64,000 nt of DNA from Scyliorhinus canicula. Its lineage: Eukaryota. The notes beneath the pieces are model-generated. The model saw only the letters and a program-made list of their open reading frames with translations. It did no database searches and was not told where the DNA came from. Made by a program: the position numbers and the translations under genes. The stretch spans positions 1,045,220 through 1,109,219 of the forward strand of contig NW_024055820.1 of assembly GCF_902713615.1 (NCBI RefSeq), in the 5' to 3' direction. Positions 1 through 64,000 of the stretch are shown here, piece by piece. Numbering within the stretch: position 1 is the first letter of the stretch; each line of letters begins with the position of its first letter.

Positions 1-64
1 TACAAGACATATTAAATAGAATAGATGGCAAAGCAAATTCGATCTTGAGCTTCATAAACAGTAA

Positions 65-254
65 CCAAAGAGAAAATGCTGGAACATCTCAGCATGTCTG
101 GCAGCATCTGTCGGGAGAGAAAAGATCTCATGTTGAGTCCAGATGGTCCTTTGTTAGCTCTTTTCTCTCCCTACAGATGCTGCCAGACCTGCTGAGATGT
201 TCCAGCATTTTCTCTTTGGCTTCAGATTCCAGCATCCGCAGTAATTTGCTTTTA
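65..254. mobile_element. Short palindromic Penelope-like/MITE-like insertion
   Basis: 65-219 is a near-perfect inverted repeat (ccaaagagaaaatgctggaacatctcagc ... gctgagatgttccagcattttctctttgg). 14-bp TSD ttcataaacagtaa at 51-64 and 255-268. Paralogous empty site at ~55487-55500. Confidence 0.75.
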
Positions 255-292
255 TTCATAAACAGTAATCTTGATACCAAAACTATGCTTCT

Positions 293-640
293 GGTGGCAC
301 AGTGGTTAGCACTGCTGCCTCACGGCGCCAGGGACTCGGGTTCAATTCTGGCCTTGGTGACTGTCTGTGTGGAGTTTGCACTTTCTCCCCGTGTCTGTGT
401 GGGTTTCCACCCGGTGCTCAGGTTTCCTCCAACAGTCCAAAGAAGGGAATGTTAGGTGGATTGGCCTTGATAAATTGCCCCTTAGTGTCCAGGGATGTGT
501 AGGTTAGGTGGGGCTATGGGGTTACAGGGACAGGGTAGGGGTGTGGGCCTGGGCATGGTGCCCTTTCAGAGAATCAGTGCAGACTCGATGGGCTGAATGG
601 CCTCCTTCTGCACTGTCGGAATTCTATGGTTCTAATTCTA
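293..640 (+). mobile_element. HE1/V-SINE-like tRNA-derived SINE, diverged
   Basis: Head ggcacagtggttagcactgctgcctcacggc, body tgtgtggagtttgcac/ggtggattggcc, CR1-like tail ctgcactgt..attctatg. Confidence 0.8.
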
Positions 641-919
641 TCCTGTGAATCTTTATAAAGCTCTGGTGTAGAAGTCAACTATTTCCTAACACACCTAATA
701 GGTAAAAGATAGCTATTTAGGATAAATATTAAGCCCCAGTTTTACCCATTTTAAATGAAGGATTTCAACACTCTCATAACCTCAGGTCATCTCAAAACAT
801 ACGGCTTACAAAACAGCATCCTTTCTACTGTCCTAATGATTTTCCAGAGACCCAAAATTAATATTTTTACTGCCCTAATCATGTTCCAGAGTCACACAAA
901 TATTTTTTACTGTCCCAAT

Positions 920-1375
920 GATTTTCCAGACACCCAGGTATGAATCTCACCAAGGCAGAAGGTAAAATTTGAATTCATTGCAAGTCCATGAAACCATTGT
1001 CAATTGTTGCAAAGACCCATCTGGTTCACTCCTGTCCTTCAGTGAAGTAAATCTTCTATCCTTACCTGGTCTGGCCTACATGTGATTCCAGATCCACAGT
1101 CAGCTGGTTGACCCTTAAAATGCTCTCTGAGATACACTCAGTTCAAGGGCAATTAGGGATGGGCAGTGAATGCTGGCCCAGCCAGCGACACCCACATCCC
1201 GTGAATGAATAGAAAAGAAAATCTGCCGTCCTTACCTGGTCTGGCCGACACGATTCCAAACCACAGCAATGTGGTTGATTCTTTAAATGCCCTCCGAGAT
1301 GGCCGAGCCAGCCGCTCGGTTTAAGGGAAATTAGGGATGGGCAATAAATGTTGGCCCAGCCAGTGACTCCCACAA
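920..1375 (+). mobile_element. Two tandem 3' portions of a shark SINE/LINE-tail repeat
   Basis: ccttacctggtctggcc...gggcaattagggatgggcaataaatg occurs twice; same family at ~18290-18640, ~39970-40320(-) and ~43760-43850. Confidence 0.6.
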
Positions 1376-1377
1376 AT

Positions 1378-1608
1378 TTTTTTTTTTTTATAAATTTAGA
1401 TTACCCAATTATTTTTTTCCAATTAAGGGGCAATTTAGCGTGGCCAATCCACCTACTCTGCACATTTTTGGGTTGTGGGGGCAAAGCCCACGCAGACACG
1501 GGGAGAATGTGCAAACTCCACACGGACAGTGACCCAGAGCCGGGATCGAACCTGGGACCTCAGCGCCGTGAGGCGGTTGTGCTAACCACTAGGCCACCGT
1601 GCTGCCCT
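1378..1608 (-). mobile_element. Young short HE1-like SINE with poly(A) tail
   Basis: 15-bp TSD gtgactcccacaaat; near-identical copies at 8078-8304 and 22460-22665. Confidence 0.85.
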
Positions 1609-1792
1609 GTGACTCCCACAAATGATTAAAATAAAATCCTGGAGACTCCAGTCAGTCAATCCGGGAGAGTTGGCATCCGGTCCAGGCACGCAGCGCATAA
1701 TAATAATAATAATCGCTTATTGTCACAAGTAGGCTTCAATGAAGTTACTGTGAAAAGCCCCTAGTTACCACATTCCAGCGCCTGTTCGGGGA

Positions 1793-2135
1793 CCCCGCCC
1801 CTCATTCACTCCGATTGGTTGGAGGACCAGCACCTCCAGGTCAGTCCTCCAGTCCCGCCCTCCATTTCCTATTGGTCCAGAGCTGCCGTCAATCACTCGG
1901 GCATTGTGACGGTTCCAGATGGTGAGAGCGGCCTCAGGCTCAGGCTGACTCGCTGATTGTCCAATAATAACAGTGAGAGTCTCAGTGGGACAATCAGACA
2001 ATAATAGTGGAGATGGGGCCCAGAGGAGAAACAGCAAAGGATTCACTCACTTTGAGAGTAACAAACACAGTGTCTGCTCCAACAAGAGTCAGGCTGCAGT
2101 GTGTGAATGAATACATCATTGCATCCAATGTAGAA
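1793..2135 (-). promoter_or_regulatory. ZNF-family promoter module (upstream half only), pointing left
   Basis: Matches 57960-58300 directly and ~10075-10730 inverted. Two CCAAT boxes, GC boxes, TGATTGACGG. The NRF1/first-exon half is replaced by SINE sequence. Confidence 0.6.
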
Positions 2136-2139
2136 ATAT

Positions 2140-2375
2140 AGAATCCCATCAGTGCTGAAGGAGGCCATTTGGCCCATCGAGTCTGCAACAACCCTCTGAA
2201 AGAGCACCCTATCAAGGCGAATTCCCCACACTATCTCCACAACCCCTCCCAGTGACAATTTAACACAGCCAATCCATCTAACCGGCACATCTGTGGACTG
2301 CGGGAGGAAACCAAAACACCCGGAGGAAATCTGCACAGACACAGGAAGAATGTACAAACTCCACACAGTGACCCA
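2140..2375 (-). mobile_element. HE1-like SINE, 5'-truncated
   Basis: cagtgctgaaggaggccatttggcccatcgagtctgca ... aaactccacacagtgacccaagg. Confidence 0.7.
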
Positions 2376-2729
2376 AGGTTGTAATTAATCACAGAATCTG
2401 CAGTGCAGAAGGAGACCATTCAGCCCATCGACTCGGCACCGGCATTACTTGATCTGAAACCACTGAAATGGGGTTAATTCTGAATTGCACTCTGAAATTG
2501 CCTAGCAAGCCACTCCATTTAAGGGCAATTAGGAATTGGCAACCAAGCTGGATTGCCCATGACACTCACATCCCATAAAGAACAGAGAAAATCAAAGGGC
2601 TGTTTCCAGTGCCGGTTTCAAAGGAATCGGTACTGGTCCCTTCACTCCTGGTTTACATCATTGATTTGAAAGTAAATGTTGGAACATGAGGAAGAAGTTT
2701 ACCTGTGACACAAAAATGTTTAAACACTT

Positions 2730-2850
2730 TTTAAAAATAAATTTAGAGTACCCAATTATTTCTTCCAATTAAGGGGCAATTTAGCGTGGCCAATCTACCT
2801 GTCCTGCATGTCTTTTGGGTTGTGGGGGTGAAACCCACGCAGACATGGTA
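2730..2850 (-). mobile_element. 5'-truncated short SINE
   Basis: TSD tgtttaaacactt on both sides; 3' end aaataaatttagagtacccaatt. Confidence 0.75.
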
Positions 2851-3113
2851 TGTTTAAACACTTGATAATGAGGAAGAAAGCTGGAGGGAAAACAAGGCAA
2901 AGGATTACATGATAAATGGCAGGACAGGACTAGTTAGGCCAGAGCTAGATTCCTGTGCACAGGAAGACTGCACTGAAGAGAGTACAGAAGGGATTTAAGA
3001 ACATCAGCCAGAAATTGACAATGTTTGCTCTGAGGAAAGTTTGGATAAACTGGGGCTGTTTTCTTTGGAACAGAAAAGACTGAAGGGAGATCAAAATGAA
3101 ATTATGAAAAGCA

Positions 3114-3186
3114 GCCCAGCTAGCTCAGTCGGTTGAGCATGGGAGTCTTAATCCCAGGGCCGTGGGTTCAAGACCCACATTGGTCG
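3114..3186 (+). tRNA. tRNA-Lys(CTT) pseudogene
   Basis: gcccagctagctcagtcggttgagcatgggagtcttaatcccagggccgtgggttcaagacccacattggtcg aligns over 73 nt to vertebrate tRNA-Lys-CTT. Acceptor-stem mismatches, altered anticodon loop and T-loop. Confidence 0.85.
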
Positions 3187-3230
3187 CTTCAGCTTCTTTA
3201 ATCAGAGAACATTGAACTGAACTGTTTTAT

Positions 3231-3780
3231 GGGCGGCACGGTAGCACAGTGGATAGCACTGCTGCATCACAGCACCAGGTCCCGGGATTCAATTCCCACT
3301 TGGGACACTGTGTGGAGTCTGCTTGTGACAATAATGAAGATTATTCTAAATGTATAAAATTCTGGGGGACCATGGTGGCACAGTGGTTGTGTGCCGACGT
3401 GCTGGGGACCCGGGTTCGATCCTAGCCCCGGGTCACAGTCTGTAAGGAGTTTGCACATTCTCCCATTGTCTGTGTGGGTTTCACCCCCACAACCCAAATA
3501 TGTGCAGGCTTGGCCAAATTAAATTGCCCCTTGATTGGACAAAAATATAAATCTGAAATTTTTTAAAATATAAATTTAGAGTAACCAATTAATTTTTTCC
3601 AATTAAGGGGCAATTTAGCCTGGCCAATCCACCTATCTTTGGGTGGTGGGGGCAAAACCCACACAAACACGGGGAGAATGTGCAAACTCCTCATGGACAG
3701 TTACCCACAGCCGGGATTGAACCTCAGTCCTCGGCACCGTGAGGCAGCAGGGCTAACCCACTGCACCACCGTGCTGCCCT
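3231..3780. mobile_element. Cluster of three HE1-like SINE copies (3231-3345+, 3364-3560+, 3560-3780-)
   Basis: Repeated gggcggcacggt/ggtcac..tgtg..gagtttgcacattc motifs; the last two are tail-to-tail. Confidence 0.7.
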
Positions 3781-3936
3781 CACAATCTGGAAATTGAGAT
3801 GGGGCTGAATAACTACTTTGTAGCCACGATGAGCTGAATGAAATGCAACATGAACAACAAACTTTGATAAAATGCGGGACAGTAACTCTCACTACTAAGA
3901 AGGTCAGCAGTTTGCCCAGTTTACCTGCCAAGTGTA

Positions 3937-4265
3937 GGGCAGCACGGTAGCATTGTGGATAGCACAATCGCTTCACAGCTCCAAGGTCCCAGGTTCGATT
4001 CCGGCTTGGGTCACTGTCTGTGCGGAGTCTGCACATCCTCCCCGTGTGTGCGTGGGTTTCCTCCGGGTCCTCCGGTTCCCTCCCACAGTCCAAAGATGTG
4101 CGGGTTAGGTGGTTTGGCCATGATAAATTGCCCTTAGTGTCCAAAATTGCCCTTAGTGTTATGGGGATAAGGTGGTGTTGACCTTGGGTAGGGTGCTCTT
4201 TCCAGGAGCCGGTGCAGACTTGATGGGCCGAATGGCCTCCTTCTGCACTGTAAATTCTATGATCT
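3937..4265 (+). mobile_element. Full-length HE1-like SINE
   Basis: gggcagcacggtagcattgtggatagcac ... ccttctgcactgtaaattctatg; absent from the right-arm paralog. Confidence 0.85.
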
Positions 4266-4599
4266 AAGTATGCTAATGCAGTAATTTTAAAATTTACCTA
4301 CATACAAAAGAGTACAACAGCAAATTATTTAAAGTCTCCAATGTGATCGGTGTAATTAGTATGAAATGTAACCAGGAATGGTCATTAAAAGTTTCCCAGT
4401 CACTCTGATATCTGAAATCTTTGTCCTCAGACAGAACAGACAAACCATTTTACCTCCCAATGATATTCAGGTCCTGATGAATCGAGTAACTCAGTCAGAT
4501 GATGATGTGATGTTTGATTTGAAGTTCCCGTTGGCAAATCCTCCTCTTTCTAAAGGAATTTCCAAAGGAATTTCACTCTCAGTCCTGGAGAGAAATTCA

Positions 4600-4970
4600 G
4601 CAGATTCTCTCTTCTGGCTTCCGGTTCCTGGATGCCCGCGCACGCGCCGTGCTGCACATTTCCGCTGAGAAAGATGGCGGACGCGCAGGCGCCCTGCGGC
4701 ATATCGCCCCCCCCCCCCAAAACAGATGACAGCTGTTGACAGGGCCGATCTGAATAATAGCGGATATGTGCACCCAGAATGCCGGGCGCGGAGGAATACG
4801 CCCTATTTCCATCACAGGAACCAGAACGCGCAGGCGCCAGTATGCCCCACCCCCGAAAGTCTCCTATCTGTGCGGAGCAGGCGAGGTGCTGCTCGGGGCT
4901 GAGCGCAGCCGCAGTGAGTGTGGCTCCCGGAGGCTGAATGAGAGCCGCCGCGAGCGGGGACAATGGTGAG
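4600..4970. promoter_or_regulatory. CpG-island promoter/first exon, probably bidirectional
   Basis: CpG-rich; ETS-like cttccgg, NRF1-like gcgcacgcgc, YY1 aagatggcgg, donor-like gtgaga near 4966; paralog at 62420-62890. Confidence 0.65.
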
Positions 4971-5267
4971 AACCCAAACCCCCCAATAAGACCCATTGGT
5001 TTTATTGTCAGTCGGCAGACAGGAGCTGGAGAACTGAACCCAGGCAGAGGAGAGGGAGGGAGAAAACTGGGAGTGGAGGAAAGAAATGGTGCAGATGGTG
5101 AGATGGGTTTGGATTTCAGCCCAGGGAGGAGGGACAGTGTGTGGGACGGGAATTTACAGTTTTGGGGGAACAAGAGAGGAAATTTTTTTTCCAGAGAAAC
5201 TAGAATTGTCTGTTCATAATTTCTATCCTGGACTGACAGTGATGGCTTTTGTAAACTCCTTTTACAG

Positions 5268-5811
5268 GATATTAGAAGTGGAGAATTGGCCGACAGAAAA
5301 CCCAAACCAAACATCACATCGAAATCTGACAGTCACTCTTTTCATTAGGAGCTGAATATGATCAGTCTTTGAATTTGGAGTGAAAAATGTTTGTTCTGTT
5401 TCAGCAGTGTGACTGCAAAAGCACCCGAGTGTTCCAATGAACTAACTGTGGAGAGAGCTTTAACTAGTTACACATCCTCAAAAAAAGTATCACACCATTC
5501 ACTGCAGGGAGAAATTATACGCATGTTTTGTGTGTGGACAAGGTTTCAACCGGGAGAGACACTCTCACCATGGAGAAACCGTGGAAATGTGCAGACTGTG
5601 GGAGGGATTTAGTTACCCATCACAACTGGAAATTCATCGGCACAGTCACACTGGGGAGCGACCATTCAGCTGCTCCATTTGTGGGAAGGGATTCACTCTT
5701 CTGAAACGCCAGCGAGTTCACACTGAGGAGAGGCCATCCAACTGTTATGTCTGTGGAAAGAGATTTACTCAGTCATCCCACCTGCTAACACACCAGCGAG
5801 TTCACAAGTGA
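5268..5811 (+). pseudogene. C2H2 ZNF pseudogene (conserved leader plus ~3 fingers, frameshift and deletion)
   Basis: Acceptor ttttacag|gatattagaag; ATG 5570 MEKPWKC then frameshift; HTGERPF linkers; ends HQRVHK*. Confidence 0.85.
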
Positions 5812-6741
5812 CGACAAGGTTTAGATTATACCCTTATTGATGCTGTTAGTCATGTACAGGACTGAATAATGTTCACTCTGACAGTCTTAATCTGCTGATG
5901 AGGTTTATTATCCTGAATAAACGTAAAATAAATCAACTTTGTTTAAAACGTTGTTGCAGATTTTTATCTTTCCCACCTGAGTGTTTAACATCACCTGCCT
6001 GGAGCTCAGAAAGGACAATCTGGGGGAGGATCACACAGCAGGAACAGAACTTCAGCCTGGACACAGTCCTTCAGGGTCACACTGAGAGGGACAAATGACA
6101 CTTTGCCCTTTCTCACCTCTCTTCACTGTCAGCAAAGTACCCGTGTGGGTTAATCCTGAGGCGTGTAAGAAATGTGTCCCAATCACTCTCTTCCCTATCT
6201 CAGAGCTCCTGGACATAGAACAGAAACTCCTTTACAATTGTGTTTCGAGTCAGGAAGAACAATGGTGAATGCTGGAAATGTGCTGTCAAATCAGAGATTG
6301 GTGGGAAACTGTGATGTTCTTGATTGAATGTAAAACAGCTAGTTTAAGTTTGTGTGACAGTCACAATGAATTAATTGAATAGAAACCTACTTAAAATAGA
6401 TTGGTTGAAGTCTGCGTTAAAATAGCAGCTGTTAACTGCTGGGACAATTAGACAATAGTTTGATTCTTGGATAAAGAAGCTCCAGTGTGTGTCCAAGAAC
6501 TCCCAGTTTTATTGATGTGTGATTCCCATATTCTGTCCTTATAAATAAACCTCAGCCCTATGGGCCTTTAACAATCAGAAACATAACAGAGAAAAGGGTG
6601 AAGCTGTGTCTGCCCCTTTAACTGGATGCTGAGCAGTGTCAGAGCCCCGACTGTCCCTTTAAGACTGAGTGATGTGTTCAGCTGAAGATTCCTCTTGGCT
6701 GTTTTCTGGGTGGTCTCCTTATTCTGATCATTCTCAGTGAT

Positions 6742-6890
6742 TGGGTTGGATTTGTTTATTGTCACGTGTACCGAGGTACAGTGAAAAGTATTTTTCTGCA
6801 AGCAGCTCAACAGATCATTCAGTACATGGAAGAAAAGGAAATTAAACAAAATTCAAGAAAATACATAATAGGACAACACAAGATATCCTC
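6742..6890 (-). mobile_element. Rex1/Babar-type LINE 3' end
   Basis: ttggatttgtttattgtcacgtgtaccgaggtacagtgaaaagtatt matches the 3' end of the 31662-32468 element. Confidence 0.7.
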
Positions 6891-6899
6891 GGGTATGTG

Positions 6900-7200
6900 A
6901 ACCCGCTCTCCTGTCTCTCATTCACTGAACATCTCTCGTCTCTCTCAGATTCTCACTTAACCTCTCTCCACTCTCACATTCACTCATTTCACATACCTCC
7001 CACCTCTATATCTTTCTCTCTGACACTCTCTCTGTTCACCTTTATATTTACAGAGCGCCTAAATTCACTAAACTTTTCTCTCTCTCATTATCTCTCTCTG
7101 AAGAAGCACCGAACCTCTCCGCTTTCTGAGTGAACATCTCATTTATGGAGACTCAATATTTTCTCTCTCTTCCTCTCACTTTCTCTCTCTCTCTGATTGG
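6900..7200. repeat. CT-rich low-complexity tract
   Basis: Dense tctc/ctct runs. Confidence 0.6.
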
Positions 7201-8077
7201 CACTGACTCACTTTTAATCTCCTATTTTCTAATAACCTACTTTGAGGAAAATTTAAGTTTCTATAATGTCCCCTCATTTCTCCCAGTGATATCCTCAGTC
7301 CATCTTCCAATTCAGTAAATATGTTAAAAATCTAAATAACCTCATATTTTAATGTTTAAAATGGGAATGGAGGTGAATGTAATGCTGAGGCCGGCAGCAA
7401 TCTGTGTGGGTGTTCTTGATGCTGTCAGAATGAGTTCACCCTCACAGGCAGGAAGACTGTTCACGGTGATAACATGAAACTGACGCCTGTTGTTTCATTC
7501 TCAGGAAACACAACTTCCTGTTTCTCTGCTGCCGGTTCCAAACCGCACATCTCACTTCTGAGCAGAAAATAAATCCAGGGACCGTAATCTGGTGAGAACA
7601 TCTGTCAGTGCGGCCTATATCTGTCCACAGAGTCAGGGCAGAGTCACACAGATCACATTGTGGTCACATTTACAAATGAGCCGGTTATTTCTGTTCAGAG
7701 TCTCCATTCCCGGACAGAACCGGCTGTGTCTGTGAATCAGTCACTGAGTTCCCTCTGCTCTCTGTAGCTGGGAACTGATAACCTGCTCCCTTATATTTTA
7801 TATCATTCTTTCTGTGTTACTTGTTTTCTCTATTACTCAGCTTTTATCTCTCGCCACCTCATCTTTCTGCTGTTTAAAATCTCAGTTTTTCTCACAGTTC
7901 TTCTGTCTCTCCTTTCCTCTGTATCTCTATCTCTCGATATCTGTATGTTCCTATTTAACTGAGGTGTTGAATTTCATGAACGAGTTGTAATGGATTAAAG
8001 ACAGAAAGAGGGAGAAAATCAGTAAATGTTGGAAAAACTCAGCAGTTCTGGCAGCATCGGTACTGAGAGAAACAGAG

Positions 8078-8304
8078 TTTTTTTTTTATAAATTTAGATT
8101 ACCCAATTATTTTTTCTATTAAGGGGCAATTTAGCGTGGCCAATCCACCTACTCTGCACATTTTTGGGTTGTGGGGGCGAAACCCATGCAGACACAGGGA
8201 GAACGTTCAAACTCCACACGGTCAGTGACCCAGAGCCGGGATCGAACCTGGGACCTCAGCGCCGTGAGGCGGTTGTGCTAACCACTAGGCCACCATGCTG
8301 CCCT
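8078..8304 (-). mobile_element. Young short SINE inserted in a Penelope-like fragment (8020-8345)
   Basis: TSD tgaga(g/a)aaacagagtt; flanks join to ggaaaaactcagcagttctggcagcatc..gagttaacgtttcgagtcc. Confidence 0.75.
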
Positions 8305-8679
8305 GAGAAAAACAGAGTTAACGTTTCGAGTCCCTGTGACTCAGAGCAGGAGAAACCGGGATTGTCCCTGTGAGATCAGGGAAGGTGAAGGTGAGATTTA
8401 ATAGAGGTGTTTAAAATGAGGAAGGATTTGTGATAGTGTCGATGGGGAGAAACTATTTCCCAAAAGCAGGAGGGGTTGTAGCCAGAGGACACACAGAGAT
8501 TGAAGATATTTGACAACAGAACCCAAGGGGGTGATGATGAGAATTGTTTTTAACACAGTGATGTGATGTGATCTGGAATTCACACTGACAGGCTGCTGGA
8601 AGCAGATTTCACTAACTTTCAAAGGGAGTAACACTTGTAGAGGGTAAATTGGCAGTGAATCAAATGAATTTGACAGTTC

Positions 8680-8950
8680 GCTCATAGAATCTCTACAGTG
8701 CAAAAGGAGTCCATTCGGCCCATTGAGTTTGCACTATACCGAGGCCCACCCCCACCCCACCCCTGTAACCCCACCTAACCAATGCATTTTTGGACACGAA
8801 GGGGAGGTTGATCATGGCCAATCCACCTAAGTTGCAAATCTTTGAATGGTGGTAGGAAACCCATGCAGACACTGGGAGAAAGTGCAAACTCCACACAGAC
8901 AGTCACCCAAGGCTGGAATTGAACCAGGGTCCATGGTGCTGTGAGGCAAC
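8680..8950 (-). mobile_element. Older HE1-like SINE shared with the right arm (59100-59320)
   Basis: Same diagnostic variants in both arms, so it predates the inverted duplication. Confidence 0.7.
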
Positions 8951-9156
8951 AATGATGCCTTTTGTGACAGTCTGAATTTCCCTCTCCTGATGTTTTAACA
9001 TTTGATATTTTCAATCACAATGTGTCTCAAAGAGAAGATTGAAACTTTGGTTTTAGCTGTCAGATATATTTCCTGTGTGACTGTAATGATTTCAGTTCCT
9101 CTACAGATGCACCTCAGATACCAGAAATCTCTGGAGTTCCCCATGTCTCATAAATT

Positions 9157-9496
9157 TCATAGAATTTACAGTGCAGAAGGAGGCCATTCAGCCCATCGAG
9201 TCTGCACTGGCTCTTTGAAAGAGCACCCTACCCAAGCCCACACCTCCACCCTATCCCCATAACCCGACCCAACACCAAGGGCAATTTTGAACACTAAAGG
9301 CAATTTAGCATGGCCAATCCACCTAACCTGCACATGTTTGGACTGTGGGAGGAAACTGGAGCACCCAGAGAAAACCCACGTACACACGGGGAGAATGTGC
9401 AGACTCCACACAGACAGTGGCCCAAGCCGGGAATCGAACCTGGGACCCTGGAGCTGTGAAGCAATTGTGCTAACCTCTATGCTACCGTGCTGCCCA
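9157..9496 (-). mobile_element. Full-length HE1-like SINE
   Basis: catagaatttacagtgcagaaggaggcc ... ctaccgtgctgccc; absent from the right arm. Confidence 0.85.
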
Positions 9497-10167
9497 CATT
9501 GCTATCACCTTGGGTAGAACACACGTGCCTCTGTCATGATGTTTCCATTCCTATTTTATCACACACCTCCCAGTGACACTGACTATAGCACAGAAACATC
9601 AAAATATCATTTCTACCTTGCATCTTGCCCTCCTACTGTTGTCTAATGACAATAGCAACAGAGTAACACCCACCGGAATTGGAATGACAGGCAGGTAATT
9701 GTCTAATAATAACAGTGACAACAGGGCCAGAGTTATTATCTGGGACCCTGGATCTGGGAAGCAACAGTGCTACCCACTGTATCATAGATAGAATTTACAG
9801 TGCAGAAGGAGGCCATTCAGCCCATCGAGTCTGCACCGGGTCTTGGAAAGAGCACCCTACCTCCACCCTATCCCCATAACCCAGTAACCCCACCCAACAC
9901 TAAGGGCAATTTTGGACACTAAGGGCAATTTATCATGGCCAATCCACCAAACCTGCACATCTTTGGACTGTGCTAACATGCCGCCCTAGATTGGCCCAGG
10001 TAGGGTGATATTTCATAGGGTCGTTCCAGATTCGATGGGCCGAATGTCCTCCTTCTGCACTGATTCTATGATTCTACATTGGATCCAATGATATGTTCAC
10101 TCACACACTGCAGTCTGACTCTGATTATGGGAACAGACACTGTGTTTGTTCGTCTCAAAGTGAGTGA

Positions 10168-10475
10168 ATAGAACATAGAACAGTACAGCACAGAACAGGC
10201 CCTTGATGTTGTGCCGAGCATTGATCACCCTACTTAAACCCACGTAACCCGTATACCTGTAACCCAACAAACCTTACACTACGGGCAATTTAGCATGGCC
10301 AATCCACCTAACCCGCACATCTTTGGACTGTGGGAGGAAACTGGAGCACCCGGAGGAAACCCACGCACACAGGGGGAGGACGTGCAGACTCCACACAGAC
10401 AGTGACCCAGCCGGGAATCGAACCTGGGACCCTGGAGCTGTGAAGCATTGATGCTAACCACCATGCTACCGTGAG
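10168..10475 (-). mobile_element. HE1-like SINE subfamily with (ctatgtt)n tail
   Basis: atagaacatagaacagtacagcacagaacaggccc; same subfamily at 46972-47320, 53532-53862 and 43578-43735. Confidence 0.8.
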
Positions 10476-10609
10476 GCCCCTTTTGCTGTTTCTCCTCTGG
10501 GCCCCATCTCCACTATTATTGTCTGATTGTCCCACTGAGACTCTCACTGTTATTATTGGACAATCAGCGAGTCAGCCTGAGCCTGTGGCCGCTCTCACCA
10601 TCTGGAACC

Positions 10610-11000
10610 GTCACAATGCCCGGGTGATTGACGGCAGCTCCGGACCAATAGGAAGAGGAGAGGCGGGTCTGGAGGATGACCGGGAGCGGCAGGTCCTCCA
10701 ACCAATCGGAGTGAATGAGGGGCGGGGCCCGCTGTGATTGGAGCATGCGCAGTGTGGGTAATGGCGAAGGAGAAGGGATGTGTCTTCAGATCGGAAATTC
10801 GTTCGGGGCGTTTAACAACATGGAGGGAGCGAGAGATGGCGGGGGTGGGCGGAAACGTTGTGTGAAGCTGTTGTGAGCTGCAATCCTCGGTAAAGCGTTT
10901 TCTGGACCCCGTTTGTACCGGGCGGAGCTGCAGCTCCTCATTTCGACTCGGTTTAACGACCGCCATCTTTATTGGATGTGCATCAGGGCGCATGCGCGTT
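10610..11000 (+). promoter_or_regulatory. CpG promoter of the ZNF gene at 12322
   Basis: gtgattgacggcag, two CCAAT, ggggcggggc, ggagcatgcgcagtg, YY1 cgccatcttt (10961), NRF1 gcgcatgcgc (10988-10997). Confidence 0.7.
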
Positions 11001-11464
11001 TCTCATCATTGTCGGGCGATGTTTCAATGAGTGGGAGGGGCTTGTTCCCCATTGTTCAGAATGGAGACAACTTGTCCATCAAACTGGATTAGTCTGAGCC
11101 CCAATGTCTTATTGATGATGCAAAGCGGTGGCAAAGATGGAAAGAAAAGGAAGCCAATCCTACTCTCCAGATTTCACTGTCTTATTAATCTTTCTCTCTC
11201 TCTTCCCCTCCCCATAGATCTACATTGTGCTTCAAAAAGAAAATCTCCCTTAATCCCCACACAGAAAAACAGATTTTATCAGAAAATGTCAAAAAACTAT
11301 ATAGAGGTTATCACTTCACCCATCCCACCCCACAGGAAACGTAGATCTTGCCCAATACAGATAACTGGACCCCAGTGAATGCTTTACAGTGAAGCCTCCT
11401 CCTACATTTGCCTCCTCTTCCAGATAGTGAAGGAACAGTGATATATCTCCAAGTCATGATGGTG

Positions 11465-11612
11465 AGTCATGATGTGGAGATGCCGGTGTTGGACTGGGGT
11501 GAGCACAGTAAGAAATCTTACATCACCAGGTTAAAGTCCAACAGGTTTGTTTCAAACACAAGCTTCTGGAGCACTGCTCCTTCCTCAGGTGAATGAAGAG
11601 GTATGTTCCAGA

Positions 11613-11648
<36 letters not shown>

Positions 11649-11690
11649 AAGTTAAAAATGCAAGACAATGTTTTGAATACGAGCATTACT
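11465..11690. mobile_element. Penelope-like terminal fragment with decayed minimal hammerhead and (TA)n
   Basis: Minus strand cctgagga-a-ggagc-agt-gctcc-agaa-gc resembles CUGANGA-stemII-GAAA; (TA)n at ~11617-11644. Confidence 0.55.
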
Positions 11691-12321
11691 GTGGGGCAGT
11701 ACGGTAGCATAGTGGTTAGCACAATTGCATCACAGCCCCTGGGTCCCAGGTTTGATTGTGTGTGAAGTTGGATCAAAGAAAAAAAGGTGTTTTGTGGAGA
11801 AGCAGAACTCTTGCCTCCTTTATTCTACAGCAACCCAGAAGCTCGAAGACAGAGGAAATAATGTTCTACAGGAACTAGAATTGTCCGTTCTGAATTTTTA
11901 TCCTGTACTAACAATGATGACTTTTGTAAATTGTTTTTAAAGGATATTGGAAAAGGAGGAATTATAGACAGAAATCTCAAAGATCACGTCTCGATGCGAC
12001 AAACTCACTCGATTTCTTCTGATCAGAATATTTTTGGGCTCTGAATATCATCGGTGAGAAGGAGAAATATTTGTCCGATCTGTCGGCTTCAAAATATTTT
12101 AAACGTGAGTGACTGGAAAAGCACCTGACCCACACAACACACACCCAAGTGAGAGTGTTCCAGTGAACTGACTGTGGAAAGAGCTTAAACCAGTTACACA
12201 GCCTGAAAAAACATCACACCATTCACAGTGAGGAGAGACAGTGCACATGTTGTGTGTGGAGGATACGGGGCAAGGCTTCCACTGATTGTCCAATCTGGAG
12301 ATTCACGAGGAGACCCAAAAC

Positions 12322-13272
12322 ATGGAGAAACCGTGGAAATGTGGGGACTGTGGAAAGGGATACGGATTTCCATCTGAGCTGGAGACTCATCGACGCATTC
12401 ACACTGGAGAGAGGCCGTTCACCTGCTCTCACTGTGAGAAGTGTTTCACTCGGTTATCCACCCTGCAGGCACACCAGCGAGTTCACACTGGGGAGAGACC
12501 ATTCACCTGTTCTCAGTGTGGGAAAGCATTCAGTGACTCAGCCACACTGCAGAGACACCAGCGAGTTCACACTGGGGACAAACCATTCACCTGCTCCCTC
12601 TGTGGGAATGGATTTGCACAGTTATCCACCCTCCAGACACATCAGCGAGTTCACACTGGGGAGAGGCCATTCACCTGCTCTCAGTGTGGGAAAGCATTCA
12701 GTGACTCAGCCACCCTGCAGAGACACCAGCGAGTTCACACTGGGGAGAAACCATTCACTTGCTCCCATTGTGGAAATGGATTCACACAGTTATCCACCCT
12801 GCTGTCACACCAGCGAGTTCACACCAGGGAGAGGCCATATACTTGTTCTCAGTGTGGGAAGGGATTCATTAATTCGTCCAACCTGCGGACACATCAGCGA
12901 GTTCACACTGGGGAGAAACCATTTAACTGCTCCCTCTGTGGGAATGGATTCACGCAGTTATCCAGCCTGCAGAAACACCAGCGAGTTCACACTGGGGAGA
13001 GGCCATTCACCTGCTCTCAGTGTGGGAAGGGATTCAGTAATCCGTCAAACCTGCAGACACACCAGCGAGTTCACTCTGGGGAGAGGCCGTTCACCTGCTC
13101 TCAGTGTGGGAAGGGATTTGTTAATTCGTCCAACCTGCTGAAACACGAGCGAGTTCATACTGGGGAGAAACCATTTATCTGTTCCCTCTGTGGGAATGGA
13201 TTCTCACAGTTATCCAGTCTGCAGACACACCAGCGAGTTCACACTGGGGCGAGGTCATTCACCTGCTCTTAG
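12322..13272 (+). CDS. Tandem C2H2 zinc-finger protein, 11 fingers (type A, starts MEKPWKC), 3'-truncated
   Basis: 11 CxxC-x12-HxxxH with TGE(R/K)PF linkers. TAG replaces CAG in finger 12, just before a CR1 insertion. Acceptor near 11942. Confidence 0.85.
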
Positions 13273-13286
13273 TGTGGGAAGGGATT

Positions 13287-15645
13287 ACATAGAAAATAGG
13301 AGCAGGAAGAGACCTGTTGGTCCTTCACACCTGCTCCGCCATTCATTATGATCATGGCTTATCATCCAACTCAATAGCCCAATCCCGCTTTCCCCTCCAT
13401 ATCCTTTGATCCCCTTTGCCCTAAGTGCTATATCTAACTGTTTCTTGAAAACATACAATGTATTGGCCTCAACTATTTCCTGAGGTAACAAATTCCACAG
13501 ACTCACCACTCTCTGATGAAGAAGTTTCTCCTCATCTCTATCTTAAATGGTCTTCCCCGTATCCTCAGACTGCGACCTCTGGTTCTGTACACTCCCATCA
13601 TCGGGAAAATCTTTCCTGCATCTACCCTGTCAAGTCCTGTTGGAATATTATAGGTTTCTATGAGACCCCTCATTCTTTTGAACTCCAGTGAATACAAACC
13701 TAACTGATTCAATCTCTCGTGTGTCTGCCCCACCATCCCAGGAATCAGTCTGGTAAACCTTCGCTGCACTCCCTCTCAAGCAAGAACATCCTTCCTCCGA
13801 TAAGGAGACCAATACTGCTCACAATATTCTAGGTATGGCCTCGCCAAGGCCCTATATAATTGCAGCAAGATATTCCTGCTCCTGTACTCGAATCCGCTTG
13901 CAATGAAGGCTAGCATACCATTTGCCTTCTTTACCGCCTGCTGTATGCTTACCTTCAGTGACTGGTGTACAAGGATAACAAGGTCTCGTTGCACATTCCC
14001 CTCTCCTAATCTATGGCCATTCAGCTAATAGTCTGTCTTCTTCTTTTTGGTACCAAAGTGGATAACCTCGCATTTCTACAAATTATATTGCATCTGCCAT
14101 TCATTTGCCCACTCACTCAACTTGTCCAGATCACACTGAAGGATCTCTGCATCCTCTTCACAGCTCACCCTCCCACGCAGCTTGTGTCATCTGAAAATTT
14201 GGAGATATTGCATTTTGTTCCCTCATCTAAATCGTTAATAGATAAGGTGGTGCAGTGGTTAGCACTGCTGCCTCACGGAGCTGAGGACCAGTGTTCAATC
14301 CGTGCCACTGTCCATGTGGAGACAAGTTATCCCCGTGTCTGCGTGAGTCTCACCCCATAATCCAAAGATGTGCAGGGTAGGTGAATTGGCCACGCTAAAT
14401 TGCCCCTTAATTGGAAAACAATAATTGGGTATTTTACATTTTTTTTGCAAATCATTAATATATCTTGTGAATATCTGGGGTCTGAGCACCGAACCCTGCG
14501 GTACCCCACTAGCCACTGCCTGCCAATTTGAAAAAGACCATTAATTCCTACTCTTTATTTCCTGTCTGCCAACCAATTTTCTACCTATCTCAACACACTA
14601 CCCCAAATCCCATGTGCTTTAATTTTACACACTAATCTCTTATGCGGGACTTTGTCAAAAGCCATCTGAAAGTCCAAATATACCACATCCACTGGCTGCC
14701 CCTCGTCAACTCTACCAGTTACACCCTCGAAGAATTCCAGTAGATTTGTCAAGTATGATTTCTCCTTCATAAATCCATGCTGACACTGTCCGATCCTGCC
14801 ACTGTTTTCCTAATGCTTTGCTCTAAAATCTTTGATCATGGATTCTGGAATTTGGCTGATGTCAGGCTTACTGGTCTATAATTCCCTGTTTTCTCTCTAT
14901 CTCGCTTTTTAAATAGTGGAGTTACATAAGCCACCCTCCAATCTGCAGGAACTGTTCCAGAGTCTATAGAATCCTGGAAGATGACCACCAATGCTTCCAC
15001 TATTTCTAGAGCCACTTCCTTAATTACTTTGGGATGCAGATTCTCAGGCCCAGGGGATTTATCAGCCTTCAATCCCATCAATTTTCCCAACACCATTTCT
15101 CTCCTAATATTGATCTCTTTTCAGTTCCTCCCTCTCACTAAATCCTGCATTCACCAACATTTCTGGTATCTGATTTGTACCCTCATTTGTGAAGACAGAA
15201 CTAAAGTATGTATTTATTTGCTCAGCCATTACTTTGTTCCCTATTATACATTCCCCTGTTTCTGACTGGAAAGAACCTACATTTGTCTTCATCAATCTTT
15301 TTCTCTTCATATATCTATGCAAACCTTTACAACCAGCCTAATTTCCTGTTTTGTGCCATTCCCAATATCACCACTGCAGTTTGGGCGTCTATATACGATG
15401 CCCATTAATTTCCGTACCACTTGGTGTTTCTCAGCTCAACACCATACAGATTCCACATTGTCGGAGCTAATATCCTTCCTCACTATTGCATTAATTTCCT
15501 GTTTAACCAGCACTGCCTCTCCACTGCCTTTTCCTTTTTGTCTGTCCTTCCTAAATACTGAATATATTCAGTTCCCATCCCTGGTCATCCTGCAGCCATG
15601 CCTCCATAATCCCGATTATCTCACACCCGTTCACGTCTGTTTGCG
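13287..15645 (-). mobile_element. CR1 LINE (RT region to 3' end), decayed, with nested SINE at 14245-14450
   Basis: KSPGP, NYRPVSLTS, VYLDFQMAFDKVPH, SGVPQGSVL, LEYCEQYWSP, TRGR motifs; flanked by gatt/gatt inside the ZNF array. Confidence 0.9.
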
Positions 15646-15646
15646 C

Positions 15647-16020
15647 GATTCACTCAGTTATGCCGTCTGCAGTCACACCAGGGAGTTCACACTGGGGTGA
15701 GGCCGTTCACCTGCCCTCAATGTGCGAAGGGGTTTTGTAATTCATCGCACTTTTTAAAAATATAAATTTAGACAACCCAATTCATTTTTTCCAATTAAGA
15801 GGCAATTTAGCGTCGCCAATCCACTAACCCTGCACATCTGTAGGTTGTTGGGGCAAAACCCAGGCAAACACAGGGAGAATGTGCAAACTCCACACGGACA
15901 GTGACCCAGGGCCGGGATCGAACCTGGGATGTCGGCGCTGTGAGGCAGCAATGCTAACCACTGCGCCACCGTGCTGCCCACTTCATCGCACTTTCTGAGA
16001 CACCAACAGGTTCACAACTG
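15647..16020 (+). pseudogene. Detached last two fingers of the 12322 gene, split by a SINE (15754-15981)
   Basis: Resumes gattcactcagttatgc...cacactggggtgaggccgttcacctgc; SINE TSD ttcatcgcacttt; ends caggttcacaactga. Confidence 0.85.
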
Positions 16021-18687
16021 ATTACAGGGATTGGATTCTGTTGTTATTGTTTCTGTTCTCAATTACATCCAGGACAGTATTTTGTTCATTCTGTTGGTCA
16101 ATGGGGATGGTCAGAGGGTTTCTTTCTGCTGGACTGGCCGGTCTCATGGCTTCGTCTCCAATGGTTTGATTCTCTCTGAGCCTTCTTGCGAATATCTGAT
16201 TGCACATTTCATAAGGAGTGAAAGGGTGTTTGGAGGTTACAAGATGTTACAAGATGTTTCATTGCCGTTTCTGTCTGGGAACCCCAAAAGTCATGCCACA
16301 TTGCCATGAAGATGGGCTATGGTGGTTACATGGTTGTTTTGTTTAATTTATCTTAGTGCTTCTCAAAGAAGGAAACTATTAGGGTATGAGGGGCAAGTTA
16401 TCTGAGGTGCACTGGGAAACTACATTAAACAGTATGGTGGGAGACAGGCAATCACAAATATTTACAGAATTATTACAGATTTACACGGAGATCGGTAGCT
16501 CAGGTTGCTGGGTGGCTGGTTCGTGCTGAGTGACACCAACAGCACAGGTTAAATTCCCATACCGGCTGAGGTTAGCCATGGTCTGTGTCAGTATTTATGC
16601 TCCACATGAGCCTCCACCCACCCCTCTACATCTCCCCCATCAGCATCTCCTATTCCTTTCTCCCTCATGTATGTATTTAGCTTTACGTTCAATGGATTTA
16701 TGCTGTTCATCTCATGCAGTCGCCGTGGTCGCAAGTTACAAATTCTCACCACTCGTTTTGTAAAGAGGTTTCCACTGAATTCCTATGGGATTACTGAATC
16801 CCTTCATAATCTGTAAGACTTCCATCAGTCTTCTCTTTTCCAGAAAAAAGCAGCCCCAGCCTTTCCTGAGTGTTAAATGCTCTCAGTTCTGTATATTATG
16901 AGACTTTGTTGCACCTTCTCCAGTGCCACTATTTCCTTTTTCTAAATGGAGATCACCAATGTTGACAGAGACTCCCAGTGCTGTCTAACCCTGGCTCTAA
17001 ACAAGTTGAACATTTCTTCCGTGTGTTTCAATTCTATCCCTCTGGAATGGAACCCAATATATGGGTCCCACACTTGAGGCAAGATGTGAACTTCTTAGGT
17101 ATAGAGGACATTTACAATAATCTTTATTATTGTCAGAAGTAGGCTTACATTAACACTGCAATGAAGTTACTGTGAACATTTACAAGAATGGCACCAGAGA
17201 TGAGGGACTCCAGTTAGTTGGAGTGACTGGAGCAGCTGAATGTCTCTCCTGAGATCACAGCATCTGGAGGGTGAGGAATGGGGCCATTCAGCCCTTTGAG
17301 ACCGTGTTGGCTCCCTGTAGAGCAAGTCAGACGGTCCATTGCACCGTTCTGTCCCCAAATCCCTGTGGGTTTATTTCTCTCAGTGCCCGTCCAATTTCAT
17401 GTTGAAATCCTTCCCTCATTTCTGCATCTCCCACCCTCATAGGCAGTAGGCTCCAGGTCGTTACCACTCATTTTCATGTACACAAGGTTCCCAGAGCACA
17501 TAGGAGTCTATTTGGCGATCCATTTAATCTCATTGTTAAGAGTTTTTTTTTCAGAATGCATCAAATTCCCTTTTGGAAGTTACAGTCCAATGAGATTTCA
17601 GCACCATTGATAAACAGTGCATTCCAAATCACAAAAACATAATTGTGCATGTGGTGTGTCTGGGGTTTCACAGAGTATTCAAAGTGGTGTCAACGACGTT
17701 ATTGCACAAAATTAAGACTCAATCTTTATCAATGATTTTGGTGAGGAAATCGATTGTAATATATCCGAGTTTGCGGATAATTAGAATAAATGGACATTTG
17801 TATAAAACCTCTCACTACCACTGGACCTCCTGAAGTGTTTTAAAGCCAATGGAATACTTTTAAAACATATTCACTGTTGTAATGGAGGAAGCTGTAAGGA
17901 CGGATGTGTAATCACATTTAGTTTTAAAATTGTTATTTTCATAGTGCATTCACTGTCATTAGTAACAAGGCCAAGAAAGCCCTTTTATACCTCTAACATG
18001 TGGCTTCCTGCAGCCATTTCACCTTCTGTACCTTTACTATATTAACTATGTATTGACTTCATAGCAAAAAACAATAATTAAATTAATGATTATTCAGTAG
18101 TGAACATTGATTATCATTAGTGAATTGGTGTATTGGGTAATTATATTGTATTCAAAAAAATAACACGATCAACCAAAATGTTTCCAGAAACTGCAGAGCT
18201 GTAAAAATCTGTTTGAAAAAATAAATTACTTTATAATCTTGAGAAGTTGCAAGACATCATATTCTGCCAAGACTATGTGGGCTGGGCAGTGGAGTAATGG
18301 TATTGTTACTGAGCTTGTAATCCAGAGACCCAGGTTAATGCTCTGGGGATCTGGGATCGAATCTGCCTGTGAAATTGAATAAAAGCCTCAAATTGAAAGT
18401 CTAATATTGACATTGTCAATTGTTGTAAAAACTCATCTGGTTCACTAATGTCCTTCAGGAAATCTGCTCTCCTTACGTAGTCTGGCCTACACGTGACTCC
18501 AGATCCACAGCAATGTTGTGGTTGATTTGTAAGTGCCCTCTGAAATAGCCTCACAAGACACGCAGTTCAGGGGCAATTGGAATGAGCAGTAAATGCTGGC
18601 CCAGCCAGTGACACCCACCTCCCATGAATTAATGATTTTTAAGGCGGCTCATTGTTCAATCTGAAGACGAGTAAGAAACTGTCTCTT

Positions 18688-18860
18688 TGATTGGATTTGA
18701 TTTATTATCGATGGACAGCGAAAGGTATTGTTCTGCGCACAGTCCAGACAGATTGCTCCATACATGAAAAAACAGGACATCCGATAAATACACAATGTAA
18801 ATATATAGACACCGATACCGGGTGAAGCATAGGGAGTGTAGTACTACTCAGTAGAGAACC
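18688..18860 (-). mobile_element. Rex1/Babar-type LINE 3' end fragment
   Basis: gggtgaagcatagggagtgtagtactactcagtagaga resembles the 3' UTR at 52380-52550. Confidence 0.5.
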
Positions 18861-19069
18861 AGTGTATCCTGTATCAATCAAATGTATTAATTAAATATTA
18901 CTGTATTAATTAGCTATGAGTCTGTAACAGATGATGAAATACATAGTCATCCTTAATTAAGTTACAATTAATGAAACAATAATGAATCAGTAGTTATAGT
19001 AAATGTCTGAGTTTTATTTGTTATAAAAATGTAAAAGCTTAATTGCTGTGTATATAAAGAATGTGCAAT

Positions 19070-19230
19070 GAAAAATGAAATGAAAATCGCTTGTCACGAG
19101 TAGGCTTCAATGACGTTACTGTGAAAAGCCCCCAGTCGCCACATTCCGGCGCCTGTCCGGGAATCGAACCGTGCTGCTGGCCTCCTTTAAAAGCCAGCGA
19201 TTTAGCTGAGTGAGCTAAACCAGCCCCAAG
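19070..19230 (-). mobile_element. Short tRNA-headed SINE (ggggctggtttagctcac family)
   Basis: Same family on + at 22284-22460; tail ttcattttcatttt. Confidence 0.7.
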
Positions 19231-19789
19231 TAGCAGCAAGAGAGACCTCCCAACTCTGATTAGCCTCAATGTTTGAATAAGGAATTGTGCAGAATCTGAT
19301 AAAGGGATAGTATGAAACAGTTCAATTGTATTCCTGTCAAAGGTAATGAGAGGTGGTGTCAGTAATTAAAGATCCAATTAAATTAAACTGGTGCCCAATT
19401 GACCAATGGTCATGTTACCACAGGCCCAACTCTGACATGAGGTAATGGTCACTTTGGGGGTAAAAGTCGACGTTCTGAAGGTCTTCCTTGCTGGCCAAGT
19501 ACTGAAGACTCTCGAGGCCGAGTTCCAAGGAAATTACTGTCAAAGAAGGAGCCAGGGAGGGTTACGCTTCTACAGACTGATCACCTGCATGAAGTTGTAA
19601 ACGTCAATGTCTTCAAATTGTTCAGTAAACCTTTTTCTTTTAATAAACTCCTTTTTACATTTACTGTCCAGAACTCTGCCTTTGCTTTAATTAGTTAAAT
19701 TTCTTGTCCGAACCAAAGCAAATTTATTAAATGGTAAGTTGGGAGTGGCTGAAATCAATGAGGATCAGATAGCATCAATCTTCAATTTA

Positions 19790-20110
19790 AAACTTGCACT
19801 TCTGTAGCGCCTTTCACAAACACAACATGCCCCAAAGAGCTTCTGAAGTGTAGTCACTGTTAGAGGAAATGCAGCAGCCAATTTCCACAAAGCAAGATCC
19901 CACAAACAGCAATGTGATAATGAGCAGATGATTGGATTTTGGTGATGTTGATTGAGGGATAAATATTTGACAGGACACCGGGAATAACTCCAACTCGTCA
20001 CAATAATGGCCAAGGGAACTTTTACATGAACTTAGAGGGGCAGATAGGGCTTCAGTTGAACATCTTACTTGAAACAAACTCTGACAGTGCAGCACTCCCT
20101 CAGTGCTGGG
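19790..20110 (-). mobile_element. Deu-domain SINE (SacSINE1/AmnSINE1-like)
   Basis: Minus strand atttatccctcaatcaacatcac...attatcacattgctgtttgtgggatcttgctttgtggaaattggctgctgcatttcc resembles the DeuSINE core; tail gtgaaaggcgcta. Confidence 0.7.
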
Positions 20111-20810
20111 ACGAGGAATATTGGATGTGATTTTTGTCCTCAGGTCCCTGGACTGGGACTTGATTAAATTGATTTGATTGGGATTTTAATGGGGTTGGTT
20201 GAGAGGGGTTGGTTTGAGAGGGGCTGCAGTTTGTACCTGTTGCACGTTTAGGATTGATGTGGCTATGGTTGTCCGGCGGGGGGGGGGGGGGGGGGTTGGG
20301 GGTCGGGGCAATAGAATGGGGAATATATGGTCCCCTGGGGAGTTTGGGTTTTGGCTGCTCATCCGTAGTTGGTATTGGCTGGGAGGTGTTGTTTGTTTTT
20401 GTTCTTTGAGCGTACACTGTGGGTGGAGGGTTATCTTTGCTAGCTGTAAAGTTTCAGCGAGTGAACGGAGTGAGGTGGGGAGAAGGGCTGTGGCCTGTTG
20501 GAGCTGCTGGAGCGAGGTTCAGTGAGCCAAGCTTATTTATTTGGTGGGGAGAGGAGGGAGTTGTTTTTCTGGAAAGCTTTTTTATCACGGTTATGGCGAG
20601 GAGGCTGGAGGGAGGGATGTGCCTAGGACTAAGGGCTTGTCAGTGCCACGTCCTTGGGGAAGTGCTGGGTGATGTCTTGAGTGGGTCCTGGCCACGGGTC
20701 GGTCAGAGCTGGCGAACATTGTCTTTTACCTTTCGGAATTGGTCAGTCAGTGAGTGGGGGGACCTCGAGTTGTTGTTTTCTCTTCAAGGGAAGGTATTTT
20801 GTGTTTTATA
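20110..20810 (-). mobile_element. Decayed LINE-like fragment with poly(G), family uncertain
   Basis: Strong strand asymmetry; abuts the Deu-SINE; no clean motif. Confidence 0.3.
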
Positions 20811-20949
20811 AAATGAAAAATGTAATTCAAATATTTTCAGAAAAAAACATTCCTTTAAGACCTCAAACTGTGGACTCCTCAGTTCATGTGTGGGCTTCAC
20901 TGTCTTTTGCTGAGGAATTTAAACATGAGGAACATTCCCAGCTCCTCCA

Positions 20950-23900
20950 GTCTTACAAGAACAAAGTAAATTCCAGGAACAGGCCCTTTGGCCCTCCAAG
21001 CCTACACTGACCATGCTGCCCGTCTGAACTAAAAGCCCCTACCCTTCCGGGAACCATATCTCTCTATTCCCATCCTATTCATGTATTTGTCAAGACGTCA
21101 TTATCATAACTGCTTCCACCACCTCCCCCAGCAGCGAGTTCCAGGCTCCCACCACCCTCTGTTCAAAATGCTGGCCTCGTACATTTCCTTTAAACTTTGC
21201 TCCTTAAACCTATGCCCCCTCGTAATTGACCCTTGCACCCAAGGAAAAAGCTTCTGTCCACTCTGTCCATGCCCCGTATAATCTTGTAGACTTCTATCAG
21301 GTCGCCCCTCAACCTCCGTCATTATCCAACCTATCCTGATAGCTAATGCCTTCCATACCAGGCAACATCCTGGTAAATCCTGTCTGTACTGTCTCCAAAG
21401 CCTCCACAAACATCTTTGATTTGATTTATTGTCACATGTACCAAAGTACAGTGAAAAGTATTTTTCTGCGGCCAAGGGAATGTACACAGTACGTATATAG
21501 TAGACAAAAAAAGAATAATCGACAGAGTACATTGACAAATGGTACATTGACAAACAGTGATTGGTTACAGTATGGAACAAGGGCCAAACAGCAACACATG
21601 CGCAAGAACAGTATAGGATGTCATGAATAGTGTTCTTACAGGGAACAGATCAGTCCAAGGAAGAGTCATTGAGGAGGCTGTGGGGAAAATGTTGTTCCTC
21701 TATGTGGATGTGCGGGTCTTCAGATTTCATATCTTCTGCCTGATGGAAGGGTCTGGAAGAAGGCAATGCCTGGGTGGGAGGGCTCTCTGATAATGCTGTC
21801 TGCCTTCCTGAGGCAGAGGGAGGTGTAGACAGAATCAATGTGTAAATGGCAAGCTTCTGTGATGCGTTGGGCTGAGTTCACCACAGCGCAGTTTATTGCT
21901 ATCTTGGGCCGAGCAGTTGCCATACCAAGCTGTGATGCAGCCGGATAGTGGCACATCTGGAGAAGTGGGTGAGAATCGATGCAGACAAGCCAAATTTCTT
22001 TAGCTTCCGTAGGAAGTAGAGACGTTGCTGGGCTTTCTTGGCTGTTGCATGAAAGTTAGTGGACCAGGACAGACTGTTGGTGATGGTGACTCTCAGGAAC
22101 TTAAAGCTCTGGTAATGTGGCGACCAGAATTGAACAAGATATTCCAAGTGAAGCCTAACTAAGGTTCTAGAAAGGTGCAACATGACTTGCCAATTTTTAA
22201 AGGCATGGCCCCGGCCATTGAAGGCAAGTGCGCCATATGCCTTTTTAAAATAAATTTAGATTACCCAATTATTTTGGGTCATCAGGGGCTGGTTTAGCTC
22301 ACTTGGCTAAATCGCTGGCTTTTAAAGCACACCAAGCAGGCCAGCAGCACGGTTCGATTCCCGTACCAGCCTCCCCGAACAGGCGCCGGAATGTGGCGAC
22401 AAGGGGCTTTTCACAGTAACTTCATTGAAGCCTACTCGTGACAATAAGCGATTTTCATTTTTTTTTTCATTTTTCCAATTAAGGGGCAATTTAGTGTGGC
22501 CAATCCACCTACTCTGCACATTTTTGGGTTGTGGGGGCGAAACCCACGCAGACACGGGGAGAATGTGCAAACTCCACACGGACAGTGACCCAGAGCCGGG
22601 ATCGAACCTGGGACCTCAGCGCCGTGAGGCGGTTGTGCTAACCACTAGGCCACCGTGCTGCCCCGCCATATGCCTTCTTGACTACCTTCTCGACGTGCAT
22701 TGCCACTTTCAGTGAAGTGTGCACCTGTACACACACATCCCTCTGCCTATCAATACTCTTAAGGGTTCTGCCATTTACTGTATATTTCCCACCTGTATTC
22801 GACCTTCCAAAATGCATTCCCTCACATTTTCATAGAATTTACAGTGCAGAAGGAGGCCATTCGGCCCATCGAGTCTGCACCGGCTCTTGGAAAGAGCACC
22901 CTACCCAAGGTCAACACCTCCACCCTATCCCCATAACCCAGTAACCCCACCCAACACTAAGGGCAATTTTGGATACTAAGGGCAATTTATCATGGCCAAT
23001 CCACCTAATTTGTCTGTAATAAACTCCACCTACCATTTCTCCGCCCAAGTCTCCAGCTACTGTATCGTCTGACAGTCCTCATCGCTTTCCGCAATTCCAC
23101 CAACCTTTGTGTCGTCTGCAAACTTGCCAATCAAATCAGTTATTTTCTTCCAAATCAATTGTACATATTACAAACAGCAATGGTCCCAGCACTGATCCCT
23201 GAGAAACATCACTAGTCACAGTACTCCATTCAGAAACACACCCTTCCACTGTCCTCTGTCTTCTATAACGGAGCCATTTCTGTATCCATTGTGTCAACTT
23301 CACCTTCTGAACCAGTCTGCCATGAGGCCTTGTAAAAGGCCGTACTGAAGTCCATGCAGACAACATCCACTGCCCTACCCTCATCAATCATCTTCGTCAC
23401 TTCCTCGAATACCGCGATCATGTTAGTGAGACACAACCTCCCCTTCACAAAACCATGTTCCCACTCACCAATACGTCCATTTATTTCCAAGTGGGAGTAA
23501 ATTGTGTCTCGATGAATCCTCTCCAAATATTTCCCCATCAGTGATGTAAGGCTCACCGGCCTGTAATTACATGGATTATCCTTGCTACCCTTCTTAAACA
23601 AAGGAACAACATTGGCTATTCTCCAATCCTCTGGATCCCATCAGGCCATGGGCACTTCATGTTTTTAAGACCCCTAGTACATCCTCCTTTTTGATCTCCA
23701 CATGACCCAAACTATTTACACACATTTCTCCAAACTCATTATCTACCAAATCCTTCTCTTTGGTGAATACAAACAAAGTACTCATTTAATACCTTGTCCA
23801 TTTCCTCTGGCTCCATGCGAGATTTCCTCCCCTGTCCTGGAGTGGGTCAACCCCCTCCCTGGCTACCCCATTGGTCTTTATATATGTGTAAAAAGACTCG

Positions 23901-24030
23901 ACATTTTCCTTAATCCTGCTGGCCAATGACTTTTCATGACCCCTTTTTGCCCTCCAAACTCCTTGCTTAAGTTTCGTTCTGCTTTCCTTGTACTCCACAC
24001 TTGCTATCTGTGTTCCCAGCGGTAAAGTCA
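20950..24030 (-). mobile_element. CR1 LINE broken by nested Rex1 (21415-22108) and SINEs (22245-22665, 22830-23010)
   Basis: FKKGSKDNPCNYRPVSLTS, VCMDFSTAF, SQGSVLGPLLF, LEYLVQFWSPH, TRGHRFK in collinear order. Confidence 0.85.
21415..22108 (-). mobile_element. Rex1/Babar-type LINE 3' portion
   Basis: FKFLRV, KAQQRLYFLRKL, LPSGRRY motifs plus the family 3' tail. Confidence 0.8.
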
Positions 24031-24489
24031 TGGATATGCTGGCCTATGAGGTTACAGATTGTAATTGAATATTAAGCTGCAGATGGCCCACAGCACCTCT
24101 TGGATACCCTGTTTTATCGAGATGTGTTCTGAATCCCCATTTAGCACAGTGATAGTGTCACACAGGACAATGGAGGGTATCCTCAGTGTGAAGATGGGAC
24201 TTTGTCTCATAAGATCACAAGAATATTGTTTTTTTCTATTCTTCCTGCCAAACTGGACAAGTGAAATACATCCCATGGCCCGAGGCCAGGACAAAGTTAC
24301 ACTTTAATGGTTTAATTACAGGGCAACTGCTGTGAATCCCATAAAGGTTGGATGAGCTAAGGTCTGGAACCGTTAACTCCCCAGCCATTGATAATTATGA
24401 GCTGTACTTCTGTTCGAGGCCCTGTTGTGTGAAGAAAACAACTGTGAGATTTCAAACCTTCAACCTTGCGTCTTAAATTAGTTTAACCT

Positions 24490-24690
24490 TGGGTAGCACG
24501 GTGGTGCAGTCGTTAGCCCTGCTGCCTCACGGTGCTGAGGTCAAAGGTTTGATCCTGGCTCTGGGTCACTGTCCGTGTGGAGTTTGCACATTCTCCCCGT
24601 GTTTGCGTGGGTCTCGATGAATCAAGCCAAAGATGTGCAGGCTAGGTGGATTGACCACGCTAAATTGTCCCTTAATTGGAAAAAAATTAA
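24490..24690 (+). mobile_element. Short HE1-like SINE
   Basis: gggtagcacggtggtgcagtcgttagcc ... cttaattggaaaaaaa. Confidence 0.75.
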
Positions 24691-24869
24691 CTGAGTTCCA
24701 AGCTTTTGAAGCCACTACGAAAACCTAAACAAGTAGTTTACTTTTCAAAACATATTGATAGGTGCCTGTCCCAGTGAGAACTCTACAGGATTTCTATATG
24801 TCAATTAGACATTTGGGACAATGGGCCTGTGATGAGTGTATTTCAGATAGATTGTATTATAGGTATTTT

Positions 24870-25007
24870 GTGCAGCAAGGGTTAAAGCCTGGGTTAGTAT
24901 GTGTGTGACTGCTGCAGTCATGGTACAGTAAGGGTTAAAGGCCCGGGTTAGTGTGTGTGTGACTGCTGCAGTCATGGTGCAGTAAGGGTTAAAGCCTGGG
25001 TTAGTGT
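24870..25007. repeat. ~53-bp tandem repeat, ~2.6 copies
   Basis: gtgcagtaagggttaaagcctgggttagtgtgtgtgtgactgctgcagtcatg. Confidence 0.8.
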
Positions 25008-25342
25008 TGTAATATGTAAGGAGTGTAAAGGGTTAACAAGATGATGTTCATGTATCTCAACACTAGATGGCACCAGAGTAGTCATATAGAAGCCGGTATC
25101 TCCAGGAGTTCTGGGAGGTTAGTGAAAGGTTGAGATAATGTGTTAGTTGTATTAGAAAGATATTACAGATTTCAATAGCATAGATTTAATACTGTTGTTT
25201 GATTAGCTGTTACTTAGTAAAGTGTGCGAACCATATGAAGTAGTGTAAAATAAAGTAGTTTTGTTTCAAATGCATAGCTTGATGTTCTTTCTCAACACTA
25301 TGACTTTTAGTCATCTTGAAGGACTACAGAAGGAACATCACA
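25005..25342 (+). mobile_element. Putative solo LTR
   Basis: TG...CA ends, TATA-like catataga, aataaa near 25249, flanks ttag/gtag. Confidence 0.5.
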
Positions 25343-25344
25343 GT

Positions 25345-25912
25345 AGAGTGGGGGCTATGCTAGGCCATGAGGTTGCAGACTGTGGTTGAATACAATTCTG
25401 CTGCTGCTGATGGCCCACAGAGCCTCCTGGATGCCTAATCTTCAGTTGCTAGATCTGTTCAAAGTCCATCCCATTCAGCACAGTGGTAGTGCCACACAAC
25501 ACGATGGAGAGTAACCTCAATGTGAAGACAGGACTTTGTCTCCACAAGGACTATGCGGTGGTCACTTCTACCAACACCGTCATGGACAGATGCATCTGCA
25601 GTAAGCAGATTGGTGAGGATGAGGTCAAGTATGTTTTTCCCACTTGTTGGTTCCCTCACCACCTGCTGCAGACCCTGTCTCACAGCTTTGTCCTTTCGGC
25701 CCCGGCTAGCTCAGTCTGTGGTGGTACAATCAAGCCACTCTGGGTGATGGACACTGAAGTCCCCACCCAGAGTATATTCTGAGCCCTTGCCACCCACAGT
25801 GCTTCCTCCAAGTGGTGTTCAACAAGGAGGAGTACTGATTCATCAGCTGATGGAGGCCGGTACGTGGTCATCAGCTGGAGTTTCCTTGCCCATGTTCAAC
25901 CTGAAGCCATGA
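25345..25912 (-). mobile_element. LINE AP-endonuclease fragment (CR1/L2 group)
   Basis: TTYRPPS, GLQQVVREPT, NILDLILTN, SDH motifs. Confidence 0.8.
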
Positions 25913-26287
25913 GAGTTCTGCTAGGTCTCCCAATCACGCCGAGGCCCTGGGCGGTATCACCGACTTCCGTCCAAGCAGGACTCGCCTCAGAGCTACAAAC
26001 AATGAAATGGACAACACGTCAGCCTTCCTCCCTCAAGGAGTTCTGGGCAGTCTGACACCCCAAAGATCGCCTCCAGTGGACAAGGCTCCAGCTCGACCAC
26101 AACGATCTCCGACATGGTCTCAGAAAATGAGACCCAGAACCCAACTAGCTTGGGGCAGGACCAGAACACGTGTGAGTGATTCGCTGGCCCCCCCTAAACA
26201 ATGCTGACACCGTCCTGCACCCCAGGGAAGAACCCACTCATGCGCATCTTAGTTACTCTCTAACTATTTCAAACTCTATCAGGATCC

Positions 26288-26715
26288 GGGCGGCATGGTG
26301 GCACAGTGGTTAGCACTTTTTCCTCAGGTCGCCAAGGACCCAGGTTCAATCCCGGTCCCGGGTCACTGTCCGTGTGGAGTTTGCACATTCTCCTCGTGTT
26401 TGCATGGGCCTCACCTCCACAACCCAAATATGTGCAGGGTAGGTGGATTGGCCACGCAAAATTGCCCATTAATTGGGAAAAAAATCAGGCACTTGAAATT
26501 TTAAGTAGCACAGCAGTTAGTACTGTTGCTTCACAGCGCCAGGGACCCACGTTCAATTCCTGGCTTGGAACACTGTCTGTGTGGAGTCTGCACATGTTCC
26601 CTGTGTCTGCGTGGGTGTCCTCCGGCTGCTCTGGTTTCCTGAAAGACATGCTGTTAGGTGAATTGGACATTCTGAATTCTCCCTCAGTGCACCCGAACAG
26701 ACGCCGGGGTGTACC
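26288..26715 (+). mobile_element. Two adjacent HE1-like SINEs
   Basis: Heads at 26288 and ~26505. Confidence 0.7.
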
Positions 26716-26722
26716 CATAACA

Positions 26723-27655
26723 CCATAAGTCATAGGAGCAGAATTAGGCCACTCGGCCCATTGACCTGCTCTGTCATTCAATCATGGCTGATATTTTTCT
26801 CATCCCCATTCTTCTGCCTTTTCTCCATAACCCCTGATCCCCTTATTGATCAAAAACCTAACTATCTCTGTCTTAAACACACTCAGTGAATTGGCCTCCA
26901 CAGCCTTCTGCAGCAAAGAGTTCCACAGATTCACCCCCCTCTGGCTGAGGAAATTCCTCCTCATCTCTGTCTTAAAGGATCATCCCTTTCGTCTGAGATT
27001 GTTGTCTCTGCTTCTAGTTTTTCCTACAAGTGGAAACATCCTCTACACATCCATTCTATCCAGGCCTCGCAGTATCCTATAAGCTTCAAGAAGATCCCCC
27101 CTCATCCTTCTAAACTATGAGTACAGACCCAGAGTCCTCAATCATTCCTCATAGGACAAGCTCTTCATTCCAGGGATCATTGTTGTAAACCTCCTCTGGA
27201 CCCTTTCCAAGGCCAGCAATCCTTGGATACAGGGCACAATACTCCAAATGGGGTTTGACCAGAGTCGTATACAGCCTCAGTACATCCCTGCTCTTGCATT
27301 CTAGCCCTCTCGACATGAATGCTACCATTGCATTTGCCTCCCTAACTGCCGACTGAACCTGCACGTTAACCTTAAGAGAATCGTGAACAAGGACTCCCAA
27401 GTCCCTTTGTGCTTCTAATTTCCTAAGCATTTCCCCATTTCGAAAATAGTCTATGCCTCTATACCTCCTTCCAAAAGGCATAACCTCACACTTTTCCACA
27501 TTGTATTCCATCTCGTATTCCCTCTATACCTGCTTCCAAAGGGCATAACCTCACACTTTTCCACGTTGTATTCCATCTCGTATTCCCTCTATACCTGCTT
27601 CCAAAGGGCATAACCTCACACTTTTCCACGTTGTATTCCATCTCGTATTCCCTCT
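26723..27655 (-). mobile_element. CR1 LINE 3' portion
   Basis: MEYNVEKCEVM, QRDLGVLVH, LVKPHLEYC; tail cataagtcataggagc. Confidence 0.85.
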
Positions 27656-27656
27656 A
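27456..27656. repeat. 65-bp tandem repeat x3 at the CR1 5' junction
   Basis: Units start at 27456, 27521 and 27586. Confidence 0.9.
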
Positions 27657-28271
27657 ATGGAATCATTAACTTTTCTTGTTCGCCACGGTTGTGACACTTT
27701 TCCTGTTGGAATTTTGTTCCTTAATAGAATCTAGATTTGCTGTATTTTTGTGAAATAAAAGTCACAAAATACCCAGAGGACCACAGGCTGCTTTCCCCTT
27801 TGAGCGAGAGAGAGAGCGAGCGAGCTGACTGGCGGTGATTTAATCTGAGGGTCACCACACCTCAGGCGAGGGGTAATGTTGATAAGGCCGGGCCTTCATG
27901 GTTAACCCTCACCCGGTGTGGGAGTCGAACCGCGCTGTTGGCCTCGCTCTGTATCACGAACCAGCCGTCAGACAACTGTTTTTTAAATTTAGGAAACCCA
28001 ATTTTTTTTTCCAATTAAGAGGCAATTTACCGTGACCAATTCACCAACCCTGGGTTTTGGGGGTGAGACCCAGTCAGACACGGGGAGAATGTGCAAACTC
28101 CAACGGACAGTGACCCGGAGCCAGGATCGAACCTGGGTCCTTGGCACCATGATCCAGGTAAATGAAACAAAAAAAAAAGGTAACCACCAGGGCCCATCTC
28201 AATGGCAACATGGCATGCTTTGGCGGGGTACCAAACAGAAATAGCAACTAAATATCTTCACACTTCCAAAC

Positions 28272-29971
28272 GGGAATGGGACTATTTGGCGCCGATCATT
28301 TGGCGCCGACCTTTTGGCGCTCATCTGTTTGGCGCCAATTCAGACTACTTCAGCAATTAATGATAACAATCTACAGCCTTGGTGCTACATAAGCCTGTTC
28401 TCTTTTCACATCTGAAAGCTAGAAATACAGTTTTGCTTTTAATATACCAGAAATACCAGAAATGGCTGAAAAAATTCTAAGCAAGAGAGACAAACCAAAA
28501 TTAACACACGATGGATATTTATACGTGTTTGATAAATGTAGCAAAAGCGACCCATTGTTAATGTTTTGGAGATGCGAATTAAAAAACGAGTGTAAAGGTC
28601 GCATTCACACTAAAAACAATGAAGTAGTGAAGGAAGTGAACGGACATTCTCATGGTGCTTCAGCAGTCGGTGTGGAAGTTGCTACCACCAAAACAAGTTT
28701 GAAGCGTAAAGCTGAAGAAACTCTTGAAGTGCCGTCAACAATTATAAACGATGGCTTGAAAATAGTTCTCAAGCTGCACAAGCATCACTTCCAAACTCAC
28801 AGGCTATGAAAAAAATCGTAAGAAGAAAACAAAATCTAATAAAGTCGTTAATTTTTGGGAGACAGAGCTGGTTAGTTTTTTTACGTGATTCAGAAGTGTG
28901 GCATGGAGATGGGACATTTAAGATGTCTCCTCCGTTATTTTACCAGGTTTATGTCATTATGGCAAGAAGGCATGGTGGGGTTTTCCGTGTTGTATGCTCT
29001 ATTACCGAATAAGCGTCGAGTAACATACGTTAGAATGTTCCGGATGATTAATGATTTGCTACCAGATTTACAGCCAAAAGGAATATACTGTGACTATGAA
29101 CACGCTGCCTTTTCTGCAATGAAAGAATGTTTTCCGGAAGTGGAGCTGAAAGGCTGCTTCTTCCACTTAGCCCATAATATACAAAATATGCATTTGAAAC
29201 ACCTTGGGCTCCAGCATTTGTACGATAATGATCCTGACTTTGCCTTAAAAGCGAAAATGATCGTAGCATTATGTTTTGTACCTGAGTCCCACATGGATGT
29301 CTACATCGATGCTTTATCGGAGGACTTACCTGATGAACTTCAACCATTGCTGAATTGGCTCGAAGATAATTACGTTGGGAGGACAATGAGACGAGGCAAT
29401 GGGTGGCATCCGCCACTTTTTCCTACAGAAATGTGGAATCAGTACAGGCGAACAATAGCTGGTGTGGACCGAACAAACAATCATGCTGAAGCAGCACACA
29501 GAAAAATATATGCAGAATTAGATATGAACCATCCCGTTATATGGAAGTTCATCGATGGTATAAGGAAAATTCAAAAAGGGCGTGATGCTTACTACGAGCA
29601 GTTGATTGCCGGGAATGCTCCAAATCAAAAACTTCTGAAATACATCAAGGCCGATGAGCGTATCTTAAACATCGCACAACAGTTTGATTCACGGGCACCA
29701 CTTGAATATTTACGTGATTTGGTCCACAAATATGAACTGCATTAAACTTTTATACTCGTTTTACTTAATATTTGGTGTTAGAAATAAATGTCATGTTTTT
29801 ATCTATTATTATTATTAACCTATAATTACATTCCTGGCAATATATTCAATACAAAACAAAGGCTCCAAAACAGCTGGGTGCCAAAATAATGAGCGCAAAA
29901 TCAATTTAGCGCCAAAATGGCGGTGTCAAATGATCGGTGCCAAAAGGGAGGCGCCAAAACGTACCCGACCC
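28272..29971 (+). mobile_element. Mutator-like (MULE, Phantom-type FLYWCH) DNA transposon, 1700 bp
   Basis: Perfect 9-bp TSD cttccaaac (28263-28271, 29972-29980); imperfect TIRs starting ggg and built of ttggcgcc repeats; empty paralogous site near 16225-16240. Confidence 0.92.
28462..29745 (+). pseudogene. FLYWCH + MULE transposase, frameshifted (three overlapping ORFs)
   Basis: DGYLY..FWRC..CKGRIH..HSH (FLYWCH); WHGDGTFK; CDYE; GCFFH; RTNNHAEAAH. Confidence 0.88.
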
Positions 29972-30214
29972 CTTCCAAACACCCTTTCACTCTGTGCTCC
30001 TTGTGCAATTTGAAGCCAGGTATTAGCGACAAGGCTCAAAGAGCATCAGCCCACTGGAGGCAAAGTGGTGAGACCGGCCAGTCCAGCAGAAAGAAACCCT
30101 CCGACCATCCCCACTGACCACCTGTCAGAATGAACAAAATGCAGTCCTGGGTGTAGAGCAGAAACAATAACAGCAGAATCCAACCCCTGTAATAGATTGT
30201 GAAATTGTTGGGTG

Positions 30215-30976
30215 TCACAGCAGGTGAGATGAAACAGGCAATCCCGTCTCACATTGAGATGTGGACGGCGTCTCCCCAGTGCGAATTCGCTGGTGTCTCC
30301 GCAGGTTTGATATGTGACTAAATCCTTTCCCACACTGAGAGCAGATGAACGGCCTCTCCCCAGTATGAACTCGCTGGTGTGTCCGCAGGTGATATGACTG
30401 AGTGAATCCCTTCCCACACTGAGGGCAGGTGAATGGCTTCTTCCCAGTGTGAACTCGCTGATGTTTCCGCAGGTGGGATAACTGACTGAATCCCTCCCCA
30501 CACTGAGAGCAGGTGAACAATTTCTCCCCAGTGTGAACTCGCTGGTGTTTCCGTAGTTTGGATCCTTCAGTAAATCTTTTCCCACACTGAGAGCAGGTGA
30601 ATGGTCTCTCCCCAGTGTGAATTCGCTGGTGCGACTGCAGGTTGGATCCTTGAGCAAATCCTTTCCCACACTGGGAGCAGGTGAATGGCCTCTCCCCAGT
30701 GTGAACTCGCTGGTGTTTCCGCAGGTTAGATACTTGAGCAAATCCTTTCCCACATTGAGAGCAGGTGAATGGCCTCTCCCCAGTGTGAATTCGCTGGTGT
30801 GACTGTAGGTTGGATCCTTGAGCAAATCCTTTCCCACATTGAGAGCAGGTGAATGGCCTCACCCCAGTGTGAATCCGTTGATGAATCTCCAGCTGTGATG
30901 GGGTTCTGAATCCCTTCCCACAGTGCCCACATTTCCACCGTTTCTCCATGTTTTGGGTCTCCTCCGGACTCTCCAT
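30215..30976 (-). CDS. Tandem C2H2 zinc-finger protein, 7 intact plus 2 degenerate fingers (type A)
   Basis: [16 protein letters not shown]...; fingers 2 and 4 identical; acceptor ttttacag near 31293; TGA in the decayed last finger. Confidence 0.85.
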   Translation of the reverse strand: MESPEETQNMEKRWKCGHCGKGFRTPSQLEIHQRIHTGVRPFTCSQCGKGFAQGSNLQSHQRIHTGERPFTCSQCGKGFAQVSNLRKHQRVHTGERPFTCSQCGKGFAQGSNLQSHQRIHTGERPFTCSQCGKRFTEGSKLRKHQRVHTGEKLFTCSQCGEGFSQLSHLRKHQRVHTGKKPFTCPQCGKGFTQSYHLRTHQRVHTGERPFICSQCGKGFSHISNLRRHQRIRTGETPSTSQCETGLPVSSHLL

Positions 30977-31661
30977 GTTGGACACCAGTTCAGAACACAG
31001 GTATGGTCTCTTCCACTGTGAATGTTATTATGTTTATTCAGGCCGTGTAACTGATTAAACCTCTTTCCACAGTCAGTTCACTGGAACACACTCACTCGGG
31101 TGTGTGTTGTGTGGGTCTCGCTGCTTTTCTAGTCACACTGATGTTTGAAACCTTTAGCTGACAGTTCAGGCAAACATTTCTTCTTCTAGATTCAAAGCCC
31201 GATGGTATTCAGATTAAAGGGAATCGAGTGACTGTCAGATCGAGACGTGACGTTTGAGATTTCTGTCTGTAATTCCTCCTCGTCTAATATCCTGTAAAAA
31301 CAATTTACAAAACTCATCACTGTCGGTGCAGGATAGAAACTCAGAACAGACAATTCTAGTTTCTATATCAGATTTTTTACTCCCTCTCATTCCCTGAAAG
31401 CTGTAAATCTCCATCCCACACTCTCCCCCTCCATTCTCACTCTGCTGTATCTAATATTCACCCTCCCAATTCTCCTGAAGGTGCTGATTCAGGCTGATTG
31501 ACAGATCCGTGCTCACAGCTTCCTTCCAGGAGGTCACAACAAATATGAGCAGCAGTCGGCCATTCAGCCCATCAAGCCTGAATCATTCAATGGGATCATT
31601 GGCCAATCTACCTCAGCTCCGTTTTCCCACACTATCCCCATATCCCTTGACACCCTCAATA

Positions 31662-32468
31662 TCTACAGGAGGGACATAGAGAACCTGGTGGACTGGCATA
31701 ACAACAACAATCTCTTCCTTAATGTCAGCAAAACTAAGGAGCTGGTCATTGACTTCAGGAAGCAATGTATCGTACACACCCCTGTCAGCATCAATGGTGC
31801 AGAGGTGGAGATGGTTAACTGCTTCAAATTCCTAGGTGTACACATCACCAACAATCTGGTCCACCCACGTCGACACTGCGACCAAGAAAGCGCCTATACG
31901 TTTTCAAGAAACTAAAGAAATTCAGCATGTCCACATTGACTCTTACCAACTTTTACAGATCCTATTTGGCTGCATCACAGCCTGGTATGGCAACATTTCA
32001 GCCCAAGACCATATGAAACTTCAGAGAGTCGTGAACACAGCCCAGTCCATCACATGAATCTGCCTCCCATCCATTGACTCTGTCCACACCTCCCGCTGCC
32101 TGGGGAAAGCAGGCAGCATAATCAAAGACCCTCCCACCCGGCTTACTCACTCTTCCAATTTCTTCCATCGGGCAGGAGATACAGAAGTCTGAGAACACGC
32201 ACGAACAGACTCAAAAACAGCTTCTTCCCCACTGTCACCAGACTCCTAAATGACCCTCTTATAGACTGACCTGATTAACACTACACCCCTGTGTGCTTCA
32301 ACCGATGCCGGTGTTATGTAGTTACATTGTGGACCTTGTGTTGCCCTATTATGTGTTTTCTTTTATTTCCTTTTCTTTTCCTGTACTTAATGATATGCTG
32401 AGCTGCTCGCAGAAAAATACTTTTCACTGTACCTCGGTACACGTGACAATAAACAAATCCAATCCAAC
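31662..32468 (+). mobile_element. Rex1/Babar-type LINE 3' portion (intronic)
   Basis: LNVSKTKELVIDFRK, FKFLGVHI, GCITAWYG; tail aataaacaaatccaatcc. Confidence 0.85.
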
Positions 32469-32469
32469 A

Positions 32470-33975
32470 CTGACACACGAGAAACATCTGACCTACCTAC
32501 CTAACCCCATTTGCCAGCAGTTGGCCCATAGCCTTGAATGTTATGACGTGCCAGTCTTCATCCAGGTACTTTTTAAAGTATGTGAGGCAACCCGTCTCTA
32601 CCACCCTCCCAGGCAGTGCATTCCAGACCGTCACCACCCTCTGGGTAAACAGGGTTTTCCTCAAAACCCCCCTTAACATCTTGTCCCTCACCATGAACTT
32701 GTGTCTCCTTGTGACTGACCCTTCAACTAAGGGGAACAGCTACTCCCTATCCACGGCCCTCATAATCTTGTACACCTCGATCAGGTCGCCCCTCAGTCTT
32801 CTCTGCTCCAATGAAAATAACCCACGCCTATCCAACCTCACTTCATAAAAGTTCCATCCCAGGCAACATACTGGTGAATCGCCTCTTCACACCCCAGTGC
32901 AATCACATTCTTCCTGTAATGTGGCGACCAGAACTGCACACAGTACTCCAGCTAATAATAATAATCTATATTAGTGTCACAAGGAGGCTTACATTAACGC
33001 TGCAATGAAGTTACTGTGAAAATCTCCTCGTCGCCGCACTCTGGCACCTGTTCGGGTTCACGGAGGGAGAATTCAGAATGTCCAATTCACCGAACAAGAA
33101 GTTGTACCACATTTAGAAAATAGTCTGCCTCGACTATTCCTTCCAAAGTGCATAACCTCACACTTTTCCATATTCTATTACAGCTGCCACTTCTTTTCCT
33201 ACTCTCCTAACCTGTCCAAGTCCTTCTGCAGCTTCCTCAACACTCCCTGTCCCTCTACACATCTTTCTAATATCTGCATGCTTAGCAACAGTGCCTCTGT
33301 TCCTTCTTCCAGATCGTTAATGTATTGAATAGTTGTGGTCCCAACACTGACCCCTGTGGAACACCAGGTCACCAGCTGCCATCCTGAAATAGACCCTTTC
33401 ATCCTCACTCTCCGCATTCTGCCTGTCAATTAATCCTCTAACCATCCCAGTACCGTGCCCCGAACACCATGGGCTCTTCTCTTGATTTGGCAGCCTGTTG
33501 TACGGCACCTTGTCAAAGGCCTTCTGGAAACCCAAATGGATCACATCCACTGGCTCTCCTTTGTCGAACTTCCTTTTTACCTCCTCAAAGAATTCTAACA
33601 GATTTGGCAGGCATGACCTCCCCTTGATGAAACTGTGCTCAGTCATATTTCACGATGCACTTCCAAGAACTCCATAATCTCATCCTTAATAATGGACTCT
33701 AAAATCTTATCAACAACCAAAGTCAGACTAACTGGCCGATAATTTCCCGTCTTCTACCTCTTTCCTTTCTTAAACTGTGGTGTTACATTAGTCACTTCCC
33801 TGGGAGCCCCTTGACTCCAGTGATTCCTGAAGGATCACCACCTATGGCTCCACATCCTCTGCAGTTATCTCCTTCGGTACCCTGGGGTGTGGTCCATCCG
33901 GTCTGGGTGATTTATCCACCTTCAGACCCTTCAGCTTCCCCAGCACCTTCTCCTTAGTGATCGCCACTACACTTA
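32470..33975 (-). mobile_element. CR1 LINE fragments with an intervening SINE tail (32955-33100)
   Basis: FTQRVVTVWNALP; SCLPNLLEFFE, FQKAFDKVP, KSPRPDG. Confidence 0.8.
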
Positions 33976-34059
33976 CCTCTGCCCCCGACTTTCTTTCCTC
34001 CACTCCCAGTTTTCTTTTTCCCTCTCCTCTGTTGGATCGCCCTCCTTGCCCCTGGATTT

Positions 34060-35980
34060 GGAGCATCTTGTGGAGGCACTGCTGGAAGCACTGCTCCAGT
34101 GCTTTTGAGATGCCTGCTCCAGGTTTTTAAAGTTTCTGAAGCCTTTAGAAGGTAGAAAGAGTGAGGGATAGCCAACAGCTCATGGAAAACAATTGCATGC
34201 ATCGTTTCATCAGTGCTGCCAACAGAATTGATGGCCTAAGCAGTCAATGGCCCACCCCACTGAGAGCAAAGTGTGGAGGGGAACTCATCAAGGACAGAGA
34301 GTCAGTCAGTGCTCACTGGAGGGAACATTCTGAAGAACCCCTCGACCGAGACTCTTTCTTTGGCTTTAACGTCCTCAAGTCCATTCCCCAGTATCCTGTC
34401 CGGCTCAGTCCCTGTGGTACCCCGATCTGGAGCAGAGTGAAAAAGTCATTCAACAGCTGAAAAACAACACGGCCACTGGAGCAGAATGAATCCCTGCTGA
34501 AATTCTGAAGCATGGCGGGGTTACACTCCTGGCAGAGCGACACAATCTCATATTCCTCATCTGGGAAGATGGATGCATGGCAGGGATCTCAGAGACACTG
34601 TGACTATATTGAAGTCAGACAAGTCAAGTCAGATTGAGGTAATTACACAGGGGACTCCCTGCTGTCTGCCACAGAGAAGATCATTGCCTGGGCAGCACGG
34701 TGGCGTATTGGTTAGCATTGCTGCCTCGTGGCGTCAAAGTTCTCGGTTCGATTCCGGCTCTGGGTCACTGTCCATGTGGACTTTGGACATTCTCCCCGTG
34801 TTTCACCCCCACACCCGAAAGATGTGCAGGTTAGGTGGATTGGCCACGGTGAATTGCCCCTGAATTGGAAAAAATGAATTGGGTACTCTAAATTTATTTT
34901 TAAAAAAGAGAAGATCATTGCCAGGATCCTCCTCAATGATCTCCTCTTAGTGGCAAAGAGTCACAGTCAGGTTTTCTCCCTTCGCGAGGCACTAAAGACA
35001 TTCTACACTGTGTAACAAACCCAAGCAAAGTGCAAGGAACAGCACCAAGCACAGGTCTTTTCTTTAAATAAATTTAGAGTACGCAATTTTTTTTCCAATT
35101 AAGGGGCAATTTACCTGGCCAATCCACCTAACCTGCACATCTTTGGGTTGTGGAGGTGAAACCGACGCAGACATGAGGAGAATGTGCAAACTCCACACAG
35201 ACAGTGACCCAGGGCCAGGATTCAAACCTGGGTTGTCAGTGCCGCAGTCCCAGTGCTAACCACTGCGCCACATGCCACCCCTCACAGGTCTTTTCTGACC
35301 TCTCAAAAACACTTCACACTGTCAAAGTGATGTTTTATTCAGTATGTTCCTCAAATTTGGCTGTCCTCAGAACTTGGCCACCAGCCTCCGCCTACACGAT
35401 GACACACAAGCCATGATCCTCATCAATGGGAACACCCCAGACACTCCCTCAGTGAAGACTGGGATCAGACAAGGCTGTGTCACTGCACCAACCCTCATCC
35501 CCTTCACGGCAGCATAGTGGTTAGCACTGTTACTTCACAGCACCAGGGACCTGGGTTTGATTCCCACTTGGGTCACTGTGCGGAGTCTGCACATTCTCCC
35601 AGTGTCTGCGTGGGTCTCCCAAAAGTTCCGAACGACGCGCGGAGAATTGTTAGGTGAATTGGACATTCTGAATATTCCCTCAATTTACCCAAACAGGTGC
35701 CGAAGTGTGGCTACTAGGGGATTTTCGCAGTAACTTCATTGCAATGATACATAGAAGATACATAGAGGATAGCAGCAGGAAGAGGCCTATTGGCCCTTCA
35801 AGCCTGCAAGGCTACTTAATGTATGCCTACTTGTGACACTAATAAAGATTATTATCTTACCTCCAGCAAATTACCCACAGGTGTGGAGATATTCGACAGA
35901 ACAGGAAACCGACACCACCTTCAAAACAAAACCAGAATCAGTTCAACCTCAGACATTAAGCTCCAGTTTGCAGATGTCTG
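34060..35980 (+). mobile_element. Decayed RTE-like LINE interrupted by SINEs (34689-34906+, 35064-35282-, 35505-35855+)
   Basis: GELIKDRESVSAHWREH; gtgaagactgggatcagacaaggctgt (VKTGxRQGC); ctccagtttgcagat; SINE TSDs agagaagatcattgcc and cacaggtcttttct. Confidence 0.65.
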
Positions 35981-36283
35981 ATCTGTTTGTTCAATCCATC
36001 CATCTCCCTTGATTCTATAACCATTAATACTCTCATCTCACAAACTTCTATCAATCTCAGTTTTTATACTTTCTGTAGACTGAATCTGACAGAATTGCAG
36101 ATTTCACTATATTTTCTGTGAAGTGATTTCTGACATTGCTCCTGAACAGCCAGTCTCAGTTAAACGAATAAATATCACTGATTTGGACGTTTAAATGGTG
36201 ACAATTATTTTACTCTTAATTGGTTATGTAACAAAATTTCAAAAACAGAATAATTTGAGTTAAACCCTGCGGAAGTTGGAAAC

Positions 36284-36515
36284 GTGAAGTGAAAACAGAA
36301 AGTTGTGGAAATGTGAAGTGAAAACAGAAAGTTGTGGAAATGTGAAGTGAAAACAGAAAGTTGTGGAAATGTGAAGTGAAAACAGAAAGTTGTGGAAATG
36401 TGAAGTGAAAACAGAAAGTTGTGGAAATGTGAAGTGAAAACAGAAAGTTGTGGAAATGTGAAGTGAAAACAGAAAGTTGTGGAAATGTGAAGTGAAAACA
36501 GAAAGTTGTGGAAAT
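36284..36515. repeat. Perfect 29-bp minisatellite x8
   Basis: gtgaagtgaaaacagaaagttgtggaaat; 232 bp = 8 x 29; runs into a Penelope-like end (36516-36595). Confidence 0.95.
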
Positions 36516-36739
36516 CCTCAGCAGGTTTGGCAGCTTCTGTGAAGAGAGAGAGTTAACATTTCCAATGCAATCTGATTCTTCTTCAGAACTGAGAGTTTGC
36601 AGCATTGTGGTTTCATTTGACAAACATAATGAATGTGAACTTTGTGGTTCTTACAGATATCTGGCTGTAAATCTGATTTCAGACCTTCCTCTGAACACTT
36701 TGCAACCTCAGCTCCAGCTCATTGTCCTTCACTAAAGAC

Positions 36740-37285
36740 CCGGATAGAAAATCCCGCCATAAGATGGCGACGGCCGCCAGGTGACCCAAAAACCCGTCAG
36801 AGGGAAGCCCCGCCCACCCTCTCTAACTATACAAACATGGCCGCCCCAACGCTCCGCGCCAGGAACAAAAGACCCGACCTCCATTCCCAAGATGGCGTTG
36901 GTCGCCGGGTGACCCGGGAGCGGTTACCGGAGCGGAAACCCCGCCTACTTTCTCTTCCCATACCAAAATGGCCGTTCCATCACTCTGCTCCACAAAAGAC
37001 CAGAGTTCCATTCCCAAGATGGTGGCGGTCACCGGTTGCCTGTCACCCGGCAGGAAGATCCGCCACTCTCTCATCCCTAACCAAGATGGCCGCCGCACCG
37101 CTCCGCAGCAATGACAAAAGACGCGTCTTCCTTTCCCAAGAGGGCGTCCGGTTGCCGTAGAAAATCAACACCCCGAACTACCGTCTTTCTATTGGTCGGC
37201 ACTTGCCGTCAATCACTCCCCAGCCATTGTGAGCTGGAGCATGCGCAGTGCAGGTATGAAGCTGGACTCAGGCGGGTGAGTGGAG
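36740..37285. promoter_or_regulatory. Bidirectional CpG promoter between the 30976(-) and 37863(+) ZNF genes, with YY1 motif array
   Basis: Six to seven AA(G)ATGGC-type motifs; leftward CCAAT/TGATTGACGG at ~37190-37217; rightward ggagcatgcgcagtg and donor gtgagt at 37276. Confidence 0.7.
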
Positions 37286-37862
37286 ACCCCAAACCCCCCA
37301 ATAAGACCCTTTGGTTTTATTGTCAGTCTGCAGACAGGAGCTGGAGAACTGAACCCAGGCAGAGGAGAGGGAGGGAGAAAACTGGGAGTGGAGGAAAGAG
37401 ATGGTGAGATGGGTTTGGATTTCAGCCCAGGGAGGAGGGAGAGTGTGTGGGACGGGGATTTACAGCTTTGGGGGAACAAGAGAGGGAAAAATGTTCCAGA
37501 GAAACTAGAATTGTCTGTTCAGAATTTCTATCCTGGACTGACAGTGATGGCTTTTGTAAACTCCTTTACAGGGATATTAGAAGCAGAGGATTGGCTGACA
37601 GAAAACTCAAACCAAACATCACATTGGGATCTGACAGAGTCACTCAATTCTTTCGAACCTGAATATCACAGTCTTTGAATGTGGAAGGAGTAATGTTTGT
37701 CTGTTCAGTTTGTGGGAAAAGATTTTAAACATCAGTGTGATTGGAAAAGCACCGAGACGCACATACACAGTAAGTGTTCCATGAACTGACCGTGGAAAGA
37801 GCTTTAACCAGTTACATAGTCAGCAAAACCATCACACCATTCACAGTGGGGAGAAACCGTCC

Positions 37863-38912
37863 ATGTGTTCTGTGTGTGGACGAGAGTTCAACTTGTCATT
37901 CAACCTGGAGAGACTCAAGGACACCGGCACCATGGAGAAACCGTGGAAATGTGGGGACTGTTGGAAGGGATTCAGTTACCCTTCTGAACTGGAAATACAT
38001 CGACGCAGTCACACTGGGGAGAGGCCATTCACCTGCTCCACCTGTGGGAAGGGATTCACTCAGTCATCCAGTCTGCTGACACACCAGTATATTCACACAG
38101 AACAGACACCTTTCAAATGTTCTGAATGTGAGAAGAGATTTAAAAGCAAAAAGTATCTGTTGAGACACCAACGCATTCACAGTGAGGACAAGCCATTCAC
38201 CTGCTCCTTGTGTGGAAAGGGATTCACTGCTACATCAAACCTGCAGAAACACCAGCGAGTTCACACTGATAAAAGACCTTTTAAATGTCCAGACTGTGGG
38301 AAGTGCTTTAAAACTTCCGGGGAAGTGACCTGTCATCAACGTGTTCACACTGACGAGAGACCATTCAGGTGTTCTCACTGCGGGACTGGCTTCAGGCGAT
38401 CATCTGAACTTACTGTACATCAGCGAATTCACACTGGAGAGAGACCGTTTACTTGCTCTGTGTGTGGGAAGGGATTTATTCAGTCTTATCACCTACTGAA
38501 ACACCAACAAATTCACTCTGATATGAAACCTTTTAAATGTTTTGACTGTGAGCAGAGCTTTAGAAGCAGCAATGGTCTAGTGATGCATCAACGAATTCAC
38601 ACTGGGGAGAGACCGTTTACTTGCTCCGTGTGTGGGAAGGGCTTCACTCAGTCATACAACCTGCTGAAACACCAACAAATTCACTCTGATATAAAACCTT
38701 TTAAATGTTTTGCCTGTGAGCAGAGCTTTAAAAGCAGCAATGGGCTGATGATACACCAGCGAGTTCACGCTGGAGAGAGATTGTTCACCTGCCCCAAGTG
38801 TGGGAATGGATTCACTGACTTACAGCTTGTGCTGAAACACCAGCGACTTCATGAGCATCTGTCGGGATTGGATTTAGCTGTTTTTGCTGCTGTCAATCAG
38901 ATCCAGGACTGA
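37863..38912 (+). CDS. Tandem C2H2 zinc-finger protein, 11 fingers (type A; alternative ATG at 37932)
   Basis: 11 intact fingers; acceptor cctttacag at 37571; C-terminal extension EHLSGLDLAVFAAVNQIQD. Confidence 0.9.
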   Translation: MCSVCGREFNLSFNLERLKDTGTMEKPWKCGDCWKGFSYPSELEIHRRSHTGERPFTCSTCGKGFTQSSSLLTHQYIHTEQTPFKCSECEKRFKSKKYLLRHQRIHSEDKPFTCSLCGKGFTATSNLQKHQRVHTDKRPFKCPDCGKCFKTSGEVTCHQRVHTDERPFRCSHCGTGFRRSSELTVHQRIHTGERPFTCSVCGKGFIQSYHLLKHQQIHSDMKPFKCFDCEQSFRSSNGLVMHQRIHTGERPFTCSVCGKGFTQSYNLLKHQQIHSDIKPFKCFACEQSFKSSNGLMIHQRVHAGERLFTCPKCGNGFTDLQLVLKHQRLHEHLSGLDLAVFAAVNQIQD

Positions 38913-39051
38913 ATGTGTGGGTTAATCCGGAGGTGTGGAAGAAACACGCCCCAGTCGCTCTCTTCCATGGTTCAGAGCTCCTAAATACAGACAGAAGGCT
39001 CCTTTACAACTGTGTTTAGAGTCAACAAGATTAATGATGAATGCTGGAAAC

Positions 39052-39632
39052 TGTAAGATTTTAGTCCAGGAACCAGAGTTCACCCAAAAAGGGGGTCAAT
39101 GTCATTGGTGATTTTAAAGCAGTTTATGATAAAACAACAGTTTAGATTTGGTACATCAGCTAAATCGGCAGAAAATAGATGTGACCCACAACATGTGTGA
39201 ATGGTTACTGATCCTAGATCAACAGGATGCTGATCTCCGGGGCTAGAGGTGATGGTCTCCTCGGAATGGTTACTGATCCCGGATCAGATACTCGGACAGA
39301 TGGAGCTGATCTCCGGGGCTGGAGTGTCTTGTGTTCTCCTTCCTCTGGATCCAGTCAATGTGTTTGGTGTTAGTCCAAAGTAATTTTCCTGTCGAACCAT
39401 TTTAACCTTTACTCAGACAGTTGGTTTATATTTGGGTCACCAGATCCAACCTTCTCCAGTTTAGGAATCTGATTTCAGGGTTTGTGACAGAGAGAACAGG
39501 CCTGTCCTGTGTGTGTCACCCAGCAAACTGCTGTGGAAGCTTTGTTACTGAGAGCTAGAGAGAGCTAATTCTATTCACATTCAATGAATTTCTGACATTT
39601 AAGAACATTATTAGATGGTGAATGTTTTCACA
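39052..39632. mobile_element. Putative solo LTR
   Basis: tgtaa...ttcaca ends, flanks aaac/aaat; paralogous empty site at ~6270-6290 (gctggaaatgtgctgtc). Confidence 0.65.
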
Positions 39633-42039
39633 AAATGTGCTGTCCAGTCAGAGATTAGTGTAAAGTTGTGATCTGTTCCTGACTGAAGGTGAAGTTTCCA
39701 GCTGAGAATCTTCGGTTTTAAGTTTCCGAATGTTTTTGTGACATTCCTGAGTTTTCCAATGTGCGGCAGCGACAACAACAACTGGCATTTACCCATCAAC
39801 AGGTTAAAATGTTGGAGACCCTTCACAGAGGGACAGAAGCTGTGTGGAAAAGGTAAGGAGACAGGTTTAGTGAGGGGTTTCCAGCCCTCAGGACCTCAGG
39901 AGGTGAAGGTGCCTCTGCCAATGGTGGAGTGAAGCAAGTCGGGGGAGCTGAAGGGGGTCAGAGTCTTTTCTTTGATTGTTTTATGGGATGTGGACGTCAC
40001 TGGAAAGGCCGGGATTTGTTACCCATCCCTAATTGCCCTTCAGCTGAGTGGCCAGCTCGGCACTGGAGTCAACCACATTGCTGTGGGTCTGGAGTCACAT
40101 GTAGGCCAGACCAGGTGAGGACGGCAGATTTCCTTCACTGAAGGACATTCGTGAACCAGATGGGTTTTTCCAACAATCTATAGTAGTTGTCACGGCCGCT
40201 GTGACTAACTTTAGAATTCCTGGTTTATTAATTGGATTTGGGATTTGATCCCGTGTCTTCAGATCATTAGCCTGGATCTCTGGATCACTAATCCAGTGAC
40301 ATTACCACAATGCCAGCTTCTACCCTAATTGGAGGAGTGAGGGAGCTTGGAGGGTTGTAAGACTGCAGGAGGTTCCAGAGACTGTCTGTCATGGAGAGAG
40401 TGGCTGCCTCCATGGAGCTTCAAGCACGGCTCTGAAATGGGTCGGTGCAGGTCATGACCCGGCTGTGCAGGAGATGTCTGCTGCCATGAACAGGATGACA
40501 GATACAGTCAACACGTCACTGATCGCCCCCAAGCTGGTCAGCAGCAGAGTGCGAGGAATGATGTGACTCTGGTCCAGGAGAGGGAGGGTGGAGGAAGGAG
40601 ACATGGAACTGGGAACTCCACTCAAAGAGGTCCCACCTTAAACCTATTACCCCCGCAAACCCACAGGCAGTATCCAACACGCCGCCCCGTCTCCAGCTGA
40701 ATCTGCCCCGTACAGGTACAGATGGGTCAGTCTGTCCCAGGACCCTCAGGGGCTCTGAAACCCAGAGGGCGGAGACCACAAGCCTCTGGGCAGTGAGAGC
40801 AGGAATGTGAGCAGCCTGTCTCTACCTCTGCTGAAACCACACAGCATCCACCAAGTAGAAGCAACAGGAAGGGTCTGGGCTCCAAATTGTAATTCACCAA
40901 GTGTCTGAAATGGGGGTTTGACAAGATATGAAGTTTCTTTATTTAACAATGATGCACAAACTGTATTGACTGGAACCACTTCCAGCTCTTGTCCGTTCTT
41001 ACATCCCGTGGGCCAGCTCAGCCTTTCACTGAGTTCATGCTGAATGTGAATCCAGGCTGGGGGCCATTGGGTGGCTGTGCAATGGGAGGATGAGTGGGTG
41101 AAGGAATGTTCAGTGAACAGGGAGGGGGAGGGGGGGTTGGTGCTGCTGGTGGGAAGTGTTCATTCTGAAGGAGTCCCACCTGAAACAGAGACCATTCATT
41201 TCTCACTTTGAAATGATTGAGCTGCCGTCTTTCCCCATTTCTGTTCAGTTTTTCAATATTTATATATTTAAATCTCGACTGAAACGTATTCTTGTTGTGA
41301 CACTGAAATCCAGAGGATTTTAAATCTGTTAAAGTCAATCCCCATCGAGTACACAGGAGGACTCAACTGGTCCAAACTTTTTATGTTATAAATAAACCAA
41401 GATCTTACAAGATGTTTATCGGGGAATTTATTTTCTCTCAGACCAGGGATGGTCAAACTGTCCCGAAGTTCAGATTTGGGCCTTGAGCCTGGGCTATGGG
41501 GCTGATGTACACGGAGCACCATTCCCGGATGTCCTTCATCCCTGATTTTAGTCACATCCCAATTGGGGGCCATTAGCTGCCTGGACCCTAATCTCTGGAA
41601 TTTCATCCCTAAACTTCCCCACTTCATTTTCCACCCTTAAAACTCTCTTTATAACCAAACTCTTTCACCAAGACTTTGGTCATCTGACCCAATATGTCCT
41701 CGTGTCCCTGTGAAACTGCTTGAGACATTTTATTATGTTTAAAAACTCATTATAAATATGCCTTTGTTGTAGCTCATTGAGATCTGATCAGTTACTGAGT
41801 GAGTGAGTCTGTATAAATGTAACTCAGATACATACAGCTTGTTAAAACAGTCCTGGGGAGAGGAAGTTCTGAGCTGCCCGCTGAATTTCTGTTCTCCTCA
41901 AGTGGGAAAAGGTGATTCTTTCCCAATATTGGAAATTACTAATAAAGTTGTTAAAGATGATTTATTGTGAGCTGGGTTATTTGTTAGAATGAGAGTGAAG
42001 GAGTGGGATTGATTCACAGCCTAAGTCACCAGTTTAAGG

Positions 42040-42262
42040 ACAGGGGGAGAGAGAATCTGGAGAGGAGAAAATGATCAGGAGGAGACTGGAGACTGAATCT
42101 GGAACAATGAGCAGAGAGGGAGAGGAGTGTGTGGGACTGAGATTCAGAGGGTCTGTCCTGAATTTCTATCCTGCATTTACACCGAAAACCTCTGTGAACT
42201 CCTTTTCCTGCGAGTTAGAGGGAGAGGATTTGTAGACAGAAACTTTAAAGTCACAATCTTGA
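42040..42262 (+). pseudogene. Relic of ZNF intron/acceptor/leader module without fingers
   Basis: gagtgtgtgggac..tctgtcctgaatttctatcctg..gagaggatttgtagacagaaact resembles 37440-37610. Confidence 0.5.
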
Positions 42263-42265
42263 CAA

Positions 42266-42694
42266 GGGCCGGGATTCTCCCCTACCCGGCGGGGCTGGGG
42301 GTCCCGGCGGGATGGAGTGGCGTGAACCACTCCGGCGTCGGGCCGCCCCAAAGGTGCAGATGTCTCTGCACCTTTCGGGGCCAAGCCCTAACATTGAGGG
42401 GCTAGGCCTGCGCCAGAGTGGTTGGCGCTCCGCCAGCGGGTGGGAACAGCCTTTGGCACCACGGCCGAAGAGACTTCGCCGGCCGGCGGAAGTCCACACA
42501 TGCACAGGGGAGAGGGTCACTTCCGCCTCCGCCATCATGAAGACCATGTCGCGGGCCAGGCCACCGTGGGGGTACTCCAGATCACCTTGCGCGCCCCCCC
42601 CCCCCACCACCAGTAAGGTAGGTGCTTTGATCCACGCCAGCGGGACCAGCATGACAGCGGCGGGACTTTGGCCCATTTGCCAGAATATGACCCC
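42266..42694. mobile_element. GC-rich non-autonomous DNA transposon/MITE
   Basis: Abrupt GC/CpG-rich block starting gggccgggattctccc and ending cagaatatgacccc (imperfect TIR). Confidence 0.5.
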
Positions 42695-42789
42695 ATCAGT
42701 GGGCTGGAATTTAATAACATCAGCAGAAACGTCCCAATGAACATGGTTCAGTCCCTCATGTGATTAACAGCAAAAACGAATCATTGTAG

Positions 42790-43407
42790 TTACTTGTGAA
42801 CTCGCTGGTGATTCTGTAGGTTGGATGGGGTCGTGAATCCCTTCCCACACTCTGAGCAGGTGAACGGCCTCTCCCCGGTGTGAATTCTCTGGTGTACAGT
42901 GAGTTGAGATGACCGTTTGAACCCAGTCCCGCAATGAGAGCATCTGAACGGTTTCTCATCAAAGTGGACACGTTGATGGGACATCAGTTCCCAAGAACTT
43001 TTGAAGCACTTCCCGCAGTCTGGACATTTGAAAGGTCTCTCCTCAGTGTGAACTCGCTGGTGAGTGAGCAGGTGGGCTGAAATAATGAATCTTTTCCCAC
43101 ACTCAAAGCAGGTGAATGGTCTCTCTCCCGAGTGAATTCGCTGGTGCATCAGTAGGTCAGATGACTGAGTGAATCCCTTCCCACACTCGGAGCAGGTGAA
43201 TGGTCTCTCCCCAGTGTGACTGCGTCGATGAATTTCCAGCAGAGATGGGGAAATGAATCCTTTCCCACAGTCCCCACATTTCCACCGTTTCTCCCCAGTG
43301 TGACTGTATTTGTGCCTTGACAGGCCAGATGATTGCCTGAATCTTCGTCCACACATACAACACATGTACGGTTTCTCCTCACTGTGAACGATGCTTTTCT
43401 CTTCCAT
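42790..43407 (-). CDS. Tandem C2H2 zinc-finger protein, 7 fingers (type B, starts MEEKSIVHS)
   Basis: 7 intact fingers, ends HQRVHK*; acceptor tttcacag near 43518. Confidence 0.9.
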
Positions 43408-44899
43408 GTTCAAAATCCAATGATATTCGGGTTACAATAAATTGGGCGGGTCTGTGAGATCCTGATGTGATATTTGGTGAGAGGTTTTTGATGGCGATGT
43501 CTTCCCTTCGAATACCCTGTGAAATTAATTTAAAACAGGACAGGTTGTAAAATGTAGCTGAATGCACCTGGTACTTTAGAACATAGAACAGTACAGCATA
43601 GAACAGGCCCTTCGGCCCTTGATGTTGTGCCGAGCAATGATCACCCTACTCAAACCCACGTATCCACCCTATACCCGTAACCCAACAACCCCCCCAGTTG
43701 GGGTTATGCTAACCACCATGCTACTGTGCTGCCCTAATTTTTGGACCAGGACTAGGAAGAAGTGATCATGAAAGTTACTGGTTATTGTGAAAACTCAACT
43801 GGTTCACTAATGTCCTTCGGGAAGGGAACCTGCCACCTGGTCTGGCCCTATACAGGACTCTGGCCTCTACGGGAGCAAGAGATAGAGGTGGGAGGTGAAG
43901 GACAATGATTTTGTATGTCAGCAAGATATATTGAGGGTAGTTAGCAAAGCAAATGGGGTGTTGAGCTTCATAAACAGGAATACTGATCCAAAAACTGGGA
44001 AGTTATGCTGAATCTTTCTAAAGCTCTGGTTAGGTGACATCTCGAGTATTGTGTCCAGATTTGGTCACTAGACTTTAGGAAAGATGTGAAAATTCTTGAG
44101 AAGTTACAGATTTACCAGAATAGTTGGAGCAAAAGAACCTGAGGGTAGATTTCATTCAGGTTCTCAAGATTCTGACGGGTTTAGATAAGGCAGACAAAAA
44201 AAATCTGGGACAGAGATTTACATTTTTGGGTAAGAGATAGACAGGGATGTGAGGGAGAATATTTTTACACAGTGAGTGATAATGACCCAAACCCTGCTGC
44301 CCACGAGGGGGTGGAAATAGACACGATTAATGATTTTGAAGGACATTGGAGAGACACTGGAGGGAAATAAAGCTGCGAGGACACGGGAAAGAGCAGGAGA
44401 ATGGGACTGACTGGATTGCTGTGGAGAGCTGGCACGGACTCAATGGATGGAATGGCCTCCTCTGTACCAGTACGACTTTGTGGCTCTCCAAGAAATCCTA
44501 GAGTCTCTATAGTGCAGAAAGAGCCCATTCGGTCCATCGAGTCTGTACTGACCCTCTGAAAGATCACCCTACCGAGGCCCACTCCTCCACCTTATCCCCA
44601 TAATCCTACCTAGCCTTTTGTACACAAAAGGGACAATTTAGCACGGCCAATCCACCTAACCTGCACATTTTTGTGGGAGATAACCGGAACACCCGGAGGA
44701 AATACATGCAGACTGGGGAGAATGTGTAAAGTTCACACAGTCTTTCCTGTAATTGCACCTTGTCATTTAACTCTGGGCATTCAGACATCACTCAGGTAAA
44801 TCTGTGCTGCACTCCCTCCGAGGCCATTCTATCCTTCCTCAGGTTTGTTGCCCAGAAGTGAACACAGTTCTCCAGGTTTGGTCTAACCAGGGTTTGTGA

Positions 44900-45095
44900 A
44901 TCTTGGGGCTTTTCTAGTCACACTGAGAACTGAAATCTTCCCTCACAGACAGAACAGACAAACCTTTTACCTTCCACACCCAGATGCTGCTGAAATTCAG
45001 TTTCTAATGAATCGAGTGACTCTGTCAGATCGCAATGTGACGTTTGGTTTGAGTTTCCTGTCTGTCAGTCAATCATCCACTTCCAGTATCCTGTC
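44900..45095 (-). other. Extra copy of the ZNF acceptor/leader module, possible non-coding exon
   Basis: Minus strand gacag|gatactggaagtg..aactcaaaccaaacgtcac..tttgtctgttctgtctgtg..cagtgtgactagaaaagc. Confidence 0.6.
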
Positions 45096-45383
45096 AATGT
45101 ACAGAAACCATCACTTGTCAGTTGTTATCGCTTCTCAATATGTCACCGTTAACTTCTACGAACAAATGATTCACAGGAGTATCAGAGCAGATTTATGGTC
45201 ATTTATTCAGGCATATGCAGGGAGAGATAGCTCAACAAGCATTCTTACCGAAGTAAATAATTTGTTTACACAATGTGCACATAGTTATAACTTTTTTTAA
45301 CACATGCACAGTCATTGTTTAAAGTTTCAATCTGGTATATATAAACACACACTTTCACCTACTCTTTGCAGGCACCGCTTATC

Positions 45384-45557
45384 TTGTTATTGTCCACTGT
45401 CCCTATCTGTTACTGAGACAGCCGTTACCTCCTGTTCCTTGTTATTGTCCACTGTCCCTATCTGTTACTGAGACAGCCGTTACCTCCTGTTCCTTGTTAT
45501 TGTCCACTGTCCCTATCTGTTACTGAGACAGCCATTACCTCCTGTTCCTTGTTATTG
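45384..45557. repeat. 55-bp tandem repeat, ~3.2 copies, inside an LTR-like insert (~45123-45715)
   Basis: ttgttattgtccactgtccctatctgttactgagacagccgttacctcctgttcc. Confidence 0.9.
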
Positions 45558-46281
45558 AAGCTCGCTGTCCTTGTGAGAACACAGCTGCAAATTCTGCTGA
45601 CTTGTGCGTTCAGTTTTACAAAGGTCAATTAGAATTTTTGTAACAATCTGTACCCTTTTTCTGTTGTATTGTTCATACTGAAACCTCATTCTTAAATTAT
45701 ACCAAAATCTTAACATGCACACGTCCTGAAAGGTGTGCTGTAAGGTGAATTGGACATTCTGAATTCTCCCTCTGTGTAGCTGAACAGGCGCCGGAATGTG
45801 GCGACAAGGGGCTTTTCAGTGACTTCATCGCAGTGTTAATATAAGCCTAATTGTGACAATAAAGATTATTGTATTTCCCCTGTACATATTCCAGGATAGA
45901 AATTCACAGCATTCTCTCTGCCTGCTCCCTGGTCCCGGATGACTGCTCCTGCTGCACATTAACCCTTGTCATCCTCAGCAGTCACTCGATTCGAGGACCA
46001 CTCAGGGTCATGTGTTTCTGCCCTGGGTCTTCATGTGACTGAACAGAGCTGACAGATTTTTGGACAAATGGGGCAGAACATCCCATCAGGCAGTTGGATC
46101 CAGCAAGCAGTATATGCTTCATTTTCTTTCCTTCTCTGCCGCTGCTCTGCTTCAACAATCAGGCATCTGAGCCTCTGGAAACCAGGGTCATTGCGGGTCA
46201 ATTCACCCAGGTCAAAGGGTAACAGTTTGATGCTCAGGTTGTCCCCATTCTGAACAACGGGTAACAAGCTCCTCCCATGGT

Positions 46282-46359
46282 GGCTCATTGGTCTAGGGGT
46301 ATGATTCTCGCTTTCGGAGAGTTTGCACGAGCTCCTGGGTTCAAATGCCGGACGACCCC
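46282..46359 (+). tRNA. tRNA-Pro pseudogene
   Basis: ggctcattggtctaggggtatgattctcgctt...cctgggttcaaatgccggacgacccc matches both ends of vertebrate tRNA-Pro; anticodon arm disrupted and lengthened. Confidence 0.8.
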
Positions 46360-46559
46360 TTGCTGTTATGGGTGGCATGGTAGCACAATGGCTAGTTAGC
46401 ACTTCTGCCGAAAGATTAGGTAGGGTAACTGGTTTACAGGGATAGTGTGGAGGCGTGGGCCTAAGTCGGATGCTCTTTCCAAGTGCTGGTGCAGACTCAA
46501 TGGGCCGAATGGCCTTCTGCACTGTCGTGCTTCCATGATTCACTCATTGAAAACTTTGC

Positions 46560-46970
46560 CCCCTACAAAGATGGCTGCACCTTTCCCCTATTAAAGATGG
46601 CGGTCTTTAAAATGAGCCGGTTGCGCGGATTAGGCCCAGCCCGATGCAAACGGGGGACTGAGAATTCCTTTTTACCAGATTTGGTTTGCACAATATATTT
46701 GCAAAGACTTCCCACCCACCCGGCAGTTCGATCGGTGCCCGCTTCCACTTTCCACAATTTTTCGGTTACTGATCGCGGATCAAAGAAAGAAATGTTGTTT
46801 TGACCACATCGCCATTACGCGCACTGCGCATGCTTCAGTTACAGTCCGGCCCCGCCTCTCGTTCACTCTGATTGGTTGGAGGACTAGCCACTCCCGCTCG
46901 GTCCTCCAGACCCACCCCCTCTTCGTATTGGCCCGGAGCTGCCGTCAGTCACTCACCGGGCATTGTGATT
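46560..46970 (-). promoter_or_regulatory. CpG promoter of the 43407(-) ZNF gene
   Basis: Same module as 57700-58080: two CCAAT, GC box, ctgcgcatgc, YY1 aagatggcgg. Confidence 0.7.
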
Positions 46971-46971
46971 A

Positions 46972-47725
46972 GGGCAGCACGGTAGCATGGTGGTTAGCAT
47001 AAATGCTTCACAGCTCCAGGGTCCCAGGTTTGATTCCCGGCTGGGTCACTGTCTGTGCGGAGTCTGCACGTCCTCCCCGTGTGTGCGTGGGTTTCCTCCG
47101 GGTGCTCCGGTTTCCTCCCACAGTCCAAAGATGTGCGGGTTAGGTGGATTGGCCATGCTAAATTGCCCGTAGTGTCCTAATAAAGTAAGGTTAAGGGGGG
47201 GTTATTGGGTTACGGGTATAGGGTGGATACGTGGGTTTGAGTAGGGTGATCATGGCTCGGCACAGCATCGAGGGCCGAAGGGCCTGTTCTGTGCTGTACT
47301 GTTCTATGTCTATGTCTATGTGAAGCATGCGCAGAGTTTTGAATGAATTAAGGTGTGGAGATTGAATATGGGAGACGGGATAGTCAAGTCCAGAAGGTAA
47401 CACAGAAATGGATGAGAATTTCAGAAATGGTTGATAATAATAAGCTTTATTATTGTCACATGTAGGTTTACATTAACACTTCAATGAAGTTACCTTGAAA
47501 ATCCCGTAGTCACCACACTCCGGCGACTGTTCAGGTATATGGAGGGAGAATTCAGAATGTCCAATTCACCTAACAAGCACATCTTTTGGGACTTGTGGGA
47601 TAAAACCGGAGCACCCGGAAGAAACCCACGCAGACATGGGGAGAACGTGCAGACTTCGCACAGACAGTGACCCAGCGGGGAATCAAACCTGGGACCCCGG
47701 TGCTGTGAAGCAACAGTGCTAACCA
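46972..47725. mobile_element. HE1-like SINEs (46972-47320+, 47436-47725-)
   Basis: Canonical heads and tails. Confidence 0.8.
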
Positions 47726-47754
47726 ATTTGCCCCTCAATTTGAGGGTAACGTCT

Positions 47755-48105
47755 ACTTAGGATTGTGAGTTTCTGCCATGGGTCTTCATGTGACTGAACA
47801 GGGCTGCAGATCTTTGGACACATGGGGGAGGACATCGATTGAGTTAGTGGGATCCAGATAGCAGGATTTGCTTCTGTTTCTTTACTTATCTGCCTCATCA
47901 ATTAGATATCTGGGTCTGTGCAAACCAGGGTAATGTATGGCCATGTTACTCAGGATAAAAGGTATTGAGGGTCAGGTTGTCTCCATCTGAACAATGTGGA
48001 ACAAGGTTCTCCCAGTCATTGAAAATGATGCCCCCTACAAACATGGCGGCCACACAAGCGCTCTGCTGCACATTACCCCCCACAAAGATGGCCACCGTTA
48101 ACCCT
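47755..48105 (-). repeat. Partial duplicate of the first-exon/intron block at 46010-46610
   Basis: tttctgccatgggtcttcatgtgactgaacag...caggttgtctccatctgaacaa...cccctacaaacatggcgg. Confidence 0.7.
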
Positions 48106-48361
48106 AACTGACATTTCTGGTCATCGAGTACTGGATGTCAGACAAGTCAGGATGATGTGTGACTTAGAGGAGAACTCGGTGGTGATGATGTTTGCATACT
48201 CCTGTTACTCTCATCCTTCAATGTGGTGAAATTAGGTGTCTGTGAGACTTTGTCAAAGTTCAGTTTGATTTATGGTATGTAAAATCTCTCTCTCCCTGCT
48301 AAACCCATCTTTATCCCTCTCCTCCCATAGAGACTAAAATCTTTTGTAGATCCAAACTGGG

Positions 48362-49055
48362 TTAGAACAAAGCACCTGAATAGGCCCTCCAGCCCTCCAA
48401 GCCTGTACTGGTCATTATACCAACCTTTGCCAAAGCCCTCAGCAGTTCCTTGTGCCGTATCCCTCTATACCCATCCTATCCATGTGCTTGTCAAGATGCC
48501 TTTTGAACGCCGTTAATGTATCTGCTTCCACAACCTCCCCTGGCAACGTGTTCCAGGCGCTCACCACACTGCGTAAAAAAACTGCCTCGCGCATCTCCTC
48601 TCAACTTTGCCCAGTGGAACTTAAACCTATGCCCCCTGCTCACTGACCCCTCCACCCTGGGAATGAGTGCCTGCCCATCCATTCTATCCGTGCCCCTCAT
48701 AAACTTGTAGACCTCTATCAGGCCGCCCCTCAACCTCTGTCTTTCTAATGAAAACTGTCCGAGTCTATTCAGCCTCTCCACATAGCTAACACCCTCCAGA
48801 CCAGGCAACATCCTGGTAAACCTCCTCTGCACCCTCTCCAAAGCGTCCACATCCTGCTGGTAATGTGGCGACCAGAATTGTGCATAATATTCCAAGTGCG
48901 GCATTACCAAGGTTCTATCCAACTGTAGCATGACTTGCCAGTTTTTATACTCAATGCCCCATCCGATGAAGGAAAGCATTCCGTGTGCTTTTTTGACTAC
49001 CTTGTCCACTTGTGTTGCTACCTTCAAAGACCTGTGGACATGCACGCCCAGATCG
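48362..49055 (-). mobile_element. CR1 LINE 3' portion
   Basis: QVDKVVKKAHGML, PHLEYYAQFWSPH, LERVQRRFTRMLPG, SRGHRFK. Confidence 0.88.
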
Positions 49056-50079
49056 CTGTAGGTTGTAGGTTCCTTTCACCGAAGGTCATTAGATAAACAG
49101 TTGGGTTTTTACAACAGATTTAAGAGTCACTTTTTCCTAGTGCTGGCCCACCTTGGCCTCGCCCCAGTGTGTGTGTGCTGGTGTGTCAGCTACCTGCTGA
49201 GACACCTGTTCACATGTGACTGCAGAGGTTAGTTCTGCTGTCATTACTGCTATCTGGGGCACTCTCCATTCTCCACTCATTCCTATTTTCTGGTCTTTCT
49301 GGTGAATGGTAAAGGTCAGTGAACTTGGTTTCTGCATAAATTAGTTCCAAACTGTACTGGCCCTCCAAAATCCGGCTTCCATGCCAACATAGCAAATAAA
49401 ATCAACTGCAAAGGTATTTTTTTCAAAAATGTAAAATTAATCACCCAGCACGCAACTCAAAATAATGATCCTGAGATTAAAGCCTCATTATCTACCCATT
49501 CAGCTACATGGTGAGAAAACTCCCTCCACAAACGCTAATCTCACTATATCCAGCCTAAGGAACTGGACGCACATCAAGTCTCATTGAAATTTCAGTCCTG
49601 TCACAGTTGGGATTTGGGAAAATTATCATAGAATCAGAATTTACAGTGTAGAAGGAGACCATTTGGCCCATTAAGTCTGCACCAGCCCTTGTAAGGAGCA
49701 CCCCACTTGAGCACACGCTGTCGATGAATTATGTTTATTTCTGTACCTTACAGTGCGACACTGAAATGCTTCGGAGGAATTTTGATTACGTTGCCACTTG
49801 GTTCCGGGCAACATTCAGACATGTTAAATGTTGAATTTTAACATTGGAATGCCGGAGGGAAATGCTTATATTTCACGTTCCAATGCAGTATGTGAGACCA
49901 CAGAGCTTTTGTTAGATTTAAACTCCCGGACCACAAAGGCTTTAAGAATAGTTGGACATATGTGGGCTAAGTACATATGCACAATTGCTTTCCAATCTGG
50001 TGTCGGGATTACAGTGAACAATTGTTAACTGATTGCATCTTTCAATGGTGGGTAATGTACCCAGCATTCCCGGTGTCCG

Positions 50080-50430
50080 AGAAAGCCCCCTATCTACAAT
50101 ACAGGGGACCGGGATGCGTGCGCAGTCTCACACAGTTTGGAGCATGCACAGAGTGAGTGATGACGCTGAACAGAGGTTGGTTTGTTGCTCGGCCGCCGGT
50201 GAGAGGCGGCGGAGGGGAAGCGGCGGGTGGGTGGAGCGGGTTCATTAACACTCAGTGTGGGCCACAAACCCCGAATAATAACCTGCAGGTCCCACGGTTC
50301 CAGCACTGAAACTTTCCCGGAAATAGGCCCAGGTTAAAGGCCACCATCTTCATTCCGTGGCGAACACGGTGTCTGAGGGGCCATGGTGGTGACGCAGAGA
50401 GTGGGCGGGGCTTCTGGGTCCTAGTGACCA
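50080..50430 (+). promoter_or_regulatory. CpG promoter/first exon of the 51081 pseudogene
   Basis: CpG-rich; ggagcatgcacag; ttcccggaa; followed by the family intron module at 50480-50705. Confidence 0.55.
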
Positions 50431-50706
50431 GGAGAGAAAATGATTGTATCGCTGATTTTGTTCTCACTCTGCCCAGAACTGCATCCAGGCAGAGGGGAGG
50501 AAGGGGGGAAAATTTTGGAGTTGAGGAAATAAATGGTGAGATGGGTTTGAATTCAGCCCAGGGAGGAGAGAATGTGTGCGGGATAGGGATTTACAACTTT
50601 TGGGAAAAAAAGACAGGAAAAATATTCCATAGAAACTAGACTTGTCTTTTCTGTGTTTCTGTGCTCTACACTTGATGTGAAACGTTTTGTAATCTGCTTT
50701 TCCAGG

Positions 50707-51620
50707 CTATTCGAAGGGGGAGATAACTGAAGAGGACAGGAAGGAACATCATTGCAAGATCTGACAAGATTTATCCAGATCTGAATATTTTTTTAAGGAA
50801 GAAGGATCTGAATAACATTGGCCTTTGAATGTGGAAGGAGAAACATTTGGTTGTTCTGTCCGTGGGAGAAGATTTCAAACACCAGTGTTCTTGGAAAATA
50901 ACCGACACACGTACACCTGAGGGAGAGTGTTCCAGTGAACTGACTGTGGAAAGAGCTTTAACCAGTTCACAGTCTATAAAAAATCACACCATTCACAGTG
51001 AAGAGAAACTGTAAATGTGATCTCTGTGATAATACTTAAATTGATCATCTAACCTGCAAAGACAGGAAGATACAGGCACCATGGAGAAACCGTGGAAATG
51101 TGACGACTGTGGGAAGGGATACAATTATCCATCCCGGCTGGAATACCACTGACGCACTCACACTGGGGAGAAGCTGTGGAACTGTGGGGATTGTGGTAAA
51201 CGATTGAATTCTCAATACCAGCTGGCAAACCATCAACGTAATCACACTGGGGAGAGGCCATTCACCTGTTCTCTGTGTGTGAAGGGATTTACCCAGTCAG
51301 CCTGTCTCATGTCACACCAGCGATTTCACACGGAGGAGAGGCCCTTCAGCTGCACCGACTGTGGAAAGAAGTTCAGGCATTCATCCCACCTCAGTAAACA
51401 CCAACGTGTTCACACAGGAGAGACTGTTCACCTGCTCAGTATGTGGGAAGGGATTCACTCAGTCAGCCAACCTGGTGGTACACAAGCAAATTCATACTGG
51501 GGAGAGGCCATTTAGCTGCACTTCCTGTGGAAAGAGGTTAAAGTCGTCATCTGAACTAACTGCACATCAGCGGGTTCACACAGGGGAGAAACCATTCACT
51601 TGCTCTGTGTGTGGGAATCC
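50707..51620 (+). pseudogene. C2H2 ZNF pseudogene (type A): stop in finger 1, frameshift, truncated by a LINE
   Basis: ATG 51081 MEKPWKC; TGA 51150-51152 (paralogs have CGA); frameshift near 51420; ~6 fingers; Rex1 begins inside finger 7. Confidence 0.88.
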
Positions 51621-52557
51621 CTGTACACACACGGCTGTGTGGCAAAATTTGGCTCCAAATCTATCTACAAGTTTGCTGATGACACGACCATAGTGGGTCG
51701 GATTTTGAATAACGATGAATCAAAGTATAGGAGGGAGAAAGAGAACCTCGAGGAGTGGTGTAACAACATAATCTATCCCTCAATGTCACCAAAACTGAGG
51801 AGCTGGTTATTGACTTCAGGAAGCAAAGTATTGTACACACCCCTGTCTGCATCAATGGTGCCCAGGTGGAAATCGTTGACAGCTTCAAATTCCTAGGTGT
51901 GCACATCACCAACAATCTGTCCTGGTTCAACTACGTCAATGCTATGACCAACAAAGCACAACAGCGCCTACATTTTCTCAGGAAACTAAGGAATTTTGGC
52001 ATGCCCACATTGACTCTCACCAATTTTTATAAATGCACCTTCAAAAGCATCCTATCTGGCTGCATCACAGCCTGGTATGGCAACTGCTTGTCCCAAGTCA
52101 GTAAGAAACTACTGAGAGATGTGAGCACAGCCCAGTTCATCGCGTGAACTGCCTCCCATTCATTGATTCTGTCAACACCTCCCGCTGCCTTGGGAAGATG
52201 GGCAGCAGAATTAAAGATCCCTCCCACCCGGGTAGTTCTCTCTTCCAATCTCTTGCATCGAGCAGGAGATACAAAAGTCTAAGAACGCGAACCAACAGAT
52301 TCAAAAACAGTTTCTTACCCGCTGTTACCAAATTCCTGAACGACCCTCTTATGAACTGAACTGATCTCTTCACGCATCTTCTCTGCTGAGTAGTACTGCA
52401 CTCTGTATGCTTCACCCGATGTCTATGTCTGTGTATTTACTTTCTGTATTTATCGTATCTGCTACGTTTTTCATGTGTGGAATGAACTATCTGGACTGTA
52501 CGGAGAACAATACTTTTCATTGTACCTCGGTACACATGACACTAAATCCAAATCCAA
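51620..52557 (+). mobile_element. Rex1/Babar-type LINE, 5'-truncated, followed by (TA)n
   Basis: [36 protein letters not shown]. Confidence 0.88.
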
Positions 52558-52609
52558 TATATATATATATATATAAAGGCACTCACTGCGCTATCTACTC
52601 AGTAGAACA

Positions 52610-53421
52610 CTCACTGTTCCAGAAGCTGCTGGGAAATGGGACCTTCCCCTGACCATTGGAGGTGGATCAGGGATTACAGAGTGCTGGTGAGGAAGCCGCG
52701 GCAGGGACAATCCCCTCGGGTGATGGTGGTCAGGTTCCACAGGTACCTGGATAAGGAGCGCGTTCTCCAGTGGGCCAATCGCACGGGGAGCTGTAAGGGG
52801 AACAACAGCATTTTGTGGCTGTACCAAGATTTAAGCTTAGAGGTGGCCAAGAGGAGGGAAGGGTTTAATCAAGTCAAGTCGATCCTGTCCAAGAAGCAGG
52901 TTAAGCTCGGACTGTTGCATCCAGCGCGACTTTGGGTTACGCATGAGAACCAACATCATTACTTTGAGTCGCCCGAGGACGCTATGGAGTTCGCCAGGAG
53001 GAAAGGACTGGTGCCAACTTGAGAAGATTCTGCTCTCAGTTTGTGAAACTGTTTTTCCTGTTCGCTTTAAATGCTGTCTGCACTGATTTATTTGTTTGTT
53101 TTTGTTCTTGGCTTTTCTCTTCGGTAACTGTGTTTTGTTTAAGAAGGGGGAAGTAGTTAAAGAATTATTCGATTTTGGTGGGTTTTCTGTGTTGTGAGGG
53201 GGATGGTGGTGGGGATTTTTGACTTTGTATTATTTTGAGTAGTATTACTTTGATCTGTATTATGGCGAGAGGGGGATGCAATATAGGGGATCATTTAGGC
53301 AGATTTGGGTGGAGTGGGCTACGGCAATTGCACTATGTACAGCCCTTTTGTTTTCTCGTTCTGTAATTCTACTGTTTACAATGCCAGAAAATACCTCTTA
53401 TAATTGTTAATCAAAAAAAAA
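52610..53421 (+). mobile_element. L1-clade element: ORF1 C-terminal part followed directly by UTR and poly(A) (HAL1-like)
   Basis: KPRQGQSPRVMVVRFHRY..LYQDLSLEVAKRR..LLHPARLWVT (L1 ORF1 RRM/CTD-like); stop at 53022; A-tail 53413-53421; no ORF2. Confidence 0.65.
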
Positions 53422-53531
53422 GTTTCAACACACTGCGTATTTAACACAAATCTAATTTATTTGACTTTTAGCCAGAATATTAGCCCTGTAAATGGGCTGG
53501 AGTTTATTTTCAGCAGAAAAAGACCCAAATG

Positions 53532-53862
53532 TCTCACGGTAGCATGGTGGTTAGCATCAATGCTTCACAGCTCCAGGGTCCCAGGTTCGATTCCCAGCTG
53601 GGTCACTGTCTGTGTGGAGTCTGCACGTCCTCCCCGTGTGTGCGTGGGTTTCCTCCGGGTGCTCCGGTTTCCTCCCACAGTCCAAAGATGTGCGGGTTAG
53701 GTGGATTGGCCATGCTAAATTGCCCTTAGTGTAAGGTTAATGGGGGGATTGTTGGGTTACGGGTATGCGGGTTACGTGGGTTTAAGTGGGGTGATCATGG
53801 CTCAGCACAACATTGAGGGCCGAAGGGCCTGTTCTGTGCTGTACTGTTCTATGTTCTATGTT
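53532..53862 (+). mobile_element. HE1-like SINE in the 3' UTR of the 55120 gene
   Basis: Absent from the paralogous UTR at 42700-42790. Confidence 0.85.
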
Positions 53863-53914
53863 CTAATATGGTTCAGTCCTGAATGTGAGGAACAGCAAAA
53901 TCCAATCACTGTTG

Positions 53915-55120
53915 TTACTTGTGGCCTCGTTGGTGTTTCAGCAGGTTGGATGAAATGGTGAATCCCTTCCCACACTTGGAGCAGATAAACGGTCTCTCCC
54001 CAGTGTGAACTCGCTGATGTACAGTGAGGCTAAATGACTGCGTGAATTCCTTCCCACATTGGTCGCAGGCGAATGGCCTCTCCCCAGTGTGAATTCGCTG
54101 GTGCTTCTGCAGGCCGGATGACCGAGTGAATCCCTTCCCACACTTGGAACAAATGAATGGTCTCTCCCCAGTGTGAATTCGCTGGTGCCTCTGCAACACA
54201 GATAACTGAGTGAATCCCTTCCCACATTGGGCGCAGGTGAATGGCCTCTCCCCTGTGTGAACTCGCTGATGTACAGCGAGGGCAGATGATTGTCTGAACC
54301 CAGTGCCGCAGTGAGAGCACCTAAACGGTTTCTCGTCAGTTTGAACACACTGATGGCGAATCAGTTCCCCAGAACGTTTATAGCACATCCCGCAGTCTGG
54401 ACATTGAAATGGTCTCTCCCCAGTGTGAATTCGCTGATGTACAGCGAGGTTAGATGATCGTCTGAACCCAGTCCCGCAGTGAGAGCACCTGAACGGTTTC
54501 TCGTCGGTGTGAACACACTGATGGCGCATGAGTTCCCCGGAACTTTTGTAGCACTTCCCACAGTCTGGACATTGAAATGGTCTCTCATCAGTGTGAACTC
54601 GCTGGTGACTCAGCAGGTGGGATAACTGAGTGAATCTCTTCCCACACTTGGCGCAGGTGAATGGTCTCTCTCCAGTGTGAACTCGCTGATGTACAGTGAG
54701 GTGAGATGATTGTCTGAACCCAGTCCCGCAGTGAGAGCACCTGAACGGTTTCACGTCAGTGTGAACACGTTGATGGCACATCAGATCCCCAGAACGTTTG
54801 TAGCACTTCCCGCAGTCTGGACATTGAAACGGTCTCTCCACAGTGTGAACTCGCTGGTGTCTCAGCAGGTCAGATGACTGAGTGAATCCCTTCCCACACT
54901 TGGAGCAGGTGAATGGTCTCTCCCCAGTGTGAATGCGCCGATGAGTTTCCAGCTGGGATGGGTAAGTGAATCCTTTCCCACAGTCCACACATTTCCACGG
55001 TGTCTCCTCAGTGTGACTGCATTTGTGGCTTGTGAGGCCTGATGATCCGGTGAATCCTTGTCCACACACACAACACGTGTATGGTTTCTCCCCACTGTGA
55101 ACGATGCTTTTTCCTTCCAT
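53915..55120 (-). CDS. Tandem C2H2 zinc-finger protein, 14 fingers (one lacks the last His) (type B, starts MEGKSIVHS)
   Basis: 14 finger repeats, ends HQRGHK*; acceptor tttcacag near 55229. Confidence 0.92.
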
Positions 55121-55524
55121 GTTCAAAGTACGATGATATTCAGGATATGATCAATTGAGGACTCTGTCAGATCCTGATGTGATGCTTGGTTTGAGTTTTC
55201 GGACTTTGAAGCCTCCCCTTCGAACACCCTGTGAAACTGATTGAAAACAGAAAATAGGGAGCGAGAGAGAACCCACAAAAACACAAAGGCAGGTTGTGAA
55301 ATTTAGCTGAATGAATCTGGTCATTTGTGGGGCCGGCTCTGGGAAAAAGTGACCATGAAAACGGCTGGATTGTCACAAAAACCCAACTGGCCTCTTTGGG
55401 AGGAGAAAGAATGAGGTGAAGAGGGATGTTGTATATCAACAAGACATATTAAGAGAGTAGATGGCAAAGCAAATTCGATCTTGAGCTTCATAAACAGTAA
55501 TATTGATACTGAAACTATGCTTCT

Positions 55525-57503
55525 TGTGGCATAGTGGTTAGCACTGCTGCCTCACAGCTCCAGGGACCCGAGTTAAATTCCCACCCTGACTGTGGAGTTT
55601 GCACTTTCTCCCAGTGTCTGCGTGGGTTTCCACCCAGTGCTCAGGTTTCTTCCCACCGTTCAAAGATGTGCAGGTGAGGTTGAATTGGTTAGGATTGTAT
55701 TCGCTGGAGTTCAAAAGAATGAGGGCGGATCTCATAAAAACCTATAAAAAGTTGGTGGCACGGTGGCGCAGTAGTTAGCCTCATGTCGCCGAGGACCCGG
55801 GTTCGATCCCAGCCCCGGGTCACTGTCTGTGTGGAGTTTGCACATTCTCCCTGTGTTTGCGTGGGTCTCAACCCCACAAATCTGAAGATGTGCAGGGTAG
55901 GTCGATTGGCCACGCTAAAATTACCTCTTAATTGCAAAAAAAAGAATTGGGCACTCTAAATTTATGTTTAAAATAAAAACAGGGTGAGACAGAGTAGATT
56001 CAGGAAGGATGTTCCAGATAGTGGGTGTGTCCAGAAATAGGGGTCACAGTTTGAGAATACGGGGTAGACCATTTAGGACAGAGATGAGGAGACATTTCTT
56101 CATCCAGAGAGTGGGGAGTCTGTGGAATTTGTCACTACAGGAACTAATTAAAGCCAAACATTGCATGTTTTCAAGAAGCAGTTAGATACAGCACTGAGGT
56201 TGAAGGGGATCAAAGGATATTGGGGAAAGCGGGATTAGGCTATTGAGCCTAATCAGCTCTGATCGTAATAAATGGTGGAGCAGGCTCGAAGGGCCAAATG
56301 GCCTCCTGCTCCTATTTTCTACCTGGCTCCGTATCTATGCATGTAAATGGTCCAGGAGGTATGAGGAAGAATGTTTTTACACAACCAGTGGCAATGACCT
56401 TAAACTTGCTGCCTGTGACGGAGTTTGGAAATAGACACAATAAATTTTACAGTGCACAAGTCAATAAACCTGTGAGGATACGGAGACAGAGCAGGAGAAT
56501 AACTCTGACTAGATTGCTCCAAATAATAATAATATTTATTAGTGTCACAAGTAGGCTTACATTAACACTGCAATGAAGTTACTGTGAAAATCCCCAAGTC
56601 GCCACACTCCGGCGCCTGTTCGGGTACACAGAGGGAGAATTCAATGTGCAATTCACCTAACAAGCACGTTTTTTCGGGACTTGTGGGGGGAAGCCGGAGC
56701 ACCCGGAGGAAACGCACGGGGAGAACATGCAGACTCCGCATGGACAGTGACCCAAGCCGGGAATCAAACCCAGGTCCACGGCGCTGAGAATCAGCAGTGC
56801 TAACCACCGTTCCGATCAAAAAGCTAGCATGGACTCAATGGACTGAATGCCCTTCTCTGCCCATAATTGTTTTCATATTTTAAAATAAATTTAGAGTACC
56901 CAATTCATTTTTTCCAATTAAGGGGCAATTTAGTGTGGTTAATCCACCTACCCTGCACATCTTTGAGTTGTTGGGGTGAAACCCACGTAAACACGGGGAG
57001 AATGTGCAAACTCCACATGGACAGTGACCCAGAGCCAGGATCGAACCTGGGACCTCGGTGCTTTGAGGCAGCAGTGCTAACCACTGTGCCAACATGCTGC
57101 CAGCTCACTCTGACATTTTTGTCTAATCTCGCCTTGTAATTTCACCCCAGGGGGTTCAGATATCACTCCGGTAAATCAGTGCTACACTCCCTCTGAGACC
57201 ATTCTGATTTGGGGGTGATGTTGACTCAGGATTGTGAGTTTCTGCCCTGGGTCTTCATGTGGCTGAACAGAGCCACAGAGCTTTTGACACATGGGACAGG
57301 ACATTCAGGTGTGCAAGATGTGCAGGTTAGGTGGATTGGCCATTATAAAATGCCTTTTGTGTCCAAAATTGCCCTTAGTGTTGGGTGGGGTTACTGGGTT
57401 ATGGGGATAGGGTGGAGGTGTTGACCTTTGGTCGGGTGCTCTTTCCAAGAGCCGGTGCAGACACGATGGGCCGAATGGCCTCCTTGTGCACTGCAAATTC
57501 TAT
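55525..57503. mobile_element. Intronic nest of SINEs and a CR1 3' fragment (55680-56320)
   Basis: SINEs at 55525+, 55755+, 56520-56810-, 56878-57100- and 57315-57503+. Confidence 0.7.
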
Positions 57504-57679
57504 GAGACAGTGAAATCCGGAGAGATTGGCTTCCTTTTCTTTCCACTTCTGCCACCGCTTTGCATCATCAATAAGACATTGGGACTCAAAGACTAATCCA
57601 GTTTGATGGACAAGTTGTCTCCATTCTGCACAATGGGGAACAAGCCCCTCCCACTCATTATGACATCGCCCCGACAAAG

Positions 57680-58085
57680 ATGAGAAACGCGCATGCGCCC
57701 TGATGCACATCCAATAAAGATGGCGGCCGTTAACCCGAGCCCAACATGAGGAGCTGCAGCGCCGCTCGATACAAACTGGGTCCCGTAAACTTTCCGAAGT
57801 TTGCGGCTTGCAAAAGTTTTACACAACGTTTCCGTCCACCCCCGCGATCTCTCGCTCCCTCCATATTGTTAAACGTCTCTTACCAATTTCGGATCTGAAA
57901 ACACAACCCTTCTCCTTCGCCATTACTTACCCACACTGCGCATGCTTCAATCACGCGGGCCGCGCCCTCCATTCACCCCGATTGGTTGGAGGACCAGCCG
58001 CATCATTCGGTCTGCCAGTCCCGCCCCTCCGCCTGCTATTGGTCAGGAGCTGCCGTCAATCACCCGAGCATTGTGACGGTAACAG
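57680..58085 (-). promoter_or_regulatory. CpG promoter of the 55120(-) ZNF gene
   Basis: Inverted copy of 10610-11000; gcgcatgcgc, aagatggcgg, two CCAAT, gccgtcaatcac. Confidence 0.7.
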
Positions 58086-60065
58086 ATTGTGAGAGCAGCG
58101 ACAGGCTCAGGCTGACTCGCTGATTGTCCAATAATAACAGTGAGAGTCTCAGTGGGACAATCAGACAATAATAGTGGAGATGGGGCTCAGAGGAGAAACA
58201 GCAAAGGATTCACTCATTTTGAGAGTAACCAACACAGTGTCTGTTCCCATAATAATTCAGACTGCAGTGTGTAAGTGAACATATCATTGGATCCAAGGTA
58301 GATTAATCAGAGTCCCTGCAATGCAGAAGGAGGCCATTCGGCCCATCGAACCTGCACCGACCCTATGAAATATCATCCTATCTGGGCCAATCTAGGGCAG
58401 CATGGTAGCACAGTGGGTAACACTGTTGCTTCCCAGATCCAGGATCCCAGATAATAATTCTGTCACTGTTATTATTAGACAATAACATGCCTGAAATGAA
58501 AATCGCTTATTGTCACAAGCAGGCTTCAAATTAAATTACTGTGAAAAGCTCCGAGTCGTCACATTCCGGTGCCCTTCGGGGGGTGCTGGTGCGGGAATGC
58601 CTGTTATTCCAATGCTGCTGTGTGTTCCTCTGTCACTGTTATTATTGGACAATAACCTGCCTGTCATTCTAATTCTGGTGTGTGTTACTCTGTCACTGTT
58701 ATCATTAGACAATAATAGGAAGGCAAGATGCAAGGTAGCAATGATAATTTGATGTTTCTGTGTTATAGTCAGTGTCACTGGGAGGTGTGAGATAAAATAG
58801 GAATGGAAACATCATGACAGATGCACGTGTGACTGACTCCACCTGATTGAGAGCTGTTCTACCCAAGGTGAGAGCAATGAGGACATGGAGAACTCCAGGT
58901 ATTTCTGGTATCTGAGGTGCATCTGTAGAGGAACTGAAATCATTCTAGTGGTTCTCGATTTATACAGGAAATATATCTGACAGCTAAAACCAAAGTTTCA
59001 ATCTTCTCTTTGAGACACATTGTGATTGAAAAGATCAAATGTTAAAACATCAGGAGAGGAAAATTCAGACTGTCACAAAGGACATCATTGCTACCTCGCA
59101 GCACAATGGACCCTGGTTCAATTCCAGCCTTGGGTGACTGTCTGTGTGGAGTTTGCACTGTCTCCCAGTGTCTGCATGGGTTTCCTACCACCATTCAAAG
59201 ATTTGCAGCTTAGGTGGATTGGCCATGATCAACTTCCCCTTAGTGTCCAAAAAAGTGTTAGTTAGGTGGGGTGGGATATGATGGGGATTGGGGCTAGGTA
59301 TAGTGCAAACTAAATTCGGCACATCAAGTCTGCACCAGCCCGTACGAAGGGCATCTTAATTAAGCCCGCATCTCCACCCTATCCCCATAACCCAGTAACT
59401 CCGCCTAACATTTTTTGGACACTAAGAACAATTTGGCAGGGCCAATCCATCTAACTTGCACACCTTTGGACTGTGGGAGCATCTGGAGGAAACCCACGCA
59501 GACACTGAGAGAATGTGCAGACTGTGACCCAAGCTGGGAATCGAGCCTAGCGCTGTGAAGCAACAGTGCTAACCACCCAAGGACACCTGAGAATGATCAG
59601 AATAAGGAGACTACTCAGAAAACGGCCAATAGGAATTTTCAGCTGAACACATCACTCATTCTTAAAGGGACAGTCGGGGCTCTGACACTGCTCAGCTCCC
59701 AGTTAAAGGGGCAGACACAGCTCTGTCCTTTTCTCTGTTTTGTTTCTGATTGTTAAAAGCTGAAAGGGGTGAGGTTTATTTAAACGGACAGAATGTGGGA
59801 AGCACATATCAATAAAATTGGGAATTTTTGGATACACATTGGAGCTCCTTCTTTATCTGGGAACCAAACTATTGTCTAATTGTCCCAATAGTTAACAGGC
59901 TCCTGTGAACTGCTCCAGCTGCTATTTTAATGCAGACTTCAACCAATCTATTTTAAGTAGGTTTCTATTCAATTAATTCATTGTGACTGTCACATAAACA
60001 CATTAAAATGTTTCAGACTTATTCAGATGCATTATTTTCAGCCTGGAACTTAAATCTAGCTACTT

Positions 60066-60533
60066 TGCAAGAAACTGCAGAGTGTGTGAACTCAGCCCAA
60101 CGTATCACGCAAGCTTGCCATTCTCCCATTGATTCTGTATACACCTCGCGCTGCCTCAGGAAGGCAGACAGCATTGTCAGAGACCCCTCACACCCAGGCT
60201 TTGCCCTCTTCAAGACCCTTCCATCAGGCAGAAGATACAGAAGTCTGAAGACTTGCACATCCAGATATAGGAACAGCTTCTTCCCCACATCAACTAGACG
60301 CCTCAACAATGTGTTCCCTGTAAGAATACTATTCACGACGCCCTATGCTGCTCTTGTTTGGCATTGTTCTTCTCTGTAACCAATCAGTATTTGTTGATGC
60401 ACCACTGTCAATTTACTCTGTCGACTCTTCTTTTGTCTACTATGTACGTACTGTGTACGTTCCCTTGGCCGCAGAAAAATACTTTTCATTGTACGTTGGT
60501 ATATGTGACAATAAATATCAATCAATCCATCAA
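60066..60533 (+). mobile_element. Rex1/Babar-type LINE 3' portion, right arm only
   Basis: LPSGRRYRSLKTCTSRYRNSFFP; absent at ~6340. Confidence 0.8.
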
Positions 60534-60629
60534 TTTACCTCCAATCAGGAACATCACAGGTTCACACCAATCTCAGATTTGACAGCACATTTTCAGCATT
60601 CACCATTGTTCTTCCTGACTTTGAACACA

Positions 60630-60935
60630 GAACATACAGTGCAGAAGGAGGCCATTCGGCCCATCGAGTCTGCACCGTCTCATTTAAGCCATTACTTCCA
60701 TCCTATCCCCAAAACCCAATAATCCAACCTAAGATTTTTGGTCACTGAGGGCAATTTATCATGGCCAATCCATGTCTTTGGACTGTGGGAGGAAACCGGA
60801 GCACGCGGAAGAAACCCACGCAGACACAGGGAGAACGTACAGATTCCGCAGAGACAGTGACCCAGTGCGGAATCAAACCTGGGACAATGGCACTGTGAAG
60901 CCACAGTGCTAGCCACTTGTGCTACCATGCTGCCC
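60630..60935 (-). mobile_element. HE1-like SINE
   Basis: cagtgcagaaggaggccattcggcccatcg ... ctaccatgctgccc. Confidence 0.8.
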
Positions 60936-61354
60936 GACAGTTGTAAAGGAAACATCTGTTCCATATCTAGGAGCTCTGCACAATTTAAGAGAGTGGCTGG
61001 GACACATTTCCTACATGCCTCAGGATTTAGCCACTTTGCTTTCAGTGAAGAGAGATGAGATAGACCAAAGTGTCATTTGTCCCTCTCAGTGTGACCCTGA
61101 AGGACTGTGTCCAGGCTGAAGCTCTGTTCCTGCCATATGATCCTTCCCTTCTTTCTGAGCTCCAGACAGGTGATGTTAAACACTTAGGTGGGAAAGATAA
61201 AAATCTGCAACAACGTTTCAAACAAAGCTGATTTATTTCACATTTATTCAGAATAATAAACCTTATCAGCAGATATAGACAGTCAGAGTGAACATTATTC
61301 AGTCCTGAGCATAATGAACAGCATCAATAAGGGTATAATCTAAACCTTGTAGTT

Positions 61355-62140
61355 GCTTGTGAACTCGCAGGTGTGTTAGCAATTAGGATGAGTGAGTCAA
61401 CCCCTTTTCACGGACATTACAGGTGAATAGCCTCTCCCCAGTGTGAATTTGATGGTGTTTCAGAAGATAAGATAAATGAGAAAATTCCTTCCCAGAGACG
61501 GAGTAGGTAAAGGGCCTCTCCCCACTGTGAACTCTCTGGTGTGCCAGCTGGTTGGGTGGCTGACTGAATTCCTTCCCACACACAGAGCAGGTGAATGGCC
61601 TCTCCCTAGTGTGAACTTTCTGGTGTGTCAGCAGGTTGGATGAATGAGTGAATCCCTTCCCACATACTGAGCAAGTTAATGGCCTCACTGTGAACCTGCT
61701 GATGTGTCAGAAGGTTGTATGAACATGTGAATCCCTTCCCACATTCAGAGCAGGTGAACGGTCTATCCCCTGTATGAAGTTGCCGGTGTATCAGAAGTTT
61801 GGATGAATTAATGAATCCTTTCCCACAGTCAGAGCAGTTAAATGGCCTCTCCCCAGTGTGAATTCTCTGGTGGTTCAGTAGGGCAGATGGACGGTTGAAT
61901 CCTTTGCCACACACCGAGCAGGTGAATGGCCTCTCCCCAGTGTGAGCATATTGGTGTGTTAATAAATTCTTTTTGTTTTTAAAGCTCTTCTCAGAGTCAG
62001 GTCAGTTAAAAGGTTTGTTATCAGAATGAACAAGTTGATGTGTCTGCAGGTGGGATGACTGAATGAATCCTTTCCCACACAGGGAGCAGGAGAACGGTCT
62101 CTCCCCAGTGTGAATACGTTGATGTGTCAGCAGATCCTTT
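61355..62140 (-). pseudogene. C2H2 ZNF pseudogene, ~9 fingers, leader and start deleted
   Basis: Intron joins directly to DLLTHQRIH; TGA at 62002; frameshift near 61685; TAA at 61383. Confidence 0.88.
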
Positions 62141-62419
62141 TTACATAAGTCATCACTGTGAGTCCAGGATAGAAATTCTGAACAGACAATTCTAGTTCCT
62201 CTGGAACATTTTTTCCTCTCTTGTTCCCCCAAAGCTGTAAGTCCCCGTCCCACACACTCTCCCTCTCCCTGGGCTGAAATCCAAACCCATCTCACCATCT
62301 GCACCATTTCTTTCCTCCACTCCCAGTTTTCTCCCTCCCTCTCCTCTGCCTGGGTTCAGTTCTCCAGCTCCTGTCTGCAGACTGACAATAAAACCAATGG
62401 GTTTTATTGGGGGGTTTAG

Positions 62420-62890
62420 GTTCTCACCATTGTCCCCGCTCGCGGCGGCTCTCACTCAGCCTCTGGGAGCCGCACTCACTCTCACTGCGGCTGCGCTCAG
62501 CCCCGAGGAGCACCGCGCATGCTCCGCACAGAAAGACAGCTTCCGGGGGCGGGGCATACTGGCGCCTGCGCGTTCTGGCTCCTGTGATGGAGAGAGGGCG
62601 TATTCCTCCTCGCCCTGCATTCTGGGTAGCCTTCGCCGCCATTATTCAGTTACGTTCCTCAGGGTGATAAATTGGTTCCGGCACTTTTGATACAGTTCGG
62701 TGTTTGTACCGAATGGGGGGGGGGGGGGGCGCATCGGTAATTTTCTCTCTGATCGGCCCCTGTTAACGGCTGTCATCTGTTTAGGGAGCGATATGCCGCA
62801 GGGCGCCTGCGCGTCTGCCATCTTTCTCAGCGGAAATGTGCAGCAGGGCGCATGCGCGGCCATCCAGGAACCGGAAGCCAGAAAAGAGAA
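62420..62890. promoter_or_regulatory. CpG promoter, inverted paralog of 4600-4970
   Basis: gcgcatgcgc near 62848, ccggaagc, gccatcttt. Confidence 0.65.
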
Positions 62891-64000
62891 TCTTGTACGT
62901 TTCTCTCCTGGACTGAGAATTAAATTCCTTTGGAAATTCCTTTAGAAAGAGGAGGATTTGCCAACGGGAACTTCAAATCAAACATCACATCATCCTCTGA
63001 TTGAGTTACTCAATTCATCAGGACCTGAATATCATTGTGAGGTAAAATGTCTGTTCTGTCTGAGGACAAAGATTTCAGATATCAGAGTGACTGGGAAACT
63101 TTTAATGACCATTCCGGGTTAAATTTGAGACTAATTACACCGATCACATTGGGGAAGTTAAATAATTTGCTGTTGTACTCTTATGTATGCAGGTAAATTT
63201 GAAAATTACCGTATTAGCATAGTTGGCAGCTAAACTGGGCAAACGCTGACCTTGTTAGTAATGAGAGTTACTATCCGGGATTTTATCAAAGTTTGTTGTT
63301 CATGTTGCATTTCATTCAGTTCATTGTGGCTGCAAAGTAGATATTCAGCCCCATCTCAATTTCCAGATTGTGAGGGCAGCACGGTGGTGCAGTGGGTTAG
63401 CCCTGCTGCCTCACGGGACCGAGGTTCGATCCCAGCTCTGGGTCACTGTCCGTGTGGAGTTTGCACATTCTCCCTGTGTTTGTGTGGGTTTTGCCTCCAC
63501 CACCCAAAGATAGGTGGATTGGCCATGCTAAATTGCCCCTTAATTGGAAAAAATTAACTGGGTACTCTAAATTGATATTTTAAAATATTCCAGATTGTGC
63601 TCTGTAGTCTTTTAAGTTACATCAATTCAGATGGCTATCTAAATACTTTTTAAATGTTATGAGGGTTTGTGCCATCATTTCAGGCAGCATGTCACAGATC
63701 CTCACCACCCTCTAAACCTCCTGGTCCTTCCCTAAATATCTGCCCCCTTTTATATGTATCCCTCAACCAAAGGGAATAGGACCTTCCTATCCAATCTATT
63801 TAGATCCCTCAGAATTAAAAAAAATAAAAATTTATATTTTTATCCAATCAAGGGGCAATTTAATTTGGCCAAGCCTGCACATATTTGGGTTGTGGGGGTG
63901 AAACCCACACAGACAATGGGAGAATGTGCAAATTCCTTACAGACTGTGACCCGGGGCTAGGATCGAACCCGGGTCCCCAGCACGTAGGCACACAACCACT

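What the first reader, a model, noticed from the sequence alone, without database searches (positions are those of the whole stretch)
4270..63130. Modular, rapidly turning-over C2H2-ZNF family with no recognisable KRAB in a cartilaginous fish
Seen: eight ZNF loci in 64 kb (5 open, 3 dead) plus orphan modules, all sharing promoter, intron, acceptor, leader and 3' UTR DNA, while finger number (7-14) and recognition-helix residues differ. I recognise no KRAB, SCAN, BTB or SET coding segment, and each ORF lies in one exon. Established: this birth-and-death pattern typifies tetrapod KRAB-ZFP clusters and fish FiNZ-ZNF genes implicated in transposon repression. Inference: an independent chondrichthyan ZNF expansion, possibly TE-recognising, that works without a known effector domain.
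Basis: partly seen in the sequence, partly recalled or inferred. Interest (0 to 1): 0.75.

Follow-up and report, generated by a model that had tools for sequence, protein, structure and literature searches.

The report
Catshark finger-only zinc-finger gene cluster
This 64-kb stretch of a catshark-type genome holds eight copies, about half of them dead, of a shark-and-ray zinc-finger gene family whose proteins are almost nothing but DNA-binding fingers. It is a real and apparently undescribed family, but a variant of the familiar fast-diversifying zinc-finger gene clusters rather than a new kind of system.

Summary
There are eight C2H2 zinc-finger (ZNF) loci. L5 and L7 are clean. L3 and L4 are open with blemishes. 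L2 is open but cut by a nonsense codon and a transposon. L1, L6 and L8 are dead. Seven loci share one splice acceptor and leader. Seven share an NRF1-like promoter core (8 hits against 0.37 expected). No KRAB, SCAN or SET coding segment was found in the window. Relatives' N-termini match no Pfam family.

In every open copy the finger frame is closed by stops between the shared acceptor and the start codon. In L5 and L7 no AG lies between the last stop and the ATG, so no upstream coding exon can join there.

Framework codons are under purifying selection (omega about 0.3). DNA-contact codons run at 0.9-1.2 (Fisher p=0.0014): excess diversification, but not proven positive selection.

- The paralogs look old, not rapidly turning over.
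- The 'orphan modules' are small leader exons with intact splice sites.
- The leader is read as an N-terminal peptide in some gene models of other sharks and rays.

TE targeting is untested. The scan has already found this family on other DNA of this genome.

The parts
4454..4680 (-). It runs from an NRF1-like site to a GAG|GTAAAA donor; the last exon base is 4454.
   Evidence: The S. canicula RefSeq paralog LOC119959604 (P0368, P0369) reads the same kind of exon from the island to that donor.
4451..5267 (+). L1 CpG island, promoter core (4875-4888, 2 mismatches) and shared intron.
5268..6280 (+). L1 main exon, dead: leader, frameshifted constant finger, three finger remnants ending in HK-stop at 5808, then a 3' UTR block shared with L4 and L8.
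10482..11185 (+). L2 promoter island with CCAAT boxes, a GC box and the NRF1-like core (10741-10754). Candidate exon-1 donor after 10757.
11943..13272 (+). L2 main exon: acceptor at 11943, a leader of three fossil fingers (7 in-frame stops), ATG at 12322 (MEKPWKC), 11 fingers, ended by CAG->TAG at 13270.
13288..16234 (.). Retroelement (RT fragments on the - strand) and SINE inserted into finger 12 of L2. Beyond it lie L2's displaced last-finger remnants (15646-15760) and its 3' UTR block (15999-16234).
29974..31432 (-). L3: 3' UTR block (29974-30217), ORF 30218-30976 (8 fingers, last one degenerate), fossil-finger leader, acceptor at 31291, shared intron to 31432. No promoter core was found upstream.
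36601..37571 (+). L4 CpG island, core 37237-37250, candidate donor after 37253, and an intron 93% identical to that of L8.
37572..39050 (+). L4 main exon: acceptor at 37572, fossil-finger leader, ATG at 37932, 11 fingers, stop at 38910-38912, and a 3' UTR block shared with L1 and L8.
42793..43516 (-). L5 main exon: acceptor at 43516, leader with one in-frame TAA, ATG at 43407 ([14 protein letters not shown]), 7 fingers, natural HK-stop.
44971..45090 (-). 120-nt leader exon with an intact acceptor (ttgacag|GATACTGG) and donor (GGAAG|gtaaaa). It lies between the L5 promoter core and the L5 main exon. That it is an internal 5' exon of L5 is inferred.
   Evidence: The S. canicula RefSeq paralog P0357 joins such an exon to a main-exon leader.
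46380..47000 (-). L5 promoter island (diverged copy of the L2/L7 island). Core 46822-46835, candidate donor after 46819.
50140..51690 (+). L6, dead: core 50140-50153 (2 mismatches), acceptor at 50706, leader, array with an in-frame stop and a frameshift, truncated by a LINE tail from about 51700.
53918..55228 (-). L7 main exon: acceptor at 55228, leader with one in-frame TGA, ATG at 55120 ([14 protein letters not shown]), 14 fingers with 168- and 252-bp internal duplications, natural HK-stop.
57502..58205 (-). L7 promoter island (88% identical to the L2 island). Core 57934-57947, perfect donor TGG|GTAAGT after 57931. The 2.7-kb intron is filled with SINEs.
60937..63041 (-). L8, dead; the inverted copy of the L1 unit. 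3' UTR block, frameshifted array 61386-62355, island with core 62511-62524, and on the + strand the divergent leader exon ending at donor 63041.

Best explanation
The window is a piece of an old, transposon-riddled cluster of an elasmobranch-specific family of Krueppel-type C2H2 poly-zinc-finger genes. The organism is a catshark, genus Scyliorhinus by its nearest relatives.

Gene plan:
- A CpG-island promoter with CCAAT boxes, a GC box and an NRF1-like core.
- A very short non-coding first exon.
- An intron of 0.3-3.3 kb, swollen by SINE insertions, sometimes with an extra 120-nt leader exon inside it.
- One large exon holding a non-coding leader, the whole ORF and the 3' UTR.

Protein plan:
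- Essentially fingers only.
- One nearly invariant finger, [17 protein letters not shown][IT]HRRSH, comes first. In L5 and L7 one further finger precedes it.
- Six to twelve variable fingers follow.

Two subfamilies differ in where translation starts:
- In L5 and L7 translation starts at 'LNMEGKS', ahead of that extra finger.
- In L1-L4 and L6 three N-terminal fingers have died and become 5' leader. A new ATG in perfect Kozak context sits in the linker just before the constant finger (TGEKPWKC became TMEKPWKC).

How the cluster changes: segmental and inverted duplication, internal duplication of 1-3-finger units, TE insertion and point decay.

Selection: it keeps the zinc-finger scaffold and lets the DNA-contact residues drift or diversify.

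Inferred, not shown: the proteins are sequence-specific DNA binders. They may act by occupancy, or by recruiting partners through the constant N-terminal finger(s). Repeats are a plausible but untested target class.
For: Loci, frames and lesions.

Acceptor and leader: shared in 7 of 8 loci. Conservation in L5 and L7 stops at the AG.

In-frame stops between the acceptor and the ATG, counted on the sequences printed: L2 has 7, L3 has 10, L4 has 4, L5 has 1, L7 has 1. In L5 and L7 there is no AG dinucleotide between the last stop and the ATG.

Promoter:
- The core has 8 hits against 0.37 expected, in the correct orientation, and a GT donor follows it.
- The L2, L5 and L7 islands align with CCAAT, GC-box and NRF1 motifs.
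- CpG observed/expected is 0.9-1.3 in the islands against 0.42 for the whole window.

No other domain:
- Only zf-C2H2 families hit the five ORFs.
- A KRAB HMM built from 57 fetched KRAB proteins scored at best E=0.067 on the six-frame translation.
- The N-terminal parts of 226 fetched ZNF proteins gave nothing better than E=0.004 outside the arrays.

Selection, on 21 independent finger pairs:
- Omega is 0.30 (0.23-0.41) at non-contact codons.
- Omega is 0.9-1.2 (0.83-1.76) at positions -1, 2, 3 and 6.
- Fisher p=0.0014.

Internal duplications: periods of 84, 168 and 252 bp at up to 90% identity.

Constant finger: across 24 shark and ray sequences, entropy is 0.25 at +1, 0.50 at +5 and 1.7 at -1. 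In 112 downstream fingers the values are 1.7, 2.6 and 3.2.

Family range: sharks and rays.

Indirect expression: 14 small RNA-like assemblies hold 0.23-0.38 of 36500-39500, and 14 hold 0.39-0.52 of 53400-56400, about the size of the main exon.
Against: - The first exons, the use of the acceptor and expression itself are inferred from conservation and from RefSeq models of paralogs.
- The runs are only guessed to be RNA.
- None of the predicted proteins is in the protein collection as an exact sequence.
- In L4 there are 49 open codons and several AGs between the last stop and the ATG, so a cryptic acceptor that joins a coding exon cannot be excluded by sequence alone.
- L3 has no recognisable promoter core.
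- Three to four of the eight copies are dead, so some of the 'open' ones may be on the way out.
- No DNA target or cofactor is known.
Confidence: 0.75

Rival explanations
1. The family does have an N-terminal module. The roughly 40-residue acidic leader peptide, (M)VFEGEDLQTGNSNQTSHQDLTESLDSSGPEYHRPLNMEGKS, starts at the exon junction. On this reading it is a short effector or partner-binding motif, comparable in position and composition to the cyprinid FiNZ domain. The copies in this window would then be members that have lost it.
For: - The peptide is in the CDS, in frame with intact fingers, in RefSeq or UniRef models of Pristiophorus, Heterodontus, Carcharodon, Cetorhinus, Mustelus, Stegostoma, S. 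canicula, Hypanus, Mobula, Pristis and Rhinoraja.
- Two models begin 'MVFEGEDL', which implies a start codon split across the conserved junction.
- In L5 the same frame runs from the acceptor into the fingers with a single TAA.
- Ray proteins share a further upstream peptide, DPKLSG..RPRVVLRRL.
- FiNZ is described as a 28-aa Glu-rich N-terminal sequence with no similarity to known domains (PMC10547256).
Against: - Only 35 cluster representatives among 1.84 billion carry it. Many relatives start at MEGKS or MEKPWKC.
- Gene predictors take the longest ORF, and a 40-codon leader is open by chance fairly often.
- Among the ten leader copies in the window, substitutions show no codon periodicity: 0.88, 1.03 and 1.10 per column at codon positions 1, 2 and 3.
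- Every copy in the window has stops or frameshifts.
- No Pfam family matches at E<=1.
- The Atlas look-alikes scored at noise level.
Confidence: 0.2
2. The cluster is a graveyard. All eight loci are pseudogenes or transcribed relics. The long open arrays persist only because shark DNA changes slowly.
For: - L1, L6 and L8 are broken. L2 is truncated by a stop and a TE. L3 lacks a promoter core and has a degenerate last finger. L4 has G->W in the constant finger.
- 13% of the window is one SINE family (44 pieces), and LINE and MULE relics add to that.
- The exact proteins are absent from the collection.
Against: - Scaffold codons show omega of 0.30, and all Cys and His ligands are intact in 47 of 48 fingers of the open arrays. 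The adjacent leader collects 1-10 stops per copy over 60-130 codons.
- L5 and L7 keep the natural start, the natural HK-stop and the 3' UTR.
- Assemblies from 6-8 studies hold main-exon-sized parts of L4 and L7.
Confidence: 0.12
3. The repeated promoter-leader-array unit is spread by a mobile element and is not a host gene family.
For: - Units occur in both orientations among dense TEs.
- Promoter-island pieces occur without genes, for example at 1787-2222.
- A FLYWCH-MULE transposase relic lies beside L3.
Against: - No terminal repeats or target-site duplications bound the units, and copies differ in their boundaries.
- The units have introns, CpG-island promoters with housekeeping-type motifs and selection on the protein scaffold.
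- Relatives are annotated as ordinary cellular genes in more than 15 elasmobranch genomes.
- L1 and L8 are explained by one inverted segmental duplication that includes flanking SINEs.
Confidence: 0.03

Closest known systems
Tetrapod KRAB zinc-finger protein (KZFP) clusters
   Same: Tandem clusters of Krueppel-type C2H2 arrays with TGEKP linkers. All fingers sit in one 3' exon. The clusters evolve by birth and death with dead copies and internal finger duplication, and change is faster at DNA-contact residues than in the scaffold.
   Different: No KRAB A or B box in the window or in relatives. No coding exon upstream of the finger exon in these copies. The taxon lies outside the sarcopterygians. 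The paralogs look old rather than young.
Cyprinid FiNZ-ZNF genes (Wells et al. 2023, PMC10547256)
   Same: A lineage-specific fish ZNF expansion without KRAB. A short acidic N-terminal sequence of unknown fold is the only non-finger part. In the shark family it is present only in some members' gene models.
   Different: FiNZ is a 28-aa domain on its own exon and is reported as unique to cyprinids. Here the leader sits at the 5' end of the finger exon, is closed by stops in every copy of the window and shows no coding periodicity. No FiNZ sequence was available to compare directly.
Finger-only Krueppel-type proteins (human OZF/ZNF146, Xenopus XlCGF/XlCOF 'gastrula/oocyte zinc finger proteins')
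   Same: Proteins made of C2H2 fingers and linkers with a few flanking residues. NCBI names several shark relatives 'OZF-like', 'XlCGF...-like' or 'ZNF 239-like'. That OZF is finger-only is from my own knowledge.
   Different: Those are single genes, or an amphibian family with its own history. The shark family is defined by its own constant first finger, its fossil-finger leader and its shared promoter core.
The catshark 'finger-only ZNF' family already noted by this scan on other pieces of the same genome
   Same: The same leader of fossil fingers with shared TGA codons, the same constant first finger, the same CpG promoter island with divergent exons, and the same range over sharks and rays.
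   Different: This window adds four things: the L5/L7 subtype that keeps an extra N-terminal finger and an older start codon; leader exons with intact splice sites; a test of contact against scaffold codons; and the point that the leader is translated in some relatives' gene models.

Membership tests
Krueppel-type C2H2 poly-zinc-finger genes | Tandem C-X2-C-X12-H-X3-H fingers joined by TGEKP-like linkers. | tested here: met
   63 fingers by pattern. zf-C2H2 and zf-H2C2_2 score E 1e-48 to 1e-91 in the five ORFs. Linker consensus is TGE[RK]PF.
KRAB-ZFP | KRAB A box (with or without a B box) encoded on exon(s) upstream of the finger exon. | tested here: not met
   The KRAB HMM scored at best E=0.067 on the six-frame window. 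tblastn of KRAB-bearing N-termini found nothing outside the arrays. In-frame stops lie between the acceptor and the ATG. No PF01352 in any shark or ray relative.
KRAB-ZFP | Recruitment of TRIM28/KAP1. | not testable with these tools
   Needs co-immunoprecipitation or a reporter assay.
FiNZ-ZNF | A conserved 28-aa Glu-rich N-terminal FiNZ sequence on its own exon upstream of the finger exon. | tested here: inconclusive
   No coding exon can join in frame in L5 or L7. The leader peptide is acidic and N-terminal in some relatives. No FiNZ reference sequence was returned by any tool, so no alignment was possible. No Pfam hit for the leader.
FiNZ-ZNF | Restricted to cyprinid fish. | tested here: not met
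   The nearest relatives are all elasmobranch. The paper states that FiNZ-ZNFs are unique to cyprinids.
SCAN-, BTB- or SET/PRDM-ZNF | A SCAN, BTB or SET domain N-terminal to the fingers. | tested here: not met
   N-termini of fetched SCAN and PRDM9 proteins gave no hit in the window. Pfam on 28 non-finger ORFs of 74-289 aa found only RT, MULE, FLYWCH and a LINE-tail false family. BTB was covered only by these Pfam scans, not by a six-frame search.
Elasmobranch finger-only ZNF family (scan's working name) | Constant first finger [17 protein letters not shown][IT]HRRSH. | tested here: met
   Present in all of L1-L7. Low entropy across 24 shark and ray sequences against 112 downstream fingers.
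Elasmobranch finger-only ZNF family (scan's working name) | Shared acceptor plus leader, with fossil fingers carrying shared stop codons in one subfamily. | tested here: met

The most novel reading that the evidence does not exclude
The indispensable non-DNA-reading part of this family may be the invariant 'WKC...YPSxLE[IT]HRRSH' finger, not a classical effector domain. That finger has been kept from rays to sharks while everything N-terminal to it was shed step by step: the acidic leader peptide, then three fingers. On this reading one zinc finger serves as the partner-recruiting 'effector' of an elasmobranch repeat-control system that evolved in parallel to KRAB and FiNZ.
Probability: 0.15. 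Interest if true: 0.7.

Novelty: new variant of a known kind. Interest (0 to 1): 0.45.

Why it matters
Large lineage-specific zinc-finger families are thought to track transposons across animals. How they act is known only where a KRAB domain, and perhaps a FiNZ domain, recruits silencing machinery.

Sharks and rays have big, repeat-rich, slowly evolving genomes and no KRAB-ZFPs. A large family that consists of fingers only, has a conserved first finger and has a traceable history of N-terminal loss offers a clean test. The question is whether such arrays need an effector domain at all, or whether a finger can do that job.

For annotation the findings are also practical:
- Gene models of this family in several shark genomes are chimeric or carry leader-derived N-termini.
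- The shared acceptor, the start-codon types and the promoter core found here give rules for re-annotating the family.

Tried and rejected
- The search for homologous proteins with L7, whole and N-terminal region, was swamped by tetrapod KRAB-ZNFs. Only the short L5 query gave a usable elasmobranch list.
- Exact look-up of seven predicted proteins: none is in the collection.
- The look-up of encoding contigs for the S. canicula paralog P0357 gave the gene span (2943 bp) but no DNA.
- The protein-atlas search on the leader peptide scored at most 0.81, which is noise.
- Coding test of the leader by codon-position counts found no periodicity. I therefore dropped the idea that the leader is coding in this window.
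- The weak KRAB-HMM hit at 40759-40905 (10 bits, B-box part only) was rejected as chance.
- The core hit at 47323 (+) has no CCAAT or GC context and follows TE sequence, so it is not counted as a promoter.
- Selenocysteine read-through of the shared TGA in the fossil fingers was considered and dropped, because other stops and frameshifts lie in the same leader.
- Six literature searches found no description of a shark or ray ZNF family.

Full report
**What is there**

A six-frame scan for C-X2-C-X12-H-X3-5-H finds 63 fingers, and all of them fall in eight places. Stop-to-stop frames and start codons define the loci.

| Locus | Strand | Coordinates | State |
|---|---|---|---|
| L1 | + | 5268-5808 | dead |
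| L2 | + | 12322-13269 | 11 fingers, truncated |
| L3 | - | 30218-30976 | 8 fingers |
| L4 | + | 37932-38909 | 11 fingers |
| L5 | - | 42793-43407 | 7 fingers |
| L6 | + | 51045-51690 | dead |
| L7 | - | 53918-55120 | 14 fingers |
| L8 | - | 61386-62355 | dead |

Pfam sees only zf-C2H2-type families in the five open frames. L1 and L8 are the two arms of one inverted duplication, 3353-6737 against 64000-59587, at about 90% identity.

L2 is open only as far as a CAG->TAG change in finger 12. A retroelement and a SINE follow at once (RT fragments). L2's last-finger remnants (15646-15760) and its 3' UTR block lie 2.3 kb further on. That block, 15999-16234, is 79% identical to the L3 3' flank. The tally of '5 open, 3 dead' is therefore right by the letter. 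A fairer count is two clean genes (L5, L7), two open with blemishes (L3, L4), one truncated (L2) and three dead.

**Shared modules**

A MAFFT alignment of the 900 bases upstream of the constant finger shows one 3' splice site in seven loci: a pyrimidine tract, then ttttacag|GATATTAGAAG or tttcacag|GGTATTCGAAG. L8 has lost it. In L5 and L7 the similarity stops at that AG. This is what an exon boundary looks like.

Upstream, the 14-mer GAGCATGCGCRGTG occurs 8 times with up to 2 mismatches, against 0.37 expected. Seven hits lie in the proper orientation, 0.3-3.3 kb upstream of L1, L2, L4, L5, L6, L7 and L8. Each is followed within a few to about 30 bases by a GT donor; in L7 it is TGG|GTAAGT. The eighth hit (47323) sits in TE sequence and is not counted. 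L3 has none.

The islands of L2, L5 and L7 align over about 600 bases and carry CCAAT boxes, a GC box and two NRF1-like palindromes. CpG observed/expected is 0.9-1.3 in the islands against 0.42 overall. The introns of L5 and L7 are long because SINEs were inserted. One SINE family makes 44 pieces, 13% of the window. The 3' UTR blocks are shared by subsets: L1/L4/L8, L2/L3 and L5/L7.

**Gene plan and the question of an upstream coding exon**

From the acceptor to the start codon, the finger frame carries 7 stops in L2, 10 in L3, 4 in L4, 1 in L5 and 1 in L7. In L5 and L7 the 24-30 bases between the last stop and the ATG hold no AG. No acceptor can sit there, and no upstream exon can be joined in frame ahead of that ATG. 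In L4 the last 49 codons before the ATG are open and contain AGs, so a cryptic acceptor cannot be excluded from sequence alone.

Two subfamilies emerge.
- L5 and L7 start at TTGAACATGG ([19 protein letters not shown]) and keep one finger ahead of the constant finger.
- L1-L4 and L6 have three dead fingers in that place, with shared TGA codons, one of them at a Cys ligand. They start at ACCATGG inside the former linker (MEKPWKC).

**No known effector domain**

- A KRAB HMM built from 57 KRAB-bearing proteins returned by the searches scored at best E=0.067 on all six frames.
- tblastn with the N-terminal, pre-finger parts of 226 fetched ZNF proteins found nothing outside the arrays better than E=0.004. 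That set includes KRAB, SCAN and PRDM9-SET proteins.
- Pfam on 28 of the non-finger ORFs of 74-289 aa gave only RT, MULE, FLYWCH and a LINE-tail false family.
- The N-terminal extensions of nine shark and ray relatives match no Pfam family at E<=1.

**The 'orphan modules'**

The three leader-like pieces without arrays are exons.
- 45090-44971 (- strand) has an acceptor and a GGAAG|gtaaaa donor. It lies between the L5 promoter core and the L5 main exon.
- 4454 (- strand) and 63041 (+ strand) are donors that end leader exons. These exons start in the L1 and L8 islands and point away from L1 and L8.

S. canicula RefSeq models of paralogs use just such exons:
- LOC119959604 isoforms run from the island through the leader to that donor.
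- XP_038643830 joins an upstream leader exon to a main-exon leader within a 2.9-kb gene.

This agrees with the head-to-head promoter units reported by earlier follow-ups of this scan.

**The leader as a former N-terminus**

The short L5 query gave elasmobranch relatives. Several read the leader in frame as peptide, with consensus LEGEDLQTGNSNQTSHQDLTESLDSSGPEYHRPLNMEGKS. A profile of that peptide finds 35 cluster representatives among 1.84 billion proteins. Those that I looked up or had seen before are all from sharks or rays. Two begin MVFEGEDL, which implies an ATG split across the conserved junction.

Against a coding role here:
- Every copy in the window is interrupted.
- The ten leader copies show no codon periodicity: 0.88, 1.03 and 1.10 substitutions per column at positions 1, 2 and 3.

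I read the leader as 5' UTR in this window and as a relic of an N-terminal peptide of the ancestral gene. I keep a living N-terminal motif in other members as a rival at 0.2.

**Selection**

In 21 independent pairs of related fingers, non-contact codons have omega 0.30 (bootstrap 0.23-0.41). Contact codons -1, 2, 3 and 6 have omega 0.9 against their own dS, or 1.2 (0.83-1.76) against the pooled dS. Fisher p=0.0014 for the excess of replacement changes.

So the scaffold is kept, which argues for working proteins. Positive selection is not shown either. Pairs were chosen by scaffold identity, which lowers scaffold divergence somewhat.

**Constant finger**

Across 24 shark and ray sequences the finger after 'WKC' keeps Y at -1, P at +1, S at +2, E at +5, I/T at +6 and HRRSH. 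Entropy is 0.25-1.8 bits, against 1.7-3.2 in 112 downstream fingers.

**Turnover**

Internal duplications of one, two and three fingers are visible: periods of 84, 168 and 252 bp, up to 90% identity in L7. But arrays of different loci are only 65-78% identical. L5 is 75-77% identical in protein to basking-shark genes, as close as to any neighbour. I infer an old cluster with slow decay, not rapid turnover. The time scale is inference.

**Expression**

This is the weakest point. Fourteen small assemblies guessed to be RNA hold 0.23-0.38 of 36500-39500, and fourteen hold 0.39-0.52 of 53400-56400. All listed holders together come from 8 and 6 studies. Those shares are about the size of the main exons.

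**Organism**

No tool names it. The nearest proteins are from Scyliorhinus, and earlier follow-ups call the genome catshark.

**Literature**

Wells et al. 2023 (PMC10547256) describe ZNF-TE covariation across animals and the cyprinid FiNZ family. They do not mention sharks in the main text. Six searches found no paper on an elasmobranch ZNF family.

**Verdict**

The finding is real and correctly described in outline. It is a new variant of a known kind. This scan has already met it on other DNA of the same genome.

Noticed in passing
window 28423-29742 (+): A FLYWCH zinc-finger domain (E 2.9e-14) is followed in the same frame by a MULE transposase domain (E 6.7e-9). The two ORFs are 128 and 289 aa, with a break between them. 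This is a Mutator-like transposase relic, or a domesticated copy, just 3' of L3.
   Followed up: partly
window 13288-15340 (-) and 23266-23640 (-); 51764-52365 (+) and 31664-32275: LINE reverse-transcriptase fragments. One is inserted into the L2 finger array. A LINE tail truncates L6, and a copy of that tail lies upstream of L3. The tail gives a spurious ALKBH8_N Pfam hit.
   Followed up: partly
window 36277-36515: A near-perfect 29-bp tandem repeat (8.2 copies, 99% matches) lies just upstream of the L4 CpG island. A 125-bp cryptic repeat at 36750-37150 was noted by another first-stage entry.
   Followed up: no
window 45383-45557 and 27456-27656: Young minisatellites: 55 bp x 3.2 at 99% identity, about 300 bp upstream of the 45090-44971 leader exon, and 65 bp x 3.1 at 97% identity.
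   Followed up: no
window 1787-2222: A partial copy of the L2/L7-type promoter island (85-95% identical), with no ZNF exon within the window. It may belong to a gene beyond the window start.
   Followed up: no
P0315 (Mobula), P0330 (Pristis), P0360 (Rhinoraja); compare P0351 (Carcharodon): Ray members of the family share a further N-terminal peptide, ...DPKLSG(A)xRPRVVLRRLxLPxRNH..., ahead of the leader. It has no Pfam match. It could be a batoid-specific N-terminal module.
   Followed up: partly
P0138 (Pristiophorus), P0303 (Heterodontus), P0230 (S. torazame): Public gene models of this family are often chimeric: a retroelement pol piece plus histone H2A plus fingers; an RT-derived N-terminus; or leader read in a shifted frame. 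The family needs re-annotation.
   Followed up: no
   Followed up: no

What the first reader, a model, noticed from the sequence alone, without database searches (positions are those of the whole stretch)
11942..12321. Conserved leader made of three fossil zinc fingers with shared TGA codons, one exactly at a Zn-ligand Cys
Seen: between the acceptor and the MEKPWKC start, type A copies read approximately FVCSVCGKRF.TSV*LEKHRD.H / VFQ*TDCGKSFNQLHSLKKHHTIH / ..C.VC..GFN*.SNLE.H. The TGA replacing the first Cys of fossil finger 2 is in all five copies (5438, 12164, 31078-31080 minus, 37782, 50936). The finger 1 TGA is in most copies and the finger 3 TGA in two. Inference: most simply one ancestral inactivation copied by duplication. 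Retention of ~350 nt in every paralog could instead reflect a function such as translational control or an RNA/DNA element. Sec or readthrough at the Cys-position UGA is a long shot, because the copies here also carry frameshifts and I see no clear SECIS.
Basis: partly seen in the sequence, partly recalled or inferred. Interest (0 to 1): 0.7.

Follow-up and report, generated by a model that had tools for sequence, protein, structure and literature searches.

The report
Dead zinc fingers as gene leader
The stretch in front of this shark zinc-finger gene is the decayed remains of its own first three fingers, and the shared TGA stop codons are inherited scars, not recoded codons, so the finding is real but ordinary.

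Summary
Window 11943-12321 lies between a conserved 3' splice-site-like sequence and the ATG at 12322. It reads as three decayed C2H2 fingers. All five stated coordinates hold TGA at the first-Cys position of fossil finger 2.

- The ATG replaces the G of a former TGEKP linker.
- Two paralogs (type B) still translate fossil finger 3 as a real finger. They have lost about 151 nt that held fingers 1-2 and both TGAs. Another copy lacks the leader altogether.

Selenocysteine or readthrough is rejected.
- In the three intact genes no in-frame AUG leads to the TGA.
- Other stops and frameshifts flank it.
- No SECIS appears anywhere in 64 kb, even at E<=10.
- No stable or covarying hairpin follows it.
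- TGA is the commonest one-step stop in finger DNA.

The leader as a whole gathers indels and is no better kept than the neighbouring intron. One loose end remains: about 100 nt around fossil finger 2 is modestly better conserved, for unknown reasons.

The scan has noted this same leader family several times on other pieces of this catshark genome.

The parts
11851..11942 (+). Conserved intron 3' end: branch-point-like TACTAAC (11906-11912), pyrimidine tract and AG. Homology among paralogs begins here.
   Evidence: alignable in 7 copies, with the AG kept in all. Use as a splice site is inferred; no RNA was seen.
11943..12067 (+). Pre-finger spacer of the leader, the former N-terminal coding sequence (D-I-R/G-... 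frame from the first exon base).
   Evidence: shared by type A and type B copies. A 5-nt indel splits c12k/c31k from the rest.
12068..12133 (+). Fossil finger 1: both Cys are now Ser in c12k, with TAA at 12100 and TGA at 12110.
12155..12226 (+). Fossil finger 2 with TGA (12164-12166) at the first zinc-ligand Cys. It is the core of the best-conserved ~100-nt block (about 12140-12235).
12245..12318 (+). Fossil finger 3: an 8-nt insertion, TGA at 12283, and a 12-codon uORF from 12247.
   Evidence: homologous to the translated first finger of the type B genes.
12322..13272 (+). Live coding sequence: ATG in a strong context (A at -3, G at +4) at the G position of an old TGEKP linker; 316 aa, 11 C2H2 fingers, TAG stop.
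30950..31291 (-). Paralogous leader c31k; TGA at 31080-31078. An in-frame AUG at 30976 probably starts the protein 9 codons earlier.
37573..37931 (+). Paralogous leader c37k; TGA at 37782. The frame is open from 37785 into the coding sequence, and the second Cys of fossil finger 2 is now Arg.
5268..5569 (+). Paralogous leader c5k; TGA at 5438. This copy is also frameshifted in its first real finger and truncated, so it is a pseudogene.
50717..51080 (+). Paralogous leader c51k; TGA at 50936. Its coding sequence is broken by a stop at codon 24 plus frameshifts, so it is a pseudogene.
55121..55228 (-). Type B leader (c55k): the same acceptor and spacer, but ~151 nt (finger 1 and most of finger 2) are absent. 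The ATG at 55120 lets fossil finger 3 be translated as finger 1 of 13.
62002..62136 (-). c62k: the acceptor is joined directly to mid-finger sequence with no leader. There is an independent TGA at a first-Cys position (62004-62002).

Best explanation
The leader is a relic. The ancestral gene of this paralog family read from an upstream start, through a short spacer, into a longer finger array. This step is inferred: the start was probably an ATG at the end of a small upstream exon, in phase with the first base of this exon. The first three fingers were then knocked out, by TGY-to-TGA at Cys 1 of finger 2 among other hits. A new start codon arose at the G position of the TGEKP linker before finger 4. 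That truncated form was copied many times. The TGA codons are inherited scars lying in what is now 5' untranslated sequence. They are not decoded. Scanning ribosomes pass a few weak, non-conserved upstream AUGs and start at the strong-context ATG (12322). Shown here: the anatomy, the homology to a live finger, the shared and unshared lesions, and the absence of recoding signals. Inferred: splice-site use, the old start codon, and the scanning behaviour.
For: All five TGAs at Cys 1 of fossil finger 2 were verified. Other lesions are only partly shared: f1 TGA 4/5, f1 TAA 2/5, f3 TGA 2/5, plus copy-specific frameshifts. This is the pattern of continuing decay after one old hit. Fossil finger 3 aligns with the translated finger 1 of the type B genes, which lack ~151 nt holding fingers 1-2 and both TGAs. 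c62k lacks the whole leader. The ATG and its context are nearly invariant, and ATG occupies the linker G position. The coding sequences downstream are alive: dN/dS 0.26-0.47 with no indels, and 11, 11 and 13 Pfam C2H2 fingers in c12k, c37k and c55k. A sawshark protein starts at the same MEKPWKC. In the three intact genes no in-frame AUG lies between the previous stop and the TGA. No SECIS was found in 64 kb at the gathering score or at E<=10. The block after the TGA folds worse than shuffles (z=+1.8), with 0 compensatory pairs. TGA makes up 43% of one-step nonsense paths in the finger coding DNA of this window (57% when transitions and CpG are weighted), and Cys-to-TGA alone is 18%. c62k shows a second, independent Cys 1 TGA. 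Leader pairs are 67-82% identical with 32-95 gapped columns. For c37k the adjacent intron is better kept than the leader against every paralog: 91.5 vs 78% (c5k), 77.6 vs 72% (c51k), 80.6 vs 74% (c31k), 80 vs 73% (c12k).
Against: Run shares were about 0.6 for both an exon-rich and an intron-rich query, which says nothing about splicing. The leader's raw divergence (0.18-0.27) is below pS of the coding sequence (0.29-0.43), so weak constraint is not excluded. About 100 nt around fossil finger 2 has 63% invariant ungapped columns against 41% in the rest of the leader (p=0.001, window chosen post hoc; p=0.01 without CpG columns). That block also shows a weak codon-phase pattern of variable sites, 9/3/11 (p=0.03). 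The neutral yardstick is imperfect because the region upstream of c37k, c5k and c62k looks homogenised.
Confidence: 0.85

Rival explanations
1. The ~100-nt block around fossil finger 2 (about 12140-12235), which holds the invariant TGA, is a nucleotide-level cis-regulatory element (RNA or DNA) of type A genes. The TGA is kept only because it lies inside that block.
For: The block is as well conserved as the start-codon region: mean pair identity 81-84% against 63-71% in the flanks, with few indels. It has 63% invariant columns against 41%. An earlier follow-up on another cluster of this genome reported the same (s1-195939).
Against: The window was chosen post hoc and there are only five copies. 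The two decayed pseudogene copies keep the block as well as the intact genes do: intact-intact pairs 78-89%, pairs that include a decayed copy 76-93%. Type B genes with 13 and 7 intact fingers lack it. There is no structure and no covariation, and no Rfam match.
Confidence: 0.15
2. The UGA at the Cys position is decoded, as selenocysteine or by programmed readthrough, giving a longer protein with a Sec or other residue as zinc ligand.
For: The UGA aligns exactly with a Cys ligand and is in all five copies. In c37k the frame is open from the UGA into the main ORF.
Against: No in-frame AUG is upstream in c12k, c31k or c37k. In c12k and c31k the finger 2 frame is out of frame with the main ORF. 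The second Cys is Arg in c37k, and c5k and c51k carry extra stops and frameshifts. No SECIS was found at E<=10. The context is UGA-A, not UGA-CUAG, and no hairpin follows.
Confidence: 0.01
3. The leader acts as a translational attenuator. The old start codon (an ATG at the end of an upstream exon) and the leader AUGs open short uORFs, so the main ORF depends on leaky scanning or reinitiation.
For: ATG|GTGAGA donor-like sites lie 159-181 nt upstream of the acceptor in c5k, c37k, c51k and c62k, in phase with the exon's first codon. There are 1-4 uAUGs per leader, mostly in weak context, against a strong main AUG.
Against: The uAUGs and uORF lengths are not conserved between copies, and the peptide frame is broken by a 5-nt indel in c12k/c31k. 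No such upstream exon was found for c12k. No RNA or ribosome data are available. An earlier follow-up judged the uORF neutral.
Confidence: 0.15
4. The type A units are dead pseudogenes throughout, and the stops simply mark dead genes.
For: Two of the five copies (c5k, c51k) are also broken in the array.
Against: c12k, c31k and c37k keep 244-326-aa ORFs with 7-11 intact fingers, dN/dS 0.26-0.47 and no indels. Their ATG context is conserved. A sawshark protein model starts with the same residues.
Confidence: 0.04

Closest known systems
Degenerate or decayed fingers at the N-terminal edge of tandem C2H2 arrays (spacer remnants in KRAB-ZNF and other poly-ZNF genes)
   Same: Finger units at the array edge lose ligands, pick up stops and frameshifts, and persist as recognisable remnants. 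[quoted passage not shown] That spacer regions hold finger remnants is my own recollection of Looman et al. 2002 and was not checked here.
   Different: Here the remnants are not in a coding spacer but upstream of a new start codon born in a linker. The gene has no KRAB or other effector domain by Pfam. The truncated form founded a whole paralog family.
Selenoprotein genes (UGA-Sec with a 3' UTR SECIS, Cys homologues at the UGA)
   Same: A UGA aligned with a Cys position.
   Different: There is no initiated ORF across the UGA, no SECIS, and the frame is not intact on both sides.
Programmed stop-codon readthrough (UGA-CUAG type or structure-stimulated)
   Same: A conserved UGA with well-conserved sequence downstream.
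   Different: The context is UGA-ACU. No stable or covarying structure follows. The downstream frame is not the main ORF frame in c12k and c31k.
uORF-bearing long 5' leaders
   Same: A leader of 340-380 nt in the three intact genes, with short upstream ORFs.
   Different: The uAUGs are not conserved in position or length among the paralogs.

Membership tests
C2H2 zinc finger (as a fossil) | C-x2-C-x12-H-x3-H spacing with F/L core and a TGEKP-like linker | tested here: met
   Fossil finger 2 keeps every consensus position except Cys 1, which is TGA. c37k finger 1 keeps all positions but carries two stops. Pfam gives no hit on the 39-aa piece after the TGA, which lacks Cys 1.
C2H2 zinc finger (as a fossil) | Homology to a finger that is translated in a relative | tested here: met
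   Fossil finger 3 aligns with finger 1 of the type B genes c55k and c43k.
Selenoprotein gene | UGA inside an ORF opened by a start codon and intact on both sides | tested here: not met
   No in-frame AUG after the previous stop in c12k, c31k or c37k; further stops and frameshifts are present.
Selenoprotein gene | SECIS element in the 3' UTR | tested here: not met
   No SECIS family match in the whole window on either strand, at the gathering score or at E<=10. The extent of the 3' UTR is unknown.
Programmed readthrough | Favourable stop context (UGA-CUAG) or a downstream stimulatory structure | tested here: not met
   Context is UGA-ACU-GAC. MFE -13.5 kcal/mol against a shuffle mean of -19.0, z=+1.8; 0 compensatory pairs.
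Programmed readthrough | Protein-level constraint on the extension | tested here: inconclusive
   Pseudo pN/pS is 0.4-0.6 on 22 codons and the phase pattern is 9/3/11 (p=0.03). But Cys to Arg occurs at a ligand, and c5k and c51k carry stops and frameshifts.
Conserved regulatory uORF | uAUG and uORF conserved in position among paralogs | tested here: not met
   The finger 1 uAUG is present in 3 of 5 copies with lengths 3, 11 and 17 codons. The other uAUGs are each present in only one to four of the five copies.
5' untranslated exon sequence | Present in mature mRNA downstream of a used acceptor | not testable with these tools
Run shares were uninformative.

The most novel reading that the evidence does not exclude
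The ~100-nt core of fossil finger 2, including its invariant UGA, is a family-wide cis-regulatory element of an old, effector-less shark zinc-finger gene family. It would have been co-opted from dead coding sequence to control transcription or translation of the paralogs.
Probability: 0.12. Interest if true: 0.5.

Novelty: new member of a known kind. Interest (0 to 1): 0.18.

Why it matters
The result mainly closes a tempting but wrong lead: a stop codon at a zinc-ligand cysteine, shared by all paralogs, is not selenocysteine or readthrough. It also gives a tidy example of how a tandem finger array erodes from its N-terminal end and re-roots its start codon in a linker. The window holds intermediate stages side by side (type B, type A, c62k). 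The family seems old, because a sawshark protein starts at the same residues. For genome annotation, the lesson is to start these genes at the linker-born ATG and not to read through the leader. The only open point of possible functional interest is the modestly over-conserved block around fossil finger 2.

Tried and rejected
- **The look-up of sequencing runs**: the same runs hold about 0.6 of the sampled words for both an exon-rich and an intron-rich query. They behave like DNA or unspliced RNA and say nothing about splicing.
- **Exact-protein look-ups** of seven candidate products from five of the window's genes found nothing. Searches used an end coordinate one codon short; one search repeated them correctly.
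- **The search for homologous proteins:**
  - On the fossil part of the c37k ORF it found nothing.
  - On the c12k protein it was swamped by unrelated poly-ZNF proteins.
  - The only informative hits were a sawshark and a stingray protein.
  - The sawshark locus was not on record, and the stingray locus could not be fetched because the file was too large. No cross-species leader DNA was therefore compared.
- **Considered and rejected:**
  - An acceptor at TTCCAG|TGA: the AG is lost in c37k and c5k.
  - A donor in the fossil linker: the implied 15-nt intron is too short.
  - A hairpin after the TGA: not supported.
- **Literature searches** for degenerate fingers gave only generic support.

Full report
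**What the window is.** The 64-kb window is a cluster of paralogous poly-C2H2 zinc-finger genes among SINE and LINE debris. Earlier notes of this scan place it in a catshark.
- A six-frame scan finds three intact arrays on the type A plan: c12k (+, ATG 12322, 11 fingers), c31k (-, 7 fingers) and c37k (+, 11 fingers).
- Two type A copies are decayed: c5k and c51k.
- Two type B genes lie on the minus strand: c55k (13 fingers) and c43k (7 fingers).
- One rearranged copy, c62k, is also present.
- Pfam sees only C2H2 fingers and no effector domain.

**Observation.** The region 11943-12321 does read as three decayed fingers.
- TGA at 12164-12166 is followed by a finger that matches the C2H2 consensus everywhere except the first Cys.
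- The four other stated coordinates also hold TGA at that position.
A finger 1 TAA is in two copies, with CAA in two others.
- The ATG lies where the G of a TGEKP linker used to be...H-x3-(H)-T-M-E-K-P-W-K-C.

**Homology limits and gene anatomy.**
- Paralog homology starts sharply about 90 nt upstream of 11943. It takes in a TACTAAC/CTGAC branch-point-like motif, a pyrimidine tract and an AG kept in all seven alignable copies. It ends about 20 nt after the stop codon. A 3' splice site at 11942/11943 is therefore a reasonable inference, but no RNA was seen.
- In c37k the frame that opens at the first exon base is the frame of fossil finger 1. In c62k the same phase runs straight into the array.
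- c5k, c37k, c51k and c62k carry a donor-like ATG|GTGAGA 159-181 nt upstream of the acceptor.
- The likeliest history, which is inferred, is this. An old start codon at the end of a small upstream exon was followed by a short spacer and then by a longer array, whose first three fingers later died.

**Intermediate stages.**
- Type B genes share the acceptor and spacer with type A. They lack about 151 nt covering finger 1 and most of finger 2, including both TGAs.
- They start at an ATG just before the deletion and translate what is fossil finger 3 in type A as their first real finger.
- c62k lacks the whole leader. It shows a second, independent TGA at a first-Cys position (62004-62002).
- So the leader is not retained in every paralog, and a TGA at Cys 1 has arisen in at least two different fingers of this window.

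**Are the TGAs special?**
- In the intact finger coding sequences of this window, TGA accounts for 285 of 658 one-step nonsense paths. The share is 57% when transitions and CpG are weighted. Cys codons alone give 117 of those paths.
- In the c12k leader 12 of 15 stop triplets over all frames are TGA.
- The aligned triplets at the finger 3 site (CGG in c5k, TGA in c12k and c51k) suggest a CGA-to-TGA CpG hit. c51k's stop at coding codon 24 aligns with CGA in c12k in the same way.

**Recoding.**
- In c12k, c31k and c37k no AUG lies in frame between the preceding stop and the finger 2 TGA. No AUG-initiated ribosome reaches it in frame.
- In c12k and c31k that frame is not the frame of the main ORF.
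- The second Cys is Arg in c37k. c5k and c51k carry further stops and frameshifts inside the finger.
- Rfam finds no SECIS in the window on either strand, at the gathering score or at E<=10.
- The 101 nt around and after the TGA fold less well than shuffled sequence (z=+1.8). The five-copy consensus has no compensatory pair.
- The context is UGA-A. Selenocysteine and programmed readthrough are rejected.

**Is the leader constrained?**
- Pairwise identity over the leader is 67-82%, with 32-95 gapped columns of about 400. The coding sequence just downstream has none.
- For c37k the adjacent intron is better kept than the leader against every paralog: 91.5 vs 78% (c5k), 77.6 vs 72% (c51k), 80.6 vs 74% (c31k) and 80 vs 73% (c12k).
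- The arrays are under purifying selection: dN/dS 0.26-0.47 and pS 0.29-0.43.
- Leader p-distances (0.18-0.27) equal those of the last 92 intron bases (0.19-0.23). They are below pS, so weak constraint cannot be excluded. NG86 pS is inflated by transition bias and by uncertain finger orthology.
- The yardstick is imperfect. The roughly 290 nt upstream of the acceptor in c37k, c5k and c62k are 91-100% identical and look homogenised.

**The loose end.**
- A block of about 100 nt (roughly 12140-12235: the end of finger 1 through finger 2) is the best-kept part of the unit apart from the start-codon region.
- It has 63% invariant ungapped columns against 41% in the rest of the leader (p=0.001, window chosen after looking). 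Without CpG columns the figures are 66% and 48% (p=0.01).
- Variable sites in fossil finger 2 fall 9/3/11 by old codon phase (p=0.03). Pseudo pN/pS is 0.4-0.6 on 22 codons. The numbers are small and may be noise.
- Against a function: the two pseudogene copies keep the block as well as the intact genes do, type B genes lack it, and it has no structure.
- An earlier follow-up on another cluster reported a similar block. That is a lead, not independent proof.

**Start codon and age.**
- The main ATG has A or G at -3 and G at +4 in all copies. Upstream AUGs are mostly in weak context and differ between copies.
- c31k and c37k each have an in-frame upstream AUG that may add 9 or 23 residues.
- A sawshark protein model starts with the same [14 protein letters not shown] and aligns colinearly at 60% identity.
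- A stingray model has a ligand-less finger directly before REKRWEC.
- This suggests that the eroded architecture predates the split of these lineages. No orthologous DNA could be fetched.

**Limits.**
- Run shares were uninformative.
- By oversight the whole-window Rfam scan included those 40 bases. Nothing there was used.
- All comparisons rest on five type A copies in one window.

**Verdict.** The exotic reading is excluded as far as sequence can show. The feature is an ordinary evolutionary relic, already noted repeatedly by this scan elsewhere in the same genome.

Noticed in passing
window 4963-4965, 5095-5097, 37401-37403, 50533-50535, 62298-62296 (minus), 62430-62428 (minus): Donor-like ATG|GTGAGA sites in CpG-rich sequence upstream of c5k, c37k, c51k and c62k. 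The nearer ones lie 159-181 nt before the acceptor, and the ATG is in phase with the first codon of the finger exon. They are possibly the old start codon on a small upstream exon. No RNA check was made.
   Followed up: partly
window 37283-37560 vs 4968-5295 and 62425-62140: The ~290 nt upstream of the acceptor are 91-93% identical overall among c37k, c5k and c62k, and 100% in parts between c37k and c5k. The leaders and arrays of the same copies are only about 70-80% alike. This mosaic history suggests gene conversion or a recent partial duplication of the promoter-proximal part.
   Followed up: partly
window 12167-13138 (+) and 30049-30858 (-): Long stop-free alternative reading frames (324 and 270 aa) run through the finger arrays out of frame with the real protein. 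This is probably a by-product of the repeat unit lacking stops in that frame.
   Followed up: no
window 10482-11185 vs 58205-57502 (88%), 2038-1790 (95%), 46968-46809: A CpG-rich repeated element lies 0.8-3.4 kb upstream of c12k, c55k and c43k. It could be a transposon or a shared promoter module; this was not resolved.
   Followed up: no
window 36277-36515: A tandem repeat of 58-nt units, 98-99% identical, upstream of the c37k CpG island.
   Followed up: no
window 3114-3186 and 3459-3676: A tRNA gene (Rfam, 44 bits). Nearby is a ~200-nt hairpin-like inverted repeat that gives sub-threshold matches to unrelated plant miRNA families. It is probably a foldback repeat. tRNA-derived SINE fragments are frequent across the window.
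   Followed up: no
window 51150-51152: c51k's coding sequence is cut at codon 24 by a TGA where c12k has CGA, a CpG-type hit. This is the same kind of change proposed for the finger 3 TGA (and, less securely, the finger 1 TGA) of the leader.
   Followed up: partly
window 23266-23640, 27152-27523, 48494-49075, 51764-52144: Open frames that look by eye like reverse-transcriptase fragments of LINE-type retrotransposons, lying between the zinc-finger genes. They were not searched.
   Followed up: no
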